From Clostridia bacterium (GTDB taxonomy: Bacteria; Bacillota; Clostridia; Christensenellales; UBA1242), in contig JAFQTP010000002.1 of NCBI GenBank assembly GCA_017409005.1, positions 377,286 to 441,285 of the forward strand: a stretch of 64,000 nt of DNA, in the 5' to 3' direction. Position 1 is the stretch's first letter; every line of letters starts with the position of its first letter. A program made the translations under genes and the position numbers. The notes under the pieces were generated by a model, which saw nothing but the letters and a program-made list of their open reading frames with translations, was not told the DNA's origin and did no database searches. This document shows positions 1-64,000 of this stretch, one piece after another.

Positions 1-590
1 CAATTGTGCTTTCAGCTGCAATGTTCACACTTTTACATGGCAGTTTGCAACAAACAGTGTATCAGTTTATTTTGGGCATGCTTTTAGGCTATGCAATGCA
101 CTATGGTAAAAGCATTGTTTACCCAATGCTACTTCACTTTGTTAACAACCTAGTTGTTGTAATTAACTCGTTTATTTACACAATTAAGGGGTTAGATGTT
201 AATGTCGACCCAGTTTACACAACCGCATGGGATTACATTGGTCCATTTGTGTGGTTTGTTTTAGCTGCAGCAATTATTGTTGGTACAATTTTTATTCTAA
301 GGTACATTGATGGCAAAACCAAAGCTGCTAACACCGAACAAGGTTTAACATCTGACTCACCATCTAAAACCTCTGCCGAAGTTTTTGAATCAGAAAAACC
401 TGCAAAAAAAGGTAAAAAAGAAGTTAAAAATGAGGAAATTATTGAGCCGGAAGTTAGTATAATAGAAGAGGAAGTTAACACCGAAACAAAAACACTAACA
501 CATCAAGATAAAATGTATGTTTGGGGCTCAATGGCACTAGCGGCATTTTTATGGCTAACAAACACCATTATGCAATTTTTTGGAATTTAA
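1..590 (+). CDS. CPBP-family intramembrane protease (CAAX-protease-like), 5' end cut by window edge
   Basis: Frame 3 is open from the window edge to TAA 588-590. The translation carries the distal CPBP motifs (FTLLHG = FxxxH; LLHFVNNL = HxxxN) inside hydrophobic helices. A ~90-aa Lys/Glu/Ser-rich hydrophilic stretch and one last hydrophobic helix follow. Confidence 0.8.
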   Translation, partial: IVLSAAMFTLLHGSLQQTVYQFILGMLLGYAMHYGKSIVYPMLLHFVNNLVVVINSFIYTIKGLDVNVDPVYTTAWDYIGPFVWFVLAAAIIVGTIFILRYIDGKTKAANTEQGLTSDSPSKTSAEVFESEKPAKKGKKEVKNEEIIEPEVSIIEEEVNTETKTLTHQDKMYVWGSMALAAFLWLTNTIMQFFGI

Positions 591-613
591 GATTTAACTA
601 AGTTAGGAGAAAA

Positions 614-1762
614 ATGAACAAAAATTCAAAAGTTTATAAGGTTTACTTAATATATTTTATAAGCATGGCTTTATTTTGTTGTTTAAGAATAGCCTCTTCT
701 TTTGGTGCGTTCAATTTTTTACACCCCGATATTGCCGACATTGTTTACACGGTTGTTATTCAAGTTGGTTTAATGCTTGTGCTTCCAATGTCGCTTTATA
801 CATTGTTTTTTAAAAGTAAAGAAGGTTTTATTTCAACATTCCGCGACACCCATTTAAGCCATGGCGTTAATTGGCGAGTTCTAATTTTATCGTTTGGGCT
901 TGGAATTTTGGCTTTCTTTATTAACATTGCTGTTTCAACATTGTTTAGCGGAATTATAGCATTCTTTGGTTATTCACAACCTATTTCTGGTGTAACCGAT
1001 AGTTCTTATACTCCAATGTTTCCTAGTTGGGCAAACTTTTTAATTCAACTAGTAACAGTTGCTGTTCTGCCTGCTTTTTGCGAGGAGTTTTTACACCGTG
1101 GCATTTTGTTTAGGGGAATAAGACAAATTGGCTATAAAAAAGCAATTTTAATAAGTTCGCTTTTGTTTGGGTTAATTCACTTTAACATAAACCAGTTTTT
1201 CTATGCTTTTGTGTTAGGCATGCTTATGGCACTTGTGTGCATTGTTTCAAAAAGCATTTATCCAGCCATGATTATTCACTTTACAAACAACGCTATAAGT
1301 GTTTATTTGTCGCATGCCGAAGCAAATGGTTGGTTTGGTAAAAACTTTTATAACTACCTAAATCAATTTTTGCAAAGCAGCAATCCAATTTTAACTTTTA
1401 TTGCTTGCTTCTCGTTTTTATCTATTGTGGTAATTTTAATTATTGTTATTATTGCAAGAATTTTCAAACTTCAAACTTTAAACAAGGTTCAACGTGTAAT
1501 TGATTCTATGTATACCGACGACGAAAAGGCAACCACCAATTCGCCAATTGTTGTAGAAAAAAGCAAAATGCTTCAAGAAATGCTTGAAAACAACACAACT
1601 CTAAACCTTAACTACGAAGAAATGAAAAGCCCAATTGATATTGTAATTCCTAAGCAGAAAAACATTTTTAAAGCAAAATTAGAAGATAATTTGTTTTTAA
1701 TTTCGGCAATGTGTTTGGGTGGATTAATAACATTTTTCACGTTTATTTGGGGGCTGTTTTAA
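614..1762 (+). CDS. CPBP-family intramembrane glutamic endopeptidase
   Basis: 382-aa polytopic membrane protein with all three CPBP motifs: CEEFLHRG (EExxxR), LFGLIHF (FxxxH), IIHFTNN (HxxxN). AGGAGA lies just upstream of the ATG at 614. The C-terminal layout matches the upstream paralog (hydrophilic ~90 aa, then a terminal TM helix). Confidence 0.85.
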   Translation: MNKNSKVYKVYLIYFISMALFCCLRIASSFGAFNFLHPDIADIVYTVVIQVGLMLVLPMSLYTLFFKSKEGFISTFRDTHLSHGVNWRVLILSFGLGILAFFINIAVSTLFSGIIAFFGYSQPISGVTDSSYTPMFPSWANFLIQLVTVAVLPAFCEEFLHRGILFRGIRQIGYKKAILISSLLFGLIHFNINQFFYAFVLGMLMALVCIVSKSIYPAMIIHFTNNAISVYLSHAEANGWFGKNFYNYLNQFLQSSNPILTFIACFSFLSIVVILIIVIIARIFKLQTLNKVQRVIDSMYTDDEKATTNSPIVVEKSKMLQEMLENNTTLNLNYEEMKSPIDIVIPKQKNIFKAKLEDNLFLISAMCLGGLITFFTFIWGLF

Positions 1763-2232
1763 TGAATATTAAAATTGTTTGTGTTGGCAATGTTAAAGAA
1801 CAATATTTTCGTGATGCTTTATCTGAATATTATAAACGCCTTGGCCGCTATGTTAACCTAAAAGTGGTTGAGGTTAAAGAAGAATCGGTGCCTAAAAAAC
1901 CAACCGATGGCGAAATTTTAAAAGTTACCGAAACTGAAACTTTAAGGCTTATTTCTGAGTGTGAAGGCTATGTTATTTTGTTAAGCCCTAAGGGTAAAAA
2001 GTTTTCAAGCCCAGAGTTAGCAAAATTGCTTAAAAAAACAGAAGACAGTTTTTCAACCATAACTTTTGTAGTTGGTGGCAGTTATGGTGTTAGCCAAAAA
2101 ATGTTTGAAAGGGCAAATTTAACCATGTCGTTTAGCGACCTAACATTTCCGCACCAACTATTTAGGGTTATGCTTTCTGAGCAAATTTATAGGGCATACA
2201 CCATTATTAATAACGTAACATATCATAAATAG
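1762..2232 (+). CDS. rlmH: 23S rRNA (pseudouridine1915-N3)-methyltransferase RlmH
   Basis: 156 aa from the ATG at 1762, which overlaps the upstream stop as TAATG. MNIKIVCVGNVKEQYF...ITFVVGGSYGVS...LTFPHQLFRVMLSEQIYRAY...YHK is collinear with Bacillus RlmH (YydA). The ORF-track start at 1711 lies inside the upstream gene and is not used. Confidence 0.92.
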   Translation: MNIKIVCVGNVKEQYFRDALSEYYKRLGRYVNLKVVEVKEESVPKKPTDGEILKVTETETLRLISECEGYVILLSPKGKKFSSPELAKLLKKTEDSFSTITFVVGGSYGVSQKMFERANLTMSFSDLTFPHQLFRVMLSEQIYRAYTIINNVTYHK

Positions 2233-2237
2233 AAATT

Positions 2238-2696
2238 ATGGATAAATTTAACTACATGCAACTTGCAATAAACTTAGCAAACAAGGCGGCAAAACAAGGA
2301 GATATTCCGGTTGGCGCCGTTGTTGTTTGTAATGGCAACATTGTGGGAACAGGTTATAATAAAAAAGAAAAAAAGAAAAATGCGCTTATGCACGCCGAAA
2401 TTATTGCAATTAATAAAGCAAGCAAAAAGCTTAAAGATTATAGGTTAGAAGATTGCGAACTTTATGTTACTTTTGAACCATGTTTAATGTGTGTTGGAGC
2501 AATTTTAAGTGCTAGAATTAAAAAAGTTTATTTTGGTGCATTTGATAACCGCTTTGGTGCGTGTAAGTTGCTAACCGAAAACAACTTTAACCATAAGGCT
2601 TCGTTTGAGGGTGGCGTTATGGAAGAGGAATGTTCTAAACTTTTAACAAGTTTTTTTAAAGGTTTAAGACAAAATAAGGAACAAAAACGCAAATAA
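2238..2696 (+). CDS. tadA: tRNA adenosine(34) deaminase TadA
   Basis: 152 aa with the CDA-fold zinc motifs HAEIIAI (H-A-E) and EPCLMCVGAI (PCxxC). The size is typical of TadA. Confidence 0.92.
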   Translation: MDKFNYMQLAINLANKAAKQGDIPVGAVVVCNGNIVGTGYNKKEKKKNALMHAEIIAINKASKKLKDYRLEDCELYVTFEPCLMCVGAILSARIKKVYFGAFDNRFGACKLLTENNFNHKASFEGGVMEEECSKLLTSFFKGLRQNKEQKRK

Positions 2697-2731
2697 AATA
2701 ATAATTAAATATAAAACATATTAAAGGTGAA

Positions 2732-3583
2732 GTGTTGATTAAAACTGAAACAATTTTAAAACCGAATAAAATTGAAAACTCTGAACTAAGTGTTTTAATT
2801 TTTAAATGCGAAAATGCCGATGTTTGTTTACTTGAAAAAACAATGCTAAACTGGGTTAAAGATGCAGTAAGTGCATATGAAACCCATGTGGTAAATTTTA
2901 ACCCAAATAAACCAGAGTTTAACCAAATTAAAAGCAATTTAGCAAAAACAAAATATATGCTTGTGCTATATTCTTTTAATCCACTTTTAACAACTCAAAA
3001 CCTAAACCTTTGCATCGACTACGCTGTTTTAAGGGGAGAAACGCTTGTTAAATTGCCGTTTGGCTATGTTTTTGAAACTAATTATTTTAATGGGTTAACT
3101 GAAATTAAAGAACCACTTGTGTTTAATGCCGATGCAAGCGAATTTTTAAAAATAAGTTCGCAAACCGAAATTGGCTATGCTACCGAGGTTTTAAGCCGAC
3201 GCATTTTGCAAAACTTAATTTTAAATGGCGTTAACATTATAAATCCGGCAAGTGTAGTTATTAACGCAAATTGTAAAGTGGAAAAAAATGTTACCATTTA
3301 TCCGTTTAACACTTTATCTGGCAAAACAATTATTAAAAGCGGTGCCATTTTAAAAGAGGGCAACACCATAACAAATTCCGAAATTGCTGAAAATGTTGCG
3401 GTTGCAAACAGTATCATTTCTAATAGCAAAATCGGTGCCGATTCGGTAATTTTTCCATTTAATACAATTGAAAACAAAAGTGTGATAGGGGCAAATTGTG
3501 TTATTAAAAGCTATAACAAATTAAACAATGTTAAAGTTGGCGATAACACAAGCATAGAAAGTTTTAATGATATTGGTAATTAA
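2732..3583 (+). CDS. GlmU-like N-terminal half (degenerate nucleotidyltransferase-like domain plus left-handed beta-helix repeats)
   Basis: 283 aa collinear with the first ~300 residues of Bacillus GlmU. LVLYSFNPLLTTQNL aligns with IVICGDTPLLTAETM, and RRILQNLILNGVNIINPASVVINANCKVEKNVTIYP with [37 protein letters not shown]. Hexapeptide repeats follow. The Gly-rich NTP loop LAAGxGTRM is replaced by LIFKCENADV. The start (GTG 2732 or TTG 2735) is uncertain. Confidence 0.6.
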   Translation: MLIKTETILKPNKIENSELSVLIFKCENADVCLLEKTMLNWVKDAVSAYETHVVNFNPNKPEFNQIKSNLAKTKYMLVLYSFNPLLTTQNLNLCIDYAVLRGETLVKLPFGYVFETNYFNGLTEIKEPLVFNADASEFLKISSQTEIGYATEVLSRRILQNLILNGVNIINPASVVINANCKVEKNVTIYPFNTLSGKTIIKSGAILKEGNTITNSEIAENVAVANSIISNSKIGADSVIFPFNTIENKSVIGANCVIKSYNKLNNVKVGDNTSIESFNDIGN

Positions 3584-3603
3584 CCATTAATTAGAGGTAA
3601 ATT

Positions 3604-4194
3604 ATGCAAAAACAAGGCATATTTACTAACGACGAATATTCTGTTATAATTAACAAGAATGCAAAAATTTTAAGTTTTAACAAACTTAATAACTGCACAA
3701 TTTATGGTGCTCAAATTTCGGCAAGCCACATTTTTAATTCGGTTGTGGCAGATGGAGCAGAAGTTAACAGCAGTTATTTACGTGGTGCAATAGTTCGAAG
3801 GCATGCAAAAGTGGGCGTGTTTAGCCATTTGCGTGAAGGTAGTGTTATTGGCGAACATGTTAGAATTGGTAATTTTGTTGAAACAAAAAATTCTAACATT
3901 GGTGCACAATCAAAGGTTGCACATTTAACTTATGTTGGCGATGCCATGGTGGGCAAAAACGTTAATGTTGGTTGCGGAACAGTGTTTTGCAACTATAACG
4001 GAAAAATAAAGCAAAAAACCTTTGTTGGCGATAATGTTTTTATTGGTTCAAATTCAAATTTGGTGGCACCACTTGTAATTGATAGTAATACTTTTATTGC
4101 TGCTGGCAGCACCATAACGCAAAATGTGCCTGAGCACGCTTTAGCAATTGCAAGGGCAAGGCAAATAAACAAATTAAATTATTTAAATACATAA
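3604..4194 (+). CDS. GlmU-like C-terminal acetyltransferase half (hexapeptide-repeat LbH domain)
   Basis: 196 aa with its own RBS (AGAGGT 3593-3598) and ATG. AHLTYVGDAMVGKNVNVGCGTVFCNYNGKIKQKTFVGDNVFIGSNSNLVAPLVIDSNTFIAAGSTITQNVPEHALAIARARQINK closely matches the GlmU C-terminal acetyltransferase region (SHLSYVGDAEVG...NSNLVAPVTVG...ALAIARARQVNK in B. subtilis). Confidence 0.8.
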   Translation: MQKQGIFTNDEYSVIINKNAKILSFNKLNNCTIYGAQISASHIFNSVVADGAEVNSSYLRGAIVRRHAKVGVFSHLREGSVIGEHVRIGNFVETKNSNIGAQSKVAHLTYVGDAMVGKNVNVGCGTVFCNYNGKIKQKTFVGDNVFIGSNSNLVAPLVIDSNTFIAAGSTITQNVPEHALAIARARQINKLNYLNT

Positions 4195-4213
4195 GTTTTA
4201 AGGAGATAAACAA

Positions 4214-4768
4214 ATGATAGTAATAGTTGGCCTTGGCAATGTTGGTTCGGAATACGATAACACATATCACAACATGGGCTTTAGTGTGTTAAACAAATTT
4301 GCCGCAAAAAACGGCTTTACTTTTAACAAATCTAAATTTTCAGGAACTATTGCCGAGGGTGTGTTTAATGGCGAAAAAGTAATTTTACTTAAACCATCTA
4401 CATTCATGAATTTAAGCGGAACAAGCGTTAAAAAACTGGTTTCCATGTATAAACTCGACCTTAAAAACATGCTTGTTGTTTACGACGATATCGATTTACC
4501 AGTTGGTGCACTTAGGGTTCGCAAAAATGGAAGTGCAGGCACGCATAATGGCATGCGTAACATTGTTTTAGAACTTGGCTCAAGCGAATTTCCTAGGCTT
4601 AGGGTGGGCATTGGCCGCGACGAACGCATGAACCTTGCCGACTATGTTTTAAGCCATGTAAGCCAAGAAAACGCCTTAAAATTAGAGCCTGCTTTTAATA
4701 ACGCTGTGAATGTTATTGAACAATTTATTTCTTTAAAGGCTGATGTAGAAAAAATTAGGATTAGTTAA
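4214..4768 (+). CDS. pth: peptidyl-tRNA hydrolase
   Basis: 184 aa. Matching segments are GLGNVGSEYDNTYHNMGF, STFMNLSG and AGTHNGMRNI. It sits immediately upstream of mfd, as in most Bacillota. Confidence 0.95.
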   Translation: MIVIVGLGNVGSEYDNTYHNMGFSVLNKFAAKNGFTFNKSKFSGTIAEGVFNGEKVILLKPSTFMNLSGTSVKKLVSMYKLDLKNMLVVYDDIDLPVGALRVRKNGSAGTHNGMRNIVLELGSSEFPRLRVGIGRDERMNLADYVLSHVSQENALKLEPAFNNAVNVIEQFISLKADVEKIRIS

Positions 4769-7700
4769 TGCTAAAAAATTTAATTAACTCGCAAGGCAAT
4801 TTATCAAGGCTGCTTAGCGCCATAGATAATCACACACCAGTTAGTGTGTTTGGTGTTGGATTGCCTGAAAAAATTTTAATATTGGACGAGTTTCCCGAAC
4901 AAAAACTTATTGTGTGTGTTAACGACGACGAAGCAATAAATGTTTACGAAACATTAACAAACGAGGGAAAACGTGCCGAACTACTAATAAACAATTTAGA
5001 AACAAACGTTTCTAAATTTTCTTCTGTTAGCCAAATTAATGTGCTTGTTTCACTGCAAAATGTTGTAAGTGGTAGTTGCGATTATTTAGTAGCTTCGCCA
5101 AAGGCAATTATAAACAAATTGCCAAGTGTGCAAGTTGCTAAAAATCTGATAAAAACCCTAAACGTAGGCGAAAAATACGATTTAAAAAAATTGGTTAAAC
5201 AACTTATTTTAATGGGATATAAAAAAAGTGATGTTGTTTCTGATTCGCTTGAGTTTAGTGTTAAGGGCGATGTTTTAACTTTGTATCCAATTAACCAAGA
5301 GTATCCGGTTAAAATTTCGTTTTTCGACGATGAAATTGAATTTATTAAAAGTTTTAATCCTGTAAATCAACAAATTATTGATAGCCTAGACGATGTTTTG
5401 GTTTATAGTGTTAATTTTTTAGGCGAGTTTAATGGAACATTGTCAGATAAACTAAAGTTTAAAACCAGAGAAGCCGAGGAAACATATAACCAAATTAAAA
5501 GCGATGTTTTACAAGATGTTAAAAATGGAACATTGCCAACATGGATACACCCATTTTTAGAAGATTATACTCATTCAATTTTCGAATATTTCAACGATAA
5601 TTTAATTATTTTTGATAATCCAAAACTTATTTTAAATACCCTTTCAAGCTTTTTTAAAGACTATAAAGTTAGTTTAAACGAGGGTATTTCCGATGGTGAT
5701 TTAACTGAAAAACATAAAAATTTTTATTTCGATGTTTTTAAACTTTTCGAATTTGAAAATGTTAATGCGGGGCTTGTTGCATTTCAAAATTTAAACAATG
5801 CAAACAACATTTTTAGGCCGCATGCAGTGTTTAATATTGCCACAACTCCACAAATAAACTATGGTTACAACAAAACAACCATCTATAACGATGTTGCAAG
5901 GCAAATTGTGCTTGGAAACACTGTGCTTATTTATGCTGAAAATAAAGAACTTGCAACAAAAATGCAAAGTCTGTTTTTACCAAAAAATGTTTCAACACAA
6001 GTTATTTCGTCGGTTAGTGCCGTTCAAAAAAACTGTGTAAATTTAATTACAAAACAAAGTGGTTTAAGTTGCGGGTTTAACGACGATAAACTTATTATTT
6101 TAGGTTTAAAATCGGTAAAACCTAAAACTAAAAAAAGTGCTATAACAAGCGATTTTAACAACTTTTTACCAGAAGTTGGTGATTATGTTGTGCATGTAAG
6201 TTATGGCATAGGAAAGTGCGTAGGAATTACAAAACTAAGTGTTAACAACTCCTCAAAAGATTATATTGAAATTGAATATAAAAACAACGATAAATTGTTT
6301 TTGCCAGTTGAAAACATTGATTCAATTTCTAAATATGTTGGTGGCGACAAACCTAAAATTAATAAGTTGGGTTCAACTGAGTTTTTAAAAACCAAGCAAA
6401 AAGTTAAAGAAAGCATTAAAACTTTAACTTTCGACCTTAAAAAGCTTTATGCCGAGCGTAGTCAAATTAAAGGGATTACGTTTCCGCCTGACGACGAAAT
6501 TCAATCGGAATTTGAACGTAGTTGCTCGTTTAATTTAACAGCCGACCAAGATAAAGCGGTTATGGAAGTTAAAACCGATATGCAAAGCGAACGCACCATG
6601 GACAGGCTTATTTGTGGCGATGTTGGCTTTGGTAAAACTGAAGTTGCTGTTCGTGCTGCTTTTAAAGCTGTTATGGCTGGATACCAAGTAATGCTGCTTT
6701 GTCCAACCACAATTTTAAGCGAACAACACTATAACACGTTTTTATCGCGAATGAAAACTTTTGGTGTTAGGTGTGAGGTTTTAAATCGTTTTAAAAACAC
6801 AAAACAAACTAAGGAAATTTTATCTGGTTTTAGTGGTGGAAATGTAGATATTTTAATTGGAACACATAGGCTCCTTAGTTCCGACGTAAAACCAAAAAGT
6901 TTAGGGCTTTTAATTTTAGACGAAGAGCAACGTTTTGGTGTTGAACACAAAGAAAAAATTAAGCGTTTAAAAACCAATATAGATGTGTTAACGCTATCTG
7001 CAACGCCAATACCTAGAACAATGCATAGCGCGTTAATTGGTGTTAAAGATATTAGTGTTATTGAAACTCCGCCATATGGTAGGGTTCCGGTTATTACAAC
7101 TGTTGCCGAACAAACCGATAGTTTAATTACAAACGCCATTTTAAGGGAGCTTGGCCGCGATGGACAGGTGTTAATTGTTTATAACAGAGTTGAAACTATT
7201 TATGAGTTTTGTAGTTACATTCGTTCGCTTGTTGGTAACGAAATTTCAATTGATGTTGCTCACGGACAAATGGACGAAAAAAGCCTAGAAAATGCCATTT
7301 TTAAACTTTATAATGGCGAAACTCAAATTTTAGTTAGCACCACCCTTATTGAAAATGGTGTAGATTTACCAAGAGCAAACACCTTAATTGTAGTTAACGC
7401 TGATATGCTTGGTTTAAGTCAACTTTATCAGCTTAAAGGGCGTATTGGCAGAAGCGATAAGCAAGCATATGCAATTTTTTGCTACGAAAAATCGCGACCA
7501 TTATCCGACGAGGCATATAAGCGTTTGGGTGCTATTGTTGAATATAGTGGGCTTGGCAATGGTTTTAAAATTGCCATGCGTGATTTAGAAATTAGAGGTG
7601 CTGGCAGTTTGTTTGGCGCCGAACAAAGTGGACATATTGAAAGCGTTGGTTATAGCATGTATTTAACCCTTTTAAACGAAGCCATAAGCGAAATTAAAGG

Positions 7701-8169
7701 GGAAAAAGTAAATAGGTTTACCGATGTTAAAATTGATTGTTATTTCGATGCTCACTTGCCAAACTACTATGTTGAAAACACGTCGGTACGAATGGAAATA
7801 TATTCCGAAATTGCAAAAGTTAAAACCAGGCAAGAAATGGACGAATTGGTTAAAAAACTTGAGTTCAATTTTGGCGAAATTCCATCTGAGGTTGTTAATT
7901 TAATTTATGTTGCACAAATTAAAAATGCGTGTGCAAATTTAGATGTTAAACGTGTTAGCGTGGGTGTTAAAGACACAAAAATAACTTTCAACCAATCTAA
8001 CGAAAAAATATTAAAAGCATTAAGCGAATTAATGGTAAATAGCAAATTAGATTGCGTATTAAATTTAGAAACCTTGCCAATAATTACAATAAAAAATGGG
8101 GTAAGTTTGTTTATAACGTTAGAAAACATTGTTTTTGCACTAAAACAACTTGCTAATTTAAGCAAATAA
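4768..8169 (+). CDS. mfd: transcription-repair coupling factor Mfd
   Basis: 1133 aa. The start overlaps the pth stop as TAATG at 4766-4770. It contains a CarD/TRCF RNAP-interacting region (GDYVVHVSYGIGKCVGI), superfamily-2 helicase motifs (GDVGFGKTEVA, LILDEEQRFGV, LSATPIPRT, QLKGRIGR) and a TRCF C-terminal domain. Confidence 0.97.
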   Translation: MLKNLINSQGNLSRLLSAIDNHTPVSVFGVGLPEKILILDEFPEQKLIVCVNDDEAINVYETLTNEGKRAELLINNLETNVSKFSSVSQINVLVSLQNVVSGSCDYLVASPKAIINKLPSVQVAKNLIKTLNVGEKYDLKKLVKQLILMGYKKSDVVSDSLEFSVKGDVLTLYPINQEYPVKISFFDDEIEFIKSFNPVNQQIIDSLDDVLVYSVNFLGEFNGTLSDKLKFKTREAEETYNQIKSDVLQDVKNGTLPTWIHPFLEDYTHSIFEYFNDNLIIFDNPKLILNTLSSFFKDYKVSLNEGISDGDLTEKHKNFYFDVFKLFEFENVNAGLVAFQNLNNANNIFRPHAVFNIATTPQINYGYNKTTIYNDVARQIVLGNTVLIYAENKELATKMQSLFLPKNVSTQVISSVSAVQKNCVNLITKQSGLSCGFNDDKLIILGLKSVKPKTKKSAITSDFNNFLPEVGDYVVHVSYGIGKCVGITKLSVNNSSKDYIEIEYKNNDKLFLPVENIDSISKYVGGDKPKINKLGSTEFLKTKQKVKESIKTLTFDLKKLYAERSQIKGITFPPDDEIQSEFERSCSFNLTADQDKAVMEVKTDMQSERTMDRLICGDVGFGKTEVAVRAAFKAVMAGYQVMLLCPTTILSEQHYNTFLSRMKTFGVRCEVLNRFKNTKQTKEILSGFSGGNVDILIGTHRLLSSDVKPKSLGLLILDEEQRFGVEHKEKIKRLKTNIDVLTLSATPIPRTMHSALIGVKDISVIETPPYGRVPVITTVAEQTDSLITNAILRELGRDGQVLIVYNRVETIYEFCSYIRSLVGNEISIDVAHGQMDEKSLENAIFKLYNGETQILVSTTLIENGVDLPRANTLIVVNADMLGLSQLYQLKGRIGRSDKQAYAIFCYEKSRPLSDEAYKRLGAIVEYSGLGNGFKIAMRDLEIRGAGSLFGAEQSGHIESVGYSMYLTLLNEAISEIKGEKVNRFTDVKIDCYFDAHLPNYYVENTSVRMEIYSEIAKVKTRQEMDELVKKLEFNFGEIPSEVVNLIYVAQIKNACANLDVKRVSVGVKDTKITFNQSNEKILKALSELMVNSKLDCVLNLETLPIITIKNGVSLFITLENIVFALKQLANLSK

Positions 8170-8182
8170 ATATTTTAGTTAG

Positions 8183-8211
8183 TTGCTTTTAAAATTCAAA
8201 TTTGTTACAAT
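8183..8211 (+). promoter_or_regulatory. sigma-A-type promoter for the PrsA-like gene
   Basis: TTGCTT (8183-8188), a 17-nt spacer, then TACAAT (8206-8211) with an extended -10 TG at 8203-8204. It lies about 50 nt upstream of the ATG at 8263. Confidence 0.5.
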
Positions 8212-8262
8212 ACTAAGACTTATTATGTAAAATATTGCTTAAAGGTAACTTTACGGAGAATT

Positions 8263-9927
8263 ATGAAAAAACTTTTAACTGGAATTTTCTCGCTAATACT
8301 TTGCGTTATGATGTTTGCGGGATGTAATTTAATAGAGCGTAACCCTAAAAAATATTATGGTCAAACCGTGGCTCAAATTGTTTATAACGATAACAAAGAA
8401 AAATCGTTTACCATGGAAGACTTGTTGCAAGCTTACAACAACTACGGATATCAACTTCAACAAAACGATTCGTCAATGTCTGGTGAAGATGCTTTAAAAC
8501 AAACTGCCGAACTAATGGTTCAACGTTATTTGCTTGTTGAACAAATTAAAGTTGAAATGGGCGAATTAACTCAAGCAGAAAAAAATGTATTAAAACGTCA
8601 AGCGTACGACCACATTAATTCTAGCTTAGCTTCTTTAGAAGACGAAATTAGAGTTGAGTGGGATAGGGTTGTTTCTGAAGAGGCAGAATCTACCGAAGAA
8701 AAAACTTCACTTCGTGCCGAATATACCCCTTACGAACCAACAGTTGTAAAAGAATATTACGAAGAAACCGTTAATGGTGTAACCAAATTAAAATACAGAC
8801 TTGCTAGAGTAGGTGCTGAAACTGAAGAAGAAGACACCTCCGACCCTGGCGAATTTAAACAAAATATTACTGATGCCGACATTAGTGCTGAAGCATGGAA
8901 GCGTTATATTAAAAATATTCAAGAAAACAACGAAGAACTTGGTAGAAATTATACCGATACAGAAGCTTTTAATGCCGAAGTTGACCGTATTTATGGTGTG
9001 TTAGAACAAAATAAATACATTTCAAAATATCAAGAACAATTAACAAAAAATTTAGAAATTAACACTCAAAACGTTGTTGAAAGTTATAAAGAAAAAGTTA
9101 AACGTGATTACGAACTTTATGCTAATAACGAAACAGCATATCACACTGCAATGGCAAACGATGCAAGTACAGTATACTACCACCCAAATAGTGGTAACGA
9201 ATATGTTTATATAACCCACATTTTATTTAAGTTCTCAGACGAGCAAACAGCAAAAATTGATGAACTTAAAAAGCTTTACACCTCTAACTCAATTACTAAA
9301 GAAGTATACGAAGCAAAACTTAATGAAGCTCAAGATATTGAAAAAACAGTTGTAACTTATGAGGAAAACGGCGTAACAAAAACAACAAGTGCAACCCTTG
9401 CTTATCAAGATATTTTGGCTAATGTTGGAAAATACGATAAAGATGTTCAATTTGAACTACGTGCTCAAGAATTTAACAAATACATTTATAAATATAACGA
9501 CGACGAAGGCATTATGAACAAAGATTTTGCTTACGTTGTTAACCTAGATACCAACGTTACCGACCAAATGGTTAAACCATTTGCTGACGAAGCACGTAGG
9601 CTTCAAAACGAAGAAGGCGTTGGTGCCATGAGCGAACCAATTTTAACCGATTATGGCTATCATGTTCTTTTAAATCTTGGTCCAGTTAAAAATGTTGTTG
9701 AATACGAAAATATTAACAACTTAACATGGGAAGCTTTATATAATGTAAAAACTCAACCATCAAGCGAAAAAACACTATTCCACGTTGAATATGATGCATT
9801 AAATGCTAATGCAGATTCTACAAAAGTTACAACAATTTTATCAAGTAAAATTGCCGATTTAACTGCAAAGGTTGAGGTAATTAAATATTGGGAAAAACGT
9901 TATTTAACACTTTTAGAACAAGAATAA
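8263..9927 (+). CDS. PrsA/SurA-like foldase lipoprotein (parvulin-type PPIase family, long form)
   Basis: 554 aa. It has a lipoprotein signal peptide with lipobox F-A-G-C (Cys21, 8323-8325). A long Glu/Lys-rich helical region precedes a C-terminal parvulin-like segment (FADEARRL...GAMSEPILTDYGYHVLLN). A PPIase lipoprotein directly after mfd is common in Clostridia. Confidence 0.55.
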   Translation: MKKLLTGIFSLILCVMMFAGCNLIERNPKKYYGQTVAQIVYNDNKEKSFTMEDLLQAYNNYGYQLQQNDSSMSGEDALKQTAELMVQRYLLVEQIKVEMGELTQAEKNVLKRQAYDHINSSLASLEDEIRVEWDRVVSEEAESTEEKTSLRAEYTPYEPTVVKEYYEETVNGVTKLKYRLARVGAETEEEDTSDPGEFKQNITDADISAEAWKRYIKNIQENNEELGRNYTDTEAFNAEVDRIYGVLEQNKYISKYQEQLTKNLEINTQNVVESYKEKVKRDYELYANNETAYHTAMANDASTVYYHPNSGNEYVYITHILFKFSDEQTAKIDELKKLYTSNSITKEVYEAKLNEAQDIEKTVVTYEENGVTKTTSATLAYQDILANVGKYDKDVQFELRAQEFNKYIYKYNDDEGIMNKDFAYVVNLDTNVTDQMVKPFADEARRLQNEEGVGAMSEPILTDYGYHVLLNLGPVKNVVEYENINNLTWEALYNVKTQPSSEKTLFHVEYDALNANADSTKVTTILSSKIADLTAKVEVIKYWEKRYLTLLEQE

Positions 9928-9933
9928 TTTAAA

Positions 9934-9962
9934 AACAAGCCTTGCTTAGGCTTGTTTTTTTG
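9934..9962 (+). terminator. rho-independent terminator
   Basis: Stem AACAAGCC (9934-9941) pairs with GGCTTGTT (9949-9956) across a 7-nt loop. A T-run follows. Confidence 0.8.
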
Positions 9963-9989
9963 TTTTAATTACTTAAAGTAATTAATTGT

Positions 9990-10019
9990 TTGACTTTAAC
10001 AAAATGTTTTTGTTATATT
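9990..10019 (+). promoter_or_regulatory. sigma-A-type promoter candidate
   Basis: TTGACT (9990-9995), an 18-nt spacer, then TATATT (10014-10019) with TG at 10011-10012 (extended -10). It lies about 60 nt upstream of the ATG at 10080. Confidence 0.45.
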
Positions 10020-10079
10020 AAGTTAAATAGATTTTGTGGTCTATAACTTTTTTTAGGTGCAATTATAAGGAAGAACTAA

Positions 10080-11489
10080 ATGCCACAACAAAATAAAGAT
10101 GAACAACTTAATAATGCTAAAAAAAATGTGTCAAAATGTACCTATTTTTTTTCTGACCGCACTCAAGAAAAGTTGGAATTAAAACCACAAAAAATTGCAA
10201 ATAAGCAATTAAAAAATAATAAACCAATAAAATATTCAACTGTGTTTGTTGTAGACAAACAAAATTTGCTTTTCCCAGAGGAGGAACTTAAAGGTGCTTC
10301 TGGTGCACCGGTTGAACTTGTTGTTTTAGAAGAGGCTAAAGAAAAGGTTGAAAACCAAAAATCAAATAAGTCTAAATGGCTTAATTTAGCATTTTTTGTT
10401 TTAAACATTATTATTTTGGCTGGCATTTTAATTTATCAAAGCACAACTTTTGGTGTTGTTTCGCTAGATGTGCTAAAAGAAAATGCACGGTTTAGTATTT
10501 TGTTTTTTACAATTTTATTGTTTGTTGTAATAATGCTTCTAGAAGCGCTTAGAACTCACATTTTGCTTTACAAGGCAACAAGGCAGTTTAGGCCATTTTT
10601 ATGCTACAAAGCCTCTGCAATTAGTCGCTACTACGATTGTGTTACACCGTTTGCCTCAGGTGGGCAACCATTCGAAATTTTTTATTTAAACAGTCGTGGC
10701 GTTCATGGTGGAATTGCAACAAGTGTTCCACTAACAAAAGCAATGTATAATAATGTTGCATTTATTTTAGTTTCTGTTATTGTTTTAATTTGTAATTCAA
10801 AAATTTTTACTGGGCAAGAACAAAATGTAATTATTATTTGGGGAATTATTAGTTTATGTATTTCCTGTTTGATACTACTTATTTTAATTTTGTTTGCAAT
10901 TAGTAAACGCATAATGCCTAAAATTTTAATGTCGTGTTTAAGGCTTGGCAAACGTATGCATTTTATAAAAGACGAACGCGTGTTGTTTTCTAAATGTATG
11001 CGAACAATTTTAGAGTATCAAAAAAGCACAAAACACTATATTGCTAATGTTTGGATAACTCTTGGCTCAGTGCTTTGCTCTGCAACAATAATTATTGTTA
11101 AGGCATTTATTCCTGTAATGCTTTATTGGGCTTTTCATGTTAACGTTACAGCTGAGGTTGTTATTGAAATTTTAAGCAAATTTATTTTAGTTGAACTAGC
11201 AACAAAATACATTCCAATCCCAGGTGGAAGCGGTGTTGCCGAAATTTCGTTCTCGGCACTATTTATGGCTTTGTTTACCGATGGAACATTGTTCTGGGCA
11301 ATGCTTTTCTGGCGAATAATGAACTACTTTATTTATTTGCTTCAAGGCATGATTGTTTTAATCTACGATTTTGCTTATGGTAACAAAAAGAATAAAGCAT
11401 TCAAAATTAAACTAGCAGAAAAAGAACAAGAAATTTTAAAACGTACAAAACATGCAAAAATAAACAAAAACAACATAAAACAAAAATAA
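10080..11489 (+). CDS. flippase-like / lysylphosphatidylglycerol-synthase-TM-region family membrane protein (UPF0104-like)
   Basis: 469 aa. A ~100-aa hydrophilic N-terminus precedes about 8 hydrophobic helices. Two P-x-GG motifs typical of the LPG_synthase_TM family are present (CVTPFASGGQPFEIFYL; IPIPGGSGVAEISF). RBS AAGGAAG lies 7 nt upstream. Confidence 0.5.
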   Translation: MPQQNKDEQLNNAKKNVSKCTYFFSDRTQEKLELKPQKIANKQLKNNKPIKYSTVFVVDKQNLLFPEEELKGASGAPVELVVLEEAKEKVENQKSNKSKWLNLAFFVLNIIILAGILIYQSTTFGVVSLDVLKENARFSILFFTILLFVVIMLLEALRTHILLYKATRQFRPFLCYKASAISRYYDCVTPFASGGQPFEIFYLNSRGVHGGIATSVPLTKAMYNNVAFILVSVIVLICNSKIFTGQEQNVIIIWGIISLCISCLILLILILFAISKRIMPKILMSCLRLGKRMHFIKDERVLFSKCMRTILEYQKSTKHYIANVWITLGSVLCSATIIIVKAFIPVMLYWAFHVNVTAEVVIEILSKFILVELATKYIPIPGGSGVAEISFSALFMALFTDGTLFWAMLFWRIMNYFIYLLQGMIVLIYDFAYGNKKNKAFKIKLAEKEQEILKRTKHAKINKNNIKQK

Positions 11490-11491
11490 CA

Positions 11492-11516
11492 AAAACGCCT
11501 AAATGTAGGCGTTTTT
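11492..11516. terminator. bidirectional rho-independent terminator between convergent genes
   Basis: AAAACGCCT (11492-11500) pairs with AGGCGTTTT (11507-11515) across a 6-nt loop. A-run and T-run flanks let it terminate both the + gene ending at 11489 and the - gene ending at 11537. Confidence 0.8.
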
Positions 11517-11536
11517 ATTTTACACAATTTGTTTTG

Positions 11537-12955
11537 TTACGAAAAAAACGGCACTGTTCGGTTGGTGTGGTCGTAAACCTCCTCACAGTTAAATAGATGG
11601 CTATAGTAATCGGAAAATGTTCTTAAGGTTCGTCCATCAATAGGTTTTCGGTCCATAAGCAAGGTGTGCGTGTGGTTAGTGCCAATTGGAACATAATTAA
11701 AAAATGTTTTAGCCCCAACACCGCAAAACAATTCAAATCCGGAATCAAGCAAAAGTTTATGTTTATAGCAAATGTTTCCATCGTTTTGAATAACTTCCCA
11801 TTCGCCATAAGGATACATATAAATGCTGGTTTTTCCTATAATTGGTTCAACTTCGTTTTGCCAGTTATAAATTTCTTTTGCAAATTCCATATCGCTAATT
11901 TCTTTCATGTGATAGTGTCCGTAGCTGTGGCAAGCAAATTTCCAACCAAGTTTTTTGAGTTTACTAACAACTTCTTGGGCTTTTTTTATTTCGTAACGGC
12001 TTGTGGCATTGCTTTTTTGTGTCCTATATCCTAAAATTCCGTCGTAACCAGTTAAACAAATAACCCCCTTTGCTCCATTATGGCTAAAATCCGGGTAAGT
12101 TTTAACAAAGTTTTCTAAAATAGGGATAAACTCGTTGTCGTAGCTAATTCGGTCTGCAATTGATTTTTTTGAGGTGTAGGTGGCAATGTTTCCGTTTCTA
12201 TCTAAAATAATTTTATCAACCATGCCTCGGTTTTCTTTCTTACTATCGTAATTGCAGTCGTCAAACGAAAAAATAAGTGGTTTTTTGCCGGCGGGCAAAT
12301 ATAATGTTTTTTGTTTTGAAACACCATTAACGTTTTCATAAATGCTATCAATGTCTACTAAAACATAGTTTTTGTTATATAAACTCATTAAAATCTTTTT
12401 AAACTCGTCTGGCGTTAGGCAATCGCGGTCAAAATCGGCGCTTAATGGGTTTTTAGGGTTTAGTGCAACTTCTGGAAAAGCAAGCAAACAATGAGTAAAT
12501 AAATGCTCAATTTCGCCTTTATATTCAACCAAGTTTTTGTTTTTAATTTGGTTTGAATTATATTTTATTAAAGCATTAACATTTTCGTCGTTTTTATAGT
12601 ATTTGTGTTTGCTATTAAGCAGGTTTAAAGCAAAAGCATAGTCGCCATTTTCCGAATAAACATTTGCTTCGCTCAGTAAAATGTTTTTATATTCTTTAAT
12701 TAATTCGTTAAATTTGTTTAAATTAAACCTAATTAGGCACATATCTAAATTTTCTATTTGCTCTAAAGTGTTAAATGCCTTTTTATATTCTTTTTTGTCA
12801 ATTAAATTAACAATGTCTTGCACTTGTTGTGTTTGAATTTGTTCTTTGAAAATCAAATTGCTTGGTAGTGCGTATGTTGGTGTAATTGAACAAACTAAAC
12901 AAACAACTATTATTAAGTTAACAAATACAATTTGTTTAAGTTCAAGTAATTTCAT
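11537..12955 (-). CDS. polysaccharide deacetylase family protein (NodB homology domain), membrane-anchored or secreted
   Basis: 472 aa. An N-terminal hydrophobic anchor or signal (VNLIIVVCLVCSITPTYA) is followed by a helical region. NodB motifs are LIFSFDDCNYDS (TFDDG-type) and CHSYGHYHM (H-S/T-x-x-H). Confidence 0.75.
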   Translation of the reverse strand: MKLLELKQIVFVNLIIVVCLVCSITPTYALPSNLIFKEQIQTQQVQDIVNLIDKKEYKKAFNTLEQIENLDMCLIRFNLNKFNELIKEYKNILLSEANVYSENGDYAFALNLLNSKHKYYKNDENVNALIKYNSNQIKNKNLVEYKGEIEHLFTHCLLAFPEVALNPKNPLSADFDRDCLTPDEFKKILMSLYNKNYVLVDIDSIYENVNGVSKQKTLYLPAGKKPLIFSFDDCNYDSKKENRGMVDKIILDRNGNIATYTSKKSIADRISYDNEFIPILENFVKTYPDFSHNGAKGVICLTGYDGILGYRTQKSNATSRYEIKKAQEVVSKLKKLGWKFACHSYGHYHMKEISDMEFAKEIYNWQNEVEPIIGKTSIYMYPYGEWEVIQNDGNICYKHKLLLDSGFELFCGVGAKTFFNYVPIGTNHTHTLLMDRKPIDGRTLRTFSDYYSHLFNCEEVYDHTNRTVPFFS

Positions 12956-13134
12956 AATTTTAGTATGTTTATTAAAATATAAATTATTTAAAGAGTGTGT
13001 CTATAATATAAAACGTTTAATTATTGTTTATTTCGTCATGTGCTTTCGTTTTTCGTCAAAACATTGCAAGTTTAATATTTTAATAAATTTACTTTAAGTT
13101 TTAAAATATATTAAAAATGTTTTAAGGAAAAGTT

Positions 13135-14277
13135 ATGGATATTATTTCTGGTAAAGATGCAAGCAATCAAGCATTAAGCCTAATAAGTAAAAAATACAGG
13201 CTTTTTAAAGTTTTAATTTTAACACCTCAAAGTGGTAATAATGTTATAGGCTTGCTAATTGAACAAATTATTAAAGCGGTTAAATGTGCTTATGTGTTAA
13301 AAATACCTAAAGGTGCACGTGAAATGGGAGTGCTTAAAACACTTATAGGTGCACAACTTACCGACGATGTGGGTTTAATTGTAAACTTTTGCGACGAAGC
13401 TGTTTTAAATGCGGCAAATGAAGTTTGTGGAAAAATAAAAATTTTAAGCTTTTTAACCGAACCCAATTTAAACATTGTTTTATCTAATTCAAATTTTTTA
13501 GTTGTAGATAATAACTTAATTTCTAATGCCACTTGTAAAAGTGTTGCAAATTGTTATGGGGTAGTTTGTGCTTGCTCATTTTATTTGATGGAGCAAGTTT
13601 TTAATAGGGCGGTTTTTGGGGTTAACTATAATGCGCAAAACTTGCTAGAAGTTGAAAACATTTTGCAAAGCCTAGTTCTTATTCCGGCGGCACTTTTAAA
13701 GCAGAGTATGGGTAAGCTTATGCTTACAAACATTTGTGTTAAATTAAGAAAATACATTAGTTTAACTGATTATAACAATAGTTATGTAAACACACTTGCA
13801 AATTTAATTTTAGATGTTTCAAAACATAAAACCTTAACAAATGGCGAAGCTTTAATTATTTCAAGCGTGCTTTGTTTTAAAATGTTTAAGGTGCTTGTAA
13901 ATTCACTAAGTTTAAGTGCTCAAATAGGTTTTAATTCTTATATGAGAATTAAAAACCATAAAAATTTAAATAAAAATTTTAGTTTTAGCGGTGTAACAAA
14001 ATCGTTTTTTTGTAATGAAAACTTAAATGAGCATATAAATAATTTCTTTAAAATTAAAACGTCGTTTGCTGTTGTTTTTAATACGTACGAGAATATGTTT
14101 AATAAACTATTGAATATATTTAAAGGGTTGTATTTAGATAGGGGAATTTGTTTAAATAAATTTTTAATTGAATCAAATTTAATTGCAGCTGTTAATGCAA
14201 TTCCCGAACAATTTTCGCACCCATGTTTTGCAACATTTTTGCGAGATGTTGGGTTGCTTAATAAATTTGATGTTTAA
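13135..14277 (+). CDS. hypothetical protein (380 aa, cytoplasmic; possibly a degenerate DHQS/Fe-ADH-like fold)
   Basis: Clean ORF with RBS AAGGAAAAG and no signal peptide or TM segment. Only a weak, order-preserving resemblance to glycerol-1-phosphate dehydrogenase / Fe-ADH-like proteins, and without their GGG or metal motifs. Function not assignable. Confidence 0.5.
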   Translation: MDIISGKDASNQALSLISKKYRLFKVLILTPQSGNNVIGLLIEQIIKAVKCAYVLKIPKGAREMGVLKTLIGAQLTDDVGLIVNFCDEAVLNAANEVCGKIKILSFLTEPNLNIVLSNSNFLVVDNNLISNATCKSVANCYGVVCACSFYLMEQVFNRAVFGVNYNAQNLLEVENILQSLVLIPAALLKQSMGKLMLTNICVKLRKYISLTDYNNSYVNTLANLILDVSKHKTLTNGEALIISSVLCFKMFKVLVNSLSLSAQIGFNSYMRIKNHKNLNKNFSFSGVTKSFFCNENLNEHINNFFKIKTSFAVVFNTYENMFNKLLNIFKGLYLDRGICLNKFLIESNLIAAVNAIPEQFSHPCFATFLRDVGLLNKFDV

Positions 14278-14325
14278 AAAAATAAAACAAGTGAAACATT
14301 GTAGTAAATGGTTTAGAGGTTCTAC

Positions 14326-14781
14326 ATGAAAAAATTACTTGTTTTATTTTTTTTGTTGGTTAGTTTATTTTGCTTAAATACGTTTCAAGCTCAAAGTTTG
14401 TTTAGTGTGTTTGCATCAGATGCGGAAACATTTTTTTTAACAACAAATTCACCATTGTCAACAAGTGTAAAAGGTGTAAAAAATGGTGGTGGTTATGTTT
14501 ATAGTTTTAATAAGTCAACATTAAATTCGGCTGGTTTAAATTTGAAAAATATTACAAGCCAAAGTGTTGTTTTAAATAATAAAAGTTTTAATTACATACA
14601 ACAAAAATTAAACTTAAAAATTGTTAGCAAATCTAACACTAATAATGTTATGGAAATATTAGGCTATTCTAATAAACTAAAAAATTTTGTTTATGTAAAT
14701 GGAAATAAAGTAAACATTCAAATTGCATTAAATAAAACCAACGCCATTGTGGGTTATCCGTTAATTTTGCAAGGTTTTTAA
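14326..14781 (+). CDS. small secreted protein, unknown function (weak YwmB/DUF1779-like C-terminus)
   Basis: 151 aa with an N-terminal signal peptide (MKKLLVLFFLLVSLFCLNTFQA). The C-terminal NGNKVNIQIALNKTNAIVGYPLILQGF resembles the YwmB-family ending (..N-x-Q-x-A......G-T-P-x-I). This is recognised by eye only. Confidence 0.45.
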   Translation: MKKLLVLFFLLVSLFCLNTFQAQSLFSVFASDAETFFLTTNSPLSTSVKGVKNGGGYVYSFNKSTLNSAGLNLKNITSQSVVLNNKSFNYIQQKLNLKIVSKSNTNNVMEILGYSNKLKNFVYVNGNKVNIQIALNKTNAIVGYPLILQGF

Positions 14782-14848
14782 AAGTTTTGTGTATAAATTT
14801 TATAATGCTGGAAATTATTTAATAATAAATTTTTGGAGGATACAAAAC

Positions 14849-15427
14849 ATGAAAGAAAAACTAAACAAACAAGGAGTTTTAAGCTTTTTAAAAAAGTATG
14901 GCTACATTATTGCATTAGCAACCATTATGCTAGTTTTAAGCATTATTTTAATAGTTTCTGCCAACAACGACGAGGTTGTTGACAATAAACCAGTTAATGC
15001 CGACCCAATTTCTTTTTATAGTCCGCTTTTAACTTACACCATTGCAAAAGATTATAACGACACAAATTTAGTTTATAACACCACATTAAAACAATGGGAA
15101 GCCCATAAAGGAATTTGCTTTACCGCACCAGAAAATAGCGAGGTTTTTGCCTGTTTAGATGGTGTTGTAGAAGACGTTTATTCTAACCACTTAAGTGGTA
15201 CGGTTGTGGTTATAAACCATAGCAACAACCTAAAAACTTACTACTCAAGTTTAAACGAAAATGTGGCTGTAAAAAAGGGCGACACTGTTACTAAAGGTGA
15301 TGTAATTGGAAGAGTTGGTGTAACTGGAAATAGTGAGTTAGAACTTGGCAATCATTTACACTTTGAGGTTACTGAAAACAATGTTAAAGTTGACCCTTCA
15401 ATTTATTTAAATTTGGAAAACAAATAA
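14849..15427 (+). CDS. membrane-anchored LytM/M23-domain protein with degenerate active site (SpoIIQ-like architecture)
   Basis: 193 aa from the ATG at 14849 (RBS GGAGGA 14835-14840). One N-terminal TM helix (IIALATIMLVLSIILIV) precedes an M23 domain. HKGICFTAPENSEVFA stands in place of HxGID, YYSSL in place of YxHL, and GNHLHFEV (HxH) is intact. It lies just upstream of spoIIID, as spoIIQ does in Clostridioides difficile. Confidence 0.8.
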   Translation: MKEKLNKQGVLSFLKKYGYIIALATIMLVLSIILIVSANNDEVVDNKPVNADPISFYSPLLTYTIAKDYNDTNLVYNTTLKQWEAHKGICFTAPENSEVFACLDGVVEDVYSNHLSGTVVVINHSNNLKTYYSSLNENVAVKKGDTVTKGDVIGRVGVTGNSELELGNHLHFEVTENNVKVDPSIYLNLENK

Positions 15428-15476
15428 CACCCTTTTGTTAGTTTTTTGAGGCGTGCTAAAAAAATAGTTTTTTCGC

Positions 15477-15505
15477 TTTACAAAAAAAAATATTATTTTT
15501 ATAAT
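15477..15505 (+). promoter_or_regulatory. sigma-A-type promoter for acpP
   Basis: TTTACA (15477-15482), a 17-nt spacer, then a perfect TATAAT (15500-15505). It lies about 32 nt upstream of the ATG at 15538 (RBS GAAGGAG). Confidence 0.6.
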
Positions 15506-15537
15506 ATTCGTAGCAACTATTTTGAAGGAGTCCAAAT

Positions 15538-15777
15538 ATGGCAGCAACACTAGATAGAATTAAAAGTTTATTATCAAGTCAACTTGGAATTAAAGAAGAT
15601 AGAATTCAACTTAAATCCAGAATCCTTGAGGACCTAGGCGCAGACTCTCTTGACCTAGTTGAATTGCTTATGACTTTAGAAGATGAATTTAACGTTACAG
15701 TTAGCGATGAAGACGCTGTAAAATTAAAAACCGTTGAAGACATTGTTAAAATTATTGAAGCAACTCAAGGTAAATAA
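15538..15777 (+). CDS. acpP: acyl carrier protein
   Basis: 79 aa. LGADSLDLVELLMTLEDEF contains the phosphopantetheine-attachment D-S-L motif. The protein is acidic and of typical ACP length. Confidence 0.9.
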   Translation: MAATLDRIKSLLSSQLGIKEDRIQLKSRILEDLGADSLDLVELLMTLEDEFNVTVSDEDAVKLKTVEDIVKIIEATQGK

Positions 15778-15812
15778 TAATTTGAAATTTAAACAATTCT
15801 AAAATAAAAATT

Positions 15813-15841
15813 GCTAACCTACTTTAGGCTAGCTTTTTTTA
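15813..15841 (+). terminator. rho-independent terminator after acpP
   Basis: GCTAACCT (15813-15820) pairs with AGGCTAGC (15826-15833) with one mismatch. T7+ follows. Confidence 0.6.
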
Positions 15842-15862
15842 TTTTTATATTTAAAAGTTTTG

Positions 15863-15891
15863 TAATATTTTGTCGCAACTTGTCATACACA
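15863..15891 (+). promoter_or_regulatory. sigma-E-type (mother-cell) promoter candidate for spoIIID
   Basis: TAATATT (15863-15869) fits kmATATT. A 14-nt spacer follows, then CATACAca (15884-15891), which fits CATACA-T except at the last base. It ends 25 nt upstream of the spoIIID ATG. Confidence 0.5.
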
Positions 15892-15915
15892 TTTAAAAAG
15901 TTTTGAGGTGTGTGC

Positions 15916-16164
15916 ATGCTAAGGGCAGAAGAATTTGCAAACTATATTATTTTAAATAATGCAACCATTAGAGCAACCGCAAAGGTTTTTAACATAAGTA
16001 AAAGCACAGTTCATTTAGATGTTTCAAAAAGGTTAAAGTTAATAAATGTTTCGTTGTATAAACAGGTGCAAAAAGTTTTAGAAACAAATTTTAACGAACG
16101 AAACATTAGGGGTGGCATGGCAACTAAAACAAAATATCAAAAATTAAAAGAAAAGGCGAAGTAA
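15916..16164 (+). CDS. spoIIID: sporulation transcriptional regulator SpoIIID
   Basis: 82 aa from the ATG at 15916 (RBS GAGGTG 15905-15910). ...IRATAKVFNISKSTVHLDVSKRL...NIRGGMATKTKYQK is collinear with B. subtilis SpoIIID (VRVIAKEFGVSKSTVHKDLTERL...HLRGGEATKLKYKK). Confidence 0.82.
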   Translation: MLRAEEFANYIILNNATIRATAKVFNISKSTVHLDVSKRLKLINVSLYKQVQKVLETNFNERNIRGGMATKTKYQKLKEKAK

Positions 16165-16184
16165 AATTCTTTGCCTTATTTTTT
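16153..16184 (+). terminator. rho-independent terminator after spoIIID
   Basis: A 9-bp stem (16153-16161 with 16169-16177, one G-U pair) and a 7-nt loop overlap the stop codon. ATTTTTT follows. Confidence 0.65.
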
Positions 16185-16224
16185 ACAACATTCAACAAAA
16201 AGTTGCAAAACTATTTTAAGTTGT

Positions 16225-16253
16225 TTGACAATTGTTTATAAACAAAATATAAT
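16225..16253 (+). promoter_or_regulatory. consensus sigma-A promoter of giant gene 1
   Basis: Perfect TTGACA (16225-16230), a 17-nt spacer, then a perfect TATAAT (16248-16253). The predicted leader to the ATG at 16377 is about 117 nt (RBS GGAGA 16366-16370). Confidence 0.7.
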
Positions 16254-16376
16254 GGTTCAAGAGGAAATATATTAATATATATTTATATATTAAATATTTT
16301 TGGTGGTTCTGGTTAATACTAACATTAACTTTACCAACCAATTACTTAAAAAACGAATGAACTTTGGAGAAGTACA

Positions 16377-16442
16377 ATGGTTAAAAAATTAAGCGCAATT
16401 ATTCTTGCTATATTTGGCTCGGTATTATTTTTGTGCGGTTGC
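16377..16442 (+). other. lipoprotein signal peptide / lipobox of giant protein 1
   Basis: A positively charged N-terminus (KK) and a hydrophobic core lead to lipobox L-C-G-C, with Cys22 encoded at 16440-16442. An acidic Gly/Ser/Glu spacer follows (about 16519-16612). Confidence 0.75.
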
Positions 16443-19400
16443 GGCGACCCATATAAAGATTTAAAGTTAACAGCATCAACAAGCAACATTGTGTTGTATT
16501 TAAACGAGGCTGTTGGTTCAGAGGGTAACGAGGCAACTGATGGCGAAAATTCTGGCGGAGAGTCGTCTGAAGGAGAGCAGGGTTCTTTAAGCCCAGGGCA
16601 ATCCGCCACCGATGCAGAAATTTCGGCTGCCTATCCATCTGTAACCTCCTTTGTTCTTAAATTAGACGGAGTTGAAAAAGGTGTTAGCACAAATGTAACA
16701 ATTTCGCAATATGCCTATAATGGTGTTGAAGATATTGTTAAAATTGAACAAATAACATCTAACATCACAGGTAAAGATGGTGGCGACGATGGTGCACGTT
16801 ATCAAGTTACAGCGCTAAGAAGTGGGTCCGGTTTAATTGTTATAACCACTGCCGAGGGTAATAAACGTGTTGAAATTGAAGTTTCGGTTAAAGTTCCGGT
16901 TAAAGGTATAAGTTTTAGTAATACAGCAAAAGCTGTTAAATATTTAAGTTCAATTGACCTATATAAATTTGTAACTTACAACCCAAGCACTACCGATCAA
17001 AAAGACATAACTTTCTATTTAAATGCTCCATCGGGCGAAGGTGTTGCTTCCGACGAGGTTGGGGTTATTGAAACCGATTATGCTAAAATTGAAAATGGCG
17101 TTTTAGTAACTAAAGAATCTCCAGGATACCCTGTAGATAGCATGGGTAACAGATATGTTCAAATTTATGGCGTTTCTAAATTTAACCCAAACATTAAAAC
17201 ACAAGTAATTAATTTACCAGTTATTGAAGTTATTAACCCAGACGACATTGTTTTAACAACAACAGCTGAAACCGAATCTGGCTATGTACAACTTCAAAAA
17301 ACTTCTAACAACTATGAAATTGTGCTTGGACACAACATTCCAGATAATCCATATATTTATTCTCGCGATTTAACTTTAAAACTTAGCGAAGAATATGTTG
17401 TAGACCAACAATATGTTATAACAACAAACTATTCACATTTAATAACCCCAGAATCTGTTTTTGAATTAACAGAATCTGTTTTAGAAGAAAACCGCTATAG
17501 TTATAGTGGCGTAAAAGAAAACTATCCTTACAAAAAATATAATTTCTCACAAATAGCAACTGGTAGTAAAACATTAGAGATTTATGTTGACCGCCGTGGC
17601 TACGAAGGCTTGTTTACAATAACTTTAAAAGTTAAAGTAACTGTTAAAGATTTTGGAACTCAGCTATTTGCAACAAAAGAAGATGGTCAAAGTGCAATTG
17701 CAAATGGTGTTACAATTTACAATGCTTATGGCTCGCAACAAAGTTTGGGTACAAGTGTTGTTTTAAACTTAACCCCAAACCCTAATAACGCATATAAAAT
17801 TCATTTAAATTTAACTGGTGCGCCACAAGTTTCTGGTTTGCCAGGAATTAAAATGTCGTTAGTTAATACAAATGAGGTATATTCAGGTTCGTCAGTTGCA
17901 TCTGGCACTAGAATTTACTTTAAGCATGTATATTCTTATGAAGAAATTACACAAATTCTTGGCGGAACACAACCTCCAACACTTGTAATATCGTACATAT
18001 ATTCACTAGCTCCAGTTGAGGGAACTACTGGTTATGCAACCTATTCAATTGAAGAACGTATTCCTTTAATTGTTGAGGCAGGTGTTGACGATATTTCTGT
18101 TCCAGCAGGAAATCAAGAGATTAAAATTAATGCAGTAACAGGGCAGGCTGTTGGAGATGCCGGCGCTGTTGAAGCATCAAACAATTTAAGTTTTTCAACT
18201 TCAATTTTAGAAGAGTCTGGGACTGAACCTGATGGTGAAACACCAGAAGGCGAAACTCCTGAGGGTGGTGAAGAAGAGGTTGAGGCTAACGAAATTGTGT
18301 TAGTTACAATTGGCGATCAACCTGCCGACCTAGCAAAACTTATTAAATCTGTAACCATTATTAACATAGATGGTGTTCAAACAAACATTAATGCTTTAAC
18401 TACTAACAGTAACACATTCTTTGATGTTGTGTTTAAAGAGGGACCACTATTAGGGAAATATAATCGATTAATAATAGAACCAAAACTTCAAGCAACGCAA
18501 GGCAGATTGGTTCTTGAAATAAAAACAAATAACTACATTACAAAAACAGTGGTTGTAGAGGTGTTTGTTCCAATTGCTTACGACGCAACTAACACATCTG
18601 CTGTAAATGTTGAAATTCATAGCGAAAACACCGTGGGTTCATATATCTACGAGGTTACAAAATCCAAACACCATGTGGTATATGATGGTGCTTTAACCAT
18701 TGTTCCAGACGATGTTTTACCAGAGGAACTTATTGGAACAACAACCGTTTATTCAACTTTAGAAGCGCTTACATTGTCGGTTAATAGTCGTGTTGGTTTA
18801 AATGTATTTAACTATGTGGTTTTAAACAACTCTAAGGGCGAACCTGTTGTTACAAGGGTTAACTATAACTCAAACATTTCGGTTTCGCAAAGCCGTGAAT
18901 ACTTTACAATTGAATACGAAAGTATTAATGGTGTTTCGGTTCCATTTATTGTAACCAAAAAATTAAAAACAGCAACGCCAATAACAATGGCAATTAGTGT
19001 TACTGGTTACGATGCAAATGGTGCACAAGTTTCGTTAATAAAAAACATTAACATAACCATTATCGAACCAATTACAAGCATTTCATTAACTCCAGTATCT
19101 TCTACTTTATACACCGAAAATTCACTTGGTGCATTAAGGTCTGAACAAAGTAGATTAAAATATAGCTTAAACGTATATCCTGTTAACGCAACAATAAATG
19201 CAGGAACAATAGTTGAATATAGGTATCGTAACGATGTTTTATATACTTTAAAAGCTGATTCCGGAAATTCGTATAATATTAGGGTTGAACACATTTTATC
19301 GTATGATTCAACCACAGGCGAATTTGTTGCATGTATTCAAGAAGAACGCATAAGCAACATTTTATTAGCATTTACTGCCGATTCGGGAATTAGTATTGAT

Positions 19401-22400
19401 AGTTCACAAGTTATTAAATCAATTTTTGAAAATAACGTTATTGTAACTGTTTATGCTGCACTACAACAATATGACAAACCAGAAATAACAACAAGCGCAA
19501 CAATTACAATTAGAAATGCGGAAAAAGTTGAAAAAATTATTCCTAGTAGCGATATTAACGGAATTTATTTCGACTTACGTAAAATTACAGAAAGTTATGA
19601 AGGTCAAACAATAACATTCAATGTTTTACCTTCTACTGCAAATAATAAAACTTTAATTGTTAACATTGCAGACGAAAGCGTTGTAAAAATTGTTTCAGGT
19701 GTAGACCAAAACAATAGAATTATTGGAAACAAAATTGTTATTAAACCAAATAACACAGCTGGCAGAACCAGCATTCGCATCACGCCTGAAGACAGCTACT
19801 ATAAAGATGGCAACACAGGAGCAATCATGCCAGGTCCATCAATTTATATTCCTATTCGTGTTGCTGATGGTACAAAAGCATATCCATTTGAAATCAAAAA
19901 TCCTGACGAGTTTATGGAAATTGGCGAAGATATTGCCGATGGAAATAACGAATATTACTACGTTTTAGTACAAACATTCTCAATGGCGGCTTTCGATTTT
20001 ACTCCATTCGATGCGTTCTTTGGTGGATTAAGTGGAAACTTTACTTACGAAGTTGATGGTATTAATTATACTCAACAAAATAGTTTGTATGGCTTAAACT
20101 TTAATATTGAAGTAAACCCAACTAACCCAGATTTAGAATATCATTATGGCTTATTTAAAACTCTTGCACAAACCGCAGAAATTGAAGGTGTTAATCTTGT
20201 AGATGTTAATTATCAGTTGTCGGTTCAAAATTCCGATTTTGAAAATGAAATTAACATTGGTGGTATTGCCGGTGTTAGCTACGGAACAATTAACGATTGC
20301 TCTGTAAGTGGAAAAATTAGTGTAAATTCTAATGTTAAAAATTTAAACATTGGTGGCGTAGCCGGAAAAGTTTTAGCTTTTGTTGAAATTTATCCTGCAG
20401 AAGAAATGTTTGCTGTAGCTGGCACAATTTCAGGAAAACAAAGCGCAACAAACTTCTCTGCTGGCTCAGAAACAGCAAATGTTCAAATAACATTTATTGG
20501 TTCAAGCGAAGTAACCGATGCAAACGTAAATATTGGTGGTGTGTCGGGTAGTGTAGAATCGTTTACTTATACCGATAGTATTGGTGAAGTTACACTAGTA
20601 GGTTCCGACTTTACAGGCTTTGGTGATTTATTACCAATTCCAGTTCATAAAGGTGTTGGTGTTTATCAAACAATTTCTCAACCAGTAATTCAAAACTTGG
20701 TTGTTGCTTCTAGTATTGTTAGTGTTAACGAAAGTGCACAACCATATAAAGCAAACATTGGTGGTGCGTTCGGATATTCAAACTCAACTTTAATGGAAAA
20801 TATTACAGTTGCAACCATTTTACGTGGTCATTCAAACGTTGGTGGTATTATTGGTAAAGCCGAACACAGCATTATTATGAACTCTGCTGTTGAATTTGCA
20901 AACCAAGGACAAACCGGCGCAAACACCATTGCAATTAGCGGATATAACAATGTTGGTGGTTTGGTTGGCTATGCCGAAAACGTTAATATTTTATATAGCT
21001 ATGTTCGTGCATACTTTAACAACAAAGCAATTGATAACTCGACATATTTTGGCAACATCGCATTGCTAGAAAGCACCGAAGCAACCAAAAATATTGGTGG
21101 TTTAATTGGTTATGCCGAGGCAACAACTATTAGCGACGAATTAAAAAATCTTGGACACACTGGTTTTACTTTAGATACGCTTATTGATGCAGAATATGAT
21201 ATTTCTGATTACGTAAATAATCAATCATCAAACGGAATTTTCCATTCTTACTTTAATGCTGATATTAACGCAAGTTATCAACCACTTTCTGGCATTGTAA
21301 ATGTTGGTGGTTTAATTGGCGCAACAACCGAAGCAGGAAAAGCATTAACTGGTAACATTGATTCAGTTTTAATCGAGGATTCATATGTGTACGGAAATAT
21401 TAAACTTCCAGAAACAAAAACATTCTCGTTTACTAACTATAAAACTTTCCCTGCAGATAATAGTTTTGTAATTGGAACATATACTTCATATGCTGCAGGA
21501 AATATTGAAAGTGTAAATCCATCTTATTACGACTATTCTATTGGCGATATTTCAACAGGTTCAAGCAATCTAATTGAAATTATAACACAGGGAATTGGCG
21601 AAACTCACGTTGTGGGTGAAGAGCCAGACACAACAAGTTATCAGGTTCAAAACATTACATTAAAAGTTCATTATGTTGCAAAACTTATTGGTAACCAAAC
21701 TCTATCTGTGGTAGAAGGTTCTGCCACCGAAACAAAAAATGAAACAATAGAAAGCATTCAAACTATTGAACAAACAAAACAAATTACTATAAATTCATTA
21801 CTTCCACAAGATGTAAAAGCTCATAGGGTTTATTACTTAATTAATGGTAATGGCGCAATTATTAGTTACATCGTTAATTCAAGTTACGCAATGTTTGACA
21901 TTGTTAGTTCTGAAACAATTGTTCATGACCCAACAAGGCTTCGCTACGATATAAACAACACGACAACTTATTCATATATGTCGTTGTCTGAAACACAAAA
22001 ATTTATTGATGCTGGCTTTAGCATTGTTGTTGCCGACATAACAAATGTTGAAAATTATAAATCTTCTGTGTGGTTAAAATGTGCAGAAATTAATGGTGGA
22101 AACCCAATTCTATTTGCAAAAACACACAATAATGGTCAAATATTATTTAAAGTTTTACCAACACAAATAACCATTAATATTGTTGATAATGCAGCTTTAG
22201 ACTTTAGTAATATAAGCTACATTAAAGATGGCGAAAACCTTGTGTTGTTCTATAACGAGCAAATTAGCGGAAGAGCATATAAATATGTAAACTACTACAA
22301 ACTTGTTAGTTCCGACGAACCAGCAGGAGCGGCTGAACCAATTACAGCATTAAACGTAAATTTAGATATTGTTGATTTGTATACAAAATATGGTATTAAC

Positions 22401-25400
22401 GCAAATTACGATAAAAACATGATTGTAACAAGCTCTAATCCAAATATTGTTAGTGTTGAAAATGGAAACCTAATTAAAACCATGGCAACCGGAACAGTAA
22501 CATTAAAAATTGCAAGTAAATTAGATGCATCTATTTACGACGAAATAAACATTTTAGTTGTTAAAGGTTTAAGCGATTTTGCTTTATATAAAACTAAAAA
22601 CTTAACAACTGAAGCCAACAAACTTGTTTCTATTAATAAAGGTGAAATTGTTTCCGACGATTCCGATGCAAAACTAGTTAGTGCAATTACTCAAGTTATC
22701 GATAAAACTTCAAATTATTATGTTGACACCATTAACGAAGATTCTGCATTACTTATGGACTATAATGGAACATATGTAAAAAACACCAGTATTGGTGTTA
22801 TGATGGAAGTTTCAGGAACAGGTAATGGTCGTGCTGTTGTAAACGGAATTTCTTTAGAAAAAGGTGTAACATACTTATTTACTTCATTAAACGAATTTTC
22901 GTTTACTGGAACCCAAAAAGGTTTAATTTATGTAACATTAACTCCATTCTTAATTACAAACAACTCACAATTTGGTGGCACAATTTATCAAACAACATCT
23001 AATGCTTTAAGCATGGATAATTGCATTTTGATTAATCAATTAACAAAAACCTACAAATTTAATGTTGTTCCTAAAGCAGAAAGCATTAAAGTAGATAAAT
23101 CTGCTGCAAATTTAGATCCTATTAAGTATGTAGATTTAACTGTAACAACAATTACAAGCGACTTTGCTTTAATTGGCGAAAATTACGAAGTTAACGAAAT
23201 TATAAATGTTACTATGGTTGATTTAAAAACCAATCGTACTGCCGCAGCATTTGTTTTAGATATGAATGGTGTTGGCACAAACAATAGTTTTATTAGCTTT
23301 GAAATTTTAAATAGAAGCACAAATGAAACTGACGATGAATTAAAAATTGAGTTGGTTTATTCGTTACGTTTACGTTTTGATACTGAAAAATATAAAAACA
23401 GAACTGGCGATGTAACATTTAACTTAAAAGATATTGGGTACAAAATTAATTTCTTCCCAACATCAAACACTGGAATTTTGGCAAGTTTTAACATTCAAAT
23501 TGTTCCAAGGGTAGTGCAAGAAGTTCAAATGGCATACTATCCTAATGCTGAAACTTCTGCATCGGGAAAATTCTATCCTCAAGAGGCAGAATCTGAATAT
23601 ATTGTGCCATCTAGGGTTGGTTTATTAAAAATTGAACTACTTCCAGATTATAACAATGCTGAATATGTAGAACTTACTGTTGAGGAAAGCATGAGTTCTT
23701 ACGTAACATTTGTTCAAAACCTTGCTATTATGGCTGAAGGTGAAAATAGTTATGTAACCGGATATCGTAAAACACTTTCCGACCCAGATGTTCTTCCAAA
23801 CTTTAGGGGCGTAAGGTTATTAAACCAAAGTGTTATTGTTAACGGAACAACTATTTACTATAACGGAAATTATTACGTTCAGGTGTTCCTATCCGAAAAT
23901 GCTCCTGTAAACCAACAAATAACCTTTACAGCAACAGCATATCGCACTGCTAACGGCGAGGTAATTCCAATTATATCTATGCCAATAACATTAACAATTC
24001 AACCACTTCCAAGCATTAATTTAACATATAATGGTGAACATAGTGGATTAATTGCCAAAGGAACAACTGCTGAATTAGAGGTTGTTGCAAGCAATTTTGA
24101 AGGAGATGTTCATTTAATTTCAACATCTGTTTTAGGTGATGCAACAAACGTTAGTGTTCCTAGATACGATTCAGAAACCGGAAAATGGTATGTTGATATT
24201 GGAGTTAACGCTCAAGCAGGCGACGTTGCAATAATTAAAGCAACTGCATCAAGGTTCTTAAATGGTGTTCTAGAAGAACGTACCGACGAAGTAAGGCTAA
24301 CCATTGTAGAATATATAATTAATGGTGTAAGGCTTAGTGGTGCATCTGTTGTTGGTGGAAACTATCACTATGAAGTGTTAAACGGACAAACTCACCCACT
24401 TAGCGTAGTTTTTGAAATTACAAAAGGTGAAGAAAACGAAAATGTTGATGCTCTGTTAACAAGTTTAGAGCAACAAGCAAGTGGTAGGGCTATGCCTTTA
24501 AATTCCGGAAGTTATGTTAACAACTGGTGGAGGGTGGTAAACGGAAAATTTGATGCCCCACTTTACTCAAACACAACTTATGGTAACTATCAGTTTGTTG
24601 AGGCAAAAACATCGGATATGGATAAAACTAATTACTTTGCAATTAGAACCATTTCGGTAAGCACAACAAATGTAATTGGTTATCGCATGAAATACTATTA
24701 TAACGAGATAGGTGTTCCAACAATTTATGTTGGCTCTGGCAACTCGGTTTACGATATATATGAAGTTGAGTTTACTTTTACATTAATAATTAAAGATAAC
24801 TCTACTTACGATCATCCAAACCCAATTGCAACAGTTTCAGAGTTTATGGCTTTGGGCGGATTAACTGCAAATGGCGAAGCGCTAGAGGCTGGTGCTGTAA
24901 CTGAAGGACATTATATTTTAGTTAACGACTTAGTGTTAGACAATTATTATCCTTTTGCAGCAAACTTTAGCACTTTAGATGGAAATGGCCATATTATAAC
25001 AATAAATAGCATTAACACCGAGAAGTATCAAGGTTCAAGTGGTGCAAATGTTGGATTGTTTGAAACTATTTCGGCAAACACAATCATAAAAAATATAACC
25101 ATTGATATTTCGCCAATGCTTGTAACCACAAAAATGGCGAACGAGGCACTAAAAGCCGAAGTTGGATATACTGCTCACATAGATTTAAGCAATGTAACAT
25201 CGTTCAACTTTGGTGTATTAGCTGGTCAAAACAATGGTTCGATAACAAATGCAAAAATTATAAACACAAAACAAACAACAATGAATGATGCCACATATAA
25301 AAATCTGTTAATTAACAGCACTGTGGGTTATTTAAATGGTAGCTTAGTAGAAGCTAAAGTTGGTGGTCTTGTAGCAATAAATAATGGTTCTATTTCAAAC

Positions 25401-28400
25401 TCGTATGTTGGTTTAAATGCTAAAAACTATTTAAATGAAGATTCTAGTACAGAGTTAAGAAGTAAAGTTGGTGAAAGTGGTTCAACTACAATACCAATTT
25501 ATCCTTTCAACATTGTTGGTGGAAAAAGTATTGCGGGTTTTGTAAATTCTAATAGTGGAATTTTGGCTAACAACTATATTCTAGGTGTTGGAATTATTAA
25601 CTCGGCAACCATTATGGAAGGAACACAAACTGCTGGCTATGTTGTGGAAAATAATCAATCAGGAACTATATTTAATAGTATGGTTGAGGGGTTGCGCACA
25701 AACAACTATCGTGCCGACGACCAAGTTTATATTGAAGCAAAAGGTTACATTGGCGGATTTGTATACATTAATAATGGACAAATTTCTAATGCATACTCAA
25801 ATATTAAAATAACAACAAATAGCGGTGGAAGTGGCGGTTTTGTTTATAAAAACGAACAAAAAGGTGTTATTACCAACGCATACTCAACTGTTTCAAATGC
25901 TAACAATAGCTTAGCGCATGGTCAATTTACTGGTATCGACGATAAAGATAATTATAACAATGCTGGAACATTAACATCGTGCTACTATTTAATTTTAGAG
26001 GGCGAAACTGAAAATGCTAACGAACCAGCAACTGGAATTGTTGGTAAATATATTGAAGGTGATGGTGCTGTTAGCGAAGAAGAAGACGAAGAAGAAACTT
26101 CTAACGACAACCCATTTAGGGATACTGGTTCGTTTAACGGATTCAACTTTGCTTCTGGTAACGATAAAAACAACATTTGGCAAATTAGCCAAACAACAAT
26201 GCATTTGGGTCCTAGACTTATTTCTGCTAGCCAAATGACAACATTCTCACACCGCGTATTAATGCATAGTGCAACTGGTTCGGGTGGCGAAACTATTTAC
26301 AACTATACATACGACGTAGAATGTTCATATGGTTCAGAATTAAACCCATTACTTGTTAACACTGCAACTGAACTAGTAACATTTATTATCAACAATAAAC
26401 AAACATTCACTTTTGGTACAGAGGTAAAACATGTGTTTGGTATTGCAACTACCGACGCATTAAGTAGTAAAGCACACTATATTCGTTTAATTAACGATTT
26501 AGATTTTAGTGCAATAACTCTAGAAAGTTTAAAGGTTGACGATTTAGAAATTAGCCAAATTGTTTTTGCCGGCGTTTTAGATGGCAACGGAATGAATATT
26601 AATGGTTTAACATTAATTGACAAGAAAACAGAAGAAGTGCACGAAAACTTTGGATTGTTTGCTCAGGTTGGATTAAAAGAATCTGAAATTGCTCAGTTAG
26701 GAACAGGAAACATTGTAAACTCGGCAATTATGAACTTAAGCGTAACAGTTAAAAGCGTTGAGGCAAGTTATGCTAGTAAGGTTGGCGTACTTGCAGGTTC
26801 AATGTATAATACCTCACTTATTAATGTAACAATTAATGGCGATAAAGAGTCTTCAATTAACGGATATAACATTGTTGGTGGATTTGCTGGATTAATTAAA
26901 AACTCTCAAGATAAATTAATTACAAACATTACAGCAAATAATATTAGTGCTAAGGCGGCATATGTAAGTGCAAGTGTTCCAGATTCAACATTGGTTGACC
27001 GCTATGGAAAAGCTTATAATGTTGAAAATTCTACCGATACTTATTTAGAGTTTTCATCTTATAAAACACAACCTAATGTTAAAGAACTTTCTTATGCTGG
27101 AGCCATTGCTGGAATTATTGATAACAACAACAGGCTTACCGATAATATAGGCGAAAATATTAAAACAAGCTTAGAAAATGCCGAAAAAATTGTTGTTAGT
27201 GGCTCAAATGTAACATATCCTACAGCGGCAGGTTCAACTGAAACAAATCCTGCAGATACATCTAATGTAAACGCTGCAGTTGATAACATTAATGCTCATC
27301 GCACAAAACCTGCAAACAACCTAGTTTCTAAAATAATTGTTCAAGGTGGCGGATATATTACAGCAGAACATGCTGGTGGAATGTTTGGCTATATTGGCGA
27401 AAATACCCATGTTAAAAACAGTAGATATTTGCTTGGACAAATTAAAACTGGTGCTGAAGAGGGCGAAAATGCGGTTGCGTTCCAACAAAAAATAATTGGT
27501 TCGCATTATGCAGGCGCAATTGTTGCAGAAAACTATGGTATGCTTGAACAAGTGTATGTAGATTATGTAGACGATTACAAGGCTAGTGTTGCAGAAGCGT
27601 TTAATTCGGGCACACGTGTAACTGGCGAAATTGAAGATTTGTTTGGTTCTAGTGCTGTGGTTGCAATTGGTGGAATTGCTGGTTATAGTGCAAGTAGTAT
27701 TATCTTAGATAGCTACACAATTGTAGATGTTGCTAATGCTGCTGCAAACATTGCAGGTGGATTAGTTGGTATTACTGCTGGTACAAACTACTTTAGCCAC
27801 GTTATTGCTTCTGGCGATGTGTTGGCTAAAAACCGAATTGGTGGATTAATTGGTTTATACGATTCGCTATATTGCGATTATTGCGAAGCAACAGACGCAA
27901 CAGTAACAAAAGCTCCAAAATTAATGCTAGACTATGCTTTTGCTATTAACGAATGGAGCTCTAAAGCTGAAGATTTACTAAAAGAAACTTTAAAAAGTCA
28001 ATATAAAAAGAGTGATGGTAATTACGAGTTTATTGTTCGTATGCCTGAAGTTGGTAATCAACCATTTAACGTTGTTACAACTTCAACTCAATCAGGTGTT
28101 AAATTTGACTACGAAACAACAGCAACCTTTGTTGGTTCGTTAATTGGTTTTGTTAATGCCGGAACAATAAATGCATCAGGCGGAGAGATTACCACAGTAT
28201 CACCTGCTGATGAAATTACAGAAAACCAATTAAAAGCTGTTGTTGAAAAAGGCAGAATTACACAAATTGTAAATAATGGTAGTGGTGATAGATACTTGTT
28301 TAGCACTGTTGTTTCAACAACATTTGGTAGTGCAAAACTTTCTAAAAACACAGGGTTGGCTTCAACCGACGAAGAATATGTTGTTGAAGAAAATGCCGAC

Positions 28401-31400
28401 TACTATCAAGAATTATCTAAATCAACAGGTGCATCAGGAATAGGTGATAAGCTTGAGTTTACTAACTTAATTGGTAATCAGTTTAAAGTTAACACAATTT
28501 TAGGTAGATTAAACGAAAATGCTGTTGTTTCAAATGCAACCATGTTTAATATGTTTATTTGGGATTCTATTGCAACCGGTGCAAGTGGATTCGATAAGGC
28601 AGGTAGTAAGGTTTGGAGGCTTGGTAGCGTTTTACCAGAATATATTATTGGTATATTCTCTAACTTCAATAAAATTGAAAGCATTACAGATATATACAAT
28701 AAATTGGTGGCAACACGTGAAACCAGAAACCAATTCTACTTACTTGAAAACGATACTTACACATTAAACGACGATGGTGCAGAACATGGCTCTTATGCGG
28801 ATTATTTCCGTAACGATTTTGAAGGCACCATTATTGGTGTTACAAAAGAAGTTGGTGGTAAACAAGTAAATCCAAAAATTGTTTTAAATGTTACTCCAAA
28901 TGAAAAATTTACAACAATATTCAAAAAATTAAGCACAGCTTCAATTATGAATGTAGACTTTGAAGTTAACTATGTTCCAACCGATGGTTTGGCTGCAAGT
29001 AGTACACTTCGTATGGAAGCATCTAATAGTGTTTACGACGGATTCTTTGCAAAAGAAATTCATAGTTCGGTTTTAAGTAACGTTAACTTTAACATTAACT
29101 TCAAAACAAACTATAACATTACTTATTGGGATACGTATGAAGCAATTGGTTTAATGGTTGGATATTTGCGTGATAGTTCATTACAAAATGTAAGTGTTAC
29201 AATAAATAACACAGCAGAAGCTGTTGATAAGGTTCCTGAACTTAAAAAACTTAATTTGGCATCTCGAGCAACAAAATCAATGTCGTTTGGCGGTGTTGTT
29301 GGTTATGCTTCAAAAAGTAGATTAGGAAATGTTGATGTTTATGCTTATAACGATTCAATTATTAATCTAAGTGCAAACAATCCAACAACCCATATTGGTT
29401 CAGTTGTTGGTTATTCCGACAACATGGAAATTTATAGGGTAAACCTTGAAAATATTAATATGGTTGGAGATGCAACAACATTTGCAACAACCAGCAACAA
29501 TTTGTTTAATGCAAAATCTATTTCAGATTCTACAGAATTAAACTATGGTGGAATTGTTGGTTATATGGTAAACAGCACTTTAACAACAACATATTTTAAA
29601 GGCGACATACTATATGGACAAGATGGCACGGTTAATACAAACCTAAGCTTAGGTGGTATTGCTGGTATTTGCAAAAATTCAACTATCGAGCACGCAAACG
29701 TAAACGATATTATTCAAATATCTGGTTCATCGTTAGACAGAGTAATAATGCAAAAAACTGATCCTTTAGATTCAGATAACGACATTAATTACGAAATTAA
29801 AGTAAAAAATGGAACAAGTTCTATATTAGTTGCAACAAAAGTTGGCGGAATTGTAGGATATGGCAATAATGCTAAAATTTTAGGAAATACTACAAATGGA
29901 CTAAATACCTCAAACAGCTCTAATATTTTTGTTGAAACATATGTTAATGAAACCAAGGTTGGTGGTATTGCAGGTCATATTGAAAATACCGAGAATGTAA
30001 CTATTTCTAAAGTTGCAAATGCAGGAAATATTTCGGTTGATGTAAGTGGCACAAGCACTTCTGCAAACACTTCAATTGGTGGAATTATAGGTTTTGCATT
30101 TGGTGGCAGATATGCAATGTTCTATAATATTGGCGATATTGTGTTTGATGCTTCATCGTCTTATTCTGTAGGGTCAATTTTTGGAGTAAGCAAAACTGGT
30201 ACAAATTATGAAACTTTAAACTTATCAAGGTTTGTTAACACGGCTGATATTTACTTTACAGGAACGTCTGATTACATTCCTAATAACGAAGGAGGAGCTG
30301 TAACTGGACGCTATATTGGTGGTGTTGCTGGTAGATTAGAGGGCAATGCTAGCACATTTGAAGGTGGATATACACTTGCCAGAATTTATTGGGAAAAAGA
30401 CACTGATGTTTATGTTCAGTTTGCAATTAATAACCAAGATGTTGGTGGTGTAAATGGTATTGCTTACACCGGAGAAATTAGTGCGACAACATTTAAATAT
30501 GTTTATTTCGTGTTTGATTTCTTGCCATATTCTAACTACTCAAATGCTAGTGCTCAAGATTATGGTGCTAAAACTTATGTTTCAGCAAGTGAAACCGAAG
30601 CAAACTTTGGTGGTGTTGAATATGCAAATCTTCCAAGTGTTTTAAACTCACAATTGTCCAACTATTTTACAACTTCGAATGTAACAGATTTTGTTGTTAC
30701 AACAGAGGGTGGAGTTGTTACAGCTTTAAATTTACCAAATGAATTTAAAGCGGAAAGTTCAGAAAACGAATCTATGTATTCACTTCTAAATTACTTAACA
30801 AATCAACCTGTTGACATTACATTGTCTGCTGAAAAATTAAACCCAGTAAAATTAACTCAGGTACAAGACCATGAAATTTTAAGTAATAAATATTACATTA
30901 TGGACAGTACAAATTGTAATGGCAAAAAGATTGATGTTAAAGATTCAACAACGTTTACTGGACTATTAACAAGTAATTCAAGAGCAAATGCTCCAAAAAT
31001 TTACTTATTAGGTGATGGAAAACCATTAGAAACAAACTATGGTTGCTTATCTAACTTTATAATTCATTACGAGAAAAATATCGGTTCTACCATGGCTGCA
31101 TCGGCTGCTAAGGTTTCAGAAGAAGGTATGTTATTAAAGGTTAACGAAGGTAACATTATTAACTGTGTAACATACGGACACACATTTGATAGTGAAACTT
31201 TAACATTTATTGGTGAAATTGTTACTTTTGTAAAAACCAACAATGCAAACATTGTTCAGTCGGGAAGTATTGTAATGTTTTCAGGCGACGATACATTTGA
31301 AAATGCTTCAAATATTGTAAGTGGTTTTGTAAACACAAATAATGGCTTTATTAAGGATTGTTATTCGTTAACATCGCTTATTAATACCGACGCCGAAAAC

Positions 31401-34247
31401 ACATCGTTCTTTGGTAGTGTTGGAACTGTTGCCGGATTTGTAATTGCTAACACTGGCGTTATTGAAACTTCATATTATGCTGGCTCGTTAACTCCTGCAA
31501 ACCTATCGTCAGGTGTGTTTGTAAATAATAATACCGGAACCATCAGAAATTGTTATTACGATGGTGAGGCTACACCTATTAGCACCGGCGCAGACGCACT
31601 AACAAATGAAAGCATGAAGGCTAAAACAGCTGATTTTGAGGGAAAAGTTAAATACTTAACAACCAGAAGTTTCATTGAAACATCAGAAAACACAAGACCA
31701 TTCTATTCAATTGCATTAAGCACAACTTTTGTACCATCTGCATTTATTACAAGTTTGAACGGTTCTTACGATTCCGATGTGTATAACTATGGTTATGTAG
31801 GAATTGATAACGCTATAAAAATTCCAACATTGTATACTATTTCAACTAGTGGCGATGCTTCAGACCCTCATTCGGTTACAGCAGCATTCCAAACATCTGG
31901 AAGTTTTGGAATTTATCATGTTGGTCAATTAAATCAATTTGCTTCCTTCCAAGATTCTGAAACTTCTCGTGATTTATTCTTGCAAACAAGTTTAGATCTT
32001 TCAAAAATTAATTTTGGATTATCTGGTGCTAATTCTAAGATAAGGGAGTCAGAACAACTATCTAGCACAACCGACTTAACAGTTAATTTCTACGGATTTA
32101 AGCAAAATTTAAGCAATTTAACAATAGATGCTGAAAGCAGTAGAACGGCATTATTTAACTCAATTAGTAGTGGAAAAAGAGTAGAACACTTTAATATTGT
32201 TACTGCTAATGTAACCACAGCTTCTGGGCCAGCAGGCGTTGTTGTTGCTACAAATAGTGGTGGTGCAATTAGTTATGTGAATATTTCTGATGCAACAATA
32301 AATAGCAGCCATGAGGCTGGAGTTGGCGCAATTGCCGGATTATACACTGGAGCAGGCAGTATTAGTAATTGCGAATTAACAAAAATTACTATTACTGGAA
32401 CTACAAATATTGGTGGCGCAGTTGGTATACATCAAGGTGCACTAATTAGTGATATTAGCATTACCGATGTATCAATCAGCGGTGTTAACAACCTTGGTGG
32501 ATTGGTTGGCACAAGTCAAAAAACCACTGGTAGCACAGGTGAGGTTGTTGAAATTAAAAACTCAGTTGTTAATAGCGGAACTATTGACTCAAGTTTGTCA
32601 ACAGATGCTATTTCAAAAATAAGGGGTACAACATCTAATTGGATAAGTAAACACGCAGATTATGCTACAACATACTTTAAATCAGGTGCCAATGCTGGTG
32701 GTTTAGTTGGTCATCTTAATGAAGGTGCTAAATTAAGCAATTCTCAAGTGTTAAAAATAACAATTAATGCGGCTATTGGTGCCGGTGGTTTAGTTGGATT
32801 AGTTGATTCGGGTGCAGAAGTTAATAATAACAATAAAAACTTTACTGGAACCACTGCAAGCGACATTCAACTTGTTGGTTCCGATGCGGGAAGTTATGTT
32901 TTAGGTGGTATTGCCGGAATTAATAAAGGAACCATTAAAGGTAATTCAAACTCAAGCGTTTATGCTGTGATTGGTAAAGATAGATATATAGAGGGTGAAG
33001 ATAGGTCTACGGTTGGTAAAAAAGCGTCTAATAATAGGCACGATGCTGCACTTGGTGGTATTGCAGGTGTTACAGATGGCGGAACTATAGATGGTGTTAT
33101 TGTTGAAAGTAGCACATTATATGGTAACAAATTAATTGGTGGATTAATTGGTTATGCGTTTAATGGCGGAAAGGTAACTAATTCTAAATTCCAAAATTCA
33201 ACCATTTATTCTCAAAGTGAATATGATATTGATGAATTTAATGGTCAAATGCAGTCTGATTTTAAACTTGGAATAGGTTCTAACACTAGTTATCATGACA
33301 CAAACTTTAATGAACGATTTGGTTTGGGTGGCGATAATGCTAAACTATTTAACTGCGATTACACTAAGCAATATTACGTTATGGAATATGGTGGTGTTGA
33401 ATCCAAGGTTGGAGAAAATACTGTATGTACCATAAAAGGTAAAGAAGAATTTAAGGTGTTGTTAGGATTGCTTTCAGGCGGACATGCGTCAACAAAACCA
33501 GATTTTACAGGTTCGTCCTCGAATAATTCGCAAATTAAGGGCTTATATGACGAATATCGTAACTATGTTGTAGATGTTAGAGATTATAAGGTTGCATTCT
33601 CTCCTAACTGGACTAAAATTGCTCGTAAAATTCAAAAAGGTATCAGAAACTTTGATACCGCAATTGATAGTTCATACTTCTATCATGGTGGAGATGCTTA
33701 CAAAAAGTACACTAACAAATTTAACGAATTAGGTAGAGAGGACTATACTTATACAAATTCCTCGGGATATAGTTCTACAGCATATCCATTAAGGACATCT
33801 ACAAGTAGTGATACAAAATATCAAGCCTCGGGTTATTCGAATGGCACATACATAATTCATACATTGTTTACAGCATTAAAAGAGGCTTCTAAAAGTAATC
33901 AAGACGGTTTAACATATGCACAGAATAACTATAATGAAATATGGACAAATAAATATACCTATTATCGTTATTGCTATTATTCCTATTCGGAGCAGTCTCA
34001 TGAGGCATCTGTAACTTATGCAAATAATCAAATGTTGGCCTATGAGCATTTAAATATTAAAGCGTACTCGTATCCTGGCTTAGAATGGTTAGATGCAGGC
34101 ACAGTAAAAGATACTACCGAAGTTGCAACTGACGAGGTTCAATACTCAGGTCATAATAAATGGGGAGCTCCGCTTCCATTAAATGTATTTGTGAATACAA
34201 AATTTACAGACACCTCTGGTGCTGATGATACATTTAATAAAGGATAA
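16377..34247 (+). CDS. giant surface lipoprotein 1 (5,956 aa): Ig-like (Big_2-type) arrays, six GLUG-type beta-helix modules, Tyr-rich C-terminal domain
   Basis: A single uninterrupted 17,871-nt ORF with RBS and ATG. The lipoprotein signal peptide is MVKKLSAIILAIFGSVLFLCGC. By eye there are roughly 30 G-G-[LIV]-[IVA]-G rungs (NIGGIAGV, NVGGLVGY, NIGGLIGY...) and Big_2-like segments (e.g. VTSSNPNIVSVENGNLIKTMATGTVTLKIAS). No TM segment follows the signal peptide, and there is no LPXTG or HExxH. Confidence 0.9.
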   Translation: MVKKLSAIILAIFGSVLFLCGCGDPYKDLKLTASTSNIVLYLNEAVGSEGNEATDGENSGGESSEGEQGSLSPGQSATDAEISAAYPSVTSFVLKLDGVEKGVSTNVTISQYAYNGVEDIVKIEQITSNITGKDGGDDGARYQVTALRSGSGLIVITTAEGNKRVEIEVSVKVPVKGISFSNTAKAVKYLSSIDLYKFVTYNPSTTDQKDITFYLNAPSGEGVASDEVGVIETDYAKIENGVLVTKESPGYPVDSMGNRYVQIYGVSKFNPNIKTQVINLPVIEVINPDDIVLTTTAETESGYVQLQKTSNNYEIVLGHNIPDNPYIYSRDLTLKLSEEYVVDQQYVITTNYSHLITPESVFELTESVLEENRYSYSGVKENYPYKKYNFSQIATGSKTLEIYVDRRGYEGLFTITLKVKVTVKDFGTQLFATKEDGQSAIANGVTIYNAYGSQQSLGTSVVLNLTPNPNNAYKIHLNLTGAPQVSGLPGIKMSLVNTNEVYSGSSVASGTRIYFKHVYSYEEITQILGGTQPPTLVISYIYSLAPVEGTTGYATYSIEERIPLIVEAGVDDISVPAGNQEIKINAVTGQAVGDAGAVEASNNLSFSTSILEESGTEPDGETPEGETPEGGEEEVEANEIVLVTIGDQPADLAKLIKSVTIINIDGVQTNINALTTNSNTFFDVVFKEGPLLGKYNRLIIEPKLQATQGRLVLEIKTNNYITKTVVVEVFVPIAYDATNTSAVNVEIHSENTVGSYIYEVTKSKHHVVYDGALTIVPDDVLPEELIGTTTVYSTLEALTLSVNSRVGLNVFNYVVLNNSKGEPVVTRVNYNSNISVSQSREYFTIEYESINGVSVPFIVTKKLKTATPITMAISVTGYDANGAQVSLIKNINITIIEPITSISLTPVSSTLYTENSLGALRSEQSRLKYSLNVYPVNATINAGTIVEYRYRNDVLYTLKADSGNSYNIRVEHILSYDSTTGEFVACIQEERISNILLAFTADSGISIDSSQVIKSIFENNVIVTVYAALQQYDKPEITTSATITIRNAEKVEKIIPSSDINGIYFDLRKITESYEGQTITFNVLPSTANNKTLIVNIADESVVKIVSGVDQNNRIIGNKIVIKPNNTAGRTSIRITPEDSYYKDGNTGAIMPGPSIYIPIRVADGTKAYPFEIKNPDEFMEIGEDIADGNNEYYYVLVQTFSMAAFDFTPFDAFFGGLSGNFTYEVDGINYTQQNSLYGLNFNIEVNPTNPDLEYHYGLFKTLAQTAEIEGVNLVDVNYQLSVQNSDFENEINIGGIAGVSYGTINDCSVSGKISVNSNVKNLNIGGVAGKVLAFVEIYPAEEMFAVAGTISGKQSATNFSAGSETANVQITFIGSSEVTDANVNIGGVSGSVESFTYTDSIGEVTLVGSDFTGFGDLLPIPVHKGVGVYQTISQPVIQNLVVASSIVSVNESAQPYKANIGGAFGYSNSTLMENITVATILRGHSNVGGIIGKAEHSIIMNSAVEFANQGQTGANTIAISGYNNVGGLVGYAENVNILYSYVRAYFNNKAIDNSTYFGNIALLESTEATKNIGGLIGYAEATTISDELKNLGHTGFTLDTLIDAEYDISDYVNNQSSNGIFHSYFNADINASYQPLSGIVNVGGLIGATTEAGKALTGNIDSVLIEDSYVYGNIKLPETKTFSFTNYKTFPADNSFVIGTYTSYAAGNIESVNPSYYDYSIGDISTGSSNLIEIITQGIGETHVVGEEPDTTSYQVQNITLKVHYVAKLIGNQTLSVVEGSATETKNETIESIQTIEQTKQITINSLLPQDVKAHRVYYLINGNGAIISYIVNSSYAMFDIVSSETIVHDPTRLRYDINNTTTYSYMSLSETQKFIDAGFSIVVADITNVENYKSSVWLKCAEINGGNPILFAKTHNNGQILFKVLPTQITINIVDNAALDFSNISYIKDGENLVLFYNEQISGRAYKYVNYYKLVSSDEPAGAAEPITALNVNLDIVDLYTKYGINANYDKNMIVTSSNPNIVSVENGNLIKTMATGTVTLKIASKLDASIYDEINILVVKGLSDFALYKTKNLTTEANKLVSINKGEIVSDDSDAKLVSAITQVIDKTSNYYVDTINEDSALLMDYNGTYVKNTSIGVMMEVSGTGNGRAVVNGISLEKGVTYLFTSLNEFSFTGTQKGLIYVTLTPFLITNNSQFGGTIYQTTSNALSMDNCILINQLTKTYKFNVVPKAESIKVDKSAANLDPIKYVDLTVTTITSDFALIGENYEVNEIINVTMVDLKTNRTAAAFVLDMNGVGTNNSFISFEILNRSTNETDDELKIELVYSLRLRFDTEKYKNRTGDVTFNLKDIGYKINFFPTSNTGILASFNIQIVPRVVQEVQMAYYPNAETSASGKFYPQEAESEYIVPSRVGLLKIELLPDYNNAEYVELTVEESMSSYVTFVQNLAIMAEGENSYVTGYRKTLSDPDVLPNFRGVRLLNQSVIVNGTTIYYNGNYYVQVFLSENAPVNQQITFTATAYRTANGEVIPIISMPITLTIQPLPSINLTYNGEHSGLIAKGTTAELEVVASNFEGDVHLISTSVLGDATNVSVPRYDSETGKWYVDIGVNAQAGDVAIIKATASRFLNGVLEERTDEVRLTIVEYIINGVRLSGASVVGGNYHYEVLNGQTHPLSVVFEITKGEENENVDALLTSLEQQASGRAMPLNSGSYVNNWWRVVNGKFDAPLYSNTTYGNYQFVEAKTSDMDKTNYFAIRTISVSTTNVIGYRMKYYYNEIGVPTIYVGSGNSVYDIYEVEFTFTLIIKDNSTYDHPNPIATVSEFMALGGLTANGEALEAGAVTEGHYILVNDLVLDNYYPFAANFSTLDGNGHIITINSINTEKYQGSSGANVGLFETISANTIIKNITIDISPMLVTTKMANEALKAEVGYTAHIDLSNVTSFNFGVLAGQNNGSITNAKIINTKQTTMNDATYKNLLINSTVGYLNGSLVEAKVGGLVAINNGSISNSYVGLNAKNYLNEDSSTELRSKVGESGSTTIPIYPFNIVGGKSIAGFVNSNSGILANNYILGVGIINSATIMEGTQTAGYVVENNQSGTIFNSMVEGLRTNNYRADDQVYIEAKGYIGGFVYINNGQISNAYSNIKITTNSGGSGGFVYKNEQKGVITNAYSTVSNANNSLAHGQFTGIDDKDNYNNAGTLTSCYYLILEGETENANEPATGIVGKYIEGDGAVSEEEDEEETSNDNPFRDTGSFNGFNFASGNDKNNIWQISQTTMHLGPRLISASQMTTFSHRVLMHSATGSGGETIYNYTYDVECSYGSELNPLLVNTATELVTFIINNKQTFTFGTEVKHVFGIATTDALSSKAHYIRLINDLDFSAITLESLKVDDLEISQIVFAGVLDGNGMNINGLTLIDKKTEEVHENFGLFAQVGLKESEIAQLGTGNIVNSAIMNLSVTVKSVEASYASKVGVLAGSMYNTSLINVTINGDKESSINGYNIVGGFAGLIKNSQDKLITNITANNISAKAAYVSASVPDSTLVDRYGKAYNVENSTDTYLEFSSYKTQPNVKELSYAGAIAGIIDNNNRLTDNIGENIKTSLENAEKIVVSGSNVTYPTAAGSTETNPADTSNVNAAVDNINAHRTKPANNLVSKIIVQGGGYITAEHAGGMFGYIGENTHVKNSRYLLGQIKTGAEEGENAVAFQQKIIGSHYAGAIVAENYGMLEQVYVDYVDDYKASVAEAFNSGTRVTGEIEDLFGSSAVVAIGGIAGYSASSIILDSYTIVDVANAAANIAGGLVGITAGTNYFSHVIASGDVLAKNRIGGLIGLYDSLYCDYCEATDATVTKAPKLMLDYAFAINEWSSKAEDLLKETLKSQYKKSDGNYEFIVRMPEVGNQPFNVVTTSTQSGVKFDYETTATFVGSLIGFVNAGTINASGGEITTVSPADEITENQLKAVVEKGRITQIVNNGSGDRYLFSTVVSTTFGSAKLSKNTGLASTDEEYVVEENADYYQELSKSTGASGIGDKLEFTNLIGNQFKVNTILGRLNENAVVSNATMFNMFIWDSIATGASGFDKAGSKVWRLGSVLPEYIIGIFSNFNKIESITDIYNKLVATRETRNQFYLLENDTYTLNDDGAEHGSYADYFRNDFEGTIIGVTKEVGGKQVNPKIVLNVTPNEKFTTIFKKLSTASIMNVDFEVNYVPTDGLAASSTLRMEASNSVYDGFFAKEIHSSVLSNVNFNINFKTNYNITYWDTYEAIGLMVGYLRDSSLQNVSVTINNTAEAVDKVPELKKLNLASRATKSMSFGGVVGYASKSRLGNVDVYAYNDSIINLSANNPTTHIGSVVGYSDNMEIYRVNLENINMVGDATTFATTSNNLFNAKSISDSTELNYGGIVGYMVNSTLTTTYFKGDILYGQDGTVNTNLSLGGIAGICKNSTIEHANVNDIIQISGSSLDRVIMQKTDPLDSDNDINYEIKVKNGTSSILVATKVGGIVGYGNNAKILGNTTNGLNTSNSSNIFVETYVNETKVGGIAGHIENTENVTISKVANAGNISVDVSGTSTSANTSIGGIIGFAFGGRYAMFYNIGDIVFDASSSYSVGSIFGVSKTGTNYETLNLSRFVNTADIYFTGTSDYIPNNEGGAVTGRYIGGVAGRLEGNASTFEGGYTLARIYWEKDTDVYVQFAINNQDVGGVNGIAYTGEISATTFKYVYFVFDFLPYSNYSNASAQDYGAKTYVSASETEANFGGVEYANLPSVLNSQLSNYFTTSNVTDFVVTTEGGVVTALNLPNEFKAESSENESMYSLLNYLTNQPVDITLSAEKLNPVKLTQVQDHEILSNKYYIMDSTNCNGKKIDVKDSTTFTGLLTSNSRANAPKIYLLGDGKPLETNYGCLSNFIIHYEKNIGSTMAASAAKVSEEGMLLKVNEGNIINCVTYGHTFDSETLTFIGEIVTFVKTNNANIVQSGSIVMFSGDDTFENASNIVSGFVNTNNGFIKDCYSLTSLINTDAENTSFFGSVGTVAGFVIANTGVIETSYYAGSLTPANLSSGVFVNNNTGTIRNCYYDGEATPISTGADALTNESMKAKTADFEGKVKYLTTRSFIETSENTRPFYSIALSTTFVPSAFITSLNGSYDSDVYNYGYVGIDNAIKIPTLYTISTSGDASDPHSVTAAFQTSGSFGIYHVGQLNQFASFQDSETSRDLFLQTSLDLSKINFGLSGANSKIRESEQLSSTTDLTVNFYGFKQNLSNLTIDAESSRTALFNSISSGKRVEHFNIVTANVTTASGPAGVVVATNSGGAISYVNISDATINSSHEAGVGAIAGLYTGAGSISNCELTKITITGTTNIGGAVGIHQGALISDISITDVSISGVNNLGGLVGTSQKTTGSTGEVVEIKNSVVNSGTIDSSLSTDAISKIRGTTSNWISKHADYATTYFKSGANAGGLVGHLNEGAKLSNSQVLKITINAAIGAGGLVGLVDSGAEVNNNNKNFTGTTASDIQLVGSDAGSYVLGGIAGINKGTIKGNSNSSVYAVIGKDRYIEGEDRSTVGKKASNNRHDAALGGIAGVTDGGTIDGVIVESSTLYGNKLIGGLIGYAFNGGKVTNSKFQNSTIYSQSEYDIDEFNGQMQSDFKLGIGSNTSYHDTNFNERFGLGGDNAKLFNCDYTKQYYVMEYGGVESKVGENTVCTIKGKEEFKVLLGLLSGGHASTKPDFTGSSSNNSQIKGLYDEYRNYVVDVRDYKVAFSPNWTKIARKIQKGIRNFDTAIDSSYFYHGGDAYKKYTNKFNELGREDYTYTNSSGYSSTAYPLRTSTSSDTKYQASGYSNGTYIIHTLFTALKEASKSNQDGLTYAQNNYNEIWTNKYTYYRYCYYSYSEQSHEASVTYANNQMLAYEHLNIKAYSYPGLEWLDAGTVKDTTEVATDEVQYSGHNKWGAPLPLNVFVNTKFTDTSGADDTFNKG
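22419..22566 (+). other. clear Big_2-type Ig-like domain in giant protein 1 (example)
   Basis: MIVTSSNPNIVSVENGNLIKTMATGTVTLKIASKLDASIYDEINILVV fits the bacterial Ig-like group 2 pattern (SSnpsvasV..nG.vta...GtatItA......a.v.v.V). Confidence 0.6.
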
Positions 34248-34250
34248 TCA

Positions 34251-34279
34251 AAAAAACAACGCATTTTGCGTTGTTTTTT
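34251..34279 (+). terminator. rho-independent terminator after giant gene 1
   Basis: ACAACGC (34256-34262) pairs with GCGTTGT (34268-34274) across loop ATTTT. It is flanked by an A-run upstream and T6 downstream, and starts 4 nt after the stop. Confidence 0.8.
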
Positions 34280-34494
34280 GTGCTTGTAAAAGCGTAAATT
34301 TGGTATATTGTTAGAACATAATAATTATAAATTTCAAAATTAATTAGCTGTGTTTTTGCCTTATTTAGAACAAGTAAAAATTGTAAATAATTACATAAAA
34401 TTTTACTTCAATTTTAGGTTTGAAACCGCAATAAAAACTTGGTAATTTTTATGTGAAATAATGCCACTATTTTGGGCTATGTTTATATATTTAA

Positions 34495-34523
34495 TTGACA
34501 TCTACTTTAATTAACTTTATACT
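34495..34523 (+). promoter_or_regulatory. near-consensus sigma-A promoter of giant gene 2
   Basis: Perfect TTGACA (34495-34500), a 17-nt spacer, then TATACT (34518-34523). It lies about 93 nt upstream of the ATG at 34616. Confidence 0.65.
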
Positions 34524-34615
34524 AGTGTTAAGCCGTAATATTATATAATAATATTTATATATATAACGTAATAAAAAATATCAGTTTGTTTAAAACTAAT
34601 TTTAAGGATGAAATT

Positions 34616-34690
34616 ATGGGTTACATACGAAAAAGTTTACTCGCAATATGCTTAATTTTATTTAGCTCTGTAATGTTGTTTTACGGATGC
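34616..34690 (+). other. lipoprotein signal peptide / lipobox of giant protein 2
   Basis: R/K at positions 5-6 and a hydrophobic core lead to L-F-Y-G-C, with Cys25 at 34688-34690. This fits the permissive prokaryotic lipobox rule ([LIVMF..]2-[..Y..]-[AGS]-C) but is less canonical than in giant protein 1. Confidence 0.6.
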
Positions 34691-37600
34691 GATAAAAACG
34701 CTTATAAAAACATGAGTTTATCTATTGAGGGAAGTACAGATATGGAAGTCGTGCTTAACGACGATCCCTCATTAAATCTATTTACAGTAACTGCACTTGT
34801 TTCAAAAATGCCTAAGGGGTATGATGGTGCGGTTTCTTTTAGTGTTCCTGTAAACGACTTTATTTCTTTAAAAGAAACTTCTAACAAGGTTGAAGACGGC
34901 AGAAGCAGAGCTGTTTTTGAAGCTAAGCAACAAGGAGGACCTGTTGCAATAACCGTAAAAACCTTAGAAGGTAACTTAACTACACAAGTTAATGTTAAAG
35001 TTGTTAAACCAGTAACTTCAATTTCATTTAACTCTCAAATAATTCCTGTAATTAAAGGTGAACAAACTGACATCTCTAAATATTTAACTTTTAATGCCGG
35101 CGAAAGTTCAACAAATCAAACAGGAGTTAAACTTGAACTTATTTCTGAAAGCAATTCCGACAAACTTATTCAAGTTGTAACCGATGGGCACTTCTTAACC
35201 GTTCCGTCAGAACTTGATTTATCTGAATTTCAAATTCGTGCACGCTCAACTGTAAATCCTGAAATTGTTTCAAGCACTCTAGCAACCGTAAAGGTTATTA
35301 CAGTTATTCCAACTAGTCAAATTACTTTAATGCACAATAATAACACTCCAGATATTTCAGACGACGATTTGGCTGTTGAAAAAGTAAATTCTACTGATTA
35401 TGGTATTGTGTTAGCAACCAACACCGGAAACCTTTTCACAAAAACTCTTTATTTTAACTTTGCTAATAATGTTAATGAAAACAACAATTATAGTGTTGGC
35501 ATAAAAGGTTTAACCGAAAGTGGTGCAATTCTAGATGAAAACAACGAGGAAAATCGTATTGTTGAAGCAGTTAAAGTGCCAAACAAACTTAACTGGTTTA
35601 ATATAAATGCTAGGGGTAATGGTAAAACAAAAATTGAGTTCATTATCGAACGTTCCGATTTCCCTGGTCAATTTACCCAAACAATCACATTAAATATTGA
35701 TGTTCAAGCATTCCCAACCGAAATTAGTGTTAGCAACATTTCAACCAACGAAAAATTAGATTATATTCAACTTTATGCTAACTACAACGAATCAACAACT
35801 TTCGGAACTCCATTTAGAGTGGTTGTTAGCAACGAAACTGGAGCAATGACAAATCAAAAAGTAATTGTAAATGTTTCTAGTTTTGCAGAAAACAACATTC
35901 AACTATACGATTCAAATAAAAACTTAGTTCAATTTGGCTCTGAACTTATTTCAAATGGTCAATATTATTTAAAACATAATTTTACCGAGGCTCCACAAGA
36001 AGAAATTAAATTAAACCTAGAAAGTGTAACTTATAGTCAAGTGTTTACAGATGTTTTAGTTTTAATTGAAACTCAACCAATCGAGTTAACAACCAGCCGC
36101 GACACAGTTAACATTGACATAACCAAAGGTGTTGTAGAAACTAAGTTAGAAGTTTTAGGTTTGCCTAGTGGTTTTAATTATTTAAATTTAAGTTACGAAC
36201 TATTAAAAGACGATGTTAGCGATGCAAGCAAATTAGTGTCAATTTCTAAAACTGCAAGTCAAATTGCTGTAGCGCCAAAAACAACTAACATTGGCATTGG
36301 CGAGTGCAAGGTTAAAGTTATTGCTCCAAATGGTAGTTATCAAATTTACACAATTGTTTTATATGAAAGTTTAAATACAGCTCAAACAAGTGTAACCATT
36401 GCGGGTGTAACTATTGATGCTCAAGATGTTTTAGATGCAGAAAGTGCTACTGAAATTAATGTTAAAAACGGATTAAACATTCAAGTTTACTTTAATATTA
36501 ATGGTAAAGAATATTCTTCATTAGCTGGCACAGGTTTAAGTTATAAAGTTACTTCTTCAAACAACCAAGTTGTTCAAAACAAACAAGTAAGTTATCAACT
36601 TCAAACTCAAAACATGGCAGGCGCATCACATGTTGTAATTGAAATAACAGGATTTAACGATTCTGGACAAAAAAATAAAGTTGTTTATTTTGAGGCGTAT
36701 ATTACTGTTTCGGTTCCACTAGCTAATTTATTTACTAACGAAAGTGAAACTGTTTTATACGACACAAACTCTTTAGCTGTAAGTCAACAAACAACATACG
36801 GAACTTACACAATTAATTTAAGTAGTTCTCCAGTTAATGCAACATTTACATTTGACGATATTGAATGGATTTGTGAATATAACGGAACCGAACTTTTGGC
36901 TGACACAGATATTAGTCAGGATAAAGAAACTGTTATTTATACATTTAGAACAATTAATTTTGACACAATCAGATTAACAACCACAAAATCTAACTTTAAG
37001 CAAGCTGTTGTTACTTGTGAAATTTCTGGATCATCAACTCAAATGTTAACCTTTAACATTGTTGCCAGAGTTCAACAAGAATTTACAAACGAAAATGGTT
37101 ATGTTATTTCTGCTCCTAAAACAGCAAGTGTAAGATTTTTAGTTTATAGGGCAGTTCGTGTTAGCGACTTTGTATTTGAAAATGTTGCTAGCCGCGGAAC
37201 AGCTTCAAACCCAGTGTTTGAAATAACCTACGACGAACGTGATTTAGATTACGATGGTTCAAAATATAACAATACAGCAAATTGTATTAAAACAATTAAC
37301 TTCACTGTTTATCCTGCAAATGCACTAAACAAAGATCTTGGTGTAACAGTAAACAATAGTGCAATTAGTGTTGGCATAAACAATGTTAATAAAACAATTA
37401 CAGTTCAACTTTTATATAAACCAACGTCAACCGAACCAATTACTATAACAGTATATGCTAAAGACGATTTCGATGGCGGACAAATTGGTAAACATAAAAT
37501 CATTAAAATCCGTGTTTTAGATGGTAGAAGTGTTGAATCGGCATTTGAAGTTAAAAATCAAGCCGATTTAGAAAAGGTTTCAAGTTCACTATCTGCTCAC

Positions 37601-40600
37601 TATGTTTTAGCAGGTGATATTGCACTTTCTTCTAACTGGACACCAATTGGATATAGCCAATTAGGAACACAACAATTCAACGGATACTTCTCTGGAAAAT
37701 ATGAAGTTAAAGACGAAAACGACACAGTTGTTCAAACTTCATACTATTCAATTACCGGATTAACTATTAATAATAATTCGTACGAGTATTATGGGTTATT
37801 TGCTTATCTTGGTTCAAATTCACAAGTTTCAGATTTAACCATAAATGGTGTTTCTATTACCGCAAACATAACTCACAATAAAAATGTATACGCAGGAGCA
37901 CTTGCCGGATATGCTGAAGGAACAATTACTAATGTTTCTGTAAACGATCAAAGCGGAGTTCAATCGTATACAGGCGTATATTATAACAACAACGAAAAAG
38001 GCTCTACCGATTTCGGAATTTATATTACAGCAAACACCAACACTAGTGAACACGCTAATTATTTTGTTGGTGGATTAGTTGGCTTTGTTAACAATGCTGC
38101 TTTATATGATGCATCAACAACCGTTGCAAGTTCTTTAGCATTATTTAACAATGTTAAAACAAACTATTCTGGTTCAAGTTTATTAAATACACAAATAGCA
38201 AATGCAAAAGTAGTTGCACAACTAAATGTTCATGTTAAAACAAACAACATAAGTTTTGTTGGTGGTGTGGTAGGATTTAACAATCGTGCAGTTATTTCTG
38301 CAAATAATTCAACCGCATTAAGCTTTGGTAGCGATAGTGCTAATGTTATTACCGCAATTAACGCAAGCTTAACACCAGAACAAACATCGTTTAACGAATA
38401 TTCTGCATTTGGTGGTGTTGCCGGATTTAATAATGGTATTATTGATGGAATTACCGCAAAAGCAAGTATATTTGGCGTTTACGAATATAGTGGTGAAACT
38501 TATAATTTAAGAAATGTTGGTGGAATTGTTGGTTACAACACTGGCTCAATTACAAACAACACAGCATTCCCATTAATTCATGCATATGAAAACATTGGTG
38601 GTGTAGTAGGTAAAACAGTTAGCGCAGTTGTTTCGCTTGACGGAACAGTTGGCGAAACCGATTATAGCTTTGTAAATGGCAAGATGGGTGTTGGTGATGG
38701 CAAATTCACCATGGGGCATAGCATTGAATTTAATAGCAACTTCAAAGTTGTTATTACTGAGTTTAAAACTGAATCGCTTACTTATGACGAGTTGGTTGAA
38801 GTTTTAACTACTCAATACTCAAGTAAAGATACTGCCGAAGATTATGCTAATAACGCATATAATCGTGCAATTCCTAACACATACACAGTAACAAAAGTTT
38901 CAAAATTAAATATGTTTAGTGATGTTGCAGATAAGGTTGTATATGCATACAGATATGGTTCTTATGCAATAAACTCAAGTTCTGATTACGATGGTTTAAC
39001 TACAAACCAAATTGCATTGTCGCTTGGAAACTATGGAACAAACACAATTAGTGGCAATAGTGTTCAATTCCTAGAACTTAATGATGGAGTTAAATTATTT
39101 AACACTGCATTAGTAGGAATGAACAATGTTGGTGGATTAATTGGTGAATATGTTGGCGTTTATGCCGTAAACGAAGATGTTGCTCCTTTCGATGCAAACA
39201 GCAGCGTTAGTGGTGCAGTTGCCGTATCGCACGTTAACTATAACCCAATTGCGTATAACAGTGTTTATAACTACACACAAAAAACAGTTGTTCAAACAAA
39301 TGCTGTTGTAGCAAATAGTTTTTATGGAAACATTTTACTTTCTAATGCATATGTTTCTGAAGTTAAACCTGAAAACCGCAATTACGCTGGTGGTTTAGTT
39401 GGTAAATTAACTAACGGCGCAATTTATGCTAACCAAGTGTTTGCTTCACTTCAAGGTAATCTTGCTGCTCTTGGTGGTTTAGTTGGTAAAACCGATGGAA
39501 TTACCAGTATTTCAAATAGTAGTTTTGTTGGAACAATTATTAACCGTGATACCGATGCAACAGCCGAAGTAGCTGCTATAACAGGTGGTTTAGTGGGCGA
39601 TGCGCTAAGTGCAACAACAACTTTTGCTTACTACGGAAAAGCTAACGACGACGAAACATTGTTAGATACCAACATTTTAGGTTCTTTAACAACACTTAAA
39701 TATTCTTACGGAACAGAATCTGTTGGATATGTTAATTTAGGAACAACTTACAATAACATTGCTTATTCATATTTCAGAGCACAAACACCAAGTGGATATG
39801 TTGCTTCTGTTGCTGAAGAAACAACTAATTATATTAATCAAAAATCTGTTGGATATGTTGGTGCCGGCAGACGTGAACTTAACTTAACCTATGCTTATGC
39901 AGATGGAAGCATAAAAACATTTACAGTTAACGAAACCGATTTAAATTACAACCCAACACTAACAGACGTTTTAAAAGTTAACACTACAACAGTTAAAACA
40001 TCAGCGTCAGAAACTGAAGTTTTTGAAAATTCATTTAACTTTGATGGTGCTACTATCGACGAAACAAAAGTAAACACATTTATTGCTAAAACACAAGCTT
40101 ATGTTGTTACCGAATTGGCAATTGATGATAACGGCGATGGATTGTCTGATGAACACACAAGTAATGGAACAGGAGATATTTACAAATTAACCAGTGCTGA
40201 ATTTATTGATGCTTACCTAAAAAATACTGTTTGGTATGTTAACTATCAATTAAATGATGGACTTCCTGTGTTGCTTACTCCTAATAAATTAGTGGTAACT
40301 GAAAGTGGTTATAGCATTAACTTGCTTTCAAACTTCCCACCAACCGACATTATTTTAGAACTTAAACAAAATATGGTTGATACATTTATTACAAGTTTAG
40401 GAGCTAATTCAGCAAGTGTAATTTACTTCTATGGTTTAGCAGACTCTAACTATCAAAATAGTAGTTCATTAAATTTTGGTACAACCGACGAAGATAAAAT
40501 TAAAAATTCAACAACAGAGCTTAATGCTCAGTTGGCAAAATTAAACACTTATTCTATTGCAGAAGTGTTAAATTTAACAACAATACCTTCGTTTGTTAAT

Positions 40601-43600
40601 GCAAATAGCTTTAAATTAACATCTTCTAATCCTTCAGTTTTAAGTGTTGGATTAGATGAGCAAAACAATATTAAATTTGTGGCAAAAGGTGCCGGAACGG
40701 TAGTAATTACTATTAGTTCGGTTTACAACACAAGTTTAACTAAATCAATTTTTGTTAATGTTGCAAATGCAACCAATAGCCTAAAATTAGGATATTTTGC
40801 ATCTGGAGAACAAAAATATGTTCAAAACAATCAAATCCTAACAATAACAAAAAGTACCGACGACATGCAAATAACACTACCACTTAGTTCAAATTTTGCA
40901 TCGTCATATGATTTTAATGGAATAATTCATCCAGAAATCAAGAAAACTTTTGCTTTAAAACAAAATATTAATAGTGGTGTAAGATATTATTTAACAGCAC
41001 TATCTACAATTGAAAGCGTAACTTATTCTTCAATTTATCATTTTACTAACGATATCGAAAGTTTAATTGATAGCATTCCTGTAACAATAAACAACTCTAA
41101 GTTTGAGTATGAATATGTAAACTCTATTGAAGACGAAGGTGTTACAACAAACTATTACACAGTTTATATTGATGTTCCATACGGAAACACAGCAAATGTT
41201 GTTGGTTTAGTAGAAACAGTTGAAAATTTAAACTTTGTTGCAGTTCCTTATGTTGTAACAAACATAACAAGTTCAACAAAAACAAAACAACTTCTTGCAA
41301 GCATTGGTGAATATAACGATGTAGAAAACGCAATTGAATTAAGTTATGTTCACAATAACGAAGAAAAAGTTGAAAAAGTTTTAGGTTTAACAATTCCAAC
41401 TCAAAGCAGTATTGTTTTAAATAAAACACGTTATGGTGTTGAAACATATAGTTATGCTGATTATAAACAAGAATATTTAAAACATATTGATAATTTAGTT
41501 ACTAAGTTTAGCTTAAAAGTTGCAAAAGCAACATGGAACATTACAAAAAGTCTTGACGAAATTAGTTTTGATGTAAAAACAATTCCAACATTCTCTATCG
41601 AAATTGAAACAGATAAAGACACCGAGGAACTATATGTTGTTTATTACGAAAATTTAGGTTCTGAAAGTAAAGAACGTGTTGTTCCAATTAGTACAATTAT
41701 AGATGGCGATTCAAGTTTTGGTGGAAAAGTTCAAATTAGCAACATCACAATGCTAGTTAACAACCATAATATTAGCGAAGTTAACGGCAAAAATGTTATC
41801 ACTTATAACTTTAGTTTACTTGTAAGCGACGAGTTAAAAACTGAAATTCAAGATGTATTTACAACATCGTTACGCTTCTTTGTTGCAAAACAAGGTGCAA
41901 ACATCACTTACGATGGCGAATATGTAAATAATGCAATTTCAAGCATCACAACAGCTAATTTATTAGTTGAACTTCCTGTAACACTTCTTCCACAAAGTAT
42001 TACAGAAATAACATTAAAACATTATCCAAACAGCGAAAGCACTGTTACAACAGACGATAATGGTAACAAAATTACAAATGTAAACCTAAACGAAATTGCC
42101 TACGATAATTTAATTCCAGGCAACGCGGGAATTTTAAAAGCATATATTTCACCATATTATTCAAGTTTTGACGAACTTAGAATTATTTCAAGTGGTTCAG
42201 GTGCTAATTCAGTATTATTCGAACAAATGTTGGCGCACACAACAAAAACTGCTGCAGGCATTTTATATACTGGTAATTACACAACATTAATCACTCAAGG
42301 AAACCAAGTAGATGGTGGAATTACTTTACAAAAAATTTCATACATTCAAAATGCTGGCGAGGAGTCTGAACTTCAAGGTTACGATGGTAATATTTATATA
42401 CGCACATTAGTTAATAGCTACATTACCGAGGCCGATAACTTTACATTAACATTAACCGCATATAAAAACGGTGTAGTGGTTAAAACTGCAAGCATTACCT
42501 TAGAAGTGCAAACACCGCCATCATTAAATTTAAGTATTAATGGCGATAAGTTTGCTCCAATTGCTAGAGGAACTGAAATAGGCTTTGATGCAAAATTAAA
42601 TGATCTTGCAGGAATGGTTGATTTCAGTCAAAGCTATATGTTCCGTTATAATTCTAACGGAATGGAAGTTAGAGTTGGTTCAATTAATTCCGACTTCACA
42701 ATTAAAACTAGTGGCGGAAACTATAGTGTTTCTGTAAATAACAACATTGCATCAGATCGTTATATTAAAATTATTGGTGTGGTAACCAAACAAATTAATG
42801 GTGAAATTATTGAACACACCGATTCTATTACACTTCATGTTACCGATTTTGTTATTGAAGAAATTACTGTTGAAAATGCAACTGCTGGCAACTATGTTGG
42901 TTTGTTTAATCAACCATATGCTTTAATTGTTAGAATTAACAAAGCAACTTATAACCCAGAAAATGCAGAAACTGTAGCTGAACAAATTCAAGCATTAGAA
43001 CTTGAATTCTCAAAATGTTATGAAGAGAATTCCGTTTTAACAACATGGAAATCAGTTAACACATCTACAACAACTGTGGTTGAAAATCGTTATGGCTCAC
43101 TTCAAAAAGGTTATAACACAGCAAAAACATTTATAATTGGAACACGTATTAGTGCCGATTTAAATAATACCGCTGTATATACACTTCAAAACACCAGATT
43201 TGGTAGTGGCGATAAACTTGCGGCAGTTGTTCAATATGTTTACACCGATAATGGCATTAAAGCATTAATGACCTCAGAAGATCGTGCAAATTACGAAACA
43301 AATGCTTATTGTTATGAAAAAACTTACGAATTTGGTTTCGGATTCTATCGTATTAGAGATGAAGAACGCCCAGACCCAATTGAAACAGCTGAACAATTTA
43401 AAAACATGGAAGATGGTGTTGACTATATTTTAGTTAACGACATTGTGTTAGAAGATTGGGAACCATTCCGTGATGATTTGGCTATTAACAGCCTAGATGG
43501 TAATGGATATGTTATTACAATTAAAAACTTTAAACTAGATGCTTTTGAAAGTGTAGAATCTTTAATTAACACTAAAAATATTGGTATTTTTGGTAAAATT

Positions 43601-46600
43601 AATGCCGGCACAACAATTAAAAACTTAATTATTGAAGTGCCAGCAGCGCAAAAAGCAAATTCAATTGAACTTGCAACATATGCTGGTACAGCAGTTGACT
43701 TATACGTAGATGCAAAAGCGTATAAAACAGTTAACTTTGGTATTTTAGCAGGAACAAACTCAGGGCTTGTTACCAACGTTCAAATTGTTAACGACGCTGG
43801 TGCACTTAGAGAAGAACGTGAACTTGCAATTGCATACAGCGACCCAAGCAATCCTTTATACGCAAATTATTTTGATGGCGTTACATTTGATAAAAATGCG
43901 TTTATTATTGCAAACTGGAACAAGTTCCATGCTAACGAAGTTTATAAAACAGTTAGTGCAACCGATAAAACACCACTTTTAGATGGTAATGACGAACTAA
44001 TTATTGAAAGTTTGGCGGGAAGTGAAAACAGACAACTTTCAGTAGTAAGAATTGATACCACCGCAACAACTGATGTTCAAGCACATTACATGGCTGGTTT
44101 AGTTGGACAAAACTTAGATGGTGGCACCGATGCATTAGGAACAATTACAAACTCTAGTATTGAAAATATTACAATTAATGGTGTTGGTAATGTTGCTGGC
44201 TTTGTTGCAGTAAATAATGGTAAAATCAGCACTTCTTACTTTAAGGGTGGAAATGTTATAAATCATACTACAGAACAAGTTGCAGAACTTGCTACTAGTG
44301 GATTTGTAATTACAAACTCTGGAACAAATGCAGCTATTCAATATTCTTATGTTCAAGGTCGTATTGGTGAAAAAGTTAAATTTGCTAATCCTAAAACTGG
44401 TTTGGCATATACAAATGCTTCAAACATTGATAAAACTGGTTTAAATGACGAAGCAAAGAGTGCGTTTGCCGGATACACATATTATCAATCAAGTACAGAA
44501 CCTGGTTTCCAAGCTAGTGTTGCAACATTAAGGGCATTAAATGCCATGATTGATACCAGAACAAATGCTAGTGCATTTATTTACGAAAATGCAGCAATAA
44601 TTTCTAATAGTTATGCAAACATTATGGTAAACAGCACAATGCAAACTAGTGGTTTCGTATTCAGTAACACTGAAGAAGGAACAATTAGTTCTTGTTACAC
44701 ATTAAGTAGTATTAGAACTAAAAACCAATCTGCTAGTCCGTTTACTGGTCGTACTTCTAACTATGAAGGATACAATAATGCTAATCCAGAAGGATTTAAT
44801 GATTGCCACTACTTAAAACTAGGTTGCGACGAAAATGCAACTGCGTTAGAAATTAGTTTAAAAGAAGACTTTATTGATAGTAAAGAGCCTGCAACAGCTT
44901 TAGGTTCTTCACAATTTGCAGAATATAATACTTTCCAAGGTTATGCATTTAACACAGACTTTGAAAAAAGTTCGGCAGATAAATTAACTAGAAGCGTTTG
45001 GTTTATTCCAAATGATCAGTCAAAAACTCTTTACAAAGAATATTTCAAAAATTCTTATTATATTAATGCTCGTCCAGAACTTGTTGCTGCAAACATGCGC
45101 ACAGTTTCAATTAGAGTATGGATTGGTTCTGACGAATCAGAAGAAAATAGTTATAACTATGTTTCAAACGAATTAGTTTTAGGTGCAAGCATTAAAAACC
45201 CAATTTTAATTAAGAGTGCCGAAGACTTTAACCGTTATTTAAATTACGAAACAACAAATGAAGATGTTGATCGTAACTTTGCTGTAAGATTTATTTCGGA
45301 TATTGCATTCAATAAAACCGACTTAACTGCACAAACATATAACATGGAATATTATGGCGACCTTGATGGTAATGGTATGACTATTAATCAACTTCGTTTA
45401 GTTTCCGATACAGATTTTGAAAATCCTAACACAGGTGAAACAATTACACATTTGGGATTGTTTGGTAAAATTAAAACCAAAGACCCTGATGCTGAAGTTA
45501 AAGAGCGTGGTGTAGTAAGAAACCTTAACATTAATGTTTCCGAGGTTAGAGGTAGTAAGGTAACCTATGTTGGTGCACTTGCCGGATCAATTGAAAACGC
45601 CGATGTATTTAATATTAATATTTCGGGTGATGAAGTTATTCAAGGTAAAAACTTAGTAGGTGGACTTGCTGGTATAATTAAGGGTGATAGTGAAATTGTA
45701 AATATTACTAGTTCCTTAAGTGCAAAAGCAGCTTACTTTAAAGATACAAACAAATTCTTGGGAGTATACCCAAATGCAACATTATTACCAAAAGAGTTTG
45801 GAACATTTAACTTATACTACAGCGAACTTCAAGGTGATGAAGTAAGCAATGTTGAAAATGTTTCATATGCCGGCGGAATTGCAGGTGTGTTTGACGTTAA
45901 AGAAAGAGAAGAAGACGAACAATTAAGTCCGCTATCGTTATTTAACGCAAAAGCACGTAAATTAATTGTAAGTGGAAACATTACACTTATTGGCGAAATT
46001 GTTGGTGGTGTGTTTGGTTTAAACGGCATTGAATCTACTGCAAGCGACCTATCGTTTATTGTTGGGGAAGCAAATAATCCTGAATTAAAGGGTAGCCGTG
46101 TAGTTGGTGGATTAATTGGTGAAAACCGTGGTGAAATTGAACGTAGTTACGTTGCACACGATACCACACTTCAAGAAAAAATTGATGCAGAATATGGCAA
46201 TGCTGTTACATCTGGAACAAATCCAACAGTTAATAACAGCACATTAAACTATAATGGTTTATATGCTGGTAATGCTCATTACACCGGTGGTGTAGTTGGG
46301 TTTAATAATGGTGGCCGAATTACTAATGTTTATTCTAAAATGAACGTTATAAACATGAACACTATGTATGCTGGTGGAATTGTTGGTTTAAGTATTGGTG
46401 GACAATATAACTTTATTTACACCACCGGAACTGTTTCTGGATTTAAATCGGCAGGTGGTTTTGCAGGTTTACAAACCTCAAATCCTTATAACGCAGTTGA
46501 AGATACATCTGGTGCTGAAACCCAGTTGGTTTACTCGCTTCATAATCGTTACACAAGCATTTATATTGAACCAAACAAACACAATGGTGCAATTGTGGCT

Positions 46601-49600
46601 AAGGGAGCATCTAAATATGTGGGCATTGTTGCTGCAAACATTTGGCGTTCACAAGACTTAGTAACCAGTCGTGTTGAACAAAATGCAGAAGATTTAAGTA
46701 TTGGTACATTAATTGGTATGGCTGCCGACCGCACAATGACAGAAGCATTAGATGGCGGAACTTATCCAAATATTAACAATATTGTTGAAGTTAGCGATTT
46801 ATCTGCTAGAATGATGAATGAAACAGTGTTCTTTACTCAACCATTTATTGTAAGTAATCAACATGATAGTGCTTACTCTGGTTTTGATATGTTAATGCCA
46901 GAAGTTGGTTCGTTTAACACAAAATATTTGTTTAACACCAGAACAAGAGGATTATCTAAAGACTATCGTTTCTCAAACAGTGTTAACCCAGAAACTGGTA
47001 AAAATAGCACAAGCGCAGCAGATGCAGATAAGGTTAGTTCAACCTATGACGCAAATACAGACCCACTAGTTACAAACATGACACGTCCAATGGGTCTATC
47101 TGGATACTTAGCACAACCAAAAATGGATAAAGACGGATATTATCTTGTTGATGGTGTGAAAAATACATCACTAGCATCGCCAGATAAAACTGTTGATAGA
47201 ACTTACTATCATTATAGTCGTTTACAAAACATTGGTTCTGCTAGAACACTAAAAGAAATTATAACTTCGCTAGATATTATTTCTTCAGAAGCTTATGTGT
47301 GTGGCGATTTAACAGACAATGCTGGAAGTACGGTTTTAGACGAGGTTAATACAACTTCATATCATGCTTATGATGAAACCTACGATACAATTGAAACTTC
47401 TGGAATTTTTGAAACATGGAACACAAATCGTTGGACAGGTGTTAGAAAAGAATCTGCAGCAGATTTGGCAACCGTGTTCCCATTCCTAGAAGCAAAACCT
47501 GAAAAAACATTAATTCAAGTTTACAATGTTACTCATTTAAAATTAATGTCTACTTATGTTAATGCTGAATTCCAATTAATGAACGACATTGACCTACTTG
47601 AAACAGTTGAGGGCGACGACACAACTGGCGGAAACTGGGAGCCTGTTGGAACAAAAGCTATTCCATTTAAAGGAATATTGCATTCCAACCCTGCAGTTTC
47701 AGATATTTACACAATTTATAATTTATCTGTAACTAATGCTCCTGAAAATTATGCTGGCTTGGTTGCTTATGCAAACGAAGCAGAATTTAAAAACTTTAAC
47801 CTATCAAAAGTTATATTAGATGTTGAAGGCTCAAACGATGTTCCATTATTTATGGGCGCACTTGTTGGTTATGCTGTTTCCGGAACAATTATTAATAATG
47901 TAGATATTACAACTGCTAAAGGCAGTGGAGCGGTGTTAACAACAGAAACTGCCGGAACAATGGGTGGTTTAGTTGGATACAGCGAAATTGGAACAGTTAC
48001 AAATTGTAACATTGAAAGTGTTACTATTAATGCTAACGGATTTGGAGATTTATCTAAACTTGAAACCGAACGCGATAAAACATTGGCATTTGGTGGTGCA
48101 ATTGGTTACATTACTAGTGCTGTTGTAGATTTACCAATGGTTTCAAATGTAAGCATTGAAAGTGGCGATGTGTTCATTAGAGCACAAGATGGAACCTCAT
48201 TAAATATGCTAGCCGATTCTTATTTTGGTGGCGATGCAAGCCGTAGCTTTGATGTTGGTGGTGTTATTGGACGTAGCAATAACTCCGATAGTGATTATGG
48301 TAGAGTAACTGGAATTAGTAGTGCTTTAACTATAACAACTAAACTAGCTCGTAATGCAAACACTGCCATTACAGATGTTAACGTTGGTGGGTTAATTGGT
48401 AAGGCTCAAAACACAATGTTAACCGAAGAAGGTTGGATGGGTGAAGATGGCTTATCAAGTTATAAGCAACGCAACTTTGTTAACGGAACAACCGGAAAAA
48501 CTCCTTCTAACGGAATTGTGGTAGAACTTGACGATTATAAAGATAATTTATATGTTGGTGGTGCTGTAGGTTCTATTTATGGAGCAACCAAAATAACTTT
48601 AGGTGTAGAATATCAAACCGACGATTTATCACAAGTTGTAGTAGGCAAATCAAGAGCTCTTCCAATTAATTTAACAATTAATGGTGGCGACCCAACAACT
48701 TATGTTGGTGGTGTTGCTGGACTTGCTCAAAACGTTGCTTCTAACAACTTATACGCAAATTCTACAATTGCAATAACTGATAAAACAACTGCAGAATGTG
48801 TTTTAAGTGCTGGTGGATTAATTGGCGAAATTAATAACGGACAATATGTTAAAAATGCTCAATCGTTAGGTTCAGTTTCTTACACATCAGAAGTAAAAGG
48901 AACAAATGGTGTTAACCTTGGTGGTGCATTCGGTAATGTTATTATGGCCGACCTTGAAGGAACACCTGGTGTAATTGAAAAAGTTATTGCAAATAGTTCA
49001 GTTATTGGCAATACAACATCTGATGGTTCTAACTATAGAACAATGGCGTTAGGTGGTTTTGCAGGAAAAATGTTTAGCGGACAAATTTCGCAAAGCGTTT
49101 CTAGCGGATTAGTAAAACTACTAAATGCCAACAAAAACAATCAAAATTATGTTGGTGGATTTGTAGGAAAATTAGATATTAATTCTGAAGTACAGGGCAA
49201 TTCAAGTTTTCCACATACAATTTCTATTACAAATTCTTATGCAACAAACGATGTTCAAGCAACATCAATGTTTGAAAGTTCAAACGCATCATATGCTGGT
49301 TTGTTTGTTGGAAACATTGCATATGGTTACAAGAAAAATGTTAAAAATCAAATTACACTTTTAAACAACTATACAATTGGTAAGTTTGTTTATAGTGCAG
49401 ATGGAACATTCTACGATTCGTTCTATAACGAAAAAACAAACAAGGGTGGTTTCCTTGGCGGATTTGAATATTATGTTTCTGGAGTAAATTCAACAAATAT
49501 TCAACGTGCTAAAAATCTAGTGTTCAGAAACAACTTCTATAATAGCGATTTCGTTCCTTACACAAATGGTTATATGGAAGGAGTTGTAACACAACAAATG

Positions 49601-52600
49601 TTACTTGATGCAAACACAGACTTCAAAAATAAATTTGAGGCTTCTGGTGTTTGGACAACGGCTGCAGGTGCATATCCAATGTTAACTTGGATTAACGATA
49701 GTGCCGATGCTATTGATGCAACTAATATGGTTGATTCTGTTAAACTTGCTAACACAGTTGCGGGTTATAATGTAACATCATATCAAACTTCTGGTTCAAA
49801 AGTTAAACCAGCAACAAGTTATAGTAATTCATCTCAAGCATTTATTTTAGAGGCTAATCCTACTGCTGGAACAAGCATGAGTAATAAAACTGTTTATTTC
49901 ACAAAAAGCACAAACGGATTAAAACTTGGCGTGGTTGACGAACGCTCGTTAATTTATGGAATTCATTCAACCACAGCTTCAGATTATATAATTGCAACAA
50001 ATAACGGCTTTGTTGTTGGAAGTTCTATTCTTGCAAAACTTGCAACCACAAACAATGGCGTAATTTATCGTGTAACATTTAATGCTCAAACAGGATTTAA
50101 TACTAGTGCGTTTGCAGTTACCACAAACAATGGTGTAATTGACACTATGGTGGCAGAAGATACATTTAGTTCTGCTGTTGCTGGCTCAAAATTAATTAGC
50201 GTAAATAATGGTGTGGTTTATCGCAGTTTAATTAAAAACAAAAAATTAAGCTTTGCTGGGGCAAGTGATCCGGGTAAAATTAAATCGTCTTATTATTTAA
50301 GCGATGGATCATCGTCTGCACAAACAAATGCTAACTACTACGATCAAATGGGTAGTTTGTATAGTTATAAAATTAATGATACTGCCGATACTTCATATAA
50401 ATTTGATTTAGCTAATTTTGAAACAAACATCTTAGATATTTCAGGTATGGATTTTGCTAACGACTTTATTATCATTAAAGGCAACACAGCAAAATTAAAT
50501 TACGGCGCTCCAATTTTCCGTTATGAATTACATTCCGAAGATACAACAAATGGCGGATTTGATTTCGATGGCGAAATTATTAGTTCTAACTATTGGATTC
50601 ATTCAACAGGAAGAAATTGGAATTACATTAAAAATAATTATGTTGATACAATTATAAAAATTGATACTCCAGAAGAGTTGGCTGAAGTAGCACAAGCTGT
50701 TACATTAGGCAACCAAACCGGATTAGTAACAGAAGAAGTTGAAATTAGTGTAACTGATGATGCTGCTTTAATATCTGACGAAAGCACTTCAGAAGACGGC
50801 GCTGATTGTATTACAATAACAACAACAGAGTATAACTTTGGTGTTGCAGTAACAAAAGTGCGCGAGTTCCTAGATTTTGAAGGTCAAACAATTCAATTAG
50901 AAGATGATATTGATTTAAGCGGTAGGTTATGGACACCAATTGGATTTGGTTTTGATAACTACGAAGTTGGTGTAGGCAGTTCATATGCAACAACATTAAA
51001 CGATTCAAGCCATAATATGTTTAAAGGTTCGTTTGATGGATGTGGCTATGTTATAACTGGTGTAACAAGCGTTGAATCAAACAAGAATGTTGGTTTATTT
51101 GGCACTGTTTATGCTAATAGTGTTGCAAAATATACTTTAGCAAACATTGTTGTTAGAGATAGTAACTTTATTAGCGTATCAAGTAACGGAGGTTTCTCGG
51201 TTGCAGGTGCAATTGCTGGTAGGGTTGTGCTTGATGTAACCGATGTTGCAGGATATGCTTCAAGCAATCCATTAAAAGTTCTAACTAAAGTTGGTACAGA
51301 ACACGCAAATGTGTTTGCAACAAATCGTGCAAGTGGTTTAATTGGTGATTTGTTAAATGTTACTGGTTCAATAGGAAGCACTAATGCAAACATTTATTTA
51401 GCTTCTTCATTTGAATATGCTTATGTAAATTCTAATGTTGCAACATCATATAATTCTGGTGTTTCTAGTGCATTTATACATTTTGGTAATAACTCTAAAT
51501 ATGACCAACATAACAGTATTGTTAATTCAGATATGAGTTATATTAAACAAATGTATATATCTGGTAAGTTAGGCGATTATAGGCTTGACGATAGCAATAA
51601 ATATGCATTTGTTTCGCAAGAAACCGATTTAACATCATTCACAACTAACAGTGCTTCAATTGATTCGGTGTATGGATTGTTTACAAACATTACACCAGTT
51701 GTTACGGTTAATAATTTGTATGCAATAGCGTTATTTGATGATACGTTTATGAATTCGCAAGCTATGAACATAACATCTGACTTCCTACAAACCGAGGCTT
51801 TAGGAAACTTTGATTGGGGAAATGTATGGACAAGGCAAGATGGTGTTAACAATAACTATCCAACTTTAATTAGTAAAGTTAAATATTGGGCAGAAATTGT
51901 TACTGCTTCCGATGCTCCATCATTAAGTGAAACAACTTATACAATTTCAACAAACAAACAACTTGCATGGCTAGCTCATCAAGTTAACGTTGAAGACAAA
52001 AACTTTAGTGGTTACACCTTTAAATTAAATGCCGATATCGACTTAAATAATTATATTTGGTCGCCAATTGGTTATGGTGATCAAACTGTGGCTGATAGTG
52101 TATATCGTCAATTTAGAGGTACATTTGATTTTAATGGTAAAACTATTAAAAACTTGGTAACTGCAGGTGTTTATATTAAAACTTCAGATTTACCTGAAGA
52201 GTTAAAAGGAAACTATACTACTGAAGAATTGTCAAGTTTAGTTGTTTGTGTTGACGAAAATAAAGCAGGATTGTTTGGTTACACATATGGTGCAACTTTA
52301 ACAAGTTCTGCAGGGTCTGGTAAAATTGGAACAGAATCTTTAGATTATTCGTTTATTGTAAGTAAAGGAAATGCTGGTGCATTAGTTGCATATGCACAAG
52401 ATACAAATATTTCAAATATTACCAATTATGCATCAGTCTCTGCAACATATAATTCTTATGTTAATGGTGTTGCTGGTTTAATTGGTAAAACCGCAGCAAG
52501 CACAAATGTAACTTATACAAATTTAGTTAACCATGCACAGGTTAGATATAATTCGCTAACCACTGATAAGAGTGCTAATGCGGCAGGTGTTGCTGGCTAT

Positions 52601-55600
52601 ATTGTTACAACACTATCTGGAAGTGTGGCAATCAACAATAGTAGAAACACTGGCGAAATATATGCTGCAAATGGTGCATATGTTGGCGGAATTGTTGGTG
52701 GTGCGTCTACAGGGTTAACCATTAATGGTTTAGGAAATTATAGCGCTAACACAACCGGAACAAGCACCATTAAAGATAACACATCTAACAATCCTGATAA
52801 TAGTGGAGAAATTGTTGGCTATCGATTTGTTGGTGGAATTGTTGGTGGATATAGTATTTCTGGCGCTACTACTAGAAATGTTATTGAAAATGTTACAAAC
52901 ACCGGAACAATTATTGCAGTATCTTCAGGTGCGGGTGGAATTTTAGGAAGAGGAAATGCTTATGTTTATGAAGCAGTTAATGCTGCCGATGTAAAAGGAA
53001 CCCAAAATGTTGGCGGAATTATTGGAGAAAGCATTAATTCTCCAAAAATTGCAAACCTACTAAATAAAGGTTCAGTATATTCATATAATTCTACTTTAGA
53101 AGACTACGAACACCAAGAAACTGGAAGTTCATATGTTGGTTTATTAATTGGTAAAATTGATAATAATGCACAAAACAATATTTATTCTGTAATTGATGTT
53201 TCTACCGAACAAAACACAGTATACTTATTTGGTAATAGCACAACAACATATCCATCGCATGCAATTATGTCAGCACATGGCATAAAGAGCTCTAATAACT
53301 TAAATGAAAATTCCATTTATAATTATGGTGGAGCATACGTAAAGGTTCAAGAAGTGTTTACCGATAGTTTAGTTTGGGATAATGTAGTTGAATATGCTAA
53401 CGGCTCAGTTGATAAAAATCAAATTACATTAAACTACAAGCAAACTCCAGCAGGTACTGCACCAACAAAATCTGGAACAACATATGAAGTTGAAAGTTTA
53501 GAAAACTTAAAATATATGGGTGGACTAAATCGTAAACGATATGGTATTAGTAGTGTTTCAGGTGATATGTCAATAATAAATAGTTTTGATATTGTTAATT
53601 TGCAACCACTTGGTGGCGGAGTATATCCTTGGAAATGTGATGTTGTTGGTGGGAATAAAACTTTAACCATTAAATCAATAAATACGGCATACGATAATTG
53701 CTCATTATTTGGCGATGTTTTAGGAAATGTAAGAGCAGATAAATCTGTTTCAGACTATGTTGAGATTAAAAATTTAAAAATTAAGTACAATGCTTCAACA
53801 TCAATTTCATTCGAAACGGGAATGTTGGCGGATATTGCATCTGGACTAAAAGCCGTAGGTATAGAGATTTCTGGATCGGGACTAACAACATCTGCAAATT
53901 TTGGTTCCATTGCAAGCAATGGAACAAGTTTGAAACTTGAAAACTGCTCAAATAGTTTAAATATAAGTTCTTCAGGAAGTCGTACTTCAGGATTAATTCC
54001 AGTTGTTGGCGCTGACGAATCTAATTCGGAAATTAAAACAAGCAGTAATACTGGGAATATTACTTACACTGGTTCCTCACATACAGCAGTCGTTGGTGGT
54101 TTAGTTGCTGAATCTAAAAACACAACCTTTATTGGTTGTGCAAATGGGGCAAGTAAATTTGCAAGAGTTAAGTATGAAGGCAATATTCAAGAATCTTTAA
54201 TTGAACGTGTATCTACAATCAAAGGCCCTATTGTGGGTGGAATTGTTGGAAGTTCTACAAATGATTCAATTGGTGTTTCTGGCGATGCTTATGGTGAATT
54301 TAACTATGGTAATGTAAAATCAGAAACATCGGCTGCAAACAATTCTAATGCGTCAGCAGGCGGAATTGTTGGTTGTGCAATAAATTCAAAAGTTTATGAT
54401 GCAACAAACTCTGGTCTTATTGAGGCGGAAAATTACGCTGGCGGAATTGCCGGTAAAATGAAGAAAGAAACTATAGATAATGCAGAAAATACCATATTAG
54501 GTGAAGTTATTTCATCAAGTATTGCAGGCGGAATAATAGGATTGTCGGAATCTGTTAAAATTTCAAATGCTAAACATTGCGGCTTTGTTGCTTCCAGAAC
54601 ATTTAATACATTAGCATGTATTGGTGGTATTGCAGGTAAAATAACTGGAGCTAGCAGTTCTGTTAAAATTGCGGGCACAGTAGAGGGTTATGTTGGTGTT
54701 TATCAAAAAACAGCACCATTAACATATACCGATGCAACATCGGCTGCAACATATACATTTAATGCAAACTATTATTATACCGATTATAATGTTGACGATC
54801 CTGAAACTGGCTCAGACAAAAAATATAAAAATTTAGACGAGCAAAATGGTGCAGTTAAATTTGAGTGGGATGCTGTTATTTGGACCGAATTAGGGGCTGC
54901 GCAAGATGCCGATAGTAAAGGTGTTGCTAGTGATGCTTACCGAAATGCAGTGTATAACATAGGTTATATTGCAGGCTCAAGTAACACGGAGGATAAATCT
55001 ATTGTTAATGTATCTGTTACAAAACCTGAGGATAAATTGGTTTTACATGATTATTATGTTTCTGCCGAATACAAAGATGACGGCGAAATTATGTGGTGGT
55101 ATAATAACTGGATTCGATTAACTGGTAAAGACAGGTATGGCGAGCCTCAAGAGTTTGGCAAATGTCAACTTAACCCTGATGCAAATAATGAAAGAGTTTC
55201 TACTGCGGCGACAGATGGTGAAAAGGGATATGTAACAGATTTGTGGGGTCATACTAGCGGATGTTCACACGAAATAAACAACGGAGCACCAACAAACTCT
55301 GTGGCAGCGAACACTCCAACTCCAGTTTATTACTTCGAGTTCCAAGACGTTACATCTAGTGGAACATCATTTGGCACACATTACACAGGAGCAAAAACCA
55401 AGTATTATGCAGGGCAACAAATTGCATTGCCTACTGCATCTGAAGAAGGTTATGAACTTACTCATTGGAGTAAATCAACTAATGCTAGTGATACTTTGGC
55501 AAAAGTTGAAAACGGTACAACCGTAAACAGTACAAACTTTACCTTTGAGGATAAGGATGGTAAACAAACTGAAACACTATATGCACACTGGAGTAAACAA

Positions 55601-57262
55601 AGAATTTCGGTGTCACTATACGGTAAAGACGGCAAGTATGAGGGTGAAACAAAAGATGTGTACTCAATTGGTGGGTTTACCATTGAATATGGTTCATCAA
55701 TTCCTCATTTGGAAAACATGCAAAATCATCCTGAGATCGATAGTTCATTATTGATTAGAGATGGCTATAGAGTTACTAGTTGGCATCGTGTTCCTTACAC
55801 TGTTTGGAATGATTGGATAGATACTGCAAATGATGGATCGTTAACTGATAAATCTAACGCTAAAAAGAGTTTGGAAAATTATATTTCCGATTGGAAAGAT
55901 GCTGAGAAAGTTGAGGAAGGTGCCGATTACGTTGGAACTGGGTACGAAAAAACAAAAGTGTTAAGTTCCGATACATTTACAAACCCAATAACAATTTATG
56001 CGTTCTGGTTGCGCACAATTACTATTTCATTTAATGGTAACTACACAGGTGCACCGACTTATGAGTCTGTTGAAGTTGCAAAAGGAAACACTATTGCGTT
56101 GGCAGAAGTTCCTACCCCAACAAGAACTGGTTATGAGTTTGTAGGTTGGTATAAAAATGCTGCTGGTTCTGGCTCGGCTGTAAACTTTGAAACCGAAACA
56201 TTCGGATCCGATACAACATTATATGCTAAATGGCAAGGTGTTGAGGTTCATGTAAGCTATATTAATAATGTTACTGGTAACACAATTGATTCAACTATTG
56301 TTCGTAATGGTGAACTATTAATTAACGTTCCAAGTGAAGAAGTGTTAAATGGCTTAGTAGCTGGTTATACATTTAAAGAATGGAAAGTTGGTTCAAATGT
56401 AATTAATGTTAATACATATAGGTTAGATGTGGGTTCTAATACAACATTAAGTGTTGTGGCTCACTTCACCAAGAATGCTTACACCGTTAAGTTTATTGAA
56501 AACTTTAAAGGTTCAACAACTGCATTACAAACCAAATCAGTTGAACATGGCGGAAAAGTAACAGCATTTGCTAACCCAACAAGAACAGGTTACGAATTTA
56601 AAGGTTGGTATTATTCTGACGACACAGCATATAGCTTCGACGACGTAATTACGGCAAGCACAAATGTTTATGCTAAGTGGGAAGCTATTGATGTTGAAAT
56701 CTACTTCTACGAAAATGTTTCTACTGGCTCATGGATTGCGTATGGCTCTGAAGTGGTTGGTAAATACGACGATCCAATTAGCCCATTAAGTCCAGTTCCT
56801 GAGTTCCCAGGTTATAGATTTGATGGATACTTCTTGGAAGAAGCGTGCACAACTGAATTAGATTTAGAGTCCGGCTCAGTTACATTTGCAGAAAATGAAC
56901 AAATTATTTACTTAAAATATGTAAAACAAGTAACAATTACATTTATGATTGAGAAAACAAATGCTGCTGGCGATAGTGCTATTTATAGCATAGCAATCGA
57001 CTCTGGAACTAGGGTTTCAGACGAGGTTAACAGTGCAATTGTTAATAGTTCAGATTATTTAGATATCTACGATAGTACTAGTGGTAACTATATTACAACT
57101 AGATATCCTGATTTGTTTACAGCAAACAGTATGTCTGAAACTACTGCGTTAGTTTGGGTTGAATACAATGTTGGTACAGGACAAGCAACAGATACTGTAA
57201 TCGACCTAGAATCTACAATAATTAATTCTGATATTACATTAATGTTGAAATTCTTAACATAA
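34616..57262 (+). CDS. giant surface lipoprotein 2 (~7,548 aa): Ig-like arrays, eight GLUG-type modules, C-terminal Listeria-Bacteroides-type repeats
   Basis: Uninterrupted ORF. The ORF track opens at TTG 34586, but the ATG at 34616 follows RBS AAGGA (34604-34608) and begins a lipoprotein signal peptide, MGYIRKSLLAICLILFSSVMLFYGC. By eye there are roughly 45 G-G-[LIV]-[IVA]-G rungs plus Big_2-like segments. The tail has GY-x-F-x-GWY...LYAKW repeats. There is no LPXTG or HExxH. Confidence 0.9.
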   Translation: MGYIRKSLLAICLILFSSVMLFYGCDKNAYKNMSLSIEGSTDMEVVLNDDPSLNLFTVTALVSKMPKGYDGAVSFSVPVNDFISLKETSNKVEDGRSRAVFEAKQQGGPVAITVKTLEGNLTTQVNVKVVKPVTSISFNSQIIPVIKGEQTDISKYLTFNAGESSTNQTGVKLELISESNSDKLIQVVTDGHFLTVPSELDLSEFQIRARSTVNPEIVSSTLATVKVITVIPTSQITLMHNNNTPDISDDDLAVEKVNSTDYGIVLATNTGNLFTKTLYFNFANNVNENNNYSVGIKGLTESGAILDENNEENRIVEAVKVPNKLNWFNINARGNGKTKIEFIIERSDFPGQFTQTITLNIDVQAFPTEISVSNISTNEKLDYIQLYANYNESTTFGTPFRVVVSNETGAMTNQKVIVNVSSFAENNIQLYDSNKNLVQFGSELISNGQYYLKHNFTEAPQEEIKLNLESVTYSQVFTDVLVLIETQPIELTTSRDTVNIDITKGVVETKLEVLGLPSGFNYLNLSYELLKDDVSDASKLVSISKTASQIAVAPKTTNIGIGECKVKVIAPNGSYQIYTIVLYESLNTAQTSVTIAGVTIDAQDVLDAESATEINVKNGLNIQVYFNINGKEYSSLAGTGLSYKVTSSNNQVVQNKQVSYQLQTQNMAGASHVVIEITGFNDSGQKNKVVYFEAYITVSVPLANLFTNESETVLYDTNSLAVSQQTTYGTYTINLSSSPVNATFTFDDIEWICEYNGTELLADTDISQDKETVIYTFRTINFDTIRLTTTKSNFKQAVVTCEISGSSTQMLTFNIVARVQQEFTNENGYVISAPKTASVRFLVYRAVRVSDFVFENVASRGTASNPVFEITYDERDLDYDGSKYNNTANCIKTINFTVYPANALNKDLGVTVNNSAISVGINNVNKTITVQLLYKPTSTEPITITVYAKDDFDGGQIGKHKIIKIRVLDGRSVESAFEVKNQADLEKVSSSLSAHYVLAGDIALSSNWTPIGYSQLGTQQFNGYFSGKYEVKDENDTVVQTSYYSITGLTINNNSYEYYGLFAYLGSNSQVSDLTINGVSITANITHNKNVYAGALAGYAEGTITNVSVNDQSGVQSYTGVYYNNNEKGSTDFGIYITANTNTSEHANYFVGGLVGFVNNAALYDASTTVASSLALFNNVKTNYSGSSLLNTQIANAKVVAQLNVHVKTNNISFVGGVVGFNNRAVISANNSTALSFGSDSANVITAINASLTPEQTSFNEYSAFGGVAGFNNGIIDGITAKASIFGVYEYSGETYNLRNVGGIVGYNTGSITNNTAFPLIHAYENIGGVVGKTVSAVVSLDGTVGETDYSFVNGKMGVGDGKFTMGHSIEFNSNFKVVITEFKTESLTYDELVEVLTTQYSSKDTAEDYANNAYNRAIPNTYTVTKVSKLNMFSDVADKVVYAYRYGSYAINSSSDYDGLTTNQIALSLGNYGTNTISGNSVQFLELNDGVKLFNTALVGMNNVGGLIGEYVGVYAVNEDVAPFDANSSVSGAVAVSHVNYNPIAYNSVYNYTQKTVVQTNAVVANSFYGNILLSNAYVSEVKPENRNYAGGLVGKLTNGAIYANQVFASLQGNLAALGGLVGKTDGITSISNSSFVGTIINRDTDATAEVAAITGGLVGDALSATTTFAYYGKANDDETLLDTNILGSLTTLKYSYGTESVGYVNLGTTYNNIAYSYFRAQTPSGYVASVAEETTNYINQKSVGYVGAGRRELNLTYAYADGSIKTFTVNETDLNYNPTLTDVLKVNTTTVKTSASETEVFENSFNFDGATIDETKVNTFIAKTQAYVVTELAIDDNGDGLSDEHTSNGTGDIYKLTSAEFIDAYLKNTVWYVNYQLNDGLPVLLTPNKLVVTESGYSINLLSNFPPTDIILELKQNMVDTFITSLGANSASVIYFYGLADSNYQNSSSLNFGTTDEDKIKNSTTELNAQLAKLNTYSIAEVLNLTTIPSFVNANSFKLTSSNPSVLSVGLDEQNNIKFVAKGAGTVVITISSVYNTSLTKSIFVNVANATNSLKLGYFASGEQKYVQNNQILTITKSTDDMQITLPLSSNFASSYDFNGIIHPEIKKTFALKQNINSGVRYYLTALSTIESVTYSSIYHFTNDIESLIDSIPVTINNSKFEYEYVNSIEDEGVTTNYYTVYIDVPYGNTANVVGLVETVENLNFVAVPYVVTNITSSTKTKQLLASIGEYNDVENAIELSYVHNNEEKVEKVLGLTIPTQSSIVLNKTRYGVETYSYADYKQEYLKHIDNLVTKFSLKVAKATWNITKSLDEISFDVKTIPTFSIEIETDKDTEELYVVYYENLGSESKERVVPISTIIDGDSSFGGKVQISNITMLVNNHNISEVNGKNVITYNFSLLVSDELKTEIQDVFTTSLRFFVAKQGANITYDGEYVNNAISSITTANLLVELPVTLLPQSITEITLKHYPNSESTVTTDDNGNKITNVNLNEIAYDNLIPGNAGILKAYISPYYSSFDELRIISSGSGANSVLFEQMLAHTTKTAAGILYTGNYTTLITQGNQVDGGITLQKISYIQNAGEESELQGYDGNIYIRTLVNSYITEADNFTLTLTAYKNGVVVKTASITLEVQTPPSLNLSINGDKFAPIARGTEIGFDAKLNDLAGMVDFSQSYMFRYNSNGMEVRVGSINSDFTIKTSGGNYSVSVNNNIASDRYIKIIGVVTKQINGEIIEHTDSITLHVTDFVIEEITVENATAGNYVGLFNQPYALIVRINKATYNPENAETVAEQIQALELEFSKCYEENSVLTTWKSVNTSTTTVVENRYGSLQKGYNTAKTFIIGTRISADLNNTAVYTLQNTRFGSGDKLAAVVQYVYTDNGIKALMTSEDRANYETNAYCYEKTYEFGFGFYRIRDEERPDPIETAEQFKNMEDGVDYILVNDIVLEDWEPFRDDLAINSLDGNGYVITIKNFKLDAFESVESLINTKNIGIFGKINAGTTIKNLIIEVPAAQKANSIELATYAGTAVDLYVDAKAYKTVNFGILAGTNSGLVTNVQIVNDAGALREERELAIAYSDPSNPLYANYFDGVTFDKNAFIIANWNKFHANEVYKTVSATDKTPLLDGNDELIIESLAGSENRQLSVVRIDTTATTDVQAHYMAGLVGQNLDGGTDALGTITNSSIENITINGVGNVAGFVAVNNGKISTSYFKGGNVINHTTEQVAELATSGFVITNSGTNAAIQYSYVQGRIGEKVKFANPKTGLAYTNASNIDKTGLNDEAKSAFAGYTYYQSSTEPGFQASVATLRALNAMIDTRTNASAFIYENAAIISNSYANIMVNSTMQTSGFVFSNTEEGTISSCYTLSSIRTKNQSASPFTGRTSNYEGYNNANPEGFNDCHYLKLGCDENATALEISLKEDFIDSKEPATALGSSQFAEYNTFQGYAFNTDFEKSSADKLTRSVWFIPNDQSKTLYKEYFKNSYYINARPELVAANMRTVSIRVWIGSDESEENSYNYVSNELVLGASIKNPILIKSAEDFNRYLNYETTNEDVDRNFAVRFISDIAFNKTDLTAQTYNMEYYGDLDGNGMTINQLRLVSDTDFENPNTGETITHLGLFGKIKTKDPDAEVKERGVVRNLNINVSEVRGSKVTYVGALAGSIENADVFNINISGDEVIQGKNLVGGLAGIIKGDSEIVNITSSLSAKAAYFKDTNKFLGVYPNATLLPKEFGTFNLYYSELQGDEVSNVENVSYAGGIAGVFDVKEREEDEQLSPLSLFNAKARKLIVSGNITLIGEIVGGVFGLNGIESTASDLSFIVGEANNPELKGSRVVGGLIGENRGEIERSYVAHDTTLQEKIDAEYGNAVTSGTNPTVNNSTLNYNGLYAGNAHYTGGVVGFNNGGRITNVYSKMNVINMNTMYAGGIVGLSIGGQYNFIYTTGTVSGFKSAGGFAGLQTSNPYNAVEDTSGAETQLVYSLHNRYTSIYIEPNKHNGAIVAKGASKYVGIVAANIWRSQDLVTSRVEQNAEDLSIGTLIGMAADRTMTEALDGGTYPNINNIVEVSDLSARMMNETVFFTQPFIVSNQHDSAYSGFDMLMPEVGSFNTKYLFNTRTRGLSKDYRFSNSVNPETGKNSTSAADADKVSSTYDANTDPLVTNMTRPMGLSGYLAQPKMDKDGYYLVDGVKNTSLASPDKTVDRTYYHYSRLQNIGSARTLKEIITSLDIISSEAYVCGDLTDNAGSTVLDEVNTTSYHAYDETYDTIETSGIFETWNTNRWTGVRKESAADLATVFPFLEAKPEKTLIQVYNVTHLKLMSTYVNAEFQLMNDIDLLETVEGDDTTGGNWEPVGTKAIPFKGILHSNPAVSDIYTIYNLSVTNAPENYAGLVAYANEAEFKNFNLSKVILDVEGSNDVPLFMGALVGYAVSGTIINNVDITTAKGSGAVLTTETAGTMGGLVGYSEIGTVTNCNIESVTINANGFGDLSKLETERDKTLAFGGAIGYITSAVVDLPMVSNVSIESGDVFIRAQDGTSLNMLADSYFGGDASRSFDVGGVIGRSNNSDSDYGRVTGISSALTITTKLARNANTAITDVNVGGLIGKAQNTMLTEEGWMGEDGLSSYKQRNFVNGTTGKTPSNGIVVELDDYKDNLYVGGAVGSIYGATKITLGVEYQTDDLSQVVVGKSRALPINLTINGGDPTTYVGGVAGLAQNVASNNLYANSTIAITDKTTAECVLSAGGLIGEINNGQYVKNAQSLGSVSYTSEVKGTNGVNLGGAFGNVIMADLEGTPGVIEKVIANSSVIGNTTSDGSNYRTMALGGFAGKMFSGQISQSVSSGLVKLLNANKNNQNYVGGFVGKLDINSEVQGNSSFPHTISITNSYATNDVQATSMFESSNASYAGLFVGNIAYGYKKNVKNQITLLNNYTIGKFVYSADGTFYDSFYNEKTNKGGFLGGFEYYVSGVNSTNIQRAKNLVFRNNFYNSDFVPYTNGYMEGVVTQQMLLDANTDFKNKFEASGVWTTAAGAYPMLTWINDSADAIDATNMVDSVKLANTVAGYNVTSYQTSGSKVKPATSYSNSSQAFILEANPTAGTSMSNKTVYFTKSTNGLKLGVVDERSLIYGIHSTTASDYIIATNNGFVVGSSILAKLATTNNGVIYRVTFNAQTGFNTSAFAVTTNNGVIDTMVAEDTFSSAVAGSKLISVNNGVVYRSLIKNKKLSFAGASDPGKIKSSYYLSDGSSSAQTNANYYDQMGSLYSYKINDTADTSYKFDLANFETNILDISGMDFANDFIIIKGNTAKLNYGAPIFRYELHSEDTTNGGFDFDGEIISSNYWIHSTGRNWNYIKNNYVDTIIKIDTPEELAEVAQAVTLGNQTGLVTEEVEISVTDDAALISDESTSEDGADCITITTTEYNFGVAVTKVREFLDFEGQTIQLEDDIDLSGRLWTPIGFGFDNYEVGVGSSYATTLNDSSHNMFKGSFDGCGYVITGVTSVESNKNVGLFGTVYANSVAKYTLANIVVRDSNFISVSSNGGFSVAGAIAGRVVLDVTDVAGYASSNPLKVLTKVGTEHANVFATNRASGLIGDLLNVTGSIGSTNANIYLASSFEYAYVNSNVATSYNSGVSSAFIHFGNNSKYDQHNSIVNSDMSYIKQMYISGKLGDYRLDDSNKYAFVSQETDLTSFTTNSASIDSVYGLFTNITPVVTVNNLYAIALFDDTFMNSQAMNITSDFLQTEALGNFDWGNVWTRQDGVNNNYPTLISKVKYWAEIVTASDAPSLSETTYTISTNKQLAWLAHQVNVEDKNFSGYTFKLNADIDLNNYIWSPIGYGDQTVADSVYRQFRGTFDFNGKTIKNLVTAGVYIKTSDLPEELKGNYTTEELSSLVVCVDENKAGLFGYTYGATLTSSAGSGKIGTESLDYSFIVSKGNAGALVAYAQDTNISNITNYASVSATYNSYVNGVAGLIGKTAASTNVTYTNLVNHAQVRYNSLTTDKSANAAGVAGYIVTTLSGSVAINNSRNTGEIYAANGAYVGGIVGGASTGLTINGLGNYSANTTGTSTIKDNTSNNPDNSGEIVGYRFVGGIVGGYSISGATTRNVIENVTNTGTIIAVSSGAGGILGRGNAYVYEAVNAADVKGTQNVGGIIGESINSPKIANLLNKGSVYSYNSTLEDYEHQETGSSYVGLLIGKIDNNAQNNIYSVIDVSTEQNTVYLFGNSTTTYPSHAIMSAHGIKSSNNLNENSIYNYGGAYVKVQEVFTDSLVWDNVVEYANGSVDKNQITLNYKQTPAGTAPTKSGTTYEVESLENLKYMGGLNRKRYGISSVSGDMSIINSFDIVNLQPLGGGVYPWKCDVVGGNKTLTIKSINTAYDNCSLFGDVLGNVRADKSVSDYVEIKNLKIKYNASTSISFETGMLADIASGLKAVGIEISGSGLTTSANFGSIASNGTSLKLENCSNSLNISSSGSRTSGLIPVVGADESNSEIKTSSNTGNITYTGSSHTAVVGGLVAESKNTTFIGCANGASKFARVKYEGNIQESLIERVSTIKGPIVGGIVGSSTNDSIGVSGDAYGEFNYGNVKSETSAANNSNASAGGIVGCAINSKVYDATNSGLIEAENYAGGIAGKMKKETIDNAENTILGEVISSSIAGGIIGLSESVKISNAKHCGFVASRTFNTLACIGGIAGKITGASSSVKIAGTVEGYVGVYQKTAPLTYTDATSAATYTFNANYYYTDYNVDDPETGSDKKYKNLDEQNGAVKFEWDAVIWTELGAAQDADSKGVASDAYRNAVYNIGYIAGSSNTEDKSIVNVSVTKPEDKLVLHDYYVSAEYKDDGEIMWWYNNWIRLTGKDRYGEPQEFGKCQLNPDANNERVSTAATDGEKGYVTDLWGHTSGCSHEINNGAPTNSVAANTPTPVYYFEFQDVTSSGTSFGTHYTGAKTKYYAGQQIALPTASEEGYELTHWSKSTNASDTLAKVENGTTVNSTNFTFEDKDGKQTETLYAHWSKQRISVSLYGKDGKYEGETKDVYSIGGFTIEYGSSIPHLENMQNHPEIDSSLLIRDGYRVTSWHRVPYTVWNDWIDTANDGSLTDKSNAKKSLENYISDWKDAEKVEEGADYVGTGYEKTKVLSSDTFTNPITIYAFWLRTITISFNGNYTGAPTYESVEVAKGNTIALAEVPTPTRTGYEFVGWYKNAAGSGSAVNFETETFGSDTTLYAKWQGVEVHVSYINNVTGNTIDSTIVRNGELLINVPSEEVLNGLVAGYTFKEWKVGSNVINVNTYRLDVGSNTTLSVVAHFTKNAYTVKFIENFKGSTTALQTKSVEHGGKVTAFANPTRTGYEFKGWYYSDDTAYSFDDVITASTNVYAKWEAIDVEIYFYENVSTGSWIAYGSEVVGKYDDPISPLSPVPEFPGYRFDGYFLEEACTTELDLESGSVTFAENEQIIYLKYVKQVTITFMIEKTNAAGDSAIYSIAIDSGTRVSDEVNSAIVNSSDYLDIYDSTSGNYITTRYPDLFTANSMSETTALVWVEYNVGTGQATDTVIDLESTIINSDITLMLKFLT
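40610..40762 (+). other. clear Big_2-type Ig-like domain in giant protein 2 (example)
   Basis: FKLTSSNPSVLSVGLDEQNNIKFVAKGAGTVVITISSVYNTSLTKSIFVNV. It sits just after GLUG module 1, the same relative position as the Big_2 example in giant protein 1. Confidence 0.6.
55328..57259 (+). repeat. array of ~6-7 Listeria-Bacteroides (Flg_new/InlB-B-type) protein repeats at the C-terminus of giant protein 2
   Basis: The units are about 70-80 aa. The clearest are 56009-56236 (ITISFNGNYTGAP...PTPTRTGYEFVGWYKNAAGSG...TLYAKWQ) and 56471-56683 (YTVKFIENFKGST...NPTRTGYEFKGWYYSDDTAYSF...NVYAKWE). Flanking copies are more diverged (EGYELTHWSK...LYAHWS; DGYRVTSWHR...IYAFW; AGYTFKEWKV; PGYRFDGYFL...IYLKYV). 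They are diverged at the DNA level, so this is not a nucleotide tandem repeat. Confidence 0.7.
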
Positions 57263-57280
57263 TTGTAAAGGTTATAAAAA

Positions 57281-57318
57281 ATGACTTAAAAGATTTATTC
57301 TTTTAGGTCATTTTTTTG
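57281..57318 (+). terminator. rho-independent terminator after giant gene 2
   Basis: ATGACTTAAAAG (57281-57292) pairs with CTTTTAGGTCAT (57300-57311), 12 bp with one G-U pair, across a 7-nt loop. T7 follows. Confidence 0.8.
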
Positions 57319-57455
57319 TTTTTTGCCTTTATTACATATGGTAATAAACTATATATATTATTAATATAATCATAATTTAATGTAAAAAATGGTAAAAGAG
57401 GCTGTGTTATAAAAAAATTTTTACAAAAAATGTTATAAATTTATAATAAACATGG

Positions 57456-57484
57456 TTGACAGGTTTATATATCCGTGTTAAAAT
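57456..57484 (+). promoter_or_regulatory. sigma-A promoter of rpoBC with extended -10
   Basis: Perfect TTGACA (57456-57461), a 17-nt spacer, then TGtTAAAAT (TG at 57476-57477; -10 at 57479-57484). The predicted 5' leader to the rpoB ATG is about 300 nt. Confidence 0.65.
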
Positions 57485-57595
57485 TATGACTGCATAGTAG
57501 TGTTTGAATAATGCGCAAAATTCAAACTCTAGGGGTTAATTTAATGGTTTTACTTAAAAAAAGTAAAGACTAACTTAATATCTTTTTTGCACTCT

Positions 57596-57651
57596 TATGC
57601 TAGAAATAAAGGCACATTTTTTTGCTTTATACTGCTGGCATAGTTTTTTTT
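57596..57651 (+). promoter_or_regulatory. terminator-like hairpin plus T8 inside the rpoB leader (candidate attenuator)
   Basis: The outer stem is TATGCTAG (57596-57603) with CTGGCATA (57635-57642), including one G-U pair. The inner stem is ATAAAG (57606-57611) with CTTTAT (57625-57630). G plus T8 follows (57643-57651). The stem is AT-rich and so weak. Confidence 0.35.
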
Positions 57652-57793
57652 AACGTCTTTTTCCATTTTTAAGTTCATTAAATCCCAAAATTCTTACATA
57701 GCTATCACTAAAAAACTTATGTTACTAACCCCAACATTGTTTAAAGTTGATAGTGTCGTAAAATGGTACTTGCAAAAATTTTAAGGAGTAATT

Positions 57794-60700
57794 ATGCTTA
57801 ACACAGACAACATTAAAAAGTTTAAGTATGGTAACACCACTCGTTACACATTTGGTAACGCAAGGGAAATTATCGATTTACCATATTTACTTGAAATCCA
57901 AAAAGATTCCTATAATCGCTTCATTTCACAAGGAATTGGCGAAGCTTTAGAGGAATTTTCTCCTATTACCGATTATAGCGGTAAGGCTGAAGTTTATTTG
58001 CTAGATTACACATTAGAGTCAGAACCAAAAATTACTATTCCTGAAGCAAAACGTAAAAGCAGCAACTATTCGGTTGCCCTAAAAGTTAAAGTTAGGTTAG
58101 TAATTAAAGAAACTGGCGAAGTTATTGAGCAAGAAGTATTTTTAGGCGACGTTCCTTACATGACCGACGAAGGCACATTTATCTTCAACGGAATTGAAAG
58201 GGTTGTTGTTAGCCAATTAGTACGTAGCCCAAGCGTTTACTACGCAAAAACTATTGATAAAACAGGTAAGGAGCTTTATAACTGCACATTAATTCCAACT
58301 CGTGGTAGCTGGCTTGAAATGGAGCAAAAAGAAAAAGATCCTAACTTTATCCGCGTTTGCCTAGATAAAGGCGGAAAAATTGGTTTAGGCGTATTCTTAA
58401 AATGTTTCGGATTTACTCGCGAACAAATTTTAGATATTTTCGGAAATAACGAAATTATGCGTTCAACATTAGATAAAGATGCTGTTGAAACTCAACACGA
58501 CGCATTAATTGAGTTAAGTAAGAAAACTCGCCCAAGCGAAATTCCTAGTGCAGAAGCAACAAAACAATTTATTTTTAGTCAGTTCTTTAGCACACAATAC
58601 TATAACCTAGGCAAAGTTGGCAGATTTAAAATTGATAAAAAATTAAATCTTGCAACACGTGCAATTGGTTTAGTTGCTGCCGAAGATATTAAAGCTAAAA
58701 AAGAAGTTTTAGTTAAAGCTGGCGAAACCATTACTAAAGAAGTTGCTGCAACATTTAACAAAAATGGCATTAATGAAATTGTTGTTTTAGCCGATGGTAA
58801 ACCACACAAAATGGTTGGTAACAACCGCGTTAGAGTTTCTGAAATTGTTAAATGCAACGAAGCAGAACTTGGCATTTCTGAAATGGTTCACTATCCAACT
58901 TTAATGGAACTTATTAAAGACCTTAAAACTAAAGAAGAAAAAATTGAAGCAATTAAAGAAAATGCTAAAGAATTAGTTGGAACAACATTATTTATGGACG
59001 ATATGCTTGCAAGCGTAAGTTATTTCCTAGACCTTAACGCTGGCATTGGTTACATTGATGTTGTAGACCACCTATGCAATCGTCGTGTTAAAGGCGCTGG
59101 CGAACTTTTACAAGATAGTTTCAGAAGCGGTATGAACAAACTTGTTAACGCTGTTAAAGAAACTTTACAAAGCCACGATTTAACCGACATTACTCCAAGT
59201 CAAGTTGTAAATGCTCGTCCAATTAACCGTGCATTTAAAGACTTTTTGGCAAGCCACCAATTAAGCCAACTTATGGACCAAATGAACCCACTTAGTTCTT
59301 TGGCTCAAAAACGTAGATTATCAGCCGTAGGTCCTGGTGGTATTAAAAAAGACCGTGCAACCGACGAAGTTCGTGATATTCACCATAGCCACTATGGTCG
59401 TATTTGTGTTATTGAAACACCAGAAGGTGGAAACATTGGTCTTATTAACTCTCTTGCAACTTATGCTAGAGTTAACGAATATGGCTTTATTGAAACTCCA
59501 TATCGTGTTGTAGATAAACAAAAAGGTGTTGTTACAAACGATGTTGTTTACTTAATGGCCGACGAAGACGAAAATTGCTACATTGCTCAAGCAATTGAAC
59601 CATTAAATGAAGATGGTAGCTTTGTTAACGATAACGTAGTTTGCCGTTATTTAGACACAATTTTAGAAGTTTCTAAAGACCAAGTAGATTACATGGACGT
59701 AAGTCCTAAACAATTAGTGTCTGTTCCAACAGCATGCATTCCATTCCTAGGCAACGACGATACTGCTCGTGCACTTATGGGTTCAAACATGCAACGTCAA
59801 GCAGTTCCACTAATCACAACCGAAACAGCTATGATTGGCACAGGACTAGAGCATAAAGTTGCTTTAGATAATGGTGCAATTATTGTTGCTAAAAATGCAG
59901 GAACAGTTATTAGTTCCGATGCTACTCATATTGAAATTATGGCAGACAACGGCTTAATTGATAAATATGATTTAATTAAATTTACAAAAACCAACCAAGA
60001 AAGCTGCGTAAACCAAAAACCTATTGTTAAAACAGGTCAAAAGGTTAAAAAAGGCGAAACCATTGCCGATGGTTATAGTGCTAAAAACGGCGAACTTGCA
60101 CTTGGTAAAAATATGTTAATTGCCTTCATGAACTGGGAAGGTTATAACTACGAGGACGCTATTTTACTTTCAGAACGTTTAGTTAAAGAAGATGTTTACA
60201 CATCAATTAACTTAAAAGAATGTGAAGTTAAAGCTCGTAGCACTAAACTTGGCGACGAAGAAATTACTCGCGATATTCCAAATCTTGGCGAAGAAGCCTT
60301 AAAAGACCTAGACGAAAATGGTATTATTCGTGTAGGTGCCGAAGTTAAACCTGGCGACATTTTAGTTGGTAAAGTAACACCTAAGGGAGAAACCGAACCA
60401 ACTCCAGAAGAACGTTTACTTCGTGCTATTTTCGGTGAAAAAGCAAGAGATGTTAAAGATACATCACTTCGTGTTTCACACGGAATTAGCGGTGTTGTTG
60501 TAGATGTTCAAGTGTTTAGCCGTAAAAACAAAGACGACCTTGAAACTGGCGTTAACATGATGGTTAGAGTAACCATTGCACAAAAACGTAAAATTAGCGT
60601 TGGTGATAAAATGGCTGGTCGTCACGGAAACAAAGGTATTGTTTCACGTATTTTACCAGTTGAAGATATGCCATTTATGGCAAATGGACAACCAATTGAT

Positions 60701-61492
60701 ATTGTGTTAAACCCACTTGGTATTCCTTCTCGTATGAACGTTGGACAAGTGCTTGAAGTTCACTTAGGTTTAGTTGCTAAAGCTTTAGGCATTAACATTG
60801 CAACACCTGCATTCGATGGTGTTAAAGAAAGCGACATTCGTGAACTACTTAAAGATAACGGATTCCCAGAGAATGGTAAAATTCAACTTTACGATGGACG
60901 TACTGGCGAACCATTCGAAAACCCTGTAACTGTTGGTTACATGTACTACATTAAACTAGAACACATGGTTAACGACAAAATGCACGCTCGTTCAACCGGT
61001 CCTTATGCTTACGTTACTCAACAACCATTAGGTGGTAAAGCAATGTTTGGTGGACAACGTTTTGGTGAAATGGAAGTTTGGGCTCTTGAAGCATATGGCG
61101 CAAGCAAACTACTTCAAGAAATGTTAACTGTTAAATCCGACGACGTTGAAGGACGTTATAACACATATAAAGCAATTGTTGAAGGTCTACCACTTCCTGA
61201 GCCTTCAGTTCCAGAAAGCTTTAAAGTTTTAATTAAAGAACTTCAAGGCTTGTGCTTAGATGTTAGACTTCTTACCGATAACGATAAAGAATTTAAATTA
61301 TCCGACTTAAATGCCGATAGCACCGAATCGTTTAGTGAAGTAACAAAACCTAGGGAAGAACAAAAAGAAATCGAACTTGAATTTGAGGAACAAACCGAAA
61401 ATTCTAACGATTTAGACTTAGAAGAAGATTTTGATAGCATTTTCGATGAATCAGCTTTATTTGATGATTTTAGCGATGACGATGAAGAATAG
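57794..61492 (+). CDS. rpoB: DNA-directed RNA polymerase subunit beta
   Basis: 1232 aa with RBS AAGGAG. Conserved blocks are [69 protein letters not shown] and [18 protein letters not shown]. It ends in an acidic C-terminal tail. Confidence 0.98.
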
Positions 61493-61503
61493 GAGTTGAA
61501 AAT

Positions 61504-64000
61504 ATGTTTGAATTAAACAATTTAGCCTCAATGAAAATTGGCGTTGCTTCTCCAGAAAAAATCCGTGAATGGAGTTATGGTGAAGTAACAAAATCAGAAA
61601 CAATTAACTATCGTACACATAAGCCAGAAATGGGCGGACTTTTATGCGAACGTATTTTCGGACCTAAGAAAAATTGGGAATGTCATTGCGGAAAGTATAA
61701 ACGTATTCGTCATAAAGGCGTAATTTGTGATAAATGTGGTGTTGAAGTTACAAAAAGTACCGTTCGCCGTGAAAGAATGGGACATATTCAACTTGCAACA
61801 CCTGTTGCTCACATTTGGTACATGAGAAGCATTCCAAGCCGTATTGGAACACTTCTTAACCTAAACACAAAACAACTTGAAAAAGTTGTATACTATGTTT
61901 CTTACATAGTTATTGACCCAGGCAAAACAAACTTTACAAAATATCAATTAATTTCCGATATTGAGTATCGTGATGCAATGGACCAATTTGGTTACGATTG
62001 CTGCCGTGTTGGCATGGGTGGCGAAGCAATTAGAGAGTTGCTTTCAGAAATTGACCTTGAAAAAGAACATAAAGAACTTTCTAAAGCAAGTTTAACTGCA
62101 AAAGGTCAAAAGAAATTAAAAATTAACAAACGCTTAGAAATTATTGATTCACTGCTTAAAAGTGGTAACCGCCCAGAATGGCTAGTTCTAGAGGTTTTAC
62201 CTGTAATTCCTCCAGATTTAAGACCAATGATTCAACTAGATGGTGGTCGTTTTGCAACAAGTGATATCAACGATTTATATCGTAGAATTATTAACCGTAA
62301 CAATCGTCTTAAAAAATTCATGAGCATTGGTGCTCCTGATGTTATTATCCGTAACGAAAAACGTATGCTTCAAGAAGCTGTAGATGCGTTAATCGAAAAC
62401 GGAAAAAGCGGTAAAGCGGTTGCTGGACCTAAACAACGTGAGTTAAAATCGTTAACTCAAAGTTTAAAGGGTAAACAAGGTAGGTTCCGTCAAAACCTAC
62501 TTGGAAAACGTGTTGACTACTCTGGTCGTTCTGTTATCGTTGTTGGTCCAGAACTAAAAATGTATCAATGCGGTCTTCCAAAAGAAATGGCTCTTGAACT
62601 TTTCAAACCATTTATTATGCATAAATTAGTTGAACGTAACTTGTCGTTAAACTTTAAATCGGCAAAACGTTTAATTGAAAAACAAAAACCAGTTGTTTGG
62701 GATATCTTAGAAGAAGTTATTAAAGATCACCCAGTTATGTTAAACCGTGCTCCATCACTTCACCGTTTATCAATTCAAGCATTCGAACCTGTTTTAATTG
62801 AAGGTAGAGCAATCAGACTTCACCCACTTGTTTGTGGTGGTTTCAACGCCGACTTCGACGGCGACCAAATGTCTGTTCACGTTCCACTTTCTCCAGAAGC
62901 AATTGCTGAAGCACGTATTTTAATGTTAAGTTCAAACAACGTTCTTAAACCTGCTACTGGCGACCCAATTTGTACACCTACTCAAGATATGGTTTTAGGT
63001 TCTTACTTCTTAACCATTGAAAAACAAGGTGCAAAAGGTGAGGGTAAAAGCTTTATTTCTGAAGAAGAAGCTATTATGGCTTACCAAACAGGTGTGGTTG
63101 ATATTCAAGCTTCAATTTATGTTCGTAGAACAAGCGAATTTGAAGGTAAACCATATTCTTCACGTGTAAAAACCACAGTTGGTAAAATTATTTTCAACCG
63201 TGCAATTCCACAATATATTGGTTTTGTAGATAGAACCAAAAAAGAAACCGTTAACGATTACGAAATTGATTTCGTGGTTGGTAAAAAAGGTTTAGACCAA
63301 ATTATTCAAAAATGTTTCGATTCTCTAGGAACAACCGAAACTGTTAAAATGCTTGATAGCGTTAAAGAAATTGGTTACAAATATTCAACCATTGGCGCTA
63401 TTACAATTAACGTGTTCGATATGGAAATTCCTGCCGAGAAAAACGAACTTGTTACCGAAGTTGAACAAAAAGTTGCTGAAAATAATAAATTCTTTAAACG
63501 TGGATTTATTACTGAAGACGAAAAACTTGAAAAGAACATTAAACTTTGGAAAGATGCTACCAAACAACTAGAAGGCATTGTTTTAAACAAAATGGATATG
63601 TTAAACCCTGTTAGAATGATGGCTAATTCTGGTGCGCGTGGTAATGCCGGACAAGTATTACAGCTTTGCGGTATGCGTGGTATTATGGCAAACACCTCTG
63701 GTCGTAAAGTAGATATTCCAGTTAAATCTAACTTCCGTTTAGGCCTTAGCCCAATCGAATACTTCTTAAGTAGTCGTGGTGGACGTAAAGGTCTTGCCGA
63801 TAAAGTATTAAAAACAGCCGACTCTGGTTACTTAACACGTAGATTAGTTTGCGTTGCGCAAGACGTAGTTGTTGCTGAAGACGATTGTTTTGCTACTAAT
63901 GGCGAAAAAGTTAAAGGTTTAATGGTTAGTGCAATTTCTAAAGATGGCACACCAGTTTGCAGCTTAAAACAACGTATTGTTGGTCGTTTTGCTGTTGCAG
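61504..64000 (+). CDS. rpoC: DNA-directed RNA polymerase subunit beta', 3' end cut by window edge
   Basis: The ATG at 61504 lies 11 nt after the rpoB stop, with AGGAG at 61491-61495. [28 protein letters not shown]..., the zinc-binding [37 protein letters not shown], and the catalytic NADFDGDQM are present. The frame stays open to the window end, so the gene is absent from the ORF track. Confidence 0.97.

Follow-up and report, generated by a model that had tools for sequence, protein, structure and literature searches.

Giant surface proteins are an already known kind of bacterial protein. In Apilactobacillus kunkeei, the consecutive same-strand genes Giant1-5 encode extracellular proteins of 3,000–8,000 aa (PMC12863079). 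Other long fibrous surface proteins built from Ig-like or β-solenoid folds include Ebh/Embp, the L. reuteri SRRP (5nxk) and a 7,651-aa Ig-repeat adhesin of Mobiluncus (PMC10619420). Long right-handed β-helices also form the contact rods of Chlamydia Pmps, which have GGA[ILV]/FxxN rungs, and of filamentous haemagglutinins, Fap2 and Ag43. The same fold recurs in the GLUG/IgA1-protease proteins (PF07581, PF05342), such as the M26 enzymes of streptococci and Gemella. Polysaccharide lyases and hydrolases, too, use the right-handed β-helix as their catalytic scaffold. Here we describe two adjacent genes, A and B, whose products are a version of this known kind and form a previously undescribed, lineage-restricted family. 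A literature search returned no description of it, and sequence and structure searches place A and B in no characterized family, in line with a sequence-only reading that had preceded our analysis.

A conserved pair of giant genes

The window, by which we mean the whole 64,000-nucleotide stretch of DNA analyzed, contains two giant open reading frames (ORFs) on the same strand. Gene A (16377–34247, + strand) starts with ATG and encodes a predicted lipoprotein of 5,956 aa and 643 kDa; gene B (34616–57262, + strand) encodes a paralogous predicted lipoprotein of 7,548 aa and 816 kDa. The open frame of B begins further upstream, at a TTG at position 34586 (7,558 aa), but the start was set at the ATG at 34616 because the N-terminus MGYIRK is conserved in orthologues. 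Together, the two genes account for 40.5 kb, or 63% of the window, and their coordinates and sizes agree with the sequence-only reading, which had placed them between spoIIID and rpoB. Both neighbors were found there: a SpoIIID gene (15910–16164; PF12116) lies upstream of A and is directly preceded by an ACP gene (15538–15777), and rpoB (57794–61492) lies downstream of B. An Rfam scan of the whole window gave no match.

A and B align colinearly at 22–25% identity, as expected of the proposed paralogues, and the N-terminal region of A is colinear with B residues 89–529. Their composition had been described as N/T/S/V/G-rich and Cys-poor, and indeed Ser, Asn, Thr, Gly, Ile and Val each contribute 8–9.6% of residues and Cys only 0.3–0.4%; serine stands at 9.3%, and a serine-rich-repeat region is absent. 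The computed pI of both proteins is 4.7 (acidic). Neither protein is self-similar at E<1e-5. The codon-usage score, a proxy for expression, is only intermediate.

At least eight independent assemblies of the same species (from ENA, Logan and NCBI) carry A and B without stops, with A called at 5,957–5,973 aa and B at 7,525–7,548 aa; the genes are intact, as the sequence-only reading had held, and not debris. The dN/dS of A is 0.08–0.12 over the first 3,130 codons, indicating strong purifying selection, and both dN and dS are low in the conserved flanks of B. Short-read metagenome assembly often yields chimeric giant ORFs, and the pair could in principle consist of mis-assembled repeats or decaying pseudogenes; an 8-bp deletion frameshifts A in the low-coverage contig L012, and several public contigs end within the A/B genes. 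Against such an artefact, whose probability we consider negligible, neither gene has internal repeats that could collapse, the ORFs are colinear in the at least eight independent assemblies and in ~18 species, and dN/dS is ~0.1, which together rule it out.

Giant intact ORFs are present in 23 loci from ~18 species-level MAGs of gut Clostridia/Christensenellales. The survey of related genomes that the sequence-only reading had proposed recovered the tandem pair in ~18 species-level MAGs, in the same spoIIID-[A][B]-rpoB arrangement and with the gene order SpoIIT-M23-ACP-SpoIIID-A-B, then rpoB, conserved. Orthologues of A, 4,606–5,942 aa long, were found in eight other species loci, and B has the full-length orthologues P0122 (7,469 aa), P0124 (7,455 aa) and P0127 (7,804 aa). 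Conservation within the A family is highest at residues 2800–3900 and lowest at the C-terminus, and B shows the same polarity; beyond A residue ~5000, interspecies identity is 4–22% and the gap fraction 0.3–0.85. The lineage that carries the pair occurs in the guts of humans, mice and ruminants. The host of A and B is best explained as a monoderm, Christensenellales-like member of the gut Clostridia that carries sporulation genes, and the pair as an ancient duplication.

Expression signals and predicted membrane anchoring

Each gene has its own promoter, ribosome-binding site (RBS) and terminator, kept in orthologues, which agrees with the independent expression predicted from the sequence alone. 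A σA-type promoter-like site matching the consensus at 12/12 positions (TTGACA-17-TATAAT; 16225–16253, + strand) precedes A, and a second one matching at 11/12 (TTGACA-17-TATACT; 34495–34523, + strand) precedes B. Equivalents scoring 10–12/12 lie 104–152 nt 5' of the start in 9/9 A-type loci, and the B-type promoter is likewise kept at 10–12/12 in 8/8 B-type loci; the spacer measures 17 nt across these 17 loci, with 18 nt in one. The RBS is GGAG 5' of A and AGGA 5' of B. An intrinsic-terminator-like hairpin follows A (34251–34279, + strand; 13-bp stem, T-run, −14.5 kcal/mol), which the consensus scan missed because its T-run pairs with an upstream A-run, and another follows B (57276–57316, + strand; −19.0 kcal/mol).

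The signal peptide and lipobox of A (16377–16442, + strand) read MVKKLSAIILAIFGSVLFLCG up to Cys22; behind them come a DPYK motif and a tether that is acidic and of low complexity. Those of B (34616–34690, + strand) read MGYIRKSLLAICLILFSSVMLFYG up to Cys25 and are kept in B-type orthologues. The lipoprotein signal peptide read earlier from the sequence holds across the family: the pattern [LMFV]-x-[GA]-C is present in 15 related-locus ORFs and in 11 database representatives, all of those with an N-terminus, and the lipobox followed by DPYK is kept in eight A-type related-locus ORFs and in the A-type database representatives. All orthologues keep the basic n-region, the hydrophobic h-region and the lipobox with its invariant Cys that mark bacterial lipoproteins, whose lipobox reads [LVI][ASTVI][GAS]C or takes a relaxed Gram-positive form; position −2 of the lipobox is often atypical (F/C/Y/V). 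These features suggest that A and B are lipid-modified proteins tethered to the membrane by their N-termini; the lgt and lspA genes expected to serve this processing lie outside the window. The signal peptide is also the sole strongly hydrophobic 19-residue window, so the claim that no hydrophobic segment lies beyond it stands. Neither A nor B has an LPXTG (LP.TG) motif or a C-terminal hydrophobic window, and an LPXTG adhesin identity was rejected on these grounds.

A predicted mosaic of β-helix blocks and Ig-like arrays

A contains 23 and B 32 copies of the strict GLUG-type motif GG[LIVMF][IVAL]G, against an estimated chance expectation of <0.5 per protein from the amino-acid composition, in keeping with the dozens of rungs counted from the sequence alone. 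Among the Pfam families named in the sequence-only reading, GLUG was found in the N-terminal half of A and Flg_new in B only, and neither Big_2 nor Beta_helix was matched; the Ig-like and β-helix folds are visible in predicted structures only. The GLUG match covers A residues 1292–1315 (25.7 bits versus a cut-off of 20.5), and other pieces of A and B score 17–19 bits for PF07581, below that cut-off. Relatedness to GLUG proteins is supported by the 55 strict motifs and by profile and BLAST homology to >100 of them, many of which carry PF05342, filamentous-haemagglutinin, SLH or T9SS sorting domains in profile searches. An iterative rung HMM yielded no rungs beyond its regex seeds, and the extent of the rungs was taken instead from BLAST coverage by generic GLUG proteins. 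GLUG-type β-helix blocks are building blocks of both proteins, as the sequence-only reading had it, and right-handed β-helix of this type is predicted to make up ~43% of A and ~55% of B. The proposed count of 6 and 8 modules is approximate, as we find 4–6 GLUG-homologous blocks in A and 5–8 in B.

Structures were modeled for ~2,000 of the 13,500 A and B residues, in two segments of A, and this module-by-module prediction with Foldseek, suggested at the outset, returned β-helix and Ig-like folds. The N-terminal region of A (res. 25–1125; 16449–19751, + strand) has no Pfam or PDB match and no homology to the Ig-like middle region in profile-profile comparison. It is followed by GLUG-type β-helix block I (res. 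1126–1742; 19752–21602, + strand), which contains the GLUG match and a GG[LIV]xG cluster and is overlapped by up to 42 generic GLUG proteins. The middle region (res. 1890–2790; 22044–24746, + strand) is predicted to be a tandem array of Ig-like β-sandwiches. Its AF2 model is confident for ~2230–2655 only (~425 residues) and has 277 Foldseek matches in the PDB at E<=1e-3 to multi-Ig and β-sandwich arrays, among them titin, complement MG domains and the S-layer assembly domain of Sap. The Ig-like domains proposed earlier are thus supported by AlphaFold and Foldseek for A residues ~2230–2655 and drew no match in Pfam. By sequence, the middle region is an orphan: a search of 1.84 billion representative proteins gave only 30 matches, of which the strong ones belong to the family.

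The conserved core of A (res. 2790–3901; 24744–28079, + strand) is predicted to form two tandem right-handed β-helices, capped by LDGNG motifs at 2867 and 3401, and is the best-conserved part of the family. Its AF2 model (pLDDT 71, pTM 0.78) adopts a right-handed parallel β-helix fold and matches IgA1 proteases (6xja, 6xjb, 7uvk) at Foldseek probabilities of 0.99–1.0; PL6, GH55 and SRRP β-helices are also matched. The invariant columns of the core are mostly Gly, Asn and aromatic structural positions, together with the LDGNG cap. C-terminal of the core lie a GLUG motif cluster and β-helix block (res. ~4217–4650; 29025–30326, + strand) and one or more distal GLUG-homologous blocks (res. 4857–5662; 30945–33362, + strand), the latter overlapped by up to 97 generic GLUG proteins and containing a motif cluster at residues 5371–5615. 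The C-terminal ~950 residues (31377–34244, + strand) are indel-rich and poorly conserved between species and form the putative distal end.

B follows a similar plan. One or more GLUG-type β-helix blocks (res. 930–1719; 37403–39772, + strand), overlapped by up to 117 generic GLUG proteins, precede a middle region (res. 1900–2875; 40313–43240, + strand) that is homologous to the Ig-like array of A at 24% identity and belongs to the same orphan family in the representative-protein search. The conserved double β-helix core (res. 2888–4044; 43277–46747, + strand), with caps at 2960 and 3583, is followed by a further GLUG β-helix block (res. 4239–5023; 47330–49684, + strand) and by distal GLUG β-helix blocks (res. 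5399–6721; 50810–54778, + strand) with a cap at 5473. Overlapping the latter is an allelic cassette of ~900 aa (res. ~6270–7165; 53300–56110, + strand) that exists as two within-species alleles of ~50% protein identity in flanking sequence that is ~99% identical. The last ~380 residues of B are 97–100% identical between alleles, so the variable module is internal; it consists of GLUG β-helix and Flg_new repeats. A fragment search over B residues 6100–7548 found no further alleles. Listeria-Bacteroides repeats (Flg_new/Flg_new_2; PF09479, PF18998, TIGR02543), which the sequence-only reading had assigned to both proteins, are present in 3–4 copies near the C-terminus of B (res. ~6899–7372; 55310–56731, + strand) and absent from A and from the other B-type orthologues scanned. 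PF09479 scores 73–96 bits in B versus a cut-off of 27, and the region shows internal repeat matches and a match to the InlB B-repeat (2y5p) at E 0.007.

Beyond GLUG and Flg_new, NCBIfam returned nothing, nor did PDB sequence and profile searches with the A family and with 5,000-aa pieces of A and B, and non-GLUG segments gave nothing further in Pfam at E<=5. These three resources leave >90% of the 13,500 residues without a match. No catalytic family was found by Pfam, NCBIfam, PDB sequence or profile searches, and a motif scan detected no HExxH in A or B, both as had been claimed. Peptidase_M26 has no Pfam match in A, B or family members, and an M26 protease identity was rejected on this and the missing HExxH. 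DUF5776 and SH3 domains are likewise unmatched in A and B. In one large protein database, the A core retrieved a single fragment, and no match longer than ~2,200 aa was returned, near-identical strain copies included; proteins of such length are apparently missing there, and the absence of the giants from it is not evidence of rarity, which we judged by the exhaustive representative-protein search. A and B therefore expose a blind spot of annotation, in that most of their residues have no family match and proteins of their length appear to be missing from a major resource.

Candidate functions and relation to described systems

We favor, at a probability of about 0.55, a reading of A and B as paralogous, constitutively expressed, membrane-anchored surface fibers, in each of which a conserved stalk carries a variable tip for binding. 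Each gene would be transcribed separately from a strong housekeeping-type σA promoter. The products would be exported by Sec and lipidated on Cys22 (A) or Cys25 (B), which would hold them by the N-terminus on the outside of the cytoplasmic membrane. From this anchor, a long, largely rigid, acidic fiber, in which GLUG-type β-helix blocks alternate with Ig-like β-sandwich arrays, would cross the cell wall and pass beyond it. The membrane-proximal and central parts, above all the double β-helix core, would constitute the conserved stalk, and the membrane-distal C-terminal part the fast-diverging tip. In B, this distal part would comprise the ~900-residue module, presumably swapped between strains by recombination, and the Listeria-Bacteroides repeats, and most probably serves as the end that contacts ligands or is antigenic. 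Most likely, A and B would attach the cell to glycan-rich targets or bring it into contact with them; host mucus or epithelium, particles of plants or food, and other microbes are examples.

The strict conservation of both genes at a fixed housekeeping locus and their strong promoters suit a structural role in the envelope no less than that of a niche-specific adhesin, and it is conceivable, though unlikely, that A and B are the main envelope proteins, a surface coat or S-layer substitute forming a protective brush or lattice against phage, bile or immune factors, with the variable cassette providing escape from phage or antibody. All relatives found carry the pair at one and the same locus, its σA-type promoters are strong and conserved, its stalk is under purifying selection, and the window contains no SLH-type S-layer gene. 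Many S-layer proteins have an acidic pI, as A and B do, and the structures that the Ig-like array resembles include, next to many other β-sandwich arrays, the S-layer assembly domain of B. anthracis Sap. However, the Sap match reflects generic multi-Ig similarity, and Pfam finds no SLH, CWB2 or other wall-binding domain in A, B or family members. Known S-layer proteins, moreover, measure ~40–200 kDa and self-assemble via defined domains, whereas no lattice contacts are seen in A or B, a fiber of >600 kDa would be costly for a lattice, and codon usage does not score as in a top-abundance protein. We regard as improbable that the proteins are glycan-processing machines, in which some β-helix blocks would be catalytic lyases, hydrolases or epimerases and the Ig-like arrays spacers, so that host, dietary or microbial glycans are degraded or remodeled away from the cell. 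The gut is a glycan-rich habitat, and by E-value the core has its best Foldseek matches in PL6 alginate lyases and GH55 glucanases, which are both two-β-helix enzymes; GH87, pectate lyases, the AlgE epimerase and phage tailspike depolymerases are matched as well. Yet these enzyme matches have very low TM-scores of 0.10–0.23 and probabilities of 0.16–0.57, and the matches at 0.99–1.0 are to the non-catalytic β-helix region of IgA1 proteases; no Pfam or NCBIfam lyase or hydrolase occurs in >90,000 residues of family members, and the mainly structural nature of the invariant core columns also speaks against catalysis.

The neighborhood could point elsewhere, since spoIIID, SpoIIT-like and M23 (SpoIIQ-like) genes adjoin the pair in all relatives, and the fibers might then be sporulation-specific structures such as an exosporium, a spore appendage or forespore-membrane tethers. 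This is very improbable given promoters that are near-consensus σA-type and not σE/σK-like, a terminator between spoIIID and A, rpoBC on the other flank, and searches that revealed no similarity to BclA-type collagen repeats or Ena pili. Least credible among the functional alternatives is contact-dependent antagonism by polymorphic toxin fibers, with the distal module of B as an exchangeable effector. A conserved giant body with a recombining distal module recalls CdiA, Rhs and MafB, and filamentous-haemagglutinin-type proteins are among the generic GLUG relatives. Polymorphic toxins carry their toxin domain at the extreme C-terminus, with a cognate immunity gene behind it, and have TPS, Rhs/YD or LXG domains for delivery. 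The variable module is, however, internal and made of GLUG β-helix and Flg_new repeats, no toxin family, Rhs/YD, LXG or TPS domain was found, and no candidate immunity ORF lies 3' of A or B; the lack of an immunity gene and of a toxin domain already counts against toxin fibers.

The attachment and coat functions could also be joined, although we consider this combination rather doubtful: A and B would then form a lineage-defining envelope organelle, a paired or heteromeric fiber layer that replaces an S-layer and mediates obligatory attachment to a partner, with specificity set by the B cassette. If so, they would be the largest lipoproteins so far described, in fibers hundreds of nanometers long; the partner would be the host mucosa or another microbe, and the cassette would decide specificity at the level of partner or strain, as well as evasion of phage or antibody. 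Whichever the function, the 40.5 kb of the two genes would, in a small gut-bacterial genome, probably amount to a few percent; this cost, together with purifying selection across an uncultured lineage, suggests that A and B probably decide how the cells encounter their environment. The B cassette provides a marker for strain typing and for tests of diversification driven by host, phage or antibody.

Among described systems, the GLUG/IgA1-protease β-helix proteins are homologous to about half of A and B, and the core shares an LDGNG-type N-cap and GGxxG rungs with the IgA1 proteases of known structure. M26 IgA1 proteases have a metalloprotease domain with HExxH and an LPXTG anchor, whereas A and B have neither of the former and carry a lipobox in place of the latter. 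They are also 4–6 times larger than IgA1-protease-type proteins, their β-helix blocks alternate with orphan Ig-like arrays, and most of their Pfam GLUG scores do not exceed the cut-off. The long β-helical contact rods of diderm bacteria resemble A and B in fold; filamentous-haemagglutinin-type proteins are sequence relatives of the GLUG blocks, and Fusobacterium Fap2 (9qe7) and Ag43 are weak Foldseek matches of the A core. These diderm adhesins are autotransporter or TPS substrates anchored in the outer membrane, in contrast to A and B, Firmicute proteins with a predicted N-terminal lipid anchor and no such domains.

The kunkeei Giants are like A and B in occupying a large share of their locus, in being Asn-rich, in combining β-solenoid and Ig-like folds and in undergoing intragenic recombination, but there is no sequence homology between them. 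The Giants have Sec/SPI signal peptides, long recognizable repeat arrays that are mostly α-helical, and C-terminal DUF5776 and SH3b-like wall-binding domains, and their β-solenoid is N-terminal and distal (PMC12863079). A and B have a predicted lipid anchor, no detectable repeats and no such domains, and their variable end is C-terminal. SRRPs differ in their serine-rich repeats and aSec AST domain. Ebh/Embp, the SRRP and the Mobiluncus adhesin are built from tens of repeated domains and attach through LPXTG/sortase or wall-binding domains, neither of which applies to A and B. The design of A and B, a predicted N-terminal lipid anchor followed by a non-repetitive mosaic of β-helices and Ig-like arrays, is thus unusual: most giant adhesins are repeat-built and wall-anchored, and the mosaic suggests that each domain of A and B has a role of its own.

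Integrity and expression signals of the giant gene pair

Genes A (16377–34247; 5,956 aa) and B (34616–57262; 7,548 aa) encode two neighbouring giant predicted lipoproteins, both starting with ATG on the same strand, and their coordinates confirm that the pair accounts for 63% of the window (40.5 kb). The open frame of B opens upstream at TTG 34586; ATG 34616 is the most likely start, because the orthologues all begin with MGYIRK or similar. Upstream of A lie mfd, an MprF-like LPG-synthase membrane protein, a polysaccharide deacetylase, a SpoIIT-like protein, an M23 peptidase, an acyl carrier protein (ACP; 15538–15777), and SpoIIID (15910–16164), and B is followed by rpoB and rpoC. The ACP gene (PP-binding) is stand-alone between the M23 peptidase gene and spoIIID; at 58–91% identity across related metagenome-assembled genomes (MAGs), no other small gene in the syntenic block is as well conserved. 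Two ORFs of 554 aa (8263–9927) and 380 aa (13135–14277) in the sporulation/envelope gene block have no Pfam match and are kept in related loci.

Other strains of the same species were located by exact-protein look-up with rpoB and ACP in ENA, Logan, and NCBI assemblies, giving contigs with 98.5–100% DNA identity to the window. Independent assemblies call A at 5,957–5,973 aa and B at 7,525–7,548 aa. Seven strain contigs are free of stop codons over codons 1–3,130 of A, and dN/dS there is 0.08–0.12, next to 0.09–0.16 for neighbouring genes. Neither protein has an internal repeat at BLAST E<1e-5, so repeat collapse is of no concern. Intact genes in independent assemblies, the low dN/dS, and the lack of repeats rule out mis-assembly and pseudogene decay, in agreement with the sequence-only reading of two intact ORFs. 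In L012, an 11.6-kb contig of an independent assembly, an 8-bp deletion at 16607–16614 (L012 ~4340) frameshifts A in the acidic low-complexity tether directly after the signal peptide; this could be either an assembly error, the contig being low-coverage, or a natural null or phase variant.

A terminator hairpin closing spoIIID precedes the predicted promoter of A (16225–16253; TTGACA-17-TATAAT, a 12/12 consensus match), and that of B lies at 34495–34523 (TTGACA-17-TATACT, 11/12). Promoter-like sites matching 10–12 of 12 positions are present in all nine A-type and all eight B-type loci of different species, 104–186 nt upstream of the start codon, with a spacer of 17 nt in 16 of the 17 and 18 nt in one. 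Purine-rich RBS-like sequences also recur in these loci (GGAG in A-type), and T-run, terminator-like hairpins lie 3′ of A (−14.5 kcal/mol) and B (−19.0 kcal/mol). The RBS, near-consensus promoter, and terminator noted earlier for each gene are thus all seen, the first two across 17 loci, and the conservation of the promoter-like sites argues for independent transcription of A and B from putative housekeeping-type promoters. A codon-usage proxy for expression is intermediate and points neither way. The 530-nt non-coding leader of rpoB (57263–57793) carries its own promoter-like site (57456–57484) and matches no Rfam family; the usual rplJ–rplL genes are not in front of rpoB here. Between rpoC and rpsL, the strain contigs L005 (17816–19297) and L006 (17484–19344) hold small ORFs, including a HicB-like antitoxin, that lie outside the window's gene set, and one strain has an additional 91-aa ORF in this interval.

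Predicted membrane anchor and architecture

Each N-terminus has the make-up of a lipoprotein signal peptide, with a basic n-region and a hydrophobic h-region leading to a lipobox cysteine (LFLCG-C22 in A, LFYG-C25 in B). In the 15 related-locus ORFs and in the 11 database representatives having an N-terminus, [LMFV]-x-[GA]-C recurs, mostly with DPYK or DKYK after it; A and B are probably lipidated at this cysteine, as the signal peptides had suggested. The signal peptide is the sole strongly hydrophobic 19-residue window in either protein, again as first described, and Pfam, motif, and hydrophobicity searches found no LPXTG, SLH, CWB2, SH3b, or C-terminal transmembrane segment. Computed masses are 643 kDa (A) and 816 kDa (B), with a pI of 4.7. 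Ser, Asn, Thr, Gly, Ile, and Val each account for 8–9.6% of residues and Cys for 0.3–0.4%, matching the reported N/T/S/V/G-rich, Cys-poor composition, and the HExxH motif is absent, as stated before.

Across A, B, and their whole families (>90,000 residues), Pfam reports only the 28-aa GLUG motif, above cut-off solely in the N-terminal half of A, and Flg_new/Flg_new_2 repeats, towards the C-terminus of B in the window. Of the sequence-only domain assignments, GLUG and Flg_new are upheld in these places, and no other Pfam family was reported. NCBIfam adds the Listeria-Bacteroides repeat and nothing else, and sequence and profile searches of the PDB found no match except an InlB B-repeat (E 0.007). 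The strict motif GG[LIVMF][IVAL]G is clustered, with 23 copies in A and 32 in B, against a composition-based chance expectation of <0.5 per protein, which bears out the dozens of glycine-rich rungs. BLAST coverage with generic GLUG proteins delimits homologous blocks at residues 1126–1742, 2781–3827 (gap 3547–3661), 4256–4439, and 4857–5662 of A (43%) and at 930–1719, 2888–4044, 4239–5023, and 5399–6721 of B (55%, counting a short match at 7164–7355 within the Flg_new repeat region). An N-cap motif (P.PI.T..EF...Y.L.NDI.L....F.G.LDGNG..I..) recurs twice in A (2867, 3401) and three times in B (2960, 3583, 5473). The proposed six and eight modules are about right for beta-helix blocks, 4–6 in A and 5–8 in B, the count varying with where neighbouring helices are divided.

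Two segments of A were modelled with AlphaFold2. The core (residues 2790–3901; pLDDT 71, pTM 0.78) is predicted to form two tandem right-handed beta-helices, for which Foldseek returns streptococcal and Gemella IgA1 proteases at probability 0.99–1.0 and, far less confidently, PL6 and GH55 two-helix enzymes, SRRP, tailspikes, Fap2, and Ag43; a viral library yields generic beta-helix proteins. The middle region (1890–2790) is confident only at ~2230–2655 (pLDDT 70–90), where an all-beta model matches multi-domain Ig-like/beta-sandwich arrays (277 matches at E<=1e-3), including titin, the B. anthracis Sap assembly domain, complement/alpha-2-macroglobulin MG domains, and nectins. The Ig-like domains of the sequence-only reading are therefore found in this predicted structure and not by Pfam. 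The N-terminal ~1,100 residues of A match neither Pfam nor the PDB, and a profile comparison shows no likeness between them and the middle region. Each protein is thus predicted to be a mosaic, free of internal repeats, in which beta-helix rods are combined with beta-sandwich arrays.

A conserved pair with a variable distal module

A degenerate-pattern scan with the A/B core over 185,579 species-representative genomes found 23 loci in ~18 MAGs, all labelled uncultured Clostridia, Christensenellales, or 'Christensenella sp.' (GC 26–38%) and, where the source is stated, all from gut (Hadza human samples, roe-deer caecum, a mouse MGBC genome). At every locus the giant ORFs are intact. An A-type gene (4,606–5,942 aa) is always followed by a B-type gene (>6,700 aa) after 0.3–2.2 kb, the order SpoIIT-M23-ACP-SpoIIID-A-B is kept, and rpoB comes after B wherever the sequence extends far enough. 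A and B are colinear at 22–25% identity, which upholds their proposed paralogy; with both types in all relatives, the duplication is older than the radiation of the clade.

The conserved-core profile finds eight closely related fragments in Clostridia/Christensenellales MAGs and, beyond these, generic GLUG proteins of many phyla, many of them also with PF05342 (the M26 protease N-terminal region), filamentous-haemagglutinin domains, flagellin, SLH, or T9SS sorting domains. The non-GLUG middle region (A 1890–2790 aligned with B), searched exhaustively with HMMER against 1.84 billion representative proteins, matched only 30 at E<=1e-3. Of these, eight are full-length giants (5,875–7,804 aa) matched at the same relative position, most others are shorter and apparently fragments of family members, and the three weakest, multi-stretch matches may be unrelated; the middle region is a family-restricted orphan. 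In a word-indexed database of 5.8 billion proteins, no match list holds a protein above ~2,200 aa and giants appear as fragments only, so 'no homologues' there understates the family.

Conservation in the A family is highest in the double-helix core (40–55% identity) and collapses over the C-terminal ~900 residues, a trend that four full-length relatives also show for B. Copies of B from the one species share at least 96% identity (mostly 98–100%) in each 100-residue window over residues 1–6200 and 7201–7548, but only 39–67% (~50% overall) over residues ~6270–7165. This ~900-codon distal cassette (window 53300–56110) holds a GLUG block and Flg_new repeats between ~99% identical flanks (contigs L005 and L006 1–9471; database protein P0121). 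Two alleles are observed, differing by a dN of 0.37–0.57, a dS of 1.0–1.6, and indels, and equidistant (24–29%) from the orthologous regions of other species. The left boundary is graded (53.2–53.7 kb) and the right sharp (~56.11 kb), the latter falling inside a Flg_new repeat.

Proposed role and comparison with known surface proteins

In the best-supported model, to which we assign a probability of roughly 0.55, A and B would be an anciently duplicated pair of acidic, megadalton-class fibres, lipid-anchored at the N-terminus, whose stalk is conserved and whose distal end, recombining and quick to evolve, likely serves as a contact or antigenic surface. The main rival casts the pair as a structural coat or S-layer substitute, a possible if tentative explanation that fits the universal presence in the clade, the strong predicted promoters, and the housekeeping locus. 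That some of the beta-helices process glycans is unlikely, as the likeness behind it is generic fold similarity. The tests run count against a role in sporulation, which we consider very improbable, and more heavily against a polymorphic toxin, since no small ORF fit as an immunity gene follows A or B. The chance that the pair is an artefact is negligible on the tests run. The earlier interpretation is largely supported, and the function proposed for the pair is a putative one.

In sequence and fold, A and B come closest to GLUG beta-helix surface proteins and to M26 IgA1 proteases in their beta-helix region, but lack the protease domain. No published description of the family was found in the literature searched, and surveys of giant or huge proteins list Clostridia proteins of RCC1, beta-propeller, or dockerin repeats that are not of the A/B family. 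The closest biological analogue in that literature, the Giant1–5 cluster of Apilactobacillus kunkeei, is not homologous to A or B; its proteins are repeat-built, mostly alpha-helical, and wall-bound at the C-terminus, with an ordinary signal peptide (PMC12863079). The protein family that A and B form is new and restricted to one lineage. It is clearly delimited and open to testing, yet of no new category: A and B are a probably lipid-anchored, non-repetitive, paired, and syntenic form of the already known giant bacterial surface proteins.
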